From: Dicyema japonicum
Lineage: Eukaryota > Animalia > Dicyemida
DNA length: 64,000 nucleotides
Direction of reading: 5' to 3'
Assembly: GCA_011109175.1 (NCBI GenBank)
Contig: RDEW01000016.1
Coordinates: forward strand, 422,811-486,810
The translations under genes and the position numbers were made by a program. Position 1 is the stretch's first letter. The number at the start of each line of letters is the position of its first letter. Below, piece after piece: positions 1-64,000 of the stretch. Below the pieces are notes generated by a model. That model did not search any database and was not told the DNA's origin. It saw only the letters and a list, made by a program, of their open reading frames with translations.

Positions 1-1400
1 ACACATATCTTTGGGAATTTTATATTTAATATTCGGCTTAGTAGGTCCATTAGCAAAGTAAACAACTGAGAAGAGAGTGAGTCTCTTTGCAAGATTCCTC
101 TTCTGAGTTTGCACTTTCCAATTTTTTTTGTTAATGTTCAAAATATCATTCAACTTGCTTATTAGATTCTTGATAAACTTCACAATCCATTTAGGAACTT
201 CAGAGCTATCTAGAACCCGACACAAAAATTCATGATTGACAGAATCGAAAGCCTTTTCACTTCAATCCATGTTGTGAATAAGCTATTTCCATGTTCAACA
301 TTAACACACTGATTTATTAAAGCCTGCTCCTTTGTACCATGGCACTGCCTTCTTACTCCAAGCTGATTATCAGAGATAAGATTGAAACCTTCAATGTATT
401 CCGCAAATTTTGTATTAACACATTTTGTGACAGGTTTGTACAATATAAGCATGCACGTAATTGGTCGTAAGTCATTCGGAGAACAGCAGTCTTCTTTTTT
501 CGGAATGAGGTACGTAATCTCAGTATAGAACCATCCTTCCGGGCAATATTCACCACTCACTATCTTGATAATCTCTCCACTCAGATAACTATTAATAGAA
601 TCAAATTTCCTGACAAAAAATCCATATACTCCATCACAGCCAGAGCTTTTCCAATTCGGCGTATAGTGAATAATGTTCTTAACAAACTCAACTGTCATAT
701 CTAGAAGTAACTCCTCTGTTCCTGTTATTCGCCTTTTAACAATATTTCTGTGAGAATAATTCTTATCCTTTTCTAATACATCTTTCCAAAATGACACGCA
801 CTCATCATCTGTAACTTTACAATCACTATTATTGAAGTTATCTATGAGCCTCCGATAAATCCTCCAATTGTTCAGCTCAAAACAAAAGTTATTCCATTTA
901 AAGGATTTTCTTGATTCATCAATTGAGATTTTTTTTCTCCATGATCTTGATTTTGTTTTCAATTAGGGTAGAAAGCATTTTCAGTACTCCCTTCTTTGAT
1001 TTCTTCTATCCAAACGTGCATAAAACATCAAGCGTTTTCTCCATTTCTTCCCTTGGCTGCTTCCCAGTAAACCCATAAACTAAGGCGCAATTTTCTTTGA
1101 ATTTTGTAATTCTTTTCTCCACGTTTTCCCTCCAACAGCTTTTTACTGATTGCTTCTTTGTCAAATTCTCATATGCGCATTGTGCAGCATAAATTATTCA
1201 GTAATCTCATTTATGTACGTTGGCGGAGATGATGACACATCATTTGATATCATTCCATTTAATGTAGTAAGAACATCTTTTTTAAGCAACTTATATGGAA
1301 TCTTCTGTGTGGGTTTCCTTCCATCTTGGGGAACTGATTTACATTCGATAGTTTTCTAACGACGAGTACTTATTTGAGTGGAGAAACGAGCATTGAATTG
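1..1400 (-). mobile_element. Degraded R4/Dong-like (RLE-type) non-LTR retrotransposon, N-terminal region and RT domains 0-3
   Basis: ORF 210-962 has RT motifs PNWKSSGCDGVYGFF, TYLIPKK..LRPITC, QLGVRRQCHGTKEQALIN. Upstream frames are broken. Clade assignment is by motif resemblance only. Confidence 0.7.
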
Positions 1401-2224
1401 CTGACGATGAGACTCCATCCACCCCGTGAAATTCTCCCTAATCTCCTTTTCTCAGAGTTGACAATTATTGAGATCCACTTGATCCTGTCACCTGATCGAA
1501 TCTCAGTGATTAATGCTTTGAAGGACAGCAGATGAGCGGAACATTTCCCACAAGAGATGAAATGCTAGTTCCATTGGCATCATGTAGTCCTGAAGATATA
1601 CTTCTCACCTGTAATTGGTTTCTATCTTCAATATTCTCTGTAAGACGACCCTCAGGATTTGCTTGCAAACTGGTGAAAACAGACATACACACCACCACTA
1701 AAACAAATTTTTTTACATGTTTGCTATTAATATTAAAATTAATTATATAAAAATTTATTTTGAAGCCTCGTGTAATTTTTGCAATCGTGTGGTTATGGCT
1801 CGTAAGCTTAGTTTTCTGAACGAGATATTGTAAATAAATACAAAATTAGTAAAGGTTGTTTAGTAATTTCAGTTTTTAGGCGCTGTATCACGTATAAAAA
1901 ATTATTTCAATTTATTTAATACTGGAACACTTCAAACAGATTTTCCCAGAAAAAAGCCAATGCTCTCTTAGTACTTTATTTCAAAAATTGGATAAAATTG
2001 TTTTTGAGACTGTACCAAGACAAGGGAGAATAAGGACATGATTCTTTTCTCAATCAGCGCTTGTGAAGAAAATTTGAATCCATTATTAGTGGGGAAATTT
2101 GAATCTCCATACTGCATGAAAAACTTTAACCCTAAGAACATGGAGTTTTCTATTCATCATCCAAAAATTCTTGAATGACATCAGAAAAATTTATTACTTG
2201 GCTCACCATTACAAATGAACAAAT

Positions 2225-2390
2225 GATTAAGCGATCTGATTCCCTAGACGACTCAAGAATTCCAGCGCTGCAGGCGCAAGGGAACCATACGTCTCAACGG
2301 CTAGTGGAACAAACAAAAAATCCTTGGTAGGACAGCGTACTTTTTCCGTTTCATCTTCTCGACCTTCTCAGCGGCAGAAAAAGCTCAATA
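2225..2390 (-). mobile_element. CRE-like non-LTR retrotransposon 3' (RLE) fragment
   Basis: Close DNA match to 24885-25010 (gactcaagaattccag...agtggaacaaacaaaaaatccttgg); encodes FLFVPLAVET. Confidence 0.7.
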
Positions 2391-3397
2391 TGAGACAGAT
2401 TATTTTCTGTATTAGAATAAAAAAATATCGTGTAATAAAATTTTTCTGTTTAAAAAAATAGATTAGTTATAAATAAAATAAATGGAATACACGCTTTAAT
2501 GTTCATAAAAATGCTTTACTTATTTATAAAATTAATGGAAAATACGTTAAAAGTATAACAATTTGAGCGTTTTCCTACATGCAGTCTAAGAAACAATTTG
2601 AAATTTTGATTCGATTAGAATTTTTAAGAAATTGAAAAATTATTCCTATTCGGTCTAAATACTATAGTTTTGTATGAGAACAATTTTTTAATTAAAAATT
2701 CGATGGAACATTGAATTCTTCGTTGATTTTCAAAGTAATTTGCTGTTGCTTATAAATTTTAATTTTAAAACTGAGACCCTACCGACTGTCATCAACGGAC
2801 ACCTATCTAAAATAAAATTGTTAATTATCAAAGATCTGTAAACTGTACGTAAGGAAGCGCAAAAAAAAGGCACATTGGGAAAAATGGTTTACAGCTAGAC
2901 ATCAAAAAAGAACCACGAATGGTGCTTAACATGAACTAAAAATCATTTCTAAGAATACGAATGAACAAATGTTGTCACTAAGTTAGGTTAATGCTGAAGG
3001 ACAGTTGAAATACAATGGCCCTTTCCTCGAAAATTCTATACACTCTGCCGTGGTTCTTTTTCAACTGGTCAATCCACAGTAAGTTGGAGATAGAAAGCAC
3101 GTCACAGTCTTTCATACAGACAGGCGTTCACTATTCGACAGTCTCCCAAACTGGTTTTAGCAATCTCTTCGGTCATTATTTCATTTGGTCTCCTATAAAT
3201 ATACAAAATGATCTACTCAGAAGGCATGGATATATGTACAAGTCCTCCTTAAAGAGTACGAAGTTAGTTAGTTAAATAAACCCCGCCTCACTAACATGTA
3301 GAAGGCAAGCGTCAAATGCGGGTCGCTCTAATTGAAGATCAAGAGAACAATTGGATTATTAACTCCCAGACATTTTAAAATTAATAAAAAATGAAAC

Positions 3398-4637
3398 TCA
3401 ATTGTCATCAGTAAGACTATCTAATGAATAAGAACCACCAGACCAACCATGAGAGAATATTCCACCATCATCAGAAGGTAAATGATCCTCATCAGAAATA
3501 AAGAAGAGGCTATTATCCACATTATTGATTTCACCCATGGCAGTCATCAACTCCTCATACTCTGACCGACACAGAAATCGCGTCAATAAGAATTTTACCA
3601 ACAAAGCTGAATGTAGGCAAGATTCTTGTAAACGAAATTAGTACAGTTCCTTGTATGGTAAGAAAAGTCATCAAAACTGGTAGGTTCCCTACAGGCTGGC
3701 TTAACCAAATGGGGGTCGTAAAACATCAACTTATCACCATGGTACCCAACTATATATATTCATGATGCGGTGGTTTACCACTCAATATTCCAATACATTG
3801 AGGGACCTCCAATATTTTCTGTTAACTCAGTCAACCACCAACCTTCAGTTTGGGAATATGATCTGGGATTAGATACTGAGAGAATAATTGGTTGTTGACA
3901 ATCAAAATGGCGGTCTTCCATTCTCCCTCTGAACCACTACAAGCACTCACTAGATATTATAAAAATAAATTCCACCAATTTCTTTCTTCATTAAAAGAAC
4001 ATTCCAACTAAGGATCAGGAAGTCCTGAGGAGATTCAGCAATTATATTCCTATTGAATCAGAATCAAGCAAACGCTCCAATATTAGCCACCGTTGATCCC
4101 CCAAATTTGCAGCCAGACTTGTTTATAAGTCCCCGAATTTACAGCCACCTTTACTCAAAAATGACAAAATACAAAAATTGTGTATCGAAAAAATCGATTT
4201 GGGAAAGTCGAGAAACATGGACACACATCGCATATAATTTTCTCCCATTTTTCCCGCCAACCATTTAAAATCTGTTTAATTCACAAATTACTATTTTCAT
4301 GCCGAATTGCTAAAATCCCATTAGAAAGAGCATTTGTGCACACCGGATCATGCAACCCCAGCCAGTGTCGGTCGTGAGCTGAGCTAAAATTACAAAATTG
4401 GAAACTCTCTCCAATTGGTGGAAATCCACTTCTATAACAGATATAGACTTTTGAAAGGACATCCTCGTCAAATCTGCATTTGTCTTTAAGTGAGATAATA
4501 ATGGTACCAGAAGGGATTTCGTATTTTTTTGCCAAAAAACCAACACTCCGACTCGATATTTGTTTGGTTAAAAAACTGGGTGAGATAAAACCATACTAAA
4601 GCTTATTTTTTATATTACTGTTCTGGAAGTTGTCCAT
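3398..4637 (-). CDS. ATG4: Cysteine protease ATG4 (peptidase C54), multi-exon, with several apparent 1-2 nt indels
   Basis: Spliced product contains YRSGFPPIG, TDTGWGCMIRCAQM (catalytic Cys), SIHNF, CIGILSGKP, YIVGYHGDKLMFYDPH (catalytic Asp/His). Introns 4596-4618 (23 nt), 4484-4507 (24), 4384-4405 (22), 4272-4291 (20). The 3' half of the exon structure is not fully resolved. Confidence 0.9.
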
Positions 4638-5039
4638 TGCTAAAAAACCCCACTAGAGTAAATCGATTTTAAATTTATTTATTTCTTTTAAATATTTTTA
4701 TAATTATTATTCTTATTTTGATTAGTTTATTAAATTTATCTATGGATTTCTTACGTCCAAATTAAGATGGTCAGCTCTAAAATGCAATGGTGGGCAGCAA
4801 TGGAAAGTGCGTTTCAACTTCACGTTGAGACAAGCGGCCGATTCAACTTGCACAACAGTAAATGGTTGCCATTTGATTAATATTAAATTAAACAAATTTA
4901 ATTATTAATAGCTGATATTTATAAATCACTTTATTCTCACGTTAACTTTAATTTATTTTTTTTAAAGCCTTTTTCACGAGAGCCATAGTATTTTATAGCT
5001 CCGCATAGGCAGGACACACACTTTATTTAAGTAAAGAAC

Positions 5040-5172
5040 AGTTAATTTTAACTAATCGTAGAACCAAGGAATGATCTTCACTTCTTTTTTTTCTTTTTCT
5101 TGTGTGAGTGTCCTTTCTAGACAAATCCAGTTCCGCAGTGAGTATTCACTGATGACGGCGTCACTCGTCAAT
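5040..5172 (-). mobile_element. tRNA-derived SINE, 3' half
   Basis: Shared core ttccgcagtgagtattcactgatgacggcgtcactcgtcaa and tail gaaccaaggaatg, as in the other copies. Confidence 0.8.
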
Positions 5173-5229
5173 TTATTTTTTGTTCTCGGATTAATTAATT
5201 TAGTGTGGCACTACGTGGTCTACCGATTC

Positions 5230-5500
5230 AACAGGATTTGGAATCGACCAGGATCACCTAGTGCACTCCAAAAAAGACCTTTAGACCCTCTCCTTTAGGG
5301 GACATTCTGTTTCCCGTGCGATGTGTTTCGCGAAAAAACGAACTTTCCCGATGAAACCCTCAGCCCAACTTACTTATTTTGGGGTGACAGTCTATCACCA
5401 CACGTAGAAAATATTCTTGTGATATGTGAAAAGAAACTGAACGTACTGAAAAGTTCATTGGGTATATGGAAAATTGGTACTCCCGGTCCAGATAACCGTG
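5230..5500 (+). mobile_element. LINE RT C-terminal fragment (same family as 14030-15755)
   Basis: LSPHVENILVICEKKLNVLKSSLGIWKIGT matches LSPHVANIVLKCEKRINVLKCLSGIWKTGT of ORF 15043-15702. Confidence 0.65.
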
Positions 5501-6859
5501 TACGGAGAGTGCATCGAGGCATGTTTCTCATATACTTACGCCTAGTAGGGACCATTCGTATCTTAAACAAATATGAGGAAAGTCGAATTAAGGATATCTT
5601 TTTATTAATTTTTGGTTTTTAAATTCTAATAATTTACATTTTATTTCATAGTACTCTTTATATGATCTTGAGTTGTTGTCTTTACATTTATATTCAAATG
5701 TGACATGTTCCTAAATTTGTTATAAAATCACACCCGAAGTCTAAATGTCGGTTATTATAGGCCACCATTTCCAGTAAATTTATTATTATCATTTGTTTTC
5801 TACATTTGGAATTTCATATCTTTTATTTTTATAATTCTATTTTTAGGCATATTTAGTTTTTTACTGAAGTTATGAAAACCGATATTTGAAATATTTATAT
5901 TATGTACAAAATGATTTATATCAGTGGAAGCCCATATTAATCCCAAAGAAACGCCATATACATTAGTTAATATGAATTTAACGACTATTAAAAAAGATAC
6001 ATTTTTCTCCCTTGTAAGGATATAATCAAAACGTCCTATTGCTCGGAAATTGAAAATCGCATTGAAATCTTTTTATTTCGTCTTTATTAAAGTAATTTTT
6101 TCTTTATTTAACCAGCAAAAAATTTATTCTTTTATTTAACACTTCCATCCATCCAAAGTGGACACAGCCGACACTATCGACGTTGCGTTGCCTCTCACGA
6201 TTGCAACAGAGATCAACTGGAGAAGCCACCGGGTCTCACGTGCGTCGTGAAAAAGGCTGTTATAGAACATGATGAGAAATCAATGGTGGAGAATATTTTG
6301 TTTTAGAAATTTTTTCAACTCACATTTTTGATTAGTTTATAGTAATTGACACAACCTGAACGATAGAACCGCTTGTGTCTGAGAAATGAGGTTTATGTTC
6401 TCCGGATATAGACCATTAAGTCCACCATCGCTCCAAGTAAGAAAAAGAGAATCTCATCAATAACCTCCTCTTCAAAAAACAAGTGAGAAGCAAAATAAAC
6501 ATACTCTTTCCTCAGAGTAACCTAATGGTGTTCCTTAGAGGCAGTCTGTTACAGAAATATTTACAGTTTCGGGGATACTAACTAGGATTCTTTTCGTGGA
6601 TGAAAGTGTTGAGATGAATTCTACTATGAGACATGATTGACAGTGTCAGTTTGTAATGAAAGAGGGGACTCTTTTAGTCATTCAGACAGACCATTTTAAA
6701 CTTCAATAAAAAACACTCCAGTTGATATGCTGATTTATTTTAATACTATTTTTTTCACTTCTTGCTCTTTTTCAAAGCACACCAACCAAAAGACGAGTGG
6801 GATTTGAGAAATAGCCATTATAAAATAAAAAAAATATTTATTACGCAACAATGCAATCA

Positions 6860-7400
6860 AAATAATCCAGCTGATAGTATGAAATGGTTGTTTCCCCTGA
6901 CAACCACCAAATAAATCATTTGGAACAACCAACGACCCTCATTACTCACAAAAAACAAGTGATCTTAGAAAAGAGACCGTCTTGGGCACGAAGACTCGTC
7001 TCGATAACAACTGACTGTACAAAGAATCTGGTGGAGAAGCAATCGTATTTTCTTAATTTGAATTTCTCGATATCCAAGCAGCCTCCCCAGTTTTCAAAGC
7101 GGAATCAATAAGTTTCAACTGGGAAAGGTATCGGTACAGGCGACATTCCAAATAAATCATTTTCTAGAGAGAAAGGGTGAATGTTTCCCTTTTCCAGCGG
7201 TTTTTATTTCCTACGATCAAGGACTACTGGTTCCAGAGTGACAGAAATCCAGTCACTTCAAAAGAACGCTTCACAACCTTGTTGATGGCAGCATACTTCG
7301 GTAACAAGCAAATTCAGAGACGGTAAAAGAGCGGGTTAAGTTCTTTGCAATCAACAACAAATTCATCGGCACAGATGAGGCCGTCGCAAGTCGATCCCGA
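6860..7400 (-). mobile_element. CRE-like non-LTR retrotransposon RLE domain remnant
   Basis: Frameshifted minus-strand translation gives YAAINKVVKRSF..LEP...IWNVACTDTF...KLRKY...VIET...WLFQMIYLVVVRGN, the same C-terminus as the other CRE-like copies. Confidence 0.6.
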
Positions 7401-7414
7401 GACGATTGGATATC

Positions 7415-7566
7415 CCATTTCGCAGTGAGATGTTCACTGATGACGGCGTCACTCTTTAAACCAAACAACGTAGATACGTAAAACCTCAACCTGAATGTAC
7501 AGCAGCGAGATTCGAACTAGGGTGCATCAGACCTTTTGCCTGACACTCTTTACTTACCCCTATCCC
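7415..7566 (-). mobile_element. tRNA-derived SINE, 5' half
   Basis: B box (ctagttcgaatctcgctg on the minus strand) plus the shared core. Confidence 0.8.
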
Positions 7567-8537
7567 AAGAGGGATGGATTATTTTATGGACCAAAAGTAA
7601 TGTTGTTGTGTTAGTAAAGATTGATATGTTTATCACGAATCCCGAGGAAAACCTCGTTAGCGTGGTACCATAAAACTTGACTTTTAACTTCCTGAGCAAT
7701 TCGAACTTGTGTATACAATGTAAGATCAAATAATCGTGGTCATTGAGATTTATGTGATATTATTTAGTGATTAGCAAGAATTTGAGCGACCAGTNAGATC
7801 TGTCCACTTTCTCTATAAACAGCGTATATCAGTTCTAGAAGAACGGGAAGCGCTTCTAGAAGAGGACTCAAAAAACTGGTAGTTTTCTCCAAAGTTGATG
7901 ACTCATGATTGAAATGAATCCGTTACTTTTTTCGGATTAAATATTATAAATTTTTTACATTAGTATTATTTTATAAATCTTATTTAAAAAAAATAAATTT
8001 AAAGAAATTAGGATCTTGTTGAGCATCTTCTTTCTTTTTTTGAATGTAAAGGTTTAACTTAATTCAAAGTTAAATTATTGACCTAAACAAAATTATAATC
8101 GACTAAACCACCTGATCGAAAACTATTCAGATTACAAGGACTTTATAAGACTGCCTCTTTTCACACAGCTTTTAGTATTTCAAAACTCAGTGCTCTTACA
8201 GTTATGAAAACCCTTCAATTTCGAAAAATTATTCCTTTATTTTTTGAAATATAATAAAGGCAGTAACACATAGATTTAGCTCCACTGCATATTCTGTTAA
8301 GTGCGTAAATTGAGGCCATTTGACGTTCTGATGAGTTTCTTCATTAAGAAAAAATCAGATGTTTTTTGCCTAAAGTAATACTTTTGTAATTTTTTTGCTA
8401 TTTTCCACCTTTTGTATCAAATTTACTGACTTTGAATAAATCCGACCTCATTGAGTGTTCTCTGACTCTTTCGAATCGAGGATGTTCAAAACTACAAAAT
8501 CTTTGCACAAAATAGGGAATAGTCATGCAATAATGAA

Positions 8538-8670
8538 ACACTGATGACGAGGTCACTCGTCAACACAGGAGATCGTAAAAATGTGGAACTTCAACCAAAT
8601 TGACAGCAGTGTGATTATAACCCGGTACTTCATGATTTGGCGCGGAACTTATTACACTGAGCTATCTGAT
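8538..8670 (-). mobile_element. tRNA-derived SINE, diverged copy
   Basis: cactgatgacgaggtcactcgtcaa core followed by decayed head similarity. Confidence 0.6.
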
Positions 8671-9029
8671 CATTAATTACATTGATGAAATCAAAAATCG
8701 GTGTTTTCTGTTCAATTAACGGTAGGTGGTGAGGAGTGATTGTAAAAATAAACAAAAGTATGTTTTCTAAACGAAAGAATAATTGACCCAGCAATGGCTA
8801 TTTGGAGTAATTTGCTAAGAAACTAAATAATGTTTCATCATTAAAATTCTTGCTCGCATAATGGTACCGATTACCAAAGGGATAAAAAACAATGAAAAGT
8901 TGGCTCAAATCTTATATCAACTGTTAGCGAGGATGTTCAACAAAATCTTCATAATGTAGGTTTTGTGCATGGCAGTCAACTATTGGCAGCTTAAAAAACC
9001 AAGCAAGACATACTTTTTAAGTAGAAACT

Positions 9030-9265
9030 GTTATGATAACTAATTGTACAGAGAACCAAGGAATGCTGTTTTTTTCTTTTTGTTGTGTGTGAGTCCTTTA
9101 TAGACGAACCGGTTCCGCAGTGAAATGTTCACTAATGACACCGTTACTCGTCAAGCCAAACCATCGTGGATGAGTAAAACTTTCAGCGAAAATGTACATC
9201 AGCTAAATTCGAACTAAAGGCAATCAGATTCTGTCCCGGCACACGTTACACTGCACCATCGGAAA
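9030..9265 (-). mobile_element. tRNA-derived SINE, near full length
   Basis: On the minus strand: A box-like tggtgcagtg, B box gttcgaat, core, A-rich stretch, and tail cattccttggttctc..attagttatcataac. Confidence 0.85.
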
Positions 9266-9729
9266 CTTTAAATTATAAGACTCTACTACAGATTGTTTTA
9301 CAATTGATCCAGCAGATGCTGGAACTCACTTTCATGTATCAAAAATCAATTTACTTTAACTTTTATAATTTATTATTATTATTAAAAAACACTCCCGAGA
9401 AAACATAAAATTAGTAAAGCTTCTTTTGTGCTGTATTCCGAATCATTTTCTCCGTCAGCTTCTACCATGATCGTCTGTTGATGACTAGTTCTCTTAGGTA
9501 GTCTAGGTCGTCCGCCATTTCCATTATAATATGTCACGAGCCTAGGCTGTTACCGAGCCTAAGTGGTTACACTTCGCTTATTTTTCGATAAATATTGAAA
9601 ATTAACTTATCTTTGAGATAAATAAAGGAAATTAAATTTTTTTATTAAATAAATTGGGTTTTATTTCAAAAAAATTAATTGACAAGCTTTTTTAACCAAC
9701 TACAATATATCAAATGATATCCGGACTCA

Positions 9730-10900
9730 ACACATTAACCAGCTCACTATAAGTGCACGTAATCTGTCATCCATCGATTCATCCGAAAACAGCTAAAATG
9801 TGCAAATAGAACAAACCTTTTTAATTAAATGTGGAAACATGTTAACTACATCAGCACTCATACCACTATTCCGCAACAGGCAAACAATTCCTTCCAATTT
9901 TAAAATTACCTTACTCATAACATCATAGGAGTGACATACATTTAGTAAATAAACCAACGCAGAATGCATTCAATGTGGCAGTCCTAGCCAATTAAACTTC
10001 ATTCTGAATATTTAAGTCAAGTAGCCTCTATCAAAGAAAACATTTATTTGTGGGAAACTGAAGTATTAGGGGAAAGTAGCTTGTTTGAAACATCAGCTGG
10101 GAAATTCTGGTTAAAATATAATTTTAGTTCTTCCAAATGCAAAGCACTCGGTTTGTCAAATTTCCATTTTGTGAACTATTTTAATAAAACTTAGAAATAC
10201 AGTCACTTGTTTTGTCATGGAACTCGTATTGGCAGGAAAATTCTAAAATTAAAAAGTGAATAAACAAATTTTATATTTCTCTCCTGTTGATCTTCGTCAG
10301 AAGTATTCTTAATATTAAAATTTATCAATTACAATCGATATTCGTTCTATGCGTCTGAATTTCTGAATAAGAGGTGTCGCTTCTTTTTCCAGCCCAGATA
10401 GACTTTCCCCAACTGGCCGATATTTCAGACTAAAATGAAAATTTCAGAAAACCGGTTAGATTTTAAAAGACTCAATCCGTAATTTGGATTTTTCAAATTC
10501 CACGAGATGATCATTCTAAATTTATAGATTAGTTTGACTTTCTTTCGTTTGTGGTTGTTTAAATTTGAAATGTATTTTTTCTACACACTATCTCAAAACA
10601 ACAACGAAGGCATAAATTTCACTGAAAGAAGCAGTCCTTACTTCATCCAAAGAGTTGCAAGTCAACTTTAGAAATTATACAAAACAAACTTTAACAAGTT
10701 TTTTTTAGGATTGAAAATAATATTATTTGTGGAATTTTCGTTGAAAGTTGGTTACGAAGACACAACAGATATTGATAAATGATATTTGTGGTCTCAATAA
10801 GTATAAACGTGTTTTTCTCATCAAAAAGTATTATCAATTTTTCAAATAACTCTCAGGGTTCGTCTAAAGTTATAACAGTAAAAAAGCAGTGTAAGCTATT
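9730..10900 (-). CDS. CKAP5: CKAP5/XMAP215 (ch-TOG/Msps) family fragment: end of one TOG domain, linker, and TOG5; contains stops and frameshifts (error-rich sequence or pseudogene)
   Basis: Manual splicing of 23-25 nt introns gives DEKNTFILIETTNII..EVRTASFSEIYAFVVVL, KWKFDKPSALHLEEL (cf. KWNFTTPRDEYIEQL), CILRWF (cf. LILKWL), MFPHLIKKLF..DRLRALI (cf. FIPYLVVKVG..DVRAIL). Reference motifs are from memory. Confidence 0.55.
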
Positions 10901-12561
10901 TTGATGATTAATTACAAAATATTTCCCAGATCATAATTGTGACTGAAAGAGACAAATAAAATATATGAGGTTAATTGTATAAAGCACAGTAAAACAAAAA
11001 ATATGATAAANTGATGGATTCTGAGGAAATTGTGAGAAGGGCTTTTACGAGTGTTGGTGGATAAATGTGATGCTCTGTTGGAAGCTTTTGACTTATTTTA
11101 GTTTTTATTGTGTGTGTTGTATTTTTTGATTTTTTATTTAATTTTGAAAATTAATAAACTGTCACGTGCGCTTATGTAGTTGTAGTTCTTGTGGATCGTC
11201 AAAGTAGTGGAACTCTCTCATCAAACAGAAGTCAATCTGACCAATAAGACGAGGAGTTGCACATAAAAGCCCAACAAACCACGAAAATCAGAGGAATCCA
11301 TGAACCCCCAAATTTTGTAAAAAACTCAAAATCTATGTACGTGAGTTTTCAGTTTTCTGAAATGACGGGTATTACGATTAATAAAGTGGCAAATATACTT
11401 AGCATTACCATCTTCCAACATAATAAACTATTCATCCTTCAACCACAAGCTATGCTCCCACACCCTTACTCTCATAAAGGAGAGGAATATACTTAAACAG
11501 TTGAGAACTGATGGTGCATGCACTATTGACTATAAACAACTTAAAATCTCCATTTTACGGAAAATAGGACTACAAATAAACAAAATGGAGTCGCCTAGGA
11601 TCAACACTCACCCATTCAGACGAATGTCAATTTCCAACACGACATTTTGCATGTCCAATAAGTGTGGAAGACAATTTGCTCCCTACAGATTGAGTGTTTT
11701 CATGTCACTTAAAGCCCCAGGCAAGATCGGTACTGAGTTGGGGAGAGTATACCTGGCGAACAGCTGGTCGCGAGGTCGTTGCTACAAGGATGTTCCCGGA
11801 GGTCCATCTGGGACATGTGCTTATAGCCTCCTCAAAGAACCCAAAAAAAATTTGTGTGATACTAACAGGATGTAGGACTGATCAGGCCATATTTTTATCA
11901 ATCCTTCGTAGACTTTGTTACGGTTAGCTTCAAATAGTGTGACAAAAATTAACCATAAAATTAACAATTAATTTTTGCCACACCTTGGGGTTTTAATTTT
12001 TGAGTTTTTTTAATTCAATCTGATAACCTGCATTTAAAAGTGAAGGTTCGTGAAATTCAAAATTTGCCTCAAAAATAAAAGATCTCCAATCCTGGAAGGA
12101 TTTGTTCTCTCTTTTAATTAATTTATTTTCCCTCTTTCTCAAACTTCGGAATAAGCTCTAATAACATCTAATTTGGTGTAGAGGATTTTCTCGAGCGTCC
12201 TACATGTCACGAAAGTGAGGTTAAGACCTACATATTTGGTGGAGGATTGTCTTGCGCTTCCTACATGATGGACCCGAAGGAATCTGGTTCCGCGACTACG
12301 GGTCATAGTGGGAGCAAATGGGAGACTATAGACGTTGGAAGGTTCGTTTGATTACGAGAAATGGGATTACCCAAACTGTCTGAAGTTTTTTGTCTTTCTT
12401 CTCGGTGATCCAGGGGTTCTAAATAACTACATGGTGGAGGTTTAGACCTTCATATTTTTACATGGCGTAGTAATAATGGTTTCCAAGTGGTTTAATGCAT
12501 ATTTAAAAAATCGACCGCAATAAATTATTAAAAAATGGTCGTTTATTTTTGACATTTTTAG

Positions 12562-13911
12562 ATGAACCTTTTTGCACGACGATTAGTGACCTCTTCAAGA
12601 AAATTAGTAACGTACTCTCCTTCGTTCGTGATCCCCAACAAGCTCGATCCCATACCAACGTATCAGGTCATGGACCCACAGGGTAACATCAACGACCAAA
12701 GTCAAATTCCAAAGGTACTTAAATCTTAACACGAGATGTCAAACGACAAATTGGTGGAGATATTTAAAAATATGGTATTTCTAAACACAGTCGATGATAT
12801 TTTGCTGGAGTCACAAAGACAAGGGAGGACCTCCTTTTATATGACACACTACGGAGAGGAGGCTTTGGTGGCCATGGCTGAAGCATTTACTCTCCAAGAT
12901 TTCATTTCTACGCAATACAGGGAGTTGGGTAAGGATTCATTGGCTAATTCAGGATTTCTCATCCAGCGGGGGTATTCTCTCAATGAAATCATGAACGTGA
13001 CCACCTCTAACGTGGATGACTATGCCATTGGGAGGCAGTCAAACCCTGCTACATGTCCACAAAACTCAATGTATACATAAATTCTGCCCCCCTGGCTACT
13101 CAGATTCCACAAGGTACTGACTTTCACAGATAGAATAGCCGTGGGACAAGCATATGCAAAGAAAATGTTGGGAGACAACTCCTGCGTTGTTGTTTTCTTT
13201 GGAGACGGATGTTCTTCTGAGGGAGACGCCTTCACCGGCCTTAATTTCGCCGCTACATTGAAATCCCCAGTTGTGTTTGTTTGGTTTGCTTTACACGTGA
13301 ATGCAGTCGAAACAACCAATATGCGATATCGACACACATCAATGAGCAATATTGCGGCGATGCCATTGGTTTTGCCATAATTTGTCACATTTAGCTGCCA
13401 GAAGTGTAGCATTGGGAATTCCCACAATTAGAGTTGACGGGAATGATGTATTCGCTATGTATAATTCAGCAAAAGCTGCACGGAAGATGTGCACGGAGAG
13501 TGGGTCCCCCGTTTTGATAGAAGCTATGAGTTACCGGTATTTATGCGAATTTATAGATGTAGTATAAGTCATCACAGCACATCTGACGACAGTGCAGCCT
13601 ACAGGGAGACAATGAACTTGAGGAATGGAAGACTTTGAAATCCCCCTTCACTCGTTTCAGAAATTACTTGGTTAACAACGGCCTGTGGGATCTCTCGACT
13701 GAGAAACAATATCGTTCCGACTGCTTTAAAAATGTATGACTGATTCTAATCACAGATTGTGGACAAGCTCAAAGAAAAAGAGCAAGTTCCAAAGCCAGGT
13801 CCCGAGACAGTCTTTAATCAGATGTATTCTGAATTGCCTCCGTTTTACAATCAGCAAAGGAACCAACTCTATGATCACATCAACAAACACCAGGCTTATT
13901 ACAATAATTAG
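12562..13911 (+). CDS. BCKDHA: Branched-chain alpha-keto acid dehydrogenase E1 alpha subunit, mitochondrial
   Basis: Motifs ESQRQGRTSFYMTHYGEE, QYRE, PLATQIPQAVG, FGDGCSSEGD, CRNNQYAIST, RVDGNDVFA, EAMSYRISHHSTSDDS. Introns 12715-12735 (21), 12929-12952 (24), 13114-13138 (25), 13284-13306 (23), 13369-13394 (26), 13537-13562 (26), 13734-13755 (22). One base is missing at about 13041-13046 and one at about 13604-13606. The N-terminus looks like a transit peptide. Confidence 0.95.
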
Positions 13912-14029
13912 TATTACTAATATTTGCTTTACTGAGTGACCACTAACTGAAAAAATAATTAATAAATTACCAATTTAACCGCAATATTTTATTATTTTTT
14001 AATAATTATAATTACTTTGTGTATCAATA

Positions 14030-15755
14030 CAATAGAATCCATTAATTACAGGACCATTCCTAGACAGAGAGTTCAAGGCCCAGAAATTGAAGTGGAATCG
14101 GATTCTTACAAAGGTAAATCGCAACCGTAGTACCGGAGAAGTGTGGAAAGCCATCCGAAATGTTGCAAAGGGAGAAGAAACTTCCCCGAGGATGACTATA
14201 CTCAACGAGACGTTAACAATTTGATAAAATTCTACACAAAAATTTCGTACAAGGAACACAGGAAGTCGGAAGTGCTTCTCTCTTCATGGAGAAAACTGAA
14301 GAAGGATTCTAACCAGTTTACGTCTCGGATGAAGACGTGAAGAATGCGCTGCATTCTACAAGAACAACGTACTCTGCCGGTCCTGACAACATTCCAGTAG
14401 TGTTATCGAAGAACCCTGGAGATATTGGAGTCGGTTTTCTAACGTCGGTGTATAACTATTCAATTAATTGTAATGTAATACCGTTGTTATGGAAGCAAGC
14501 CAACATCCGACCTATACTGAAACCTGGAAAACCTAAGGAAGATCCGGCATCATTTAGACCTGTGTCATTGTTTGTTCCATATCGAAAATCCTGGAAAGGC
14601 TTGTGCTTGGGAGAATCATTGCTTTCTTACCAGAAAAGGATTTTCAACACGGATTCAAGAGCGATTGTTCTACATCAACGTATCTACAGAAATTAACTAA
14701 CTTTATTAGAGATGGATTTTCAAACAAACCAAGGCATTTGAAAACAATCTTGTGTTCATTGATATTAACAAGGCTTTTTATTCTATTTTGAGAAAAATAT
14801 TATTAAAGAAAATTTTCCAGTCCAAGATCTAGGGGAAGCTTAAACTTTGGATAACAAAATTTTTAAGTGGACGAAGGAGACGTGTATGCCTCGGAGGACT
14901 GAAATCAGTCTCGCGTCTTTTCCCAAATGGTGTCCCCCAAAGATCTCCTTTATCCCCCGCCTTATTCAATTTATACCTGGCTGACCTCCCGACACCGGAA
15001 TCCAATAACGATGTTCTACTCACATATGCGGACGACATTGTTTTGGCCTCACGTGATCGGGATATCCAAAATGCTACAGAAAGATTACAAATTAACCTGG
15101 ACCGACTCAACGCCTGGGTAATGAAGAACCGACTCACGATAAATTCCAGAAAGTCGGTCACGTCTATGTTTACTTCGGACAAAAGGTTGGGGAAGATGAC
15201 TGTCAAGTTAAAATTGGACAACGTTGAAATCCCCTTCAGTAAATGTCAGAAGATCCTGGGCGTGACACTGGATACACACTTATGTTTGTCACCACACGTG
15301 GCAAACATTGTTCTGAAGTGCGAGAAGAGGATCAATGTATTAAAATGTTTATCTGGAATATGGAAGACAGGTACCCACCCGGTCTTGATGAACATTTACA
15401 AGCAATACATCGAACCATGCTTCTCGTACGCGTGTGCTTCGTGGGGACCTTCATTATCATGGACGAACACTAAGAAAATCGAGGACGTTCAAAAGAAGGC
15501 TTTCAGAATGACGGAGCGGTGGTCTTGTGGGAGACACAGAACCGGACCGACTACTCTGGAGGCCCTCATTAAACAAAACTCTGGCATGCGGGAAGGTGGC
15601 CCTGCAAATACAGTCAGCCGCCCAGTACGAGCTTGTGTGGGTACGAGGGAGGAGCACCGGGAAAGAATGAGGATTTTGGCGGAGCGCATCGGGATCACGT
15701 GATAGTTAGTTTTGGTTTTACCGTGGTCTTGGGTGTTAAATAAATAAAATAAAAT
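14030..15755 (+). mobile_element. 5'-truncated APE-type LINE (Jockey/I-group-like RT), frameshifted
   Basis: SAGPDNI, PILKPGKPKEDPASFRPVSL, QHGF, GVPQRSPLSPALFNLY, YADD, KILGVTLD; ends GIT* with an AT-rich (taaa) tail. Confidence 0.9.
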
Positions 15756-17099
15756 AGAACCAAATACACCGGTTGGATCTCTGGCAGCGTCCGCTCTTGG
15801 CTGTTAACCACCGGTTTTCTTAACTCGAAGAAACCGTGAGTAAATAATAAATAAATTAATGAGAAAAGTAGATTTCTATTATATTTTGAGTGAAAAGACT
15901 ATTTTCTCTCACAGATGAATAATACTCTGTTTTAGGCAAATTAACCAAACGTTATAGTGTAAAGACGTATCGAATTCATTATCTTAGAAGACAGTTTTTG
16001 AAAATTATCACAATCAGGTTGAGTTTCTGATGACGGCAAACCTTCACTATTGATAGCATCATTCCACTTTTGGAGACGACTGACAACGAACAAAAAAGAG
16101 AGGAATGTAAAGATGTAAGTTTATTATGGTTTCCTTGCTTCACATGTGGTAAGTAGCTCAAACTCTTTTCCATCGCATCATCCCCTACATTTAATTCTAC
16201 AACTTCTTCAATCGACATTAAGAACCGATCTTTATGTCATCTATGGAAAGACTTGGACACAACCCTCCTGGTATAAGCGCTTCAGAATTGATGCTCTGGA
16301 CTTCAGCAGGGCAATCAGGTGTCCATGGACTCGACATGAGAGTGGGGGATCTCTGAGAACGGCCTGTTTTGGTGATGTGTTTCCTATTTATACCAGCCTG
16401 CATGTTAGCGAAGATGGGTTGACCATTTAATTCCTTTGTCCCCCAAGACATACGATTCTTGTCTAATCTATCATCCAATATGAGTAAGGTGGAATTAGTT
16501 CTCAGACACTGTTGATCCGATGGTCCCTTATTTCATAAGTTCGTGTATCAAAAATCTTCTGAGTCCACCAAGAATGGTAACAATAGGCTATATCCAAATT
16601 GGGGATATGAGCACATTAAGTGTACCGGAGCTGTGTCATAGGTCACTAACTCAACCTTCGGAGATAACTAGCAGTATTCAATTTTCAAAATTCTTTTTAA
16701 ATTTTCTAGATATAATTTAAAAAAATATATATTCAAATTTTTAATTTAATTAATATATGTTCTTTTTGTGATCTTCGGATCTGAGGGATTGAATAGTGTT
16801 ACTTCCATCTTGGGTGTTATTATGACGTCGATTTGTTTTTGAGGACATATCAGGATTGCTCTTAATCAGGCTCCTTGGGCATTTTGAGTGTGGTTCCTGA
16901 AATGAACGAACAAAAAACTGAGTTCACTACATTCAAAAGAGAAAGCAAAGTTACCAATGAGATATGGAGAAGAGCAAAAAAAAGTCGGGTCATTGCTCGG
17001 CGACTGGGAAAATGTTGTCAACAATGTAATTGTTCGTTATTAGTTAAAGCACATTCGCGTTACCAGTAAACACTGTTTATGGTTTAGCTTGTGCCATGT

Positions 17100-17510
17100 T
17101 TTTCGATTATCCTTCCGTTAGTCTTCTCCATCCTTTTCGTTGTCGTGCTCGTTTCCTGATTTTGTCCAGATTGTCCTCATCCATCAGTTGGCCCCCGATC
17201 ACTGCGTAATCCTCCGCAATTGTTTTTGGAAGGCAACTTCTCGGACGTCCTCTGAATGCAGGAAATACATTAAGGCCGAGAACTCTTCCATGGCGGCATT
17301 GCATGGTGTCTGCTTACCCATCCGTAGAATATGTCCAAAAAGGCGCCAGCGGGCTTCAAGTACGTTCAGACTTATTGGTCCACAATCAGTAGGTCTGTAT
17401 AATTCATTGTTTGAGATTTTCTTTGGCCAAGAGTATCCAAGGAGTTTTCTTAGTCGGCCTCTGTGAAACGAGTCAAGTTGTTCCATATCTTTCACTGGCA
17501 TTGAGGAGAC
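17100..17510 (-). mobile_element. RTE-like non-LTR retrotransposon C-terminal fragment
   Basis: LDSFHRGRLRKLLGYSWPKKISNNELY, RWRLFGHILRM, RGRPR, RKGWRRL. Confidence 0.8.
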
Positions 17511-17699
17511 TAAATCGAAAGAGTTTTCATAATGGTAATCTTCACCATTTGATTTGGTCAGGGAGAAGGTAGGAGGATCCCTTTCAACAACTTTTCATTC
17601 CAGGGCTAAAAGAATCCCGAATATAGACTGGTGAACCCTCACCAACGTCGAAGGTCACATTAACAGTTTTTTAATAAAAGTTACTAATTAATTATATTA

Positions 17700-18870
17700 T
17701 TTAGGGGGACACAAAAAAGGATGAGAAACACTCCTGACTATCTAAGGCCAACGTAGTACGGACTCAGCATTCAAAGAGTATTTGAACACAGAGCTGATGA
17801 ACATATCAACGGATTTGCCACCCCAAAGTCATGAGAGTTGGCTAAACAGGCAAACTAAGCAGTGGGTTAGCAAAGGATGATGAAAAAGACTCGGTTTTGA
17901 AGAACTAAACGGTGAACAACCTTGCCAACGACAGAATGAAATACGGATGCAATATCAGAACACAAGTGACCGAATCATAAGATATTGGCTGGAAAAGCAA
18001 GTATCAAAAAAACAATTTGACGAGATATAGACACGTAAAAATCGACCAGATAAGAAAAATTGATGCCTCAAGGACAACGGAACGTTTAACGAGGATATTT
18101 GAGAGGCAACCTACGAAAACTATCTGTAGAGACGGTCAAGGCAACAGATCGCAGACCAGTCAGAGGTTGTGGAGCTCATTGCTGATATTTTCAAAAAAGA
18201 TGTTTAAATGAAACTATGAGAATATTAGAGTTACTTCAGAAAGAGGATAACTTGTAGAGAAAGTAACCACCAAAGAAGTGCAATAACGTGGATAAAACTA
18301 AAGAACAGCAATGGTAAGGCTCTGAGGGACTGAATGAAGAATTCTCAAATATTGAATCCACAACCTTTACGGAAACATTGCTCAGATACCTATGCAATAC
18401 TTAGGGCTGCCAGCACCTTACTGGTGGGAGAGGGGTCCTGATAACTGTTCAGAAAGCTCACAAGCTAGCGTCAATCTTTAGAATTGACATGTAAAACGTT
18501 TTTGATTCCAGATAAAACTATTAAAAACGCTGGATGGATTTCTCGACAGCTTCAGACGGTCACATTGCTCTTTAGTAACGAAGGTCTGGGGGTGTCTCTT
18601 TAATGTCCTTTTAGACGACGATGTGTATCTCCTGGCCAATGTTTAAAAATAAACGGGAAGCAGATTTCGAGAAAAATAATTTTCCTAGAATGGACTTGAA
18701 GACTAACGTAGCCATGGAAGATACTTCACCTTGAACCTTTAAGGTTCGCGTGGTCGACCTAATATCACTATAGCAGTAATCTTGGATGAAGACCTCAGAA
18801 ATGGGGAGGACTTCGACTGACTACGTGATATTGCCCTGAACAGACAAATGTGGAAAAATTAACTAGTCTT
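17700..18870 (+). mobile_element. Heavily degraded RTE-like non-LTR element
   Basis: Scattered fragments only: NGKALRD-like domain 0, a DDDV-like RT motif, and RGRP...ALNRQMWKK at the C-terminus. Confidence 0.45.
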
Positions 18871-19679
18871 TTGGTTTCTCATGCTGCACGTGGTTTGTAA
18901 TGCTCACTGGAATCGCGTAAACAAGTGGGGTCACTATATAATATTCAACACTTCTCCTAGGCATCTCACGTGATAAGCAAAAGGGACCCAAATCTAAAAA
19001 AACCTGCTCTGTGAGTCAGTTTGCTTCATGAAACTACATTCGGCGTTGAACCAAGTACTTCTTCCACCATGGGTGCAACATTTGATAATTATGGGGTTAA
19101 GATGATTAAAATACAGCAACCAGCACTTTAGGTCTCAGTTAAGGTCCCACTTCAACGCTGATAAGTGGAAGGCTACCCTCAAAGAAAGCTTCTCCCTCCA
19201 ACCACTGTACCTAATCAAACTCTCTTTTTGCATTTCAGTGATGCACAACAAAATCTGTCTCTTAAAAGTAGCTGATCTAAGAGTTCAATCGATCGAGCCA
19301 ATTGTAACTTGATTACTGCCATGGAATCAAATTCTGGGTAGACGAGTGACTCCTTCATAAGTGTTTCGTCACCGCTGAACCAGATTGTCTTCTGGAACTC
19401 ACAAACAAACTAAAAGAAGGAACGATAAGTCAAGAACACTTTCAATATCTTTGATGCCTTGGATTAATTAGCATGACGGTTTTTACTTTTTATATAAAGT
19501 GTGAGTTCTGCCAAAGCTGAGACGGACAACCTCGTTCTGGCCCACCTTCATAATCCCCATCAGATCTGACTGATTTCTGAAAGCAACCATTTTTGGTTTG
19601 TACTTTTCTGCTAGCAATCAGTTTCCTTCAATGAAGGGATCAAAATATATATGTCCACGCAAAATTACTATTTTTATGT

Positions 19680-19920
19680 TCCAGGCCTGGTGGCGCTGTG
19701 TAATGACTGCCAGGCAAAAGGCATGATCGCCCCTAGTTCGAATCTCGCTTCTGTACATTCTGACTAAAGGTTCCACATATTTACGATGCTTTGGCTTGAT
19801 GAGTGACGCTGTCATCAGTGAACATCTCACTTTGGAACCGGATCATCTACAAAAGAACTCACATCCAACAAAAAGAAGAGAATTCCTCGGTTTTTCTCAT
19901 CGATTAGTTATGATAACTGT
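19680..19920 (+). mobile_element. tRNA-derived SINE, near full length
   Basis: tggcgctgtg (A box-like), ctagttcgaatctcg (B box), core tgatgagtgacgctgtcatcagtgaacatctcact, tail attcctcggtt..cgattagttatgataactg. Confidence 0.85.
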
Positions 19921-19929
19921 TGTCTACCT

Positions 19930-20560
19930 AAATAAATTGTATGTCCTGTCTGGGAGAGCGATTGCTAATATGGCTCTTCGTCTCCATGTTTGCTTGTACG
20001 GACAACTCACTGTGGACGAGAGGGTTGATTGTCTAAAACGTGCTTTACAAAACTAAATAATTTGGTTGAAAAGTAAAGGTGTTGATCCTCAGTTAATTTT
20101 GTCCACCAGTAATGTTCCTTTACTCCATTCGTTCCATACATGTGAACCAATTCAGACCAAAGTCTGCCCCCATACTACTTGTTTCAACCTACCACCATGT
20201 CGAAAATGCTGGTGAGACTTGATCTGGGGCTAATGTCCTCTAAACTGCAAAGCCCGTGTTCTAGCACTAATCGACACACAGAAGGGCGCTTCCAAGAGGG
20301 GTCTCCCATAAAAATTTTGTCGTGAATCATAGGATATTGATACTTCAGTCTCTTCCATGTTCTTCAAATGTAGCCAGTCATCTAATAGAGTCAAGGTCGT
20401 CAGCGGTTTCAACTCTCTTCGATGTTTTAGGCATTTCTAATACAAAGGCAGGGATAATCTTGTGCTCCCCCAAAAGCAGTTCTCCCGGCAAGCAATAGTC
20501 TTTGATGGGTACATATTCAAGGGAGGTCGTGTCCACGGTGAGGCAGGACATTGATGACTA
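19930..20560 (+). mobile_element. Possible decayed LTR-retrotransposon gag/protease/RT remnant
   Basis: Cys-rich CRKC..CP knuckle-like stretch followed by VLALIDT (aspartic protease-like). Confidence 0.3.
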
Positions 20561-20609
20561 CACACTAAGTCAAGGATAGCTTAAATGTTAAAAGTTAAAG
20601 AAATTAATG

Positions 20610-21364
20610 TCACAGTGGAAAGTATGTCCCGTAGAAATTGGGTTGAGTCTTTATAAGGTAGCACGTGTCGACTCCGGCAATCAACTGAAAATAACTAAAA
20701 AATTACTGTGAAGAATAAAAAAATAATTCCGATGGACACAACAAGGACGAAGAATTTTTGATCAATTGTCTGTATTTGCTTGAGACATCCGATTTTGTAA
20801 GGGTTTTTACAGACCTGATCAGTAGATGGGGGACAACAGCTCACAGGTATTGGAAGAAGCCGATTAGTCCAATCTGAGTCCCCATTAACTCCACAGCAAT
20901 CAAACAGACTTTGAATCAGATCAACCTTGCCTGAGCTCTGATTGTATTGATCGATCGAACGAGTGAGATATTCAGCAACTTCTTGTTGAGGTTTTTTGTG
21001 ATAGATAAAGCACAGTACAATCACTGAGAGGGTAATAGAGTCAACCAAGATGACACAAATACAAAACTAAATATATTTCGATTACTTACTCCTTTGCGTA
21101 TGCAGATGTTGTTAGTGAGGGCGAAGACACCGAACAGTGAGGATATTATGAAGGTTATTGAGAATAGTATGGACATGATGAATGGGAAGAGCGATATTGG
21201 GAATTTGTGTAGATCGATATTTCGGAATAATGGATTGAATTTTTTTGATATTTTTGCTGAGGAATAAATTGCAAGAGCAGCGACTCCCTGAATTATACAG
21301 TGTTTATTACCCCAAACATAATTATGGCGGTCAATATAATAAATCTAGGACAATGTAATCCCAT
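20610..21364 (-). CDS. Tetraspanin
   Basis: Four hydrophobic segments and a large loop with DLIQSLFDCCG, DW, PVSCC, GC. Three GT-AG introns of 23, 23 and 22 nt. Frame intact from ATG 21364 to TGA 20610-20612. Confidence 0.9.
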
Positions 21365-21479
21365 TATTATTCCATATATTTATGATTTTATTACTATTTT
21401 GGTTCGACGTATAATTATTATAAAATTTGTATTTATATTATTATTTTAATTAATTTTATATTTTTCGATTTATTTTTAA

Positions 21480-21815
21480 GGTGGCACTGTTTATAAGACC
21501 CCCCGATCTTTTCCCCCAATGCTTGACCACGCCGCAAGCAAAATAATGGCTCCGGTTCCATCGGTCTGTGTGGCCAAGAAACAAGTCGTTTCTTCCATTC
21601 AAGGCTAGAGGCTTCAAATACACGAAATTTGGGGAAAAAACCCACCCCTCTTCAAACTCTAATTAAAGATGATCGTCGTCTATTCAGGAACGCCGTGGGT
21701 ACTCTGGAGGAACACAGGAAAAACCTCTCGATCCTGTTGAGGCGTACAGGGATCACTTAATTAGTTGATTTACTCCTTCTTTCTTGGTGCTCCTTTTTCG
21801 GGGTTATTAAATAAA
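21480..21815 (+). mobile_element. LINE 3' end (GIT* family)
   Basis: GTLEEHRKNLSILLRRTGIT* matches GTREEHRERMRILAERIGIT*; taaataaata tail. Confidence 0.75.
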
Positions 21816-24419
21816 TAAGAATTAGTCGCGTGGTGCTATGTTGCTGCTAGATTCAAGATTTTTGTATGTTTCTCCAGTTCCTCCTATTCCCTTTTCGAAT
21901 AATTGCCTTCATGTGATCCAGTAAAGGATCATTTTCTCCAAATAGACATCCAGATGACAGTCGTCGAGCTGGCACAGGGCTATAGGTCCAATGAGCTCTT
22001 GTTAACATCGGGGGATGTCGAGCCCAAACCGGACTGAACAATATGAGAATCCCACAACTGAATATCAATGGAATTATATCAAACCACGCCGATATCCCTG
22101 ACTACTTGGGAGGCACAAAATATATTGGTTTTCTACGATCAGATGGACTTCTGTAAGCTACAGAAGCTTGAATTGGCTTACTTTAACTCAGAAATAAGAA
22201 AATCCTTAAAGACTTATCCATGGACAACTTTAGAGAATCCTCAAAGGTGCTTAGATCAATCAAGCTGATTTTGACTTTTTCAAAAAACGGCCTCGGTAAA
22301 AATAACCGAACTAAGATTTCTATAGTCAGTCAAGGGATTTGATGTTCTATCACTGCAAGATCAATAACATTCAAATTTCCTGACATTTGACTGAGAGAGT
22401 TCAACCTTGAGGGGCAAGTTCTCTGTTACTCGGCTCCATGCCTTGATCAAAAAGGCTCGCCTCTTCTGTCAAAGGCCTCGATGGTTTATGTATCCCCCAC
22501 TTGAAACACTAACTCCAGACTCTAAGGCCATTTATGAATTCTCAATCAGCTCACTATTATCCCATGATATTGATCGACCTGAAGCCTCTACCGCATTTCT
22601 CGTGTGGTCCTCTCAAACAAGATCAGCTGATCAAACATCCCTCCCAACTTAGGTTAAACGTCACTACACCTGATTAAAGAAATCTGGGGACGGTAGTTTA
22701 GCGCTCGTTCAGCAACCACTACCAAGCAACCTATTCGGCCGTTGTATGGTAAGGGAAAGAAGTTGGGTTTGTCCCCCAAAAAGGCGAAAAGATAAATCCC
22801 AGATGGTACTCGGATCCCATGAGAAAAATTACCGAATGTACTACATGAATGTTTTCCTGGATCGTCAAGAGTAGACGAAAGTAAAGGATTGTGTAAGTAC
22901 CAGTGAAGTCAAGTCATTAGAAGGTCTATATACTTTGAGGTATCTGTAGATTAGAAGGGATCTTTCATCGACCGTATCAAAAGCAGAAGGAAGAAGAACA
23001 TGGAGATGTTGATATCTCTTTTGTAGTTTCTCCTCAATCTGGGGACGTTTCCTATGTACACCCTTTTTATTGAAGAACCATCCAGCGTAACTACTTTTTT
23101 GCACGTGTCTTTCATCTTCCTTATGGAAACCACTAAACAAATTGAGAGGTACCAGGATAACCGCGGTTGATGCCGATTCTCTTAGGAAGCGGCGCAGTGC
23201 AGATTGAAGTCTTGAATATTCAAACTTCCTTTTTATTATTTCATTGATATTCTTTGGCGGGCTGCAGGAACTGGTACTTCAATTTTTTACAAAGTGGATT
23301 TGGACGTCTAGATTTATCGAAGAAAACGAATGTGAACTATTTAGTGTGGAGCCACAATTGGGTAAGAATTTTTTTCAATAGAAAAAATGCCTGGGGGAGC
23401 AACTGGGTAAAGTCAGAGATTGTTTAAAACGCAAACTCAATGGTAGTCAGTACAATCCCTTGTGAAGATTTGGATATGATCGGTCAACGTGATTATCAAT
23501 GGGGATTCCGTGGGAAAATGTTTTAGAGAACTGAAGAAGGCAATTTAAATTCCCAAAGCCAAAAAATACCTTAGGACAGCATGTCTTGTTATATCCAAGG
23601 TTTTTGACTCCTGTGGCACCTTAGACACTTCGATACGTTATTGGGAGTAACATTGGGCAAACAGCTTTGTTTTGGCTAGAAAACCTTTTATCTTAGAAAA
23701 ACGTTCATCCGGGTTGGAAATCATATATGCAGCTAGGTGATACTGAGAAGAGGGGTCCCACAAGCTCGATCTATACCTAGTCAGCTCAAGTGCGTCATAA
23801 GTGTGGTCCCTAATGCGTACCATTAGTAGATGATTGTCGTTGACTAAACCACAAGTAAATCAATGTCTTGGAAATGGTTTGCATCTCAGAGCAGTGTCAA
23901 GTAGGTTTAACCTTAACACGTGACAGGGCACAGTTAGCTGGATGGCAAAAATGTGAACCATAAAGGGCAAATTGTGATTTTCGGGAAATTAAACTATTTT
24001 GGAGTATGCATAGATCAGAGGGGTATTATTAAGGTCTAGAGAGATCTAGGCATTCCTTTATGTATATACCACGTGTATAAACCGTTCTTGTTTATGGTTT
24101 CCAACGGTGGTCTGAAACAGAGGGAGGAAATAGAGCTACTGGATAAAAACCTAGGATGTGAAATAAAATTGATGCATGGATAAGAGCATACATTCAGTGA
24201 CTCAGTGTGATAGTCCTAACAGAAGATCTGAACCCCGTTAATTTGTTTTTCGGTTCTTCACAACATTAATTAGTCTTTGGGTTTGAAGCAAATAAACTTT
24301 TTATCTAAAAAAGCAGGCAGATACATAAACAACTCCGTTCGATTCATTCACACCTATACTATTGTGACTTGGGGTCCTCTAACGAAAAAATCTAGAAAAA
24401 CGGGATTATTAAATTATTA

Positions 24420-24720
24420 CTACTAAATAAACTTCATGAGTTTTAACGGCGTAATTAATAAATATATTTCAAGGTTAATAACCGTCGTAAATTAAATTTA
24501 TACCAAAGACCAAGGTTAACCAAACTGACTAACTCATTATCCTGACTCGTTCCAGCGTTCCAGAACTTCTCTCCACGTAACGAAGTTGTCCCCGGAGGAA
24601 GAATAGGTGGATCCTCTTGATCCCGAACAGGGATTGGGCGTCTCCTCAGTAAGGTGGATCCAATGATGCCATAGAAGGGACGGAAAATAATTATTGACAA
24701 TAAGCGCCACGTGGCCAATA
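24420..24720 (-). mobile_element. LINE 3' end (subfamily shared with 53500-53800)
   Basis: DNA match attgggcgtctcct.agtaa.gtggatccaatga.gccat to about 53735-53775; family tail tttggttaaccttggtcttt. Confidence 0.6.
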
Positions 24721-24789
24721 ACTTTAAATAAAATATAAATCAATTTTTATGATGAAATAAAATTTTATTAAGAAAAGAAAATAGAGTAA

Positions 24790-25560
24790 ACGGTTATTTA
24801 TGACTGCGTGGCTATTCCCTCTCAGGATAGCGAGATTCGCTCGAATAGCCAGCAGCGCTCACGAGGGTCTTCTTTTTGTGTAGCAATCCGATTCCCTAGA
24901 CGACTCAAGAATTCCAGACGTCTCAACGGCGAGTGGAACAAACAAAAAATCCTTGGGTAGGACCACGTACTTTTCCCGTTTCATATTCTCGGCCTTTTCA
25001 GCAGCAGAACAGGCTCCAGAGGCACTCTGGAGTAGGTTGCAAGAGGCAAACGTGTCGGTGCAGGTAACGTCCCAGACAAGAGGTTTCCCTGCTTCAAAAG
25101 GGAAGATTGTCATCCTATCCCGCCCCGCCTGCAAAGGCCGACAGGTTCGACGGCGTCCAAAGCTCGCCTAACGACTTCGTTCAAGGCCATGTGTCTGGGA
25201 AATCACTCTTCCTGCAGAAGATAAGGTATAGGCCAAAACAGTCGACCTTGTCTCCGCATCGGCACGGATGTAGAACGGATCTAATTCCAGTCCCAATGAG
25301 ATTCCAATACGGACGCATTCATCATCCAGGAAGGTACCCAGAACTCCATTGGGGATGGCGTTGAGTCAGGCACCGCTCTCGGAAGACGCCCCCGACGACA
25401 AACAGGCACGGCAATGTTGATTAGATGATACTACCAAATCTTTGAAAGAATTCAGCATATAGCATCGTCCAAGCCCGCTGAGAGAACGAGGAAGGCAGAG
25501 AAAGCTGATAAGTGCGGCCTCACGAGCATGGCCGACGTCCTTGTCGAGAGAATTCAGTAT
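24790..25560 (-). mobile_element. CRE-like non-LTR retrotransposon, zinc-finger and RLE C-terminus
   Basis: CRCGDKVD.., GKPLVWDVTCTDTF, AAEKAENMKREKY, FVPLAVETSG, ISLAILRG-type end. Confidence 0.85.
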
Positions 25561-25649
25561 TGAGTGTACAATCCTCTATTAAAAAATAAATCAATTTTTT
25601 GCAAATTTTGAAATGCCAATTTTTTTAGTTTTTTCTGTTTCCTTTATAA

Positions 25650-26110
25650 GAGAATTCAATATAACAACGTACCGGACCCAGAAAGCGTCTGAGAGTCTAC
25701 AACGCATCGTAGTCCCAATTCTAATATATAATGCAGCCACGTGGGGATTATCAAATAATGAACTTAGTGGACCCAACGCGTTTTACAGAAGGCAAATACG
25801 TGTGGCCATTGGTGACCAATGGTCAAAAAACCTTCAGTGAACAATATATTCACATTACAAGATCTGGAAAACTGTCTCAAACAATCTTCGAAGATCGATG
25901 GCAACCTTTCCTACAACTCCAGTAAATTATGCGATGGAAGTGCATTTCACCAAGGAATCCAAGAAATACAGAGGAAGGCCAAAAATAACCCTTCAGGTTG
26001 TCCTCAACGCGGAGCTAAAAAAATTCAATTCTAAAATCCTACACAGCTCTCGACAACCTACGAAAAGACACGAAACAAGCCTGGAAGAAGTTAGTTGTCC
26101 ACACGTCAAG
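25650..26110 (+). mobile_element. RTE-like C-terminal fragment
   Basis: VVPILIYNAATWGL, NAFYRRQIR, KYRGRPKITL. Confidence 0.75.
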
Positions 26111-26199
26111 TGACACTTAAGAGGAATCTTAGCATAGTTATTATTTCTCGACAGTGCTTTTAATAATAATTAGGGATATAAACACTCCACGTGTTTCAT

Positions 26200-28010
26200 A
26201 AATCTGAAACACTTGCCCGGCCTGCCAATGAAGTGATTGTAGAAAGTTTGCTGTCGTTTTGACGTTTTTCGATGATCTATGGTAAGGTGGTTGTGTATTT
26301 GTTACCGACTGGAATCATCTCCATGGTGTAATATGTCCTCTGTCGCAGATCATATCGAACCATGACTCGGAAGAGTATCTAATTTCAGCTTCATACACTC
26401 AACGCAGGAAGGTTATTCCTGTTAGAATTCCTTAGCCTCCCCAATACAATTGTCTCTGCCCTACGTCCTCCATTGAGAAAGATATCTTTTAAAGAGACAG
26501 CTTCTATTCTCAGATTTCCGTAAACCTGTCGGAGCACATCCATTTCAAGAGAGCATTTCCATTGTAGAACTTCACGATGAACTTCGATCTTGACGGGTTT
26601 AAAACCGGAAATTTCATGGCCCTAAATCCCAGTCGATTGGCCAGTCGGGGACCCAACGGTCCGGTCCACAGGATCGGGATGATTTTATATTGGCAATCTC
26701 CGTCGCAACTTCAGTGTGAGTTATGATAGGTGAGCTTGATTTCTTTGGTCTTGTGGATGCAGCTCAGGAATTTCTAGTGACTGATCCCAGCATAATATTT
26801 CATAAGTTTGTTCAATTCATGTTGGTTTTTCTGTTCTGAGTTTGTGCACTGCTTTGTCCTTACTTTTCATTCCACATGATTTCTTTTCCATTTTGATTTG
26901 TTTTCCCATCTTTCTTTGTGATGCTTTGAGTTTCTCGGTGATAGTATCACTGAGGTTCTTGATTTGATTTCTCCGCCGGACATAAGAAAGAGATTCTTTC
27001 AAGAGGGTACCTCTCTTTGATAAAATTTTTATCTCCGATCCAGATTTTTGTCGTAGCGTTTGAGAGAGCATTTTATAATAAATAGTTTTCTGCCCAATAA
27101 GATCTCCTCGATTAAGCACTTGACAGCTTCATCAATTGATTTGAACAGTTCAGCATCAAAGTTTTGTAGTATTGTGTCGGTGAAGTTGGCGTATCCCTCC
27201 CAATTGGGCCTCTTGTAATTGAAAAAGGACAGTTTTGTCCATGCGTGGAAAGGCTTTCTTGATCCTGATGATGATTGGATTGTGATCCGATCGTATCTAT
27301 GACCATGAGATGGCCGAGGATAAGTTAGCCGTGGATACTGTAAGGTCCGGAGAGGTAAAACGTTCGTCATCCTTATAAAAGGTCCTAGTGTGGATCTTCG
27401 GGTTGTTAATAGACAAGGCAGAGAGTTGTTCTAATAGGGACCGTCCTCTGGGATTTAAGCCAAGTTTGGTGTTTTGCACATAAATCTCCACATATTATTA
27501 GGTTCTTTAATTTGGATAGCTCTGAGAGGTCCGGGTTGAATCTCTTTGGACAGGACGGAGGTGGTGGGACATATATGTTGGCAATGATGGTCCAGATATC
27601 TCTGATACGCCGTCTTGAATTGTCGCCTTGAGGTCATCTGTATAATGCAAACCGTTTTTGATAATGAGCAGGAGACCCCAGTCAATCGGTTTAACCGATC
27701 CACGCGGATGCAGTTGTATCCCGGGAAGGAGAGAGATATGGAGGGAGGTGTCAATATGGTTTCTTGGATGGCAGCCACATCGATATTTTGTTTTTTTGAG
27801 GTATATCCGTAACTCTAGTATTTTCCCTCTTATTCCATTGACGTTCAGTTGCAGTATGAGGCCCTGGATTAAGCTTCACATCGCCTGAAAGTAAGATGGC
27901 TTCGGGAGTTGTCGTCTGGCAACGGATCCAGATGGGGGAGAGTGGTCCTTTTTCGAGTAGGGAAACACCTGACGCCACCGTTATAAGTGGACCACATAAC
28001 GTCAATCTCG
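26200..28010 (-). mobile_element. LINE ORF2 5' region: 2A-like peptide, APE endonuclease and linker, degraded
   Basis: LLSGDVKLNPGP, ILQLNVNGI, VAAIQET, FPGYNCIRVDR, TSPDLT, FNYKRPNWEGY. Confidence 0.85.
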
Positions 28011-28548
28011 CATGTTACCATTTTGAAAATTCTGATAAATATATTACAAATCGATTCAAATTCCTGTAATTCTAATTAAAATAATTTAAATAATTCCAAT
28101 ATTTAATATTTTCTGTGCTTAACACGTGATAATTAATTTGGTTTTACCGTGGTCTTGGGTTGTTAATAAATAACAAATTTCTAGGCACTATTGGTTAGTT
28201 AAGTAACCCCGGTCTCACTAACTTGTAGGAGGCCAGGCACTTAGAAATAATTTATTAGGGATATTCACAAAAGACGATTTATTAAGTAGTCTCGTCCAAA
28301 TCTTACTTCCCTTGAACATCTAGAATCACTGCTACCTGTAATATCACAAAGCATGAAAGCTAAAGAAAAGCCTGAAAGACAAATAAAAACTATGTGTTGA
28401 GCTATATCCACTTGAGACCCAAGAAAGTGGAAATAAAGGAGCTGTAACCAATAGTCTAGCAAATCGGTTAAAGGGTCAAACGATACTACTACGACGTAAT
28501 ACAATAAAATGAAACAAAATATCCAAATAAAACTAATAATCATTGTAA

Positions 28549-31347
28549 TCAGAATTGAGTGGTAGTGACGACAGAGTTCCCATACAACAAAATGGCATAT
28601 TTAACATCCTTTGTAAGTTCATTCAGGACCTCATAGTAATTCTCATAATCACACTCACGTTTAGGCGGTTTTGGGAGTTGAATCAAATTCGCAATAACTG
28701 AAGACTGATTGCTCAAAATAAGGTGAACAATCCCCTCCAAATTCCGTCTTCCGTCGGTCTCTAATAGACCACGTGCGCTGTAGTACTCCTCTTCTGGGAC
28801 CCAACTACTTTTACAAGAACGCCTACCAGACGCTAGCTCTGATCCTCAAATTCGAAAAAAGCACACTTGAAGCCTTCTCCTCCTTCAAAAAGTCAATCCC
28901 CGACGGCAGGAACACCCTGATCTTAGCCTTCGGTCCCACCTTCCAGGCCATCTTGAACACACAACCCATCTGCAGCAAGAAGTTGATATTGGGATTGCTC
29001 TGGAATTCATAGGAGCACACTTTGGCTCCAAAAAAGTCCAAAGCCCATAGATTTATGATATCACCGGTGGTCTCTGAGACCTCAAAGTCAGTAAAATTTC
29101 GGAAGAGACAAATGCTTTTCTATCAATAAGCCACCATGGTACCTCCATAGCGATTAATTGATTCACTGTGCTGATGTACTCCCCAATTCCAGTCCACGTG
29201 CTCCCTGAACCGTACAAGCGGTTGTCTTCTAAACCGAATTTTTGTGACAATGGCGATTTGGGGGACATTGGAGTAAAGAAACCAAGGGCGATAATGTTGG
29301 GCTTCATAGCTCCTAGACCAGAGAGCAGGGTCACGTGGTAGATCCCCTCAGAGAGTGAAGAAGACACTGTGAGCTCAGGGAACGCCTTTACATTCAGTTT
29401 TTGGATGTACTTCTCCCACAAATCAACTTGCTAACATCACAGACTACCAAACCTGGAGAGGAATGTGGGATAATTCAGATAAGTCTCCCACAAACACGTG
29501 GGAAATGATAAACAGTCCACTCTTCTTCAGCATATTCATACACATTATAACAGAGTCCGACTTTAAGGGGGAAGCAACAAAAAGCAAAATCTGAGGTCTC
29601 CAGAACTTAATGTGGTACTTCTGGGTGTCCAACTTGAGCAAGTACTTGCGCACGTGGTGAAAGATCAGAGCCTGTCCTATGTGACCCCATCCAGTTTCAA
29701 AGTTCCTGGCGTACAGAAGCACAGTGAGGACTACAAAGACGCCAATGCAGATCCCTGAGTAAAGTGGGCTGACCACAACCATCATGCAGGCACATGAGGA
29801 CATACCTACCACGCATGTACTCCAGTGGAAACACTTGAAAGAGGGTCTACTAAGCCCATGGATTACCTGAAGTTAGGAGCAGAAGCAACATCCAGCAGGA
29901 AACAGGAGAGATTCAAGGCGAAATAGCAGATGAGGAAGATTGTAGTCGAAAGAGGGGCTATGGCATCCAAAGAACCTATCAACATGAACAACTTCAGTAA
30001 AAAATGGAAAAACCTGAACGAGAATATATGACACCACAACACTCCCAAGAGGATTGCCGAAAAAGACCGCCTTTTCTACGCCGGAAAAAATGTTCCCTTT
30101 CTATTCAAAATACCTAGAGTACAAAAAATCCGGTCATCTGCAATCGCCTTTAAAATGCGGGTCCCTCCAAAGAAGGAAGCCAAGGAGGCTGAGACACACG
30201 TGGCAAACTGTCCCACAGTGACCAACCAAGGTACCAGATTCACATCTTTCATATAATTGTAGTTATTCTGTAACAGAAACCCGCATCACGGAAAACTAAA
30301 CCTGTCGCATGAACATCCAGTCAGGACCACCAAAAGAAGATAAAGGACAGCCACAGAAACGCAGGAAACCAGGGTCCCTACTGGGATGCTGTATGACGGA
30401 TTTATAAGTTCCCCTGGATTGACTAGGAGGGCTACCGGATAAATTGGCCCCGTTCGTAATCCCAGTCATCCCCGTGAAGAAGACAGCGAAGATTATCCCG
30501 AAAGAAGTCCACGGTGTCCACGGAATAGTGTAATCCGCGGAATAATTAGCTACCAGTAAAAAATAAATCACCACCGTGAAGTTATCACGGCAAGTCCTGG
30601 CCTTAATACCCGTAAAATTACCATAGACGTTTGCAATGTGGTCAGCCGGATAAACAATTCCGTTATTCCGCGGGATCAGCACAGCCATAGGCCTCTGGAA
30701 GACGAAAGAGATCACCACGGAAGAAACACACACACGGCGAATCTATTGACCACAAACCACCACCAGAAGTATCACATTGGTCACTCTGCTGAATAGTCTC
30801 CCCCCAACAAGGGAGACAATTAGGCAGAATCCGGCAATGTAGGTGGCGTACAAATAGGTCTCCCATCTCCCGTTGCCTAGATAACGGACAAAATTACCTG
30901 TTATTAAGTATTTTCCGTAATTATGGAACAGAACCTCCACCGCAGAAATCACGTAAAGGCTGGTGGCCACCACCTGGCCCAAATAGAGCATGATTCCGAT
31001 GACCCCACCAAGTTCTGGCCCCAGGGTCCGGCTCACCATATCTGTCAAAGTAAGTGGACTGGGATACAGTATGTTCCGCCGCCACGGATCATTCCGTTGG
31101 TAGAGATGGCGCAGATCGAGAAAACCGTGAGGATCACGATAACAAAAGAGATACCGACTTGGAGAAGGGAGTAGCCGATTCCGTTATTTCCAACGGCGTA
31201 TCCTGAGTGAACCGAAGGAGTACCTATTCTGAGAAAGATCATTGTGCTGAGCATTCCCAGGGTCACAGGTGAATAGACTCCGCCAAATGTTCCCAGACGA
31301 GACTGATCCTGTTGTCCAGAAGAAATCAAGGGATAAACCTCTTCCAT
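28549..31347 (-). CDS. SLC12A9: Solute carrier family 12 member 9-like cation-chloride cotransporter
   Basis: [108 protein letters not shown], LPKPP. About 11 introns of 20-26 nt, e.g. 31203-31223 and 29847-29866. Confidence 0.93.
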
Positions 31348-31619
31348 TAATATAAGAATTAATTTGAATTCTAAAAGTTTTATTATTTCTTGATTTTTTA
31401 AATTAAAATATTTTTAAATAATTTACAAATTTATTCTAAATAAAAATATTTTGTGGTCAACAAGGTTTCATTATTATCCCCTTAATTTTCTTTCAATAAA
31501 GGAAAAATTATCGAGATAAAAAATCGTGCATTTTTATGTTTCGATTTGTATGTCACTGCGTGAAAATTCCTAAAATATCAATTAGACTCGCATATCTACG
31601 ACCCAGATATTAACAGTTT

Positions 31620-33900
31620 GAAAATTAAATAGCATTCTTTAATATTCTGCAAGTAAACTGTTGGCCACGTGTCCTATGATCTAACACAGGGTCACCCTCG
31701 TTAATTAGATGTCTCCTCAATACTCTTCTCTGACGGTCCTTACGAGGATCTTCGGTCGCGGATTTTTGCACCTTTCCTCTACTGCCAATCAGTATTTCCT
31801 GATTTGTGTGGATGTACTTCTGAGAGGTATTCTGTTGAATTTTCATGTGAAATTAAGTCACCATGCCTATTTTTTCGATATTTCGGTTTTCAGCAACTTT
31901 GGACTGCACTTGTCCTGTAGTTGTGTATTGATGAGGTTAAAGTGCACTTGTTCTGTACGTATGAGTGAGGTGACACTTTGAAGCCTTGTTATTGATGACT
32001 TACTCCAAATTTAATTGGGGCCTTCGTGGACCGCAAAAAATTACGTTGCCCCTTTGTCTGATTCGATTATCGACAAATTGGCGGAATTATTGCGCGAAAT
32101 CACTGGGTTAAAAAAAGTCTCATCTAATTAAGTGATCGTGAGGTCGAAACCGGCGGAGATGAGCATTTTGAACCGCTTGGCAGGGTCAAGTCTTTTCGTG
32201 TCTTAGGTGATTTCCGATTTTTTGAGAAAGGTTTGTAAAGGAGCTGGTCACCGCTTTCATCAATTTTCGTTGTCGTTCAAGCAGAAGTGGTCATAGACTT
32301 AAATTAGAACCGATCACGTTATTTGGGGGCTTCCTGGAAGAACTGGAAATGGTCACTGAGGCATCTAGCATTGCTTCCAAGGCTTTTGAAACTATTTGTG
32401 TCATTCTTTTCATCGCAGTTGGTTTTCCACATGTTGGGGAAAGTAAGTCCCTCGTCAAGCATGACTCCCAGGATGTTTGGTGTGGCATTGATGGAGACAA
32501 TCACGTTTTTGGAGAGGATTCTCGGTTTGATGTTAAGTCCCTTTTTTACACGTGGAGTTGCAAAAGACTTGGTTGAGAAAACTTTATTTGAGCAAACCAT
32601 GGAATCAGAGTACAAGCATTTCGTGTATGACCCCGACGTAGATTCCATGTTGTATTTCACTTGGCCTTATCTGTCGTTCAGGAAGTTGACCAGCCACAGT
32701 TTTATATTTGTGGAGGATGTCCTCGTCAAAAGTAATTTCCTTGGTAAAGAGTCGCCTCGCATATATCGATCGATACCAGGACAGACCTTTGATGTGGCTT
32801 ACGTTGAAATCTACCGGGGTAGAAGAAGTCGTGCTGATGTGTTTGTCAAGGATCCTGAAGAGGGAAATGAATTCGGTCGGTAAGAGAATATCCTCGTGGA
32901 TCGGTTTGGTTTGAGTACGGGTATTTTTCCATAATTCTTGGGTGACATTAGTGTGGATATGCTCACATAGGAGTTATCAGTTGGGGTACCCTGGTACCCG
33001 GAGACCGATGTGCCTCATTTCTACGATGATAAAGTCAGAGCTTTCCAGTGATTGATCTCTTAGGTTTAATCACTTTTGGATAGCTTCCTCCAACGTTTCA
33101 TGCTTTTGTCTTTGATGTATGACAACCTCTTCATAAGAACATGAATATGTCAACATTATGTGGCCTCTCCTCAGACAATTTTGTGATTTGCTCATTTGCT
33201 TTATTTTCTGCCAAGGTGTCGGGAGGAATTGTCTCCATTGGTCCTTGCATTACAGATAATCTTGGACAGACGGTGAACTTCCAATAACCTATAGCATTGG
33301 CTGATCCTTTTCAATTGGGGAGGTCAGTTGATTAGCGACACACCGCCAGATTAGCGGGGCCAAAGATGAGGATGTTATAAAGAGGTCGTGTGATAATGGT
33401 ATACTAGTAAGCCTCCTCCAAGTTTCTCCTGTCAGTCACGTTGACTTACCGAATAGCCAGGGAACTTTGGGGTAGACATCTCTGTCCATCCTGTCTGGAG
33501 GATGAAGATATTGTGCCTTTTGGGAAAATGACAAAAGAGGATAACCTCATGAATTACGTAAGCGTGCAAGGAGGAAAGTTGTATGGAAAAACTTCTGGAG
33601 GGGATAGTATAGGGTACGATATAACCGAAACCCTAAGGAAAACGGGGGAGTGAATTTAACAAACTTATTCCGTAGGAATAGATAATTCGGTGTTTCCTTC
33701 ATATTTAGGACACGTGGGAATTATATGGATGTATTTAACACCGTCATAGCCAGAATGAAATAATTCAGGTGATCCCGGCCTCCCGCAGCAGTCTTCGCAT
33801 ACTCGGACATGAAGGAAGTGCCTTCCGAGGGGGTACTCTTCTGGGTGGTTATTGACTAATGGCCCTTATGGATATAAGTGAGGATTATATCTGGTTCCAC
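31620..33900 (-). mobile_element. LINE debris (APE and RT thumb) plus a second GIT* 3' end at about 33720-33900
   Basis: PKFPGYS..LGGGLLV (APE), NATPNILGVMLDEGLTF (thumb), MRRLLREAGIT*. Confidence 0.7.
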
Positions 33901-34289
33901 TGGAGATGGTGAAGCACACGACGACGCTAACAATTTAATCTACCTGGAGCCAAAAGGGAAGAGAAGAACAGAAGAAACAAACAAAGGTCTTAAATTCAAG
34001 TAGCCACATAGCGCCACACTAACGTTGACACCACGTGGCATAGTTGGCATATTTTAAATGCCATAATTCAGTTGGTTCCCATATGCCATTTTTTACTTTT
34101 AATTAATTATTTTAATAAAAATAAAATATTAAACTCGTGTAAGAATACTATGTCACATGCGCTGTTGATGACTATGCGCTAGGCGTTAAATATAGTTTTT
34201 ACAGATTTCATAGGAATTAATTACGCTGCGGATAACACTTCTTTTAACGTGGAAGTAGTGACTATTGCAAAGATCCTCCATCTTATTCA

Positions 34290-34520
34290 TCCAAGGTGAG
34301 TCTGGTTATGGAGTGCTTTGGTAAAAACTTTTATCTCTTTTTCATTGTCCATGCAAATCGCAAGCTTGTTATTTCCATTTGGATCTGTACGGTAAATTTT
34401 GTTGCTAATCATCATGAACCCCGCGAATCGTTCTGGCTAAGACAACGCATCGGGATTGCCGTATTACGTGGAAACATATACGCAATCCTATGCAAAGGAT
34501 TAATTAAGTCCTTTTTAAAT
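34290..34520 (+). mobile_element. CRE-like 3' end
   Basis: EPRESFWLRQRIGIAVLRGN. Confidence 0.7.
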
Positions 34521-34919
34521 AAATTGTTTTCCCTCTAAAAAAATCAAAAAATCATCATTAATTTTTTTGATTTTTGTAAGAGTCGAAATTTATTATGTTT
34601 GTTGGGAATTTTAATTGCCTGGTCTTTAAGGATGTGTTCGATTATTTGATATTCATCTGAACATTTTACGCAACCAATTATTGCAGGCATCCTTAGATTT
34701 ACGATTTTTTTCGCGAAAGTGCTATTATATTTTTGGCTACGTCACACCACGCTATAATTGGCCAGGCTTTTTGTGATATTGATTGACACATGATTGGTTG
34801 CTCGTATTGCATAGTTGCTCACACTGCGCGCGACAGAAAATAACTCTTCCGTGGAAAATGGCATTTTATGACAAAAAATTGCCCTATCATAACTTTGTTG
34901 CCTTGATTTTCATTATTTG

Positions 34920-35305
34920 TTTAATTTTTCGCAATAAAATCAATCATGACTTTCTTTGATAGTCTGTATGTTAACTTGAGTAGATCCATCTTGCACTTGA
35001 AAGGTAGGAATCTAATGATCGCGGTCATAGGCGTTTTCTTTATTTTCAAGACATGCAAGATTCCATCCTTACTTAGGGAAATATCCGATTTTCCTTCCAC
35101 ATCAGACAGAAACTGAAACAACATACACTCAATCTATGGACAATCAAAGTAACCCTTCCCCAATTTAGTTCGACTAATAATATCTTCTTGTTTGCGGGCC
35201 TCAGGTGAATTTTATATTCTTACACGTTATCATTACTTTTTTGTCCTCTAAAACTCCGAGGTACCGACAGCTTTCGTGCCCATCTAGATATTTCACTTCA
35301 TTCAT
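34920..35305 (-). mobile_element. Probable R4/Dong-like RT thumb remnant
   Basis: KYLDGHESCRYLGVLED and RTKLGKG-like motifs. Confidence 0.35.
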
Positions 35306-35307
35306 GG

Positions 35308-35460
35308 ATTCCGGGTGGCATAGTGGTTAGGTGTCGGGATAAAGTGGCTTAGGTTACGGGTTCGATTCTCGCTGCTGTTCACCTGGTGGAAGGTTCCACG
35401 CATCTACGATGCTAAAAGGGCTGACGAGTGACGCCGTCATCAGTGAGGATTCACTGAACT
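35308..35460 (+). mobile_element. tRNA-derived SINE, 5' half with the best-preserved Pol III boxes
   Basis: A box tggcatagtgg, B box ggttcgattc, core tgacgagtgacgccgtcatcagtgaggattcactg. Confidence 0.85.
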
Positions 35461-35719
35461 ATCGTATCTTCTTTCTCCACAAGTATCATCAGATCATCGA
35501 TAAATAATAGATGGTTTGTTGAATACGTTACCACTGACGGGTCCCCCGACAAATAGATAATTTTGGAAACGGCTTCAGGATTTTATTGCTACCAAATTGT
35601 GCCTGCGTTAAATAATAAGATAAATATTGCATTTTGGCATCTTAGTTTTAAAATTATGACATTTTTACTACTGCACTTTGCGAAGAGACATACTAACCAA
35701 ATCTACGCACAAGAATGAC

Positions 35720-35955
35720 AATTATCATAACTAATCGATGAAGAGAACCGAGGAATGCTCTTTATTTTTTTGTTAGATATAAGTCTTTTTGTAGATGATC
35801 CGGTTCCGCAGTGAAATGTCACTGATGACTGCGTCACTTGTCAATCCAAAGCGTATGCGTGGAATCTTCAGTAGATGCGTGGAATTTTCGACCGGAGTGT
35901 ACAACATCGAGATTCAAACTAAGGGTCATCAGGCCTTCGTTACATTCGGCCACCC
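35720..35955 (-). mobile_element. tRNA-derived SINE, near full length
   Basis: Tail gaaccgaggaatg, core ttccgcagtgaaatgtcactgatgactgcgtcacttgtcaa, decayed B box. Confidence 0.8.
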
Positions 35956-36518
35956 TTCAATTTCCATTAAAATAAATTATAAATACTCATTCATTAAGTT
36001 GTACTGAAAATTTTGTCATCCAAAAAAATAATTAAGGACATTGATTCACCCTATCATTGTGTCGTCACTGAATGGAATAGTTTTAGTACTACGGACGATT
36101 CCCTTTGGAGAATATGCTTTATAGACAGTTGTACACATGGAAATATGGCACTACCGACAATCAAAGTAATTTATATAAATAAAAAACCAATTTGGGACAA
36201 TTTCTTAAATTAAGAATAAATATCCTGAATAGTTGCAGATTTGTGGGTAAGCGAGATCGCTTCGTTGGAAAAATCCACACCACAGTGCAACACAAGGGCT
36301 TAATTTTAAAAATATCCCATCGTTGAGAAACAGTGATCTAAAACACCAACAACCTCTATCCACGGAGAAGTACCACCATTGCCCCAAACTCAGCAAAGGA
36401 ACCACCATAACCCCCCAAATCAGCGCAACTTCCAAAGACAACCTCCCCCAACAAAACCACCTCACTGAATATCAACAACACAATAAAAGAACAAATCAAA
36501 CAATTCAATAAATATTAA

Positions 36519-37325
36519 TCAAGCCATTGGCTTCAGAGTCGGCACTGTTCTCTTTGATCCACATGCACTACAAGTCAGAAAGACCAGCCTTGAACTCTTC
36601 TCCAACGTAGTTGCTGGAGATTTACACATATGACACGTGACATATTCCTCTACACAATCACCACACTATCTACTTATATACTTTTTCAAAATGGTCTCTA
36701 TGCTGAAGTTCCTGATCTTCCCTTTAACCAACAGCACTCCGTTCACGTCCACGGAACCTGTGGTCCCCAATTCCGCCAACAGAAACGCTCCCAAATGTGC
36801 GGATTGACGATTTATTCTATTTTCCGTTAATTTCACTGATACTGGTCAGATATCTCCTTGAAATTACAGAAAGCCGTCTTCTTAGTTCCTGATCTGGCCA
36901 CAATCGGTGGACGAAGGACTAAATGTTTCTTTTCTCCACTAACCATCTCCGGGTTTTTCTCAGCAATCACGGAATATACTCGAGCAAGCATCTAAGACGT
37001 AAAAGTAAAAGAAAACAAAGTCATATGAGAACTGGCTGGTGGACGAGTTGCTCGTGTCGTTCTCTACGACTTCTGCTTTTTCATTTTTATCCGCGAAAAC
37101 GTCGGTGACCTTCTTCTTTTTCTTCTTTAGACCTGCGAATTCGTTGAGAGGAAGCTTTAGATCAGGAAAAATAGTATACTGAATTGTCATGTGTTTCCTC
37201 CTGTGGTTTTAGCTCGACTGGATTTAAGTCAAACTTGACATGTTTTTTCTTTTTTTTCTCGAAGGTAAGCTCTGATAACTAAAAATATCGTAAAAACATT
37301 CCCCCACATCGATGTTGTCTACCAT
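36519..37325 (-). CDS. EIF2S2: Translation initiation factor eIF2 beta subunit
   Basis: Two poly-Lys boxes, FSYDFMLARVYSVIAEKNPEM, RPPIVARSGTKKTAFCNF, HLGAFLLAELGTTGSVD, KYIKEYVTCHMCKSP..CSACG zinc finger. Five introns of 19-26 nt; 1-nt indels at about 36716 and about 37300. Confidence 0.92.
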
Positions 37326-37479
37326 GATATGAATGTAGAAGCTATTTAATTTAAATTAATATTAATTTATTTACATTAATTTTAAATTAAAATAAATCTT
37401 TTACTCACAAAAGTCCCAGACTAATTATTCTGTCATCTAAAGATGCTATAACTCGCGCAAATAAATTAAAAAAAATAAC

Positions 37480-38158
37480 TCGTGCAAGATCTACTAAACC
37501 TGATAAGTCTTTGGTTCCTGAAGAACCGTCTGAATATTTCACCAGAAAAATCACATGTAATTTCGTTTACCTCAACACGAAAATAATTACGGGCAACATT
37601 ACGAATAATTTTGTATGATTTCCCGCTTCTCCATTAAGAAGACCCTTTCAATTTTTGGAGTCATCCTACATCCTCTCCTCAAATTCACTCATCAAATGGA
37701 CCTAGTAACTGCGAGGGTCCAAAAGAAAATTGGAATTCTCAAGCTTTTTACTCACTCTCCATTATCTTCCCACCCAACGTTAGACCTAGTATTGAGTACG
37801 CCTGTGCTGCATGGGTTGCCCCTTTATCGCTATCGGCACATACTATTGAGATCGTCGAAAAAGACTTCCACCTCGTTACTACGGAGAACACTAACGTCCC
37901 CCAATTCATGGAATACCTTACGGAACGTCACCAGGACTTCCTCAAGATGGCAAAGTCCCCTGACCATCCTCTTGGACCCCACATCAAAATATATATGGAC
38001 GCCTGCCCGAGATATGAGAAGAAACCTTCCCCGCTGTGGAGATTAATCCAAGACTCCAAAACTAACCACAGGAAAAGGTATGGACACCGGGATCATTTAA
38101 GTAGACGACAACTTTTATCCTCTTTCTTGTGATTTCGCGGTTAATAAAATAAATAACT
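37480..38158 (+). mobile_element. LINE 3' region (GIT* family)
   Basis: IFGVILHPLLKF, KKIGILKL, RPSIEYACAAW; ends gggatcatttaa..aataaaataaataa. Confidence 0.75.
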
Positions 38159-38229
38159 CGTGAACAACCAGGTCGACTGTAAATTTATGAGTTTAAATCA
38201 TTAAACCAACACCACTGCAGGAATGTAAT

Positions 38230-39630
38230 CAGTAGGGCAACATTTTTGTTGACTTAAAAAATAAAAATTGCCTTTAAAAAGTCAATTTAATTGATCTCAA
38301 AATTTTAAAAATTGACCGAAAAATTGACCAAAAAATACTAGTTACAACTTTATTTTCATAAACTACGCTTATGAAAATTTAATGTAATTTTATTCATCGT
38401 TTATCGAGTTATTCACAATTAAGTAATATTTTAGATTATCCGCTTTAAAATTCCTATCCTGACATTCAATCAACAAGAATAATCTAAAGGTGAAATGGAA
38501 TGATCATCGAAATTCATTATTTTTGTGATATCACTAGAATTCATTTTTTTGTTAATATAGTTTTTTATTCCACGTACGTCTTCTTTAAAATCCAATTTTT
38601 TCAAATAATTGTATGCTTTGTAGTAAAATTGATCGATTCTAAATCATCAAGCAAATGTAATGAAGGCGACTATTGTGATATTATCGTCGTTAGATCTTCA
38701 TGAAGTTGTCCATTAAACAAACATTCTTTCGCTCTTTTAATAAGCAAAGAATCTCCTCCTAAGGAAGTGCATATTTGAATAACATTTGCCAGGTTTGTGG
38801 CATAGCAAGAAACAGCCTTAAGCCAGCTCCCACATCTCGTAGCTATTGGTTCTGGTGGTTACCCAATTTCTTTAAAAATTATGCAGTAAATGAGCAAAAC
38901 ATGTGATATAGACTAGAATATAATAACTTGAGGGTATTTCCTGCAGAAACCATATATGGAGCAGCATCGGTAATAAGGAAAGAAAAATTGTTTCTTTCAA
39001 CATTAATTTTCCGAAGTGTCATCAATAATTTGACTGATGATAGACGAATTCGGAGAGGAATCAATGTTTATACAATCCATTAGGTAAGAGCTTTGAGGAA
39101 TTGCAAACGTTCCAACTAGAAAATTAACAAATTTGTTTCTCCCAACGTCAGTTTCGTCCACAAGCAAAAAAACCTTATTTATTTTATTTATTTATTTAAC
39201 AATTAAATTATTCAAATTAACTTTCTTTTTGAAATTAAATTAATTATTTTGGATATCATTTGTTGAGCTAAAATTTCTACTATATTGCTGCAAGTAAACT
39301 CTGAAGGAAATGGATTTTGCGGATACAAATGCTTCCGTCTGTCGCAAAATTTCTGAAGAAATTATTTGGAACAATATTCAATTGTTTTTTATTTGTGGAT
39401 ATATTTATTCGTGATGAGTGGTCTGTGTTTCCTGTGTTTGCTCACAAAAAATTGTTTTTTGCAGGTTACGGGTAACTCACATAATTTACAAAAAAGCATT
39501 TTATTCAATGTATTGAAAACTCTTTGGGATATTTGTCACAAATATTTTAGCTTTTTTAAATCGGAAGGCTTATTTTTAGGCATATGTACTGTACAATTTA
39601 CTTAAAGATTTGTTACAATAAAACAGAAAT
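38230..39630 (-). mobile_element. Degraded hAT-superfamily (DUF659/CGGBP-like) DNA transposon
   Basis: FLLVDETDVG, FLITDAAPYMVSAG, PEPIATRCGSWLKAV; terminus cagtagggcaac with AT-rich subterminal repeats. Confidence 0.75.
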
Positions 39631-39659
39631 GTCACGCCGATTATTTAAATTTATTTTGA

Positions 39660-41330
39660 TGCTTATTTATTTAACCCCCAGACCACCAGGAAAGATAGGT
39701 CAAAACTAACTAATTAGGTGATCCCAGCCTCCAGCAACATTCGAACTCTCTTCATTCGGTCTTCTGCAAAGGAATTCAATCGGCGTGCACATTTTTATTA
39801 CCGACCGAAATTCCTCTCCACCTTTTCCTTGAATGGGTTTCCAAGTTCCTTGCAGAAACGTAGGAAACCCTGGCCATTTTTCAACGTTGGCTCATCAGAA
39901 ACGAGGTCGCCAATGGGGATGTCCGTGTGGTGCATAATTCTCCGCCTGAGGGAGTTCAGACGGTCCATTCTCGAAGGGGGAATCGCAAATTTCCAAACGG
40001 AGCAGGCATATTCAATAGTCGGTACGATTACTTGTTGATAGACCTGGGCTCTTTTTTATCATCGCATTCAGAATGTTCTTTTTCCGAAGACCCTTGGCGA
40101 GCACCTCTTCCACGTGACTCAAGAACGTCAACAGAGAGTCGAAAACTACACTAAGGATTTTCTTGGTCCGGGTAGAAGAGATGGGAGTGTTTTCGGTAGA
40201 TATCTCAAACCCACCTTTGAGCCTTCTGTCCGTAGTGAATAATGTGAACTGAGACTTGGATATACATAACATATTTGCAGATAGCCAGTCACAAATTCGG
40301 TTTAGGTGTGCCTGAACAGCTGTTACAGCTATGGAAGAAGATTTATCTCTTGCAGCGATAATTAGGTCGTCCGCATAGGATAAAAACAAAGTGTTCTAGT
40401 CATAGGTATTAGGTAGGTCATGTAAATAGGTTGAAAAGGAGAGGAGATAATGGGAAGCCTTGCAGGACTCCATAGGAGAGTAGTCTTGATTTTGAAGTGG
40501 TTTTGTCGATACGGACTCTTCCATGTCGTCCAGTTAAAAAGTCTTCCTGCCATAGCTTGATGTTTGGGTGTAAGTTCGAGTTAAAAATCTTTTGCGTTAG
40601 CAGTTTCTACGGATCAGAGTCAAAGGCCTTCTGTATGTCGATGGATACTAAGGCCGTCCGTAAGTGTGTTCTCATGTTGAAGCCGTCAGTAATAAACTGA
40701 TTACTAATCAGGTAATCAGGAATGTCAAATAGAAACCCAGACTGGTCTGTGTTTGAAGAGATTTAATTTAACTCGTGGAAATTTTCCTGAGCTGTTAATT
40801 ATAGTTTTGATCGAAGACACGTGGCAACGGCAGTGACCACTTCACCAGGAAAGGCAAATGTTTCCTGGTGGAATGAATTTTCGTTTATTTCACCATGATT
40901 TTCCGCGACGGCTTATCCTTTATTTCAATTTAGGCGGGTTTTTAGAGATTATTTACCACAGTCCGAGAAAACTGAGTACAGTAAGGTCCCTTAAATTGGC
41001 CCAAATTTTCCCTGAACTATTTGTGGACAATTTGGGAATTTGAACAAAAATGTGTTAAAAATTTTGTCAAATATCACAATTTATGTCTAAAATGAGCTTG
41101 ATCCTAGAAACGATTGAGGTTTCTACAAAATCAGGTCGGAGTTGATCTTTGATCGAAAAACTGAATTGTGGGAAGAGAAGGGGTTCATTAGAAATGAGTC
41201 AATGGGAACCAATGATGGTATATTCAACGTAATAACCACTATCTGAGTTCACATATACTACCAGGTGGTCATAGAGTGGCGTCATGTGATCCACCTGTCT
41301 AGGTGGCGCTCAGTGCCAGGCCGGCACGAA
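39660..41330 (-). mobile_element. LINE (APE end and RT), degraded
   Basis: SIDIQKAFDS, LSYADDL, KKILSVVFDSLLTF, IEYAC; ends LEAGIT* with the family tail. Confidence 0.85.
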
Positions 41331-41492
41331 AAAGGATCCCCCACTCTACTGGAGGGGTATTCACAACTGCAACTATGGACGTTTTTACCTATGTTGATTC
41401 CAAATGGACTCTGTTCTGTAGAAGTAGAAACTTGATACACTTAATTAGTAGTTTACTTTTACTTCTTTCTCGGTGTATCCGTGATTAATAAA

Positions 41493-42228
41493 TGTCGTAT
41501 GTCATAAGAACCCGGGGCGTTGATACTGTCCGGGTTGAAAAGACAAATTTATCACTTGAAAACATTAACAACCACTAAGTTTTGTCTCAAGAGAAACAAA
41601 ACAGAGAGAAGTTAAATCCCCAAGGAAAATAGAAAAATAAATCCCGGAGTAAAGTAGAAATGTTAAATCCCCATGGAAAAGAACATAGATATAAGGTTAC
41701 TTTATACCAAATCCGAAAATATTTAGGTAATGCCATATTATTGAGATATTTATATCTTATAACATTAAACTGATAAGGTTGAATTAAGTAATTCAAATTA
41801 AGAATAACATTTAAAATATAAAAGAAAGTATTAAACTATGTGATAAAAATTACAAATTACTCAAATATCGATTATTCAAACTTTTCTTGCTTAATCGCTT
41901 TATTGACTCAAAATAAAATTTTTAAATTTTTAAAAAGAAATTAAAAATATTAAAAAAAATATTATATAACATTCAAATAACCATTTTCACGCTAATCGCT
42001 TTATTGACTCAAAATAAAATTTTTTGTTTTTTGATGGAACAAGGGACCGATCCTTCGACCTCTTCTATTTTCGACCCTTTTCTTGTTTAATCGCTTTATT
42101 GACTCAAAATAAAATTTTTTGTTTTTTGAGGGAACAAGGGACAGATCTTTCGAAGCAAAACTTAGAGGTTGTTAATGTTTTCAAGTGATAAATTTGTCTT
42201 ATCAACCCGGACGCTATCACATACGACA
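41493..42228. mobile_element. Non-autonomous TIR element (TGT...ACA, Ginger-like MITE) with 5-bp TSD ATAAA
   Basis: About 75-bp TIRs TGTCGTATGT..GTCCGGGTTGA.AAGACAAATTTATCACTTGAAAACATTAACAACC.CTAAGTTTTG. ATAAA at 41488-41492 and 42229-42233. Three internal copies of aatcgctttattgactcaaaataaaattttt. Confidence 0.85.
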
Positions 42229-42778
42229 ATAAATAAATAATTGTGTACGTGAATTACTAGCACTATGTAAATGATCTCATGGTACAGGAACCTCAGAAGA
42301 GTTCGCCTGTCTCTTCTATTTGTGAGCCAATCAAACCTCGTATTTTCTCAATCCAGTTTAATCTGATTCCCCCTCTGCTTCTAATGAGGATAAATTCAAA
42401 TAATTTAATGTCAAATGTGTATCTTACAGCCTTGACTCACACTAGGAAATAAACGTGGGACCAACTTGTCATATTAGAAGGCTTATGTGTAAATCCTAGG
42501 AGGGATCTCTTGAGGTTGACAAAAAAACCACTTGTCATGGCTTTACCGCATGAAACCATATGGACAACATCAAGGTCATAAAGAACAAAGCCGCCTGTCT
42601 TTTCGGCAACGTAACTAAGGAATGAGTGACTAAAAGTCGTTCAGGTTATTCTCGGTTAATATAAATCTCTGAATCTGCCAAATGTAAAAAAACCACGACT
42701 ACACTGCATATTGTCCTGTGGAAGTCGTGGATAATCAGAAAGAGCTGGATAGCTTGGGAATATTCATCAATCTTAAAT

Positions 42779-44083
42779 GGAGTGCGGAAAAAAAGTCAAG
42801 CGGAAAAAAGGTCAAGCGGAAAAAAAGTCAAGTCCGTACGGAAAAAAAGTCAAGCGGAAAAAAAGTCAAGTCGTCTTTTTTAGTTTATATCGCATTTTTG
42901 TGATACTACTAGCATCTTTTAATTTTTAAAAATTTTTTCAATACTTGACTTTTTTTCCGCTTGACTTTTTTTCCATTTTTGAAAATTTTTCCCTTATAAA
43001 TTTTCGAAATTTAGCGCAAAACGGAAAAAAAGTCAAGTCCGCTAACGAAATCACGGACTTGACTTTTTTTCCGTTTATAAATTAAGATTTTTATTCATGA
43101 TCGTTTTATTTAAAAGTAAGCGAGTTTAGAATAACAAATTATTTAAATAGTTAATTTTGGCTAATGTTAATGAATTAAAATGTCCCGCCACAACTAAAAC
43201 TACACGTGGTGGAAATAAATTCTAAAATAATTTTTTCTACTTTTAAAATTTTTTTAAAATGTTATAAACATATGATTTTTATTTAACGTGAATCAAGGGA
43301 TTATTTAATGTGAATCAAAAGAATATTTAATATTCCATGCAATTGCTTTTAGGGCTTCTCCTACTGTTTTTTTCCGTCCTGGCGATCCAGACATATATTT
43401 AAAAGCCTTTTTTGTCTATCAATCGTTTTTTTATTTGTTCTTGTTGAAATTCTTTTTCCAAAGGAATTAAAATCCGTATATTGATTAAGTCAAAAAGATT
43501 AAACCAAAGCGAAAAAAGTCAAGGTCAAAAAGATTCAAAAAGGTCAAAAAGATTAAACCAAAGCGAAAAAAGTTAAGTCTATTTTATTATATTAGGAATC
43601 CTTGGCCCCCAAGCAGATGAGTTGGTTCGTAAGATCGGCTCCATGATTCAAGCTGTGACCAAGGATCTGCGAGAGACTAGTTGGTTCCGAGAACGTATCT
43701 CGTTGGCTATTGTTAAGGGAAATAGCATGGCCATTCAGATGCCTTAATTTAATTTTTATTCATTTGATAATAAAAAAAATTTTTATTATTACCTTGAAAT
43801 TCTTAAATTGATTTAGTCAAAGCGATTATACCAAAGAGGAAAAAAATTCAAGTCCGTGATTTCGTTAGCGGAATTGACTTTTTTTCCATTTTGCGCTAAA
43901 TTTCGAAAATTTATAAGGGAAAAATTATCAAAAATAAAAAAAAGTCAAGCGGAAAAAAAGTCAAGTATTGAAAAAATTTTAAAAATTAAAAGATGCTAGT
44001 AGTATCACAAAAATGCGATATAAACTAAAAAAGACGACTTGACTTTTTTTCCCCTTAAGGACTTGACTTTTTTTCCGCACTCC
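42779..44083. mobile_element. Foldback/MULE(Phantom)-like element with about 250-300 bp modular TIRs
   Basis: Left 42779-43075 and right about 43838-44083 are near-perfect inverted copies built from GGAAAAAAAGTCAAG units. An internal TTRGGNK remnant resembles a MULE N-terminus. No TSD found. Confidence 0.85.
43594..43780 (+). mobile_element. CRE-like 3' end nested inside the foldback element
   Basis: GILGPQADELVRKIGSMIQAVTKDLRETSWFRERISLAIVKGNSMAI followed by an AT-rich tail. Confidence 0.75.
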
Positions 44084-44789
44084 TGGATAACTTCAAACCA
44101 ACTTCCCATTAAATAAGGATAATTAATACCAGTGATAACTACATCCGGGGATAACTAATATAAACTTACCACGTGTTCGGTTTTTAACTGTGGCAGCTTT
44201 AATGTAAAACAATTTAATTCCTGAATGCGCACTTTATGGGTAGAATCATATGCCATAAATGAGAAGCACATATCAGTGGGGTATTTCAGGTGTTTCAGTT
44301 AGTTTAGGATAATCTACCTTGGTTATCTAAAATTATTTCAACATCACTCAAATTCCTTTGATGTTTGTGTTTGACAGATGAAAATCGACAAAAAAAATTT
44401 TGAGATAAGCAAAGCAAAATAGATTCCTATAGACAGTAACGCAGAATCATCCAAACTCTTCGGATTTGGCATATCGAGAGAGAATTTCAGCTACTGAAAC
44501 AAATCAAAAATACCCTTAGATTCCATCAAATCCTTCCATTCAACAGGCTAAGTAACGATTTACATTTTTGTGGAAGGGATATAATTTGGATGCTTTTAAA
44601 ATGAACTCTAGTGTATTAAGAGTATTATTCACTGTTTTCTTAAAACTCGAATATTGAATAAATCTTTCATGGGAGAGTGTTAAATACCTTGCCTGGCCGC
44701 CTATGTCGATAGCCAACTCCCTTCAACCTTTCAAAGACAGCAACTGCAAATCGTTGTGAAGCTTTCAAACACATGGTTAATTTTTTTAC

Positions 44790-47050
44790 CCCAAGATCAC
44801 CGGATTAGAAAAAGTTAAAAGTTAACTACTAACTAAGTGATCCCGGTTTTCCGGGTTCTGGCTCTCGTTCGGGGTCCTTGAAGATCCAATAGAATTGGTA
44901 AAAACATTCTCCACGATTCCCCGCATTTTCTAGATAGTCATATATAGATAGTGAAAGCGGACAGCCGGTTTTCATTGCCCACTGTACAAATGACTTCACT
45001 CTCCACCTTAGGTGTTCTTTAACATTCAATACGTTATCCACAGTTTTCTTATTAATTTTTTCAAGCAGCAAGTTGTGCGGCTTCTAATTTTTGAGACGAC
45101 GATTCAGAAATCATCGAGCTCCAGGAAGGACATGCGTAATCGATTACTGGCAGAATGTATTGTCTGTAAATTATCTGTGGTATGGTGTTTCGCCCGATAG
45201 GTGATCGCGACAAAATTTTCAGTATGTTGGTCCTCCTCTTGACCCTGGTAATAACGTCATTGACGTGTTGTCTGAATGTCACAAGAGTATGAACTAAATG
45301 ACTTTCCTGTAGAAACTTCCAGTTGATTTGATATGAGCCAATGTTCCACATACCAATATAACTTTGAAGTTTCATCCCTGTCTTCCCATAGTTAGAGTCT
45401 CTCGTCGTAAAAAACAATGTCATCTGCGTATGAGAGTATCAATGTATCGGGATCATCATTGGTGGGAAGGTCGTTGGTGTACAAGTTGAAGAGCAAGGGA
45501 GAGGGGTGAACCTTGAGGGACCCCATTCAGCAATAAACGGGATTTAGATTTTCTGTTGTCTGACATCACTTGTCCTCTTCTTCCATTTAAAAAATTCAAC
45601 AGCCATCATTTAATGCTTGGATTTATAAGAGTGTCAGAAATTTTCTCTATAAGCAGCGTCCGGGGCACGGAGTCGAATGGTTTCTTCAAGTCTATTGAAG
45701 CCATTATGGTCCTTTATGTGGTTTTGGATAGGAGAATCCATCAGATATATATTGAGTTAATTTTGTTAAGTGAGTCGTAGTATAATGATTTTCACGGAAT
45801 CCATGCTGGAATACTCGATTTGGTGCAATATCTTTGATTCGTGTTAAGATTACTTTTTCCATAATTCGGGACAAGGCACATAATATTGCAATTGGACGAT
45901 AAGAAGAGGGATCGTTTGCAGGTTTGTTTGGATTCCGAATTGGCAAAATGTGGATTCTTCCATATAGAAGTGCCATATTATTGTTCACAGATAGAGTATA
46001 AACGTATGATAGGAATTCGGTTGCTTTTTCACCAAGGTGTTTCAGTTCCAGCATGAGACATTGTCAGCACCTCGGGACGGGAGTTTTGGCATCCATGATT
46101 GCGTTTCGAACTTCTTGAGGAGTAATGACAATCAAATAAAGATGGATACAACTTCTTCTTTGACTCTGTGTTCCCTCGAGAAATTTTTATGGCTGATTGC
46201 GGCATAGTGTTTCATTAAAATTTGGGTCGATGTTGCTACATCCATGTCCATGGAAGGCTTTCTTAGAGCCTTCATTGCAACGTCTCAAATATCTAATTTT
46301 CCTCCATCAGCGTCTCGGATGTATTTGGCATAGAGAACCAATGACATCAATTTTTGGATCTAGACTGGGTGAACTTGTTTAATTTGTATATTTAAGGTTT
46401 TCATTTTTTGGAAATCGTCATTGATAAATCCTCTTGCCTCTTTAATTTATTTCTTTCTCTGATAAGTGTTTTTGTAGGGATTCCTTGTTTGATGGCATTG
46501 GAATAAATAGATTTCTTGCTTGAAGTATAATGTCCGTAAGTTTTTATCATGTGGTCAATTGATGAGAGTACCAATGTGTAAAGAAAGGTCAGGGGATGTA
46601 GGTTTGTCTCCTGTTCGAGTAGGTGTTCTTGTGGTACTTTTGGTGTTATTCAATATACAAAAGGAACCTCGAAGTTATCGATATTTGCTGAGACTCGGGC
46701 TCCGGTTGGGGCATATACATTTATAATGGAAATGACTGAGTTGCAGTACTGCGACACGGTCAGATGCTGCACACACTCTTGTAGCACTGTAAATCAGGCC
46801 CTGACTGCAAATCCGAGACTATAATGTCGGCAGGCCGATGTGAGGGTAAATTGGTGGAATTTCACATACAGTTCTGTACATTTTACGGTCGTTTTTGTCT
46901 CTTGTAGACAAGATACAGAGATGTTGCATTTTGCTAGGTTGCATGCCAGTTTATGTTTCTTGTGAGGTTTTTAAGTCTTCTGCAATTGAAAGTTTCCATA
47001 ATGAACGGAGAAATCGGTAAAGAATACAAATAAGACATAGTCCAATAGAA
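44790..47050 (-). mobile_element. LINE (APE and RT), degraded
   Basis: CLQETK, TSPDLSL, PANDPSSYRPIAIL, QHGFR, GVPQGS-like/LFNLY, LPVIDYACPSW; ends gggatcacttag. Confidence 0.85.
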
Positions 47051-47759
47051 ATGTCGTCACCACCTCAACCAAAAAAACCGACAGAATAAATTGACTTTAT
47101 TATTTAAATCAGCTTTTCCACCTACTCTAACACCACGTTTGAGTTTGATCGAGAAAGGGGAGAACCCTCAACTTTTTGCTGGAAATAATCTCACACGTGC
47201 ATAATATTTCATGATTCTATTTTTACTAATTTTATTTTCCAGATCATCAGGATGTAATTTATTGAAATAAAAATATTTAAAAGTCAATAATCAAGTCAAA
47301 ATTACCATCAATACAACTAACAATATTAGTAACAAAAACCTATAATCAACATCAGTCTCGACCTTCCATAAACTCTCTTTCCATTGCTCTCATAAACTCC
47401 CTCTTTTTACAATCTACAGACAATCAGACTCTCTTCGTCATTATTGCAGATATGTCCATTTGTTTTAACAGAAAACCAGAAAAAGTGGTCGGATAATCAA
47501 CTGATTCTGTCATCAGTTTATTGTAGAGGGTCAGTCTTCGTTTATGCATGAAATTGTTAGAAAAGTGATGTCCTTCCTCCTTCAACTTGACCATGTAGTT
47601 ATAGCGAGATTACGAACCTGTTTTGTCTTTGACAGAAATATTTTATTTATATAAAAGTCCACTTCGTAATTCCCACTAAATTTTGGTAGAAATGGAAGGT
47701 CTTCGACAATAACACAAATTTTCAATATCTCAATAAACGAGAACAAGATACACCACATC

Positions 47760-48140
47760 CTGAAGAAAAACAAACCACCAAACTCTCCATCCTCCTACCG
47801 CTTGTTATCCATCATCTGTGACTTGTCACGAGTGTTGGAAAAACTGGGCCTTCCCAAGATCCGTACTTTTGTAGCTCTACTATCTTTCTACATGGATTCC
47901 ACGAAGGACACTCAACAACAACTCGTTCAATAAAACTGATACCTGAATACCCCAAATTCACACGAGAGAACCGTGCTGGTCTCAGCGGATGTAGAGAAGG
48001 CTTTTGACTCAGTATCCAATATCATTCCTGATCAGATTAAACCTTACCTTCCATTTTTATCTTTCCAACACGGTTTTAAGAAAGGTCACTCCACAACAAC
48101 TCACATTACATGCCTAACAAAATTCATAAATAACAAAAAC
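47760..48140 (+). mobile_element. LINE RT fragments
   Basis: PSSYRLLSII, SADVEKAFDSV, FQHGFKKGHSTTT. Confidence 0.7.
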
Positions 48141-49239
48141 AAAATTCATAAATCAACGGACGGAATCGATTTCTTTCTTTTACTGGGGCAATTCTGTCAT
48201 ATCCCTTGGCACAGATCTTGCAGCCATCATAGTACGTTTGACATAAGCGATCACTCTGTCCAGGATAGTACACTCATTCAGGAATAAATTCTAAAGTATG
48301 TTATCAGTAATTGCATGGTAAAGTTTCCAGTCACCATGTTTGTATTTGAATTGCCAGTTCCCCCTCCTCACAAGCCAGGAGTCTCTCTTGATCTTCTAGA
48401 TAATAGAATTTTGATCGCTCCCCATTTATAAGATAAGGCCCAGGACGCTATCGCAGACAAGTCGGGAGAACAAATAGTGCGAAGTTACTTGGTCATTCAT
48501 CCTGTGACGATCATTCATGACCGCCATCGAACTGGTTTGTGTTATCAGCAATTTCCCTCTTGAATCGGGAGGTTTACTTTCCAGCCAAAGAGGGTATTGG
48601 TGGTTAAAATCTCCCTCATGACCACATCATTCAAAGTAGATATGTCGGTACACAGGAACCAATTTTGGGCACGTAGCTGTTCACAATGGAGTTTCCCATT
48701 TGATGTTCCAAGTGAAATCACTTTAATTATTGTTTTGAGTTTGATGGTTAATAAAAATTCTCTGTCTGTAATGATGCTTATTGATTTTCTATAGTAATTT
48801 GAATTTTCGCAAGTAACTCAATACTGTTGGTTTACAAAGATAATTTTTTGTAATAAAATAATTTTTAACAAAGAAACAAATGTCAGTTGAGGAAGCCGGC
48901 TGCGTGGATTGCGAACGAGTTCCCTCTGAGTATGGATAATAATTCCATGCAGATTTTTTTGTAAGTCGATCGAAAAGTAAGATTTTATCAGGGAAATTTG
49001 AATCACTTTAGGTTTCAATCAGGCAATGGACATGAGACAGCTAATCATCACGAACAGAGGCACAGAAACCTTCAACCGACTTTACAGATTATTCGATCGA
49101 TTAGATGTGACAAAGTAAGATTCCATTTGCTTGCGGAGAAAAGTGCACAAAACTATATCCAACAGATCCAAAGTACAGTTATCGGACTTGTTTGACTAAA
49201 ATGCAAAATGCTCCGTAAAAAAGTTTAATGTAAAAATAA

Positions 49240-49960
49240 AAAGTAAATCAAAAAGCTAATTTTAATAAATTTAATGCAGAGAATAATTTTAATAAATGTA
49301 GTTTTGCATTTTCTTGCTTTAAATATATATGAATTGAATTTGAAAGAGTCGTGGTACCATATTCATTAGAGGCTGTACAACTCATTGTATGTCCCTTTGT
49401 AATTATTGCTCCTCAACTTGACTCGACATTTTTTTCCTGTAGTATATTCTGTTATGCAGTCCTTTTTTCCATCAGTAAAGTTCTTATCTTATAAATTTTC
49501 AATACCAAAAAATTGTTTGGTCCTATGATGCTGACATTCAAATCCGCAGTAGGCGAGGAGATACAGTTGATGTTTTCGATGCCTCTTTCAATGTTTGTTG
49601 ACTCAAAATAAACTTTGGGGGTGCTGAAAATTATAGTTATAAAAACCAATATCAGCATTGAAGTTTTTCTTAAAGCCATAATCAAATTGAACAAAATAGA
49701 ATCCCTGGTCCTGTTTTATGATGTTATTTATGATAAATCCACAATCAAAGAGGGAATATTTTGTAGAATTATCTATATAATTTCCACACAAAACCCATAT
49801 AATTATTATCTTTTAGCCATGTAACTTTATGTTTTATTTTTTTTAAATTTTAATCTCACATGAAACATTAAAATTCGAAACATTCTTTAAAAAATTAATA
49901 TTTTTGCATTTAATGATCTTTATTTCGTCATCTGTACATTTACATAACTCATCCACCATA
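49240..49960 (-). CDS. Immunoglobulin-superfamily protein with two Ig-like domains, frameshifted in this assembly
   Basis: Joined frames give NFNVSCEI...VTWLKD...IINNIIKQDQGFY, a short intron, then PKVYF..INCIS...MSCTASNEYGTT. These are the Ig C, W, DxGxY and CxAxNxxG hallmarks. Confidence 0.5.
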
Positions 49961-51619
49961 ATTATGCAATTTTAACGTTTTTGAGGAGTTTTTCCCATTC
50001 TCCAAACATATTATATTTCACATTTCTGATCGCCAATATAGACATTCCATATGAATTGGCTATTTGGTATCCGTCTTTAGGGGTTTTCCCTTGAATTTCC
50101 ATAGGAGTGTCGCATCCTCAGGGAGATACAAAACCCGAGAAAAGATTCATTTATCCTCACATAATTTGTTTCGTAATTAATTTTAATTAAAATTAAATCT
50201 ACAATATATTATCATTTTATTTTAAATAATAAAAATAATAAACAAAAATCATCATTGATATCGTCAAATCGAATTATATAATTAAGCCAGGGATATCAAA
50301 TTACCATGAAAAATTATCAGAAAATATCGATATTTGTTGAACCTCGAAGTTGGAACTCAAGTAAAGTGATAGTCAATTTTATTTTTAAGGGTTTTTTATA
50401 CTTAGATTAATTTAACCAAAAAAGCTCAATCAAACTTCGTGTCCACAGAGATCGACAAAATAAGTCCTTCTAACCCCAAAGGTTCAACTTATCAGTCTCA
50501 AATTGAATTAAATGTATTGACGAGTAAAATAATTAATTTGGGATAAGTTCAATTTGGACAACAATTATCTAACAAATCAGTCCTCGTATTGATCGGGGGT
50601 AATGAACTACAATTTCCTACAAAATTAATGTCCCACAAGAATTCGCTGAGCTGGAGAATCAAACACAAAAATGAAATTAGACAAGATTTGAAATTCCACA
50701 TGAAGATGCAATCGAAAGTCTCTCCGACCCACTTGAACTTGGAGTCGAAATTAAATTTTAATGAAAATTTTTAAATAATCGATTTAACCGGGCGGGGTCG
50801 GAGAGTTGTATAAGCGCCCATAACGAAGATTTTAAAGTTTTGCATTTCACGAGCGATGCTTTCAAACAGTCCTTTCTGCGAGAATGAAACCTCAGATTGC
50901 GATGAGTCGAACAAGGAGAACATTCCTCCGTGGGCTTCGACAATTAAAAAATCTGGGAGAAGACTCAGAAATTTGTCAACTAAAAAAACTGAAATCAGTT
51001 TGGCATGTAATTTAAATTTTAGAAAAATAAATCGATTTTTTAATTTATTATTATTAATTTAAAACAAAAATATTACAAAAAATAAAAATAACTTAATTAA
51101 TAAATACCTTATTGGTTGAGTGGTTGATATCTCTTTTTCTCGTAGTCTCAGTCTGTCTACTCTACCCTGTTTGTTATACAACTTTCAACGTCAGAGGAGT
51201 CGCTTCGGACACTAACCAGAGACCTTTGGAACGATGCAACCTCAATGAACTGGGAGACATGTGGACAAAAGTTACGTTGAGAAAACTGATAGAAGGATAG
51301 TGAAGAGCAGGACACAAGCGGAATCCCAAATATTCACATGCTTATGGATAACGTGGGGGTGCATTCAACTTACTAGGTAATCCTCATTGATGAGAGTGTC
51401 GTACTTCCCTGTGTAGACTTCTTTATTAAGACATTCTACACATGATTACTAAAAACTTTCATTCAGTAACGATACAATGCTAAGAATCGATGATGTGCTT
51501 GAAGATCTTGACCAATCCTTAATCATTTCTCTTAGAAAAACAAAATTGTAAGTACACTTGACGAATTAGTTGTCTTCTTCACCAAAATCAAGGGTCACAT
51601 TAACAAGAATGTTTAATGA

Positions 51620-52000
51620 AAAGTACTACACATCTGGAAGATCTTTGGTCTGGGACGCAACCTGTGTTGATACGTATTCAACCTCCTAAAATCGGTTCAG
51701 ACACCGCTGGAGCAGGTGCTTCAATTGCGGAAAACCTAAAAATCAAAAAATATTCTTGCCACGGGGACCTGGTACCGCTTTACTTCTGTTGCGGTCAAGT
51801 CACCAAAAGCCGTTGGTCCAATGACGGATGAGTCTTTGCGCGAACTTGGAGGAATGCTTGCCAGAAAAAAGGGGATCAACGAGAAGGGTTCTGGCTAAGA
51901 CAAAGGATTGGAGTGGCCATACTCCGAGGGAACTCATTCGCGATCCACGCAGCAGGCTTCCTCAGTTAACATTTTTTTTTTTCAATAAATTGAATAAATA
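51620..52000 (+). mobile_element. CRE-like RLE 3' end
   Basis: LVWDATCVDT, AENLKIKKY, FWLRQRIGVAILRGN. Confidence 0.75.
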
Positions 52001-53499
52001 AAAAAATGAAAAGAGTAATAATAAAATTACTATTGATACTTATTATGTGGGGTAGTGGAGATACAAAAAGTTGAGAAACGTGGAACTGTCTGGGAGACAC
52101 TGGAAACCTAAATTTCCCAACAAAAAATGTCGGATGCACAAAATATTTGAATAAATCTCATCCAGCTTAAACTGAAAGAGCTATGGGGTCATCTATCAGA
52201 AACTGACGTATCGGACTCCATGTACGACTAGTGATACTCTGATTCACTATTTAACGGCATAAATGATATGATAGCTGTTAAGGCAACATAGTAGGATGGA
52301 GAAATCGGTTCCTATGGCAACTTTAGATTCCCCTTGTATTTTGCAGTAATACAGTCGAGACTAATATAAGTAGCTATAAACTGTAAATAATTGAATCAAA
52401 TTAACTTAGTTATTAGCCCCGACCTCGCCACCTTGTAGGAGGCTCGCCGTCCTAGGTGCTACACGCTTCCTCAAGTCTTCGATGTTAACCGGAGGTCGTG
52501 GGCAGGAGAAAGCTACCCGTTTCCTCATTGATAGTTGGTCCGGTGATGAAGCTACAAACCCGACTGGTCTCTAAGGAAGAAGCGTCCAGAAGTTGCTCTA
52601 GGGTCCTTCTTGTTTCCCTGTCGAAGGTAGTCTCCGAGTCATCCACTAACGTGGGAGAGCCATCCAAAAGATAGATTAACTTAGTTGATTTTTATTTGAA
52701 TAAAAAATTAAGAAAATCTAAATATGAAAATAATAAATTCTCAAATAGAAAATTGGAACACATCAGAGACAATTCGTTGCGGGTTTAAATTGTGCTATAA
52801 AATCGACGATCCTAATTTTAGCCTCTGATATAGGAAACTTGTTCATGAGATCTCCAAGGGTCGGACACAACTTAACTGGATAACATTACATAATAACGAA
52901 ATTCTTGAAAATATATTAATAATACAGCATTCAGATGAACAGGGAAATCCTCTCAAAATTGAGGATTCTTTAAATATTAAATACACGGAAAATGAAAAAT
53001 TTTTTGATAAATGAAAATTCTTTAGAAGATTCAGAAAATAGTGAACAAGAATCTAATAAAATAAGACATGTAGACAAAAAGGATTCTTCGTTCACAGTTT
53101 TTTCAAAATTATTGATTTTATTTTTTTTAAATTTGCCACAAATTTCTGAGGAACCAAAAATGGCCAATTTGCGAGGGTCGAGTGTACTATCAAAATACAG
53201 AGCCAATCTTATTTCCGACAAGAGCTGTACAGGATTCCCAACCCTAAAAGACTCGTACTCTCCCCTATCTCTTGGGAACGTGGACAGGTCCTTAGTTTAA
53301 AAGATGAAAAAAATTAGTGATTATAATGGAGTTTTTTGTCAACAAAAGTCAAAAATTTGTTTGAGGGTATTGGATGTCATTTTACTTCCTCCTACGATTC
53401 CCGAACAGTTTAGAAAATATAAGGCAAAGGTATTTTGACAAAGGCTATTTTTGAGATTTTATTTGAATTTATTGTAGAACTGAGTTTTTGGTTTGATCT

Positions 53500-55250
53500 A
53501 CAAAACCGATATTTAATAATAAATAAAATTATTTTAAAGACCAAGGGTAAAACCAAACTAACAATTCTTTTGATCCTGACGCGTTCAAGCCGAACCTTCA
53601 CCCAAGAACAGTGATCCAGGAGACGTTGTCCGGGGAGCTGAGGTTGATTTCAGAGCTTGTACTCAGGGAACAAAATTGACTCCTAATAGAATGAATAGTT
53701 GAATAGTTAGATCCTCTTGATTGCCAGACAGGCATTGGGCGTCTCCTTAGTAAAGTGGATCCAATGACGCCATCAGGGGAAGGGAAGGAAAAATTTTCAC
53801 AAAACGCTCGACTCCGTTTCTAGGAAAAACTTAACTTGGAAAATATTCCAATCGGAAATCCTTGGAATCATAAAACCTTAGTTGGCTAACTTTTTAGCCG
53901 TGTTTTTTTGAATCATTGATTTTTATCGGCTTAAATGGAATAAAAATTTAATTTTTTAATTTTTATTCATGAATCCAAGACCACAATTAAATCCCAGAAC
54001 GAAGTGATCCCAGTATAACCCAACGGTGTTTTAGCTTAAACGATGATCCGTATCGAACCCACACTTTTTGTACGCTGAATTCAGGACTGGGTGGTTTCGG
54101 GACTCCATTAGAGGCTTTTCAGAAGGTTGGATATTTTGTACACTTCGACGTGTTGTCGGAAGAATCCGTGATGTCCACCTTAAATCCCTTGAACAAACAC
54201 GGCGATATTTCTTTCCGTTTTACCGTTTTATGGAGAGAAATTGAATTGTTTTTTTTGAGATCCTCCGAGAGCATTTTGTTTGAAGTTTTATAATAACCGA
54301 CACAACCCGGTTTTGAAGATAGTCGTAGTCGATCAAGTCGTCCATTGTTGTGTGACACGACAAGAGAGCTAACCTTTTGTTCCGAGTGAAAGAGAATCCG
54401 TTTGTCCTTCAGAGAACTTTGTCGCCACGAGATAAATTTAAGTCTTACAGGACGATTCAATATGAGATTATAAACTTCAAGAATCCTCATGGCCTCGTGT
54501 GTTCATCCTTCTGACAGGTCACAGTGTATCGAATTTCGAATCGTTGTTTGGTGGAGACAGTAAATGCGTGTTTCTTGCATTTGTGCCCATGGGAGTGTTC
54601 TTTAAAGTCAACCGTTAAGGTCCAGGAGGTTAATTTGGGTATTTTATTTCAGGGTAAATGTGAGGGACTTTTTATTTCCCTCTCCCTGAGGGTACTTTTG
54701 TGTCTAGGGGTGAACCACAGTAGGTGACCCTCATGGTAATCGAAGAGACTGCCTTCTCAATACACTAAGGTCGATATCCGAGCCGCCTTGGGAATCCCAA
54801 TTAAGAGCTTTAGTAGAGAAGGCAGGTTAGAGATTAGGTCGTTTAGGTTCTGATGGTCCTAGCAAATTTAGTCAAAAATCCCTTCTTTCCCGGTTTATTT
54901 CTTGAGCTCCCCCAACTTATAGCTCAATGTAAATTTATTGACGATTCCAAATGAATTTAAAAGACTAGAAAATTTTACCAAGAAATTGAAGACCACATCC
55001 AGTCTTAGCAGTTGTGGAACCCCTCTAATGAAGTGGAGGAGCTAATAATCCCTATTTATGCCATCCCAGCATTGGGGTAAGTTAATCAAGTTGATCACAT
55101 GACACCACTATAGTAAAACGGGAGAAGACAAGGAACATAGAAAAGGAAAAGAACTGTTCAACAAGCAACTAGCGGGAGATTCTAATCAAGAACATATGTA
55201 ATTTAGCCTCTCCAATAAATGCGTATTAAAGCTAAAGATCGGGGACACTT
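53500..55250 (-). mobile_element. LINE debris including two 3' ends (about 53500-53800 and 53960-54030)
   Basis: Family tail tttggttttacccttggtcttt, gggatcacttcg, and DNA match to 24420-24720. Confidence 0.55.
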
Positions 55251-55378
55251 AAAATAACATATGTCCTACCTCTGAGGGGTTTAGATTCAGCTTATTTTTA
55301 AGATTTATTAGTGACTCTCAAAATATGACTGAATATTTATGGAGCTACCCCCAATAAATAGGCATTTCTCTGATCGAA

Positions 55379-55759
55379 TTAAATTTTAAACAGAGTTGGG
55401 GGTAAATACATAAAACGTTCCCTAATTCTCGTAATTTTCCAATCCACTATCAATTCCGTGGGAATTGGGTTGGTGGCGAAGAACATGTTGTTTGGCGAAT
55501 AGAAAATAATGGACTTGCCCCATACATTTTTACAAAAACAGGCTGAGAAAATGTAAGCGGTAGAACCTGAAGGGACAATAATACTGGGATCATTGAACGC
55601 GTTCATCGTCTCACGTAAATATAACATCTCCCCATTCTTTGTCCCTCTTCAATAATCTCGTAACGGCACACCCACGTGCACGAAGCCGAATGGAACCTCC
55701 AATCGATATAAAATGAATAATTGGCTATTATGTAATTTCACGTAAAAGTTGTGCAACAT
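55379..55759 (-). CDS. Small ORF with one in-frame TGA; weak resemblance to the Tpt1/KptA (ART-fold) C-terminal domain
   Basis: FVHVG...LYLRET..A...IIFYSPNNMFFATNPIPTELI resembles the KptA pattern FY.S.NGV.LT..IP...I. TGA at 55649-55651. Confidence 0.3.
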
Positions 55760-56544
55760 TTAATATAAAGCTCACGAGGACGATCGCTTGTCGCTAACTT
55801 CAGTTCAACTTCACACGTAAACAGAGAATCAACATCATCAGACATTTTCAAAACTACTCACAGTACCTTCATTCGAACAGACATACTCTATAATCTCCTA
55901 CATAACCAGCCTCCTTACAATTCATGAGTTAACAACAAATTATAAAACAGGGAGTTTGTTTTCAGAACTCACAAAAATTGATATATTCAGATAAAGTGAA
56001 TGACACCTCCCACTCGTACATTCAGCCTCTTGAGAAGCCCATAGTGAGGAGTTACGTAATATTTCGATAATATTAATGATTCCCTGATTACTCAATATTC
56101 TACGACAAATAGTTTCATGATGGCCCCAAATTCACCCATTTTCCAATCATAAGAAAATTCAAAAAATGGGGATAAACTTACATTATTATGTTAACAGCTG
56201 ATTCGTGGAATATTCTGGATAAACACTCAATTTTGAGATTAACTGGCTCTCATTGGCTTGATCTAAATATTATTGACCTGACGTTCATTTTATGCTAAAT
56301 ACCCGGACTCAAGTACTTGCAACCCACGTGTTCATGGATTTATGCAGACATCGTCCATCATGGAGTCATCTGAGCTGCTACAATATCCTTCAAATCTCCC
56401 AGTCGAGTGTCGGGAAACCGAAAATGTCTCACCATACATTTTTTGGGTAATAGCGTCCTTTGTAAAATCTTTGAGTAAAATATAAATATACATAAAATTT
56501 CCCGCCGCTTTCAACTGGCAATGTAAACACCGGGAGGTACTTTT

Positions 56545-56810
56545 ATTATTAGCACTTTCACGAGAGCCATAATGTTTATCTGTTCTTAGCCAGATCCTTC
56601 AGTGTGTCCACCTCGTCACCAGATGGCAATGTTTTCTTCAAGGCTTTCAGATCGTTTTGTAAAACGACTGGGAGGGTTGTTCTCGGTCTTCCACGAAAGC
56701 GTTTTATTGGAGGGGTAGTAGTAATATTCCATTGTGATATTCAGAGGAGATATCGGGTCTAACCTAAGGACGTGTTCAAAAAGTCTCCAACGAGAACTAG
56801 TGATTTCGGT
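56545..56810 (-). mobile_element. RTE-like C-terminal fragment
   Basis: SRWRLFEHVLRLD, FRGRPRTTLP. Confidence 0.75.
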
Positions 56811-57096
56811 ATGAGAGTATTAATTCAAAATTCAATTTATTTTTGACATTTTAACAATAAATTTTTTTAATTTAATAAAATTTATTATTTAAAAACAAAC
56901 AGTGAACGATTAGTAGAAGATCCTTTCAGTCAAACCTGGTCGCTTTCAAAATTGAAAACCCATTTCTCTTGACGATTTGTAAAAAAATGCGCTCAATAAA
57001 CCAGATCCTCTCTCTAATATCTTTCTTCCTTCCGATAGGTGATCTGATACGGTTCAACGTGGTAATGATCTGCTTCCAAAACCAAGAATTGGGTGT

Positions 57097-57358
57097 AAAA
57101 AATGAACAATGCCGATTTTTTAAATGTTATTATAAAATTTTTTTAAATAAAATTTTGAATTTTTTATTCTTTCGGGAAGATTCCAACCTCCTGAAAGAAG
57201 GCAACTGACTTCATTTCAGAATGTGGTAGTTGTAGTCCTTCAGTTTTGAATATTTTCGCATAACAACTGTATCACTCATCCCCACAAGCCGGTAAAAAAT
57301 TTAAAATTTTATTTAAAAAATTATAATAACATTAAAAAATCGGCATTGTTCATTTTTT
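57097..57358. repeat. AT-rich inverted repeat with about 65-bp arms and a 130-bp spacer
   Basis: aaaaatgaacaatgccgatttttta.atgttattataa... versus ...ttataataacattaaaaaatcggcattgttcattttt. Confidence 0.8.
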
Positions 57359-58394
57359 AATTTTAGATCTAATATTCAAAAAAATTCATTAATTCATTTA
57401 GAGCCTTATTTCGTGAAGCATGTATTGCAAAAGTACCAAATACAGTATTAAATATAAGGTAAAAATTTGGAAAAATTCTTATTCAAAGTGAGTTCTTGTT
57501 ACTTTAAGTTGTCGCAAAGAAGCCTAATTAACTTTTTGACTTCTGGGAAGTGCTTATAATAATAAATTATCCTTTCTTGAAAAATGGCATTTTATGGCAA
57601 AAGATTGCTTATTTATTACGATCAATATTGACGATCCTAGATATTTAACTAATAACCCCGGATATACTGGAAAGAGATCAAGAGATAAGTAACGTCTAAT
57701 TATGACATACCCAGTTCTCACGGTCTGAATGGGAAGTATTTTTCCAAACATTACGTCTCAGCCATTTTGGAACCCCATCAGGATACCAACAGGCTACAAG
57801 TTCCCAGATCATTCTTGAATGCTGGTCAGGCACTCGACTTCTAATAAAGGTGAATCACATAGGAATTTAATAAAGAACAGAGCAAAACGGAATCCTTCGA
57901 TCAGGTGGGTGGTAATTGATCCCACAGTGACAGCACTAACTGTCTACCTGATCGGTCCTAGATAACCACTTTCCTGTTCCCGATGAATCTACAAACACAG
58001 CTTCCATCGTCCCATGTTGAATTGTAATTGATCAATTCATTGCTCAAATTATTAAACAGACAGCATCCCCCAATATCGACACCAATCTCCACTAAGACCC
58101 AATGTGACCATTCCATAGATTACTCGCACTGAATATAATCTCCGTAAGACAATTCCTTCCAGGAGTATTCTGATTGTGCCACCCCGAATTGCTCACAGCA
58201 CTGTCCCAGATAGCCCGTTGATTCCGAGACCACCAAACTCTATATTTGCAAGAATCCATCGACTGGTGCTTGTTTAAGACTGTGCTCGAAAGCCACTCTC
58301 CGGACCTAATCCATGGTTCCCATAATGGAATACATTTGCATAATCTAATTTTCATAAAAACAAGAATTAACAAGGTTGTCATAAATAAATCATT

Positions 58395-59314
58395 TTATGG
58401 GCAGCAGGAGACATACGCAGGGAGCTCTGTGAAAAGTCTATAAAGGCCGAAGGTACGACATTGAAAGACACTCAGTTTTATGTTGTTTTTCATGATTTTA
58501 AGTCCCTCGCTGGAGTACATGGCGTAGATCAACTGCTCATCAGTCCCAATCAGATTCCTAGAAACCATCTTGTTAAAGAACTGTTCATAGGCATCACAAA
58601 ATGCTGAAATTGGGTCAAAATGGCCTACCAAAGTACCTCCAGCTACCCAGATTTTGACTTGTTTGAATATTTGCTCAATCGGCTGATCTTGAAACTTCAC
58701 AGCCTGGGTCATCATCACACGTGTCTTCTCCATAAATTCGGACGTTCTTAGCGTGTACATGCCGCTAGGCTCTGAGTGGCGAAATAAACCAACATCAACC
58801 CAGGCGATGTATGAGAATTTACCTTGGAAGAGTCTGATAGTCCGTCTGATCATGTCGTGCTTGGAATGCATGATAGCGCAGTAGTTGGGATTAACGGCCT
58901 CATCTGAGAATTTTCCGTATCCAGGCAGTGCGACTATCTGTTTTATCTCATTTATTCTCTGGAAGCCGAACAGATCAGATCTATTAACGTGCAAAAATGT
59001 GGTGGGAAGTTTTTTTCTGATTTTTTTCATATAGTTCAGGACATACTGTTCGTCCGAAAAAAAGACAAGATGGTTTTCAAAATGTTCAAAGCGGTACATC
59101 CACATGAAATATTGGCTAGTGGTTCGACGACCAGATGGTTTCATGTAATTTCCGATATTGTAGTAGGCGCTTACGAGTAGGATTTTTTCGCCATTTACTT
59201 CCTTGCTTATTACACCCTAAATTATTATGATTGGCTTACCCTGAATGTTTTGGACTGATAAATTACTACCACAAATAATATTAAAATCAGTAGGATTTTG
59301 TGTCTATTCATCAT
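58395..59314 (-). CDS. HtrL/YibB-like type II membrane protein (putative glycosyltransferase fold)
   Basis: Exon 1 MMNRHKILLILILFVVVIYQ (signal-anchor), a 23-nt intron gtaagccaatcataataatttag, then LVSAYYNIG, YCAIMHSK, YIAWVDVGLFR, VAGGTLVG, GTDEQLIYAMY. Frame intact. Confidence 0.8.
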
Positions 59315-59559
59315 TGCTGTGAAATTTAAATATTAATAATATTTTATTAAAAATAATTATTTATTTAAAACATGACTATTATTAATACCTTGTGGCGATT
59401 CGATGTTGACTTTATCTCAAGTAACAAAGATGCACCTATACGTTCCCTGGAGGTAGCATATGTTCGCCTGGCTAAGTGGTCTATATCAATGAACTCTTCG
59501 GATCCGGATGTCACTTTTGAAAGATGGATCTAAAGTCGTCCAGTTGCCAATCATTCCGA

Positions 59560-59900
59560 TTCAGGTTGTATGAGGCTTTCGTGAAACCGATCCTTACGTA
59601 TAACTCTAGAACATGGAGAATCGTCGGACAAAGGCTTGACTCCTTTTATAGAATTGACTTCGATCTCTCTTGGGATTAAAGTTCCAATGCGTGTAAGGAG
59701 TGAAGAATTGTACAAAAGATGCTCCTCTGAGCACCTGATCATGAGGATGCGTCGGAAACTATTTGGCCACGTTTTAAGAATGGAGCGACTTACGCCACCA
59801 AACATCATCGTGGAAGAATTCTTTGAAACATCTGTGAAAAGTTTCAAAGGTCGTCCCCGTACAACGCTTTCCGATGTCATTAATGGAGATTTGGGACCAA
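59560..59900 (+). mobile_element. RTE-like C-terminal fragment
   Basis: VRSEELYKR, RRKLFGHVLRM, FKGRPRTTL. Confidence 0.75.
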
Positions 59901-60059
59901 TACAAACTCGGCACGAATGGAATTATCTCCGATTTGCTAGATTCCCACTAAGTTACTTACTTGATTAAGGATTCCTTTCTGCTCTGTCACATGGGCCACC
60001 CGTTACGCATGCACGGGCACGTTCGAGGCACCGAAGGTATATGCTTTTTAAGAAGATAG

Positions 60060-60470
60060 AGAATTTTTCAATGAAAGGTGTTGTAAATGTGCAATAAATG
60101 CACAGACTGTATCTTAACTGCACTGATCCCAAGTGAGTCATATCCCTGGATAATGAATCGAAATGGAGCTCGTGGCGAAATCATTACACGAGTTTTCACA
60201 CGGTGGAGCAGAAAAGTCATTCGAAATTGTCAAGTTTGAAAATTTTAGCGTCTTTTAAAAGTTTAAGATTTCTTTAAGTGTAGATTGGAGACATAAATCA
60301 CCACGTGTTCGCTTATAATAGGTCTGAATTTAGAAATTGAGAAATAACAAAACTTTGCACTAATTTCAACATCAAACAACTAACAATCCTCGTGCACAAG
60401 GGATTGTCGAAAGAGTCAATCAAACGATAACGTGAAAGTTGTCCAAAGTGTACAACAGTGAAAAAAGTGG
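60060..60470 (+). mobile_element. Gypsy/Ginger-type integrase remnant
   Basis: CCKC zinc motif and PRAQGIVERVNQTI (catalytic Glu motif). Confidence 0.55.
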
Positions 60471-61544
60471 CTTAATTAGAAAATGCTTTGTGAAATTAAT
60501 TAAAGTTTAAATCATGTTGTGGTAGTTTTAAATATTTAGTACAAGGTTAATGTAGCGGGCTACTCATAGGTATGCGTGCCCCAGGGGTCAGTCTTAATCC
60601 AATTGTAGTAATAGGTTACATACGATTCGCTCGAAATCGATAGGTCATTGGTAAATAGTTTGTTAGGCTTCCCTGAAATCCCAATGGACAGTAAAGTACG
60701 CAACCATTCGTGGATTCACCCACAGGTCCTCCAGACGCGGATAGTTTGTGAGGATTCTCTACAAACTAATTCTCCAGCAGAGTTACATATTGGGTCTTTG
60801 ATAGACTTTATCGGCCAGACATTGGTGTCTCCTGAGACAGGTGGATCACATGGCACCTCTTAGGACCGAAGAAGGTACAGTGATGTCCAGACTATAAGCC
60901 CGAGTCCTATTCTAATGATCCTTGGAAGTGAAGTGACGATTCAAGAGTTTCTTGTTGCCTCCATGAATCTGTATTAAATGGATAAATACGCGGTCGTTAA
61001 TAGTTTCTGTCAGAGTTCGTTTTTTGGCAGAAAAGTGTTTTTCCTGAGTATTTTTTGGATCATTTAGTGTCTTACGGATGTTCTTGCGGTTATTCAATGA
61101 CAGGGTCTTCCCTTTCCTGTGTAGGTCATCAACAAGGGGTAGACTTTAAGGGACCGTTATAGTTCTTAAGGCTTAGTTTTAAACTTGCTTTATTTTTCGT
61201 AGACAATGAGTGATATTCATGAGACCCAGCCTGATGAACAATTATTAAAGGTTGTCCGATGAATTGCCCATGTAAGATGGTAAGATATTCAAGTAGTCGA
61301 CGCTCGAATGACCTGTTACTTAGGGTTGTGGTCGTTGATTCAAACAAATACTACGCTGTGATAAATTTCCAAAATTAACACATTATTGGGGATGAGTTCT
61401 GAAGAAAGTATCATCGACCAGAGGATGATGCCATATTGAGTCCTTCTTGGCATCAGGGAGTATTTATTGTACTTTTCTGCTTGATTCTGGAAAGAAGGAT
61501 AACTTAGCAAAAGTCAATTATTTTTACTGCTTTCAACAATCTTT

Positions 61545-61615
61545 ACTCGATAACGCTGTCAGTGATTAGTCACTGCGGAACAAGCACTCACGCAAGCAAA
61601 AAAGAAAAGAACGTC
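61545..61615 (+). mobile_element. tRNA-derived SINE internal fragment
   Basis: cagtgattagtcactgcggaac..actcacgcaagcaaaaagaaaag. Confidence 0.55.
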
Positions 61616-62189
61616 ACTATCATCTGTCTTGGGTTGCTGTCCCTTATTTCTTAAAGTATGAGTTCTGACTAAGCTGAGATGAGTAATGGAAGCATAACTA
61701 GTCGTCGATGGAAGGGCTGAATTAAACTAAAATTTACTAACCAATCAAAAAGGTCAGGTGGCTATGGTCCCTCTTCCTGTCTCACTGACTGCATGCTCTC
61801 AAAAGTATTTGACAAACTAGTACTTTCAATGATCACTCCGTACTCCGAAACCAAATTTCAAGACGGATATGTTCTTGGAAGATCGACATCAATGCTACAG
61901 TTTATTGTGGAAGATTTTATTGCGGCACTGATCCACACGAGGACAGCAATGGTTTCCATTGATATCGACAAGGTCTTTAACTGTCGAGAATATTTACTCC
62001 ACTAACATAAACCCGCATGTTAATCTTGCAAACTTTTTTTAAAACAGCGTGAAGTGTTTGCACAGGCAATCTCATGCCAAAGTCAGATTACGTCATACGG
62101 ACGATTCTCTTCTGTTATTTCATGCTGTTTTCAGAAAAAAATCAATCTGAATCTTCCGTTCATTGACGAAGGCGAGGATCCCATATAAG

Positions 62190-62300
62190 AAAATCCGGTT
62201 TTGCAGTGAGGTCACTGATGAGGCTTCACTCGTCAAACCGAAAAGCTTTCAATCTGAATTGACGTTAAAAAAGATTTGAATCCTAAATAAACCGATTTGT
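62190..62300 (-). mobile_element. tRNA-derived SINE fragment
   Basis: ccggttttgcagtgaggtcactgatgaggcttcactcgtcaaacc core. Confidence 0.65.
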
Positions 62301-62463
62301 TAGGCATTTATGACACTAGTTATCCGAGCTTTCGTCCCGAGATCGGACGTACTTCCTGTATCCACGAGTTACATTTGGAAATTTTGGATGCGTCCCGTTC
62401 TCTCACAAGTGCCTCGAAAAGTTGGGTCTTAGCGGCAAGGAGAAACTTTTTATAGTCCTAGAG

Positions 62464-63200
62464 CAGAGGTTGTCAAACGGTGTGCCGCGAGACAATTTCT
62501 AGTGCCAAATACAAATTTGAATAAATTTATATAACATTTTGACCTAATTAATTTAAAAAAAATAAACAAATTAAAATAATTACTAAAATTATAATCATTT
62601 TTTTATATATATTAAATGACATTTACATTGGTTAACCATTAATTATTAATTTTTTAATAACGTGCGAATCAACGTGCTTATGTGTAAATCAGTTCGTCGT
62701 TCTTATAATGATTCTTATTTGTCATTTGGATTTATATGCAAATAAAAAATAATAAACTACCTCAATGTCTAATTTGCATGAAGTCTTGGCGAATGATGCT
62801 ATGATTCCTAGCAAACTAAAGAGAAATGTTACTTCCAAGCATCCAGACTATTCCGAAAAATCTGGGATTAACTTATCCATTTGAAAAAACAACAAAGTAT
62901 TATTTAGTATTTTACTATGAATCGTAAATCTAGTCAATGATGTTCAGTGAAACTTTTGTAAACACAAAGGAATCATTGAAATGTTCATACCTGATCTCAG
63001 AATTGATAGCAAAAACAACTAAAACCTCACACAGTATTGGGGAAAATTTGATAATCCCTGCTTGTCGTATTATTGCTCGGACTATGGTCATAAATATGAA
63101 CAAAAAATAATGAAGATACCTTTCTCAGATAACACTGTTTCTCGTCGGATTTGTGCTTTGTTGGAAGAATATTGAAATAATGTTTCATTTTCTATTAAAG
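62464..63200 (+). mobile_element. hAT Buster/Charlie-type transposon 5' part, degraded transposase (ZBED5/FAM200-like)
   Basis: TIR-like CAGAGGTTGTCAAAC preceded by tccTAgag (nnnTAnnn target). PQCLIC..LANDAMIPSKLKR..KHP, SYLISELIAK, IGENLIIPAC, IPFSDNTVSRRI. Confidence 0.85.
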
Positions 63201-64000
63201 AAACTCTTTTTTTTAATTATTGTCCGTATGTGATAGCGTTAAAAAAATAAATTAAAAATTGTGGCAGATTTTAAAAATTGGCCAATTTAATAAGGAGAAT
63301 AGGATCATGAAGTGTGTCAAATTGGCTTCCAAACTTCTGTATTTACACCTAGTGATTAGGTAAAATTTATTAACCTCAAGCTTGCAATCTTAGGCAAGCC
63401 CAGCACAAACAGTCATAATTAATAAATCCACGGAAGGAACCCAAGGGAGAACGTCTGCTTGTACCGACCAATTAAATTCTCCAATATTCCACTACAGGCT
63501 TCCGAAGAGAGGTTGCTTCATTCTTTAGCGGAGGAGTTTTCATAAAGTAATCTTCACCAGTTGATTTGGTATGGTGAAGAAAGGAAAATCCCTCTTAACA
63601 ACTGTCTCGTTCCAGAAGGACTCGTCGATATGGCTATTTGATTGACATTTTCTATTCTTTCAATCTGCTGACGTCATCAGATCCACCTCACTCAGAAGAC
63701 TCACACTGCCTGACCGGCATTCAAAATGTTTCATTTCTTCATTCCAATGTGAGACTACTTCACTTCTGTCGACGAGTTATGCTAAGACCTCAGTTTCTCA
63801 TGCTGTACCTGGTCGAGAGCTCCACTGGGACGCGTCTGGATCAAGGGATTAGTTAGCTTGTTTTTACTCTGTCTTTGGAATATTTTATTTAATTCTATTC
63901 AGTTCCCTTTTATTCCGTCATTATGCGAAGAATGAGGTCTTTTTTGGATCCCGGCCAGGTATTGGAATTTGATGGATACAATGACTCCTGTAGTAATAGA

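Follow-up and report, generated by a model that had tools for sequence, protein, structure and literature searches.

The palindrome CACGTG is enriched four- to seven-fold across the exons, retrotransposons and unannotated DNA of the 64-kb window, the whole stretch of Dicyema japonicum DNA analysed here, and is likely read by a DNA-binding protein along the whole chromosome, beyond promoters. A recount of the window returned 36 sites (Table 1), exactly those of the original prediction with none missing and none extra. The expectation of about 7 at 37% GC also held (7.7 under order 0 at 37.5% GC), as did that of about 13 CACGTA (13 on the plus strand). Under Markov orders 0, 1, 2, 3 and 4 the expected numbers are 7.7, 6.0, 8.7, 13.5 and 22.4 (Poisson p = 1e-13, 8e-17, 4e-12, 3e-7 and 0.005), and the maxima in 40 simulated windows per order were 15 (order 2), 30 (order 3) and 40 (order 4). 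The order-4 excess is modest because high-order models soak up the word's own counts. CACGTG ranks first of 2080 hexamers in the window under each of orders 1–4 and tops the 180 permutations of its letters (36; runner-up 18, median 6). Since the remaining 63 palindromes have an O/E of 1.06 (0.81 for other CG-centred ones) and the other CANNTG words 0.99, a general palindrome or E-box effect is ruled out for the window; among E-boxes, the enrichment is specific to CACGTG. With 36 copies against 6–13.5 (orders 1–3), about 1 per 1.8 kb, the word stands far above Markov expectation in the window, like a HIP-type palindrome. The predicted bias on the exact word, independent of frame and sequence class, is supported, and CACGTG behaves as a highly iterated palindrome.

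In 6.5 kb of curated exons, CACGTG is used at 9 of the 16 places permitted by the amino acids, against 1.35 expected (odds ratio 19.3, 95% interval 6.7–57), and none of 2000 synonymous shuffles, pooled or per gene, reached nine. The use extends to all three codon phases (3/5, 2/4 and 4/7), as predicted, and goes beyond codon usage in codon-preserving shuffles. Density is highest in spliced exons, at 1.4 per kb; the coding and non-coding rates do not differ significantly (p = 0.15). Exonic CpG is depleted (o/e 0.69; 119 junction CpGs against 160 ± 8 expected), and since the exonic CACGTG excess opposes this depletion, we count it in favour of a protein reader. A point against a protein reader is that the single gene SLC12A9 provides six of the nine exonic sites, as had been noted; without it, 3 of 7 permitted sites are used against 0.58 (odds ratio 10.4, 1.9–51). 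The others, one each in exons of tetraspanin, HtrL-like and, at 36634, presumably eIF2-beta (judging from a motif in the translation), had been placed correctly, as had the site in the 23-nt BCKDHA intron (13284–13306). The original reading of FHHVRKY for a family FHQVRKY was also correct. This Q-to-H change shows no excess over the other changes of the fast-evolving SLC12A9 protein (Fisher p = 0.36): among invariant columns, 1 of 3 within CACGTG sites and 10 of 78 elsewhere are altered (p = 0.36), and at 90% conservation the figures are 2 of 4 and 22 of 129 (p = 0.15). Permitted sites number 16 against 10.9 expected, with 24 of 300 shuffles equally high. Bending of the amino-acid sequence as a general effect was dropped on these grounds. 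The 29 curated introns are all 20–26 nt, in keeping with the dicyemid trait of introns mostly below 30 nt, and the gap sums of 67 and 89 in run X5 equal intron sums; introns this short are also found in myxobolids (PMC13644364). In a quick tree with long branches, the HtrL-like protein joins two proteins encoded on a 373-kb record in an Octopus sinensis assembly (SH-aLRT 99) and sits apart from the chromosomal octopus homologue; none of the sequences returned for comparison was named Dicyema.

Table 1 Positions of the CACGTG sites and of the two genes or ORFs richest in them. Entries are CACGTG sites unless described otherwise.
Position	Strand	Location	Remark
6237..6242	.	Unannotated DNA	
11163..11168	.	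Unannotated DNA	
13294..13299	.	BCKDHA intron	23-nt intron 13284-13306
14833..15702	+	LINE reverse-transcriptase ORF fragment	Young high-copy family; three CACGTG
15050..15055	.	LINE reverse-transcriptase ORF	S-R-D; majority state of high-copy family
15295..15300	.	LINE ORF 14833..15702	H-V; family majority state
15696..15701	.	Across stop codon of LINE ORF 14833..15702	Opens 52-bp repeat shared with 28123
18887..18892	.	Unannotated DNA	Single-copy depth
18967..18972	.	Unannotated DNA	Single-copy depth
20662..20667	.	Tetraspanin last exon	D-T-C
23102..23107	.	137-codon open frame (22865-23278, minus)	No Pfam match
23917..23922	.	Unannotated DNA	Single-copy depth
24070..24075	.	Unannotated DNA	Single-copy depth
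24708..24713	.	High-depth repeat bin	
25738..25743	.	Edge of high-depth repeat bin	
26188..26193	.	Unannotated DNA	Near single-copy depth
28123..28128	.	Second copy of 52-bp repeat	Opens the copy; first at 15696
28549..31347	-	SLC12A9 gene	Introns 20-26 nt; densest cluster, 6/9 permitted sites used
28770..28775	.	SLC12A9 exon	A-R-G, phase 1
29195..29200	.	SLC12A9 exon	S-T-W, phase 2
29332..29337	.	SLC12A9 exon	H-V, phase 0; V where 17/18 homologues have L
29495..29500	.	SLC12A9 exon	H-V (H in 15/18 homologues, V in 18/18); conserved, choice silent
29651..29656	.	SLC12A9 exon	FHHVRKY; H for Q (Q in 18/18 homologues)
30197..30202	.	SLC12A9 exon	A-T-C, phase 2
31666..31671	.	Upstream of SLC12A9	319 bp from start codon
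32549..32554	.	Older LINE relic	P-R-V; short-read contig with 0 differences
33711..33716	.	Unannotated DNA	
34032..34037	.	High-depth repeat bin	
36634..36639	.	eIF2-beta (presumed) last exon	V-T-C, phase 2
40111..40116	.	Another LINE relic	Homologous to H-V at 15295
40818..40823	.	Unannotated DNA	Adjoins LINE relic
43203..43208	.	Between arms of long inverted repeat	Likely DNA transposon
44170..44175	.	Unannotated DNA	
47194..47199	.	Unannotated DNA	
55673..55678	.	Unannotated DNA	
56325..56330	.	Unannotated DNA	
58718..58723	.	HtrL-like exon	T-R-V, phase 1
60302..60307	.	Upstream of HtrL-like gene	988 bp from start codon

LINE relics hold five of the 36 sites, and LINE ORFs use 4 of 15 permitted places against 0.93 expected (p = 0.011); enrichment is about 4-fold in LINE relics, as in unannotated DNA. 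Since the sites at 15050 and 15295 show the majority state of their family, they were inherited from the source element and did not arise in this copy. Derivation of the sites from one repeat family is ruled out, as predicted, because repeats internal to the window contain only 3 of the 36, and the predicted absence of fixed flanks was borne out. A metagenome locus reached from the 21-base repeat core was a chance match (58% GC, the 21-mer alone in common, no CACGTG). Beyond curated exons and LINE sequence, the rest of the window carries 22 sites in 50.2 kb against 5.5 (p = 8e-8). A small gene-finding HMM, which recovered one LINE and five of its six training genes, missing ATG4, found no new gene over the window, where 21 sites remain in unannotated DNA; Rfam gave no matches. 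Spacing is random and Poisson-like (CV 1.07), and no periodic or nucleosome-phased spacing appeared among 39 pair distances at 11 periods. The sites are not concentrated upstream of genes, with 2 within 1 kb of six starts (6 kb, a small sample) against 3.4 at window density.

Among one-off words, only CACGAG (26 vs 12.5–15.6) and CACGTT (32 vs 21–22) are raised; both keep the CACG half-site and are weak sites of class-B/C bHLH proteins, in favour of such a reader. Their excess outside exons is modest after nine tests (p = 0.0006–0.02, uncorrected). In exons neither rises (CACGAG 1/46 vs 1.8; CACGTT 4/43 vs 2.6), a point against a bHLH-type reader; the CACGTG excess there is strict for the exact hexamer. 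CATGTG, which a CpG transition would produce, stays near expectation (29 vs 24–27). By changed position, one-offs number 60 vs 46 (terminal), 36 vs 27 (2/5) and 77 vs 70 (core; order 1, sites masked), and the ACGT core without flanking C..G is not enriched. The base at -1 of the 72 half-sites is C in 26, A in 22, T in 14 and G in 10 (p = 0.12), and 8-mer palindromes around CACGTG number 7 against 10 expected; neither points to the flanking bases of any known bHLH subgroup, which counts against such a reader. The data lend no support to the mutational sink of the original prediction, as one-offs outside exons are undrained (173 observed vs 148 expected) and the LINE sites at 15050 and 15295, being their family's majority state, were not gained after insertion. 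Its protective binding fails in the simple form of protection from CpG decay: CpG o/e is merely 0.69–0.85, so such protection alone is too weak to give a 4- to 19-fold excess.

Quite possibly, a dimeric DNA-binding protein, putatively of bHLH type, gives CACGTG a fixation advantage everywhere. The protein, probably a bHLH-zipper factor, would bind the word wherever it is present, and the bound, CACGTG-carrying allele would be favoured. The force may be weak selection, if the word serves chromatin or replication along gene bodies, or else a bias of repair or conversion toward the protein-bound allele; the data fit both. At mutation-fixation equilibrium, the scaled advantage would be about 3 (ln 19) for odds of 19 and about 1.4 for a 4-fold excess, comparable to strong codon bias. 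Under ordinary selection, it is difficult to see what would be gained by binding within LINE relics. We infer a bHLH-type reader because CACGTG is the class-B E-box word. No bHLH gene was found among the ORFs of the window. Dicyema japonicum keeps 14 HLH-domain genes, which we count in favour of a protein reader; this is the fewest among 13 animals compared and speaks against an expanded bHLH family, one of the search targets originally proposed.

The main rival is a ratchet like that of HIP1, in which CACGTG or its core is marked by a methyltransferase specific to the site, perhaps of bacterial origin, and mutations creating the word are fixed by methyl-directed repair without having to be beneficial. 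The word is exact, palindromic and restriction-site-like, it is blind to frame and sequence class, LINE relics included, and its density is near the saturation of about 1 per kb in Elhai's model (PMC4390886). CACGTH one-offs are slightly up (60 vs 48), and exonic one-offs are thin (16 vs 22.6, p = 0.10). However, no methyltransferase is found among window ORFs of at least 62 aa, the core is not enriched by itself, the most raised one-off (CACGAG) is changed at position 2/5 rather than at the end, and both LINE sites tested show no new gains; we regard this ratchet as unlikely. Context-dependent mutation independent of any protein, in which the lineage's replication or repair errors intrinsically spare CACGTG or end in it, would explain why exons, retrotransposons and unannotated DNA are all shifted one way at rates that do not differ significantly. 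It is made quite improbable by the sharp six-base specificity, the lack of a general palindrome effect and the weakness of CpG decay.

A local feature, in which a regulatory or chance cluster at SLC12A9 adds to LINE-inherited sites with little excess genome-wide, would fit the share of SLC12A9 among exonic sites and the eight sites at 28–32 kb (0.5–0.65 expected), with none at 1–4 kb or 48–52 kb. We consider it doubtful, since the sites show no significant clustering once local composition is taken into account (chi-square p = 0.15; scan statistic p = 0.14), 14 of 16 four-kb bins exceed expectation, and the excess remains without SLC12A9, in LINE ORFs and in the remaining 50 kb. An RNA-level element, such as a splicing enhancer or stability signal offsetting the very weak signals of 20–26-nt introns, accords with the density in spliced exons and the one intronic site. 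On the other hand, 26 of the 36 sites lie outside curated genes, one lies deep in an 819-nt HtrL exon, and a perfect palindrome carries no strand information, which makes such an element very unlikely. An artefact of assembly or base-calling in the long-read assembly is already largely refuted and deserves hardly any weight. Several window genes do have single-base indels, but independent short-read contigs carry CACGTG at 15050, at 15295 and at 32549 (a 536-nt piece), and at least one of 29651 and 30197; the other covered sites lie in short-read pieces with 2–4 unlocated differences per kb. Among the eight X1 pieces listed, those over sites also deviate less (16 differences in 5856 nt) than those without (13 in 1521 nt).

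The word resembles HIP1 (GCGATCGC) and the alternate cyanobacterial iterated palindromes (PMC4390886, PMC13756078) in being a short perfect palindrome far over expectation that occurs in coding sequence in all frames at about 1 per 1–2 kb. It differs in its letters, its animal genome, its lower fold excess (4–7), one-offs without a clear terminal-position bias and the lack of a known cognate methyltransferase here; HIP1 spacing is reportedly quasi-periodic, of which the window gives no sign. CACGTG is therefore not HIP1 proper, since the word and the spacing differ and the host is an intron-rich eukaryote, not a cyanobacterium.

The class-B E-box or G-box, bound by the bHLH-zipper factors Myc-Max, USF, MITF, SREBP, Cbf1 and Pho4, is the identical hexamer, and the unenriched other CANNTG words and the raised neighbours CACGAG and CACGTT are in line with it. 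Unlike that element, CACGTG here is densest in exons, lacks upstream concentration and a clear flank preference, and includes retrotransposons. In exonic transcription-factor sites ("duons"), the choice among synonymous codons is limited by a word that a protein binds, as putative binding may do here, whereas the window has one word at about 19-fold odds whose enrichment extends to repeats and unannotated DNA. The Cbf1-bound yeast centromere element CDEI (RTCACRTG) shares the CACGTG core, but the RT flank occurs at 9 of 36 sites, about chance, and the sites are dispersed rather than at one locus, so a point-centromere CDEI was rejected.

More speculatively, and with little probability, CACGTG may be a genome-wide dicyemid chromosomal mark, HIP1's counterpart in an animal, which a bHLH-type protein would read in germ/soma rearrangements; DNA carrying it would be kept or amplified, and genes and LINE source elements would accumulate it, even overruling conserved amino acids. 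Chromatin elimination, selective amplification and circle formation have been reported in dicyemids, whose somatic cells are described as eliminating and amplifying DNA (Noto 2003 and Awata 2006, cited by PMC6543705). Motif logos of dicyemid DNA circles, in Fig. 5 of that paper, may bear on such a mark. CACGTG is absent from the text and readable supplements, figures aside, of PMC6736024, PMC6543705 and PMC2222250, and the literature gave nothing joining CACGTG with myxozoa, Dicyema with DNMT, or dicyemid with "programmed DNA elimination".

Bacteria are known to carry highly iterated words written over their coding sequence. Should the excess prove genome-wide, CACGTG would be an animal example, from a group in which somatic cells reportedly eliminate and amplify DNA, and its candidate reader would be sought among just about 14 HLH genes. 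Even without a germ/soma link, one transcription-factor-like word would shape codon choice as strong codon bias does.

A recount of the window matched the original list of 36 CACGTG sites exactly, and the claimed over-representation survives Markov correction within the window, since the observed/expected ratio (O/E) stays above 1 at orders 0-4 (7.7, 6.0, 8.7, 13.5, and 22.4 sites expected, respectively; Poisson p from 8e-17 to 0.005), where the training of orders 3 and 4 includes in part the CACGTG occurrences themselves, and order-4 simulated windows contain as many as 40. Of 2080 hexamers, CACGTG has the top rank at each of orders 1-4, and it also heads the 180 permutations of its letters. 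The remaining 63 palindromes (O/E 1.06), the other CG-centred palindromes (0.81), and the other CANNTG words (0.99) in the window lack such a ratio. The excess is real and strong within the window. Across the whole window, the next palindrome is GGTACC (15 found vs 5-6 expected; uncorrected p = 4e-4), and CGTGGA/TCCACG occurs 39 times vs 16 expected at order 1 once CACGTG is masked; some occurrences of these two words lie at splice donors or inside repeats.

The genes of the window are animal-like (SLC12A9, BCKDHA, eIF2-beta, tetraspanin, ATG4, and HtrL-like). In their codon-aligned exons (6507 nt from the six genes, with junction codons and indel stretches excluded), CACGTG is used at 9 of the 16 places permitted by synonymous codon choice, vs 1.35 expected from codon usage (p = 4e-7), and none of 2000 synonymous shuffles reached nine. 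The odds factor is 19 (6.7-57), and 10 (1.9-51) without SLC12A9, which accounts for six of the nine sites. Exonic sites are found in every codon phase, as first noted. The nine pairs of words differing from CACGTG by one base are not favoured (16 vs 22.6 expected), and the preference goes against an exonic avoidance of CpG (O/E 0.69; 119 junction CpGs vs 160 expected). The reported FHHVRKY variant of FHQVRKY was borne out as a Gln-to-His change at CACGTG in a column with Gln in 18/18 homologues, and a second conserved column (Leu in 17/18) has Val at the word. Since the SLC12A9 protein deviates at 11 of 81 invariant columns overall, bending of the amino-acid sequence by CACGTG is no more than suggestive; the comparison of changes at the word and elsewhere gives p = 0.36 and 0.15 (16 homologues).

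The excess extends beyond these genes. Retrotransposon (LINE-like) relics, 7357 nt in total, contain five sites vs 1.2 expected, with CACGTG at 4 of 15 permitted places in their reading frames (0.93 expected), and the other 50.2 kb contain 22 vs 5.5 expected. The 14.8-15.7 kb LINE is a member of a young, high-copy family: 1747 of 2171 contigs from the public run X1 are at least 95% alike, and its summed contig depth, which is not a copy number, is ~1000 times that of single-copy bins. Since both tested CACGTG sites in this LINE are the majority state of the family, they were inherited from the source element and not gained after insertion. Outside exons, the neighbours CACGAG and CACGTT are raised; CATGTG, the CpG-transition product, is not.

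As originally proposed, the sites belong to no single repeat family, with only 3 of the 36 inside window-internal repeats, and the bases beside them are free. Distances between sites follow a Poisson-like pattern (mean 1545 bp, CV 1.07); neither periodicity nor significant regional clustering is seen. Both copies of a 52-bp repeat, at 15696 and 28123, start exactly at CACGTG, and the former site overlaps a LINE stop codon; the word is possibly a truncation or insertion point in this one case. Two further repeats were observed (Table), of which the inverted arms likely form a non-autonomous DNA transposon.

Repeats of the window and HtrL relatives
Feature	Position or source	Description
Dispersed repeat	5007-5172, 7412-7553, 9004-9258, 19691-19951, 35360-35456, 35718-35937, also ~8540-8560	small family, conserved core of ~21 bases, at least 6 diverged copies, found in either orientation; resembles a MITE or SINE
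Inverted arms	42836-43072, 43838-44080	~245 bp, 93% alike, 765 bp apart; short repeated units
XP_029657963.1, XP_029657961.1	373-kb record, annotated Octopus sinensis	HtrL relatives of the window protein

The excess is very unlikely to be an artefact. Among public runs, window DNA is present in X1-X3, which share one sample, and in X5; contigs were compared over 14.5-34.4 kb, with differences taken from 40 of 720 rows. CACGTG was present at 15050 and 15295 (the complete list for 15030-15320 holds seven differing places at a share of at least 15%, none within either site), at 32549 (covered by a 536-nt contig with no differences), and, by difference counts on overlapping pieces, at at least one of 29651 and 30197. 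Single-base frameshifts, mostly in homopolymers, occur at 13040-13050 and 13608, and ATG4 has several more within 3400-4640, a pattern resembling an unpolished long-read assembly.

The 29 curated introns are GT-AG and 20-26 nt long; according to the accessible part of one report, introns this short are found among animals in myxobolids and Dicyema alone (PMC13644364). Nearly all, regardless of length, have an A at position 15-17 (counted from the 5' end), as would fit a fixed branch point. Since the gap totals of X5 contigs across SLC12A9 (67 and 89) are sums of modelled introns, X5 behaves as spliced RNA (run label 'DNA?'). The 21-nt SLC12A9 intron at 30276-30296 (minus strand), which homology and the gap sum of 89 both require, has CGG instead of AG at its end; its acceptor is non-canonical or the assembly is wrong here. 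The SLC12A9 introns at 30743-30763 and 30550-30574 (minus strand) allow no in-frame GT-AG placement, and short-read contigs show indels around both. GC-richer stretches with candidate tiny introns and no Pfam match (17800-19100, 21800-24500, and 55300-56400; depth single-copy or nearly so in the first two) may be unrecognised genes holding ~7 of the unannotated sites. The D. japonicum genome is described, in the portion available, as 36.7% GC with 49% repeats and numerous LINE copies (PMC6736024).

The top HtrL matches (39%, E = 7e-65; next 1e-36) are the two proteins of the 373-kb record in the assembly of Octopus sinensis, a host of Dicyema per the available text of PMC6854800. In a quick tree with long branches, the window protein clusters with them (SH-aLRT 99), apart from the chromosomal octopus homologue. 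Judged by this grouping, the record is likely parasite DNA. The tiny introns, the grouping, and the published genome description together agree with a dicyemid source, and none of the hits carried the name Dicyema.

Exact six-base recognition with two-fold symmetry by some factor would favour CACGTG in all DNA, and points to a dimeric protein, either a binding factor or a methyltransferase. We tentatively favour a dimeric DNA-binding factor as the reader, since CACGTG is the class-B bHLH site, animals possess bHLH proteins without need of horizontal transfer, and CACGAG and CACGTT retain the CACG half-site. Although the sequence is that of the class-B E-box, the promoter placement of E-boxes is absent: the 1-kb regions upstream of the six start codons contain only two sites in all, vs 3.4 expected at window density. 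Read through standard mutation-fixation theory, the odds correspond to a scaled advantage of ~3 for exonic sites and 1.4 for the rest; behind it could be biased repair towards the bound allele or selection for a role in chromatin or replication. As for expanded bHLH families, D. japonicum has just 14 genes with an HLH domain, the lowest count among 13 animals in the part of the published supplement available, so no such expansion would be involved if the source of the window resembles it.

CACGTG behaves as a highly iterated palindrome like HIP1 of cyanobacteria, but is not HIP1. The main rival, a HIP1-like ratchet in which a methylase and methyl-directed repair fix the word (cf. the accessible text of PMC4390886), seems rather unlikely: the ACGT core lacks the excess that a ratchet might leave, which also argues for the binding factor, and no methyltransferase was found among window ORFs of at least 62 aa, a size that many tiny-exon genes fall under. 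We consider a merely local cluster in this window improbable.

Our literature search found no account of the word in dicyemids. Dicyemid somatic cells are reported to eliminate chromatin and selectively amplify DNA, and their DNA circles to have motifs in common, in the portion of PMC6543705 available. On the basis of these reports, CACGTG may be a candidate mark for DNA to be retained or amplified, a long shot in our view, yet a testable possibility.
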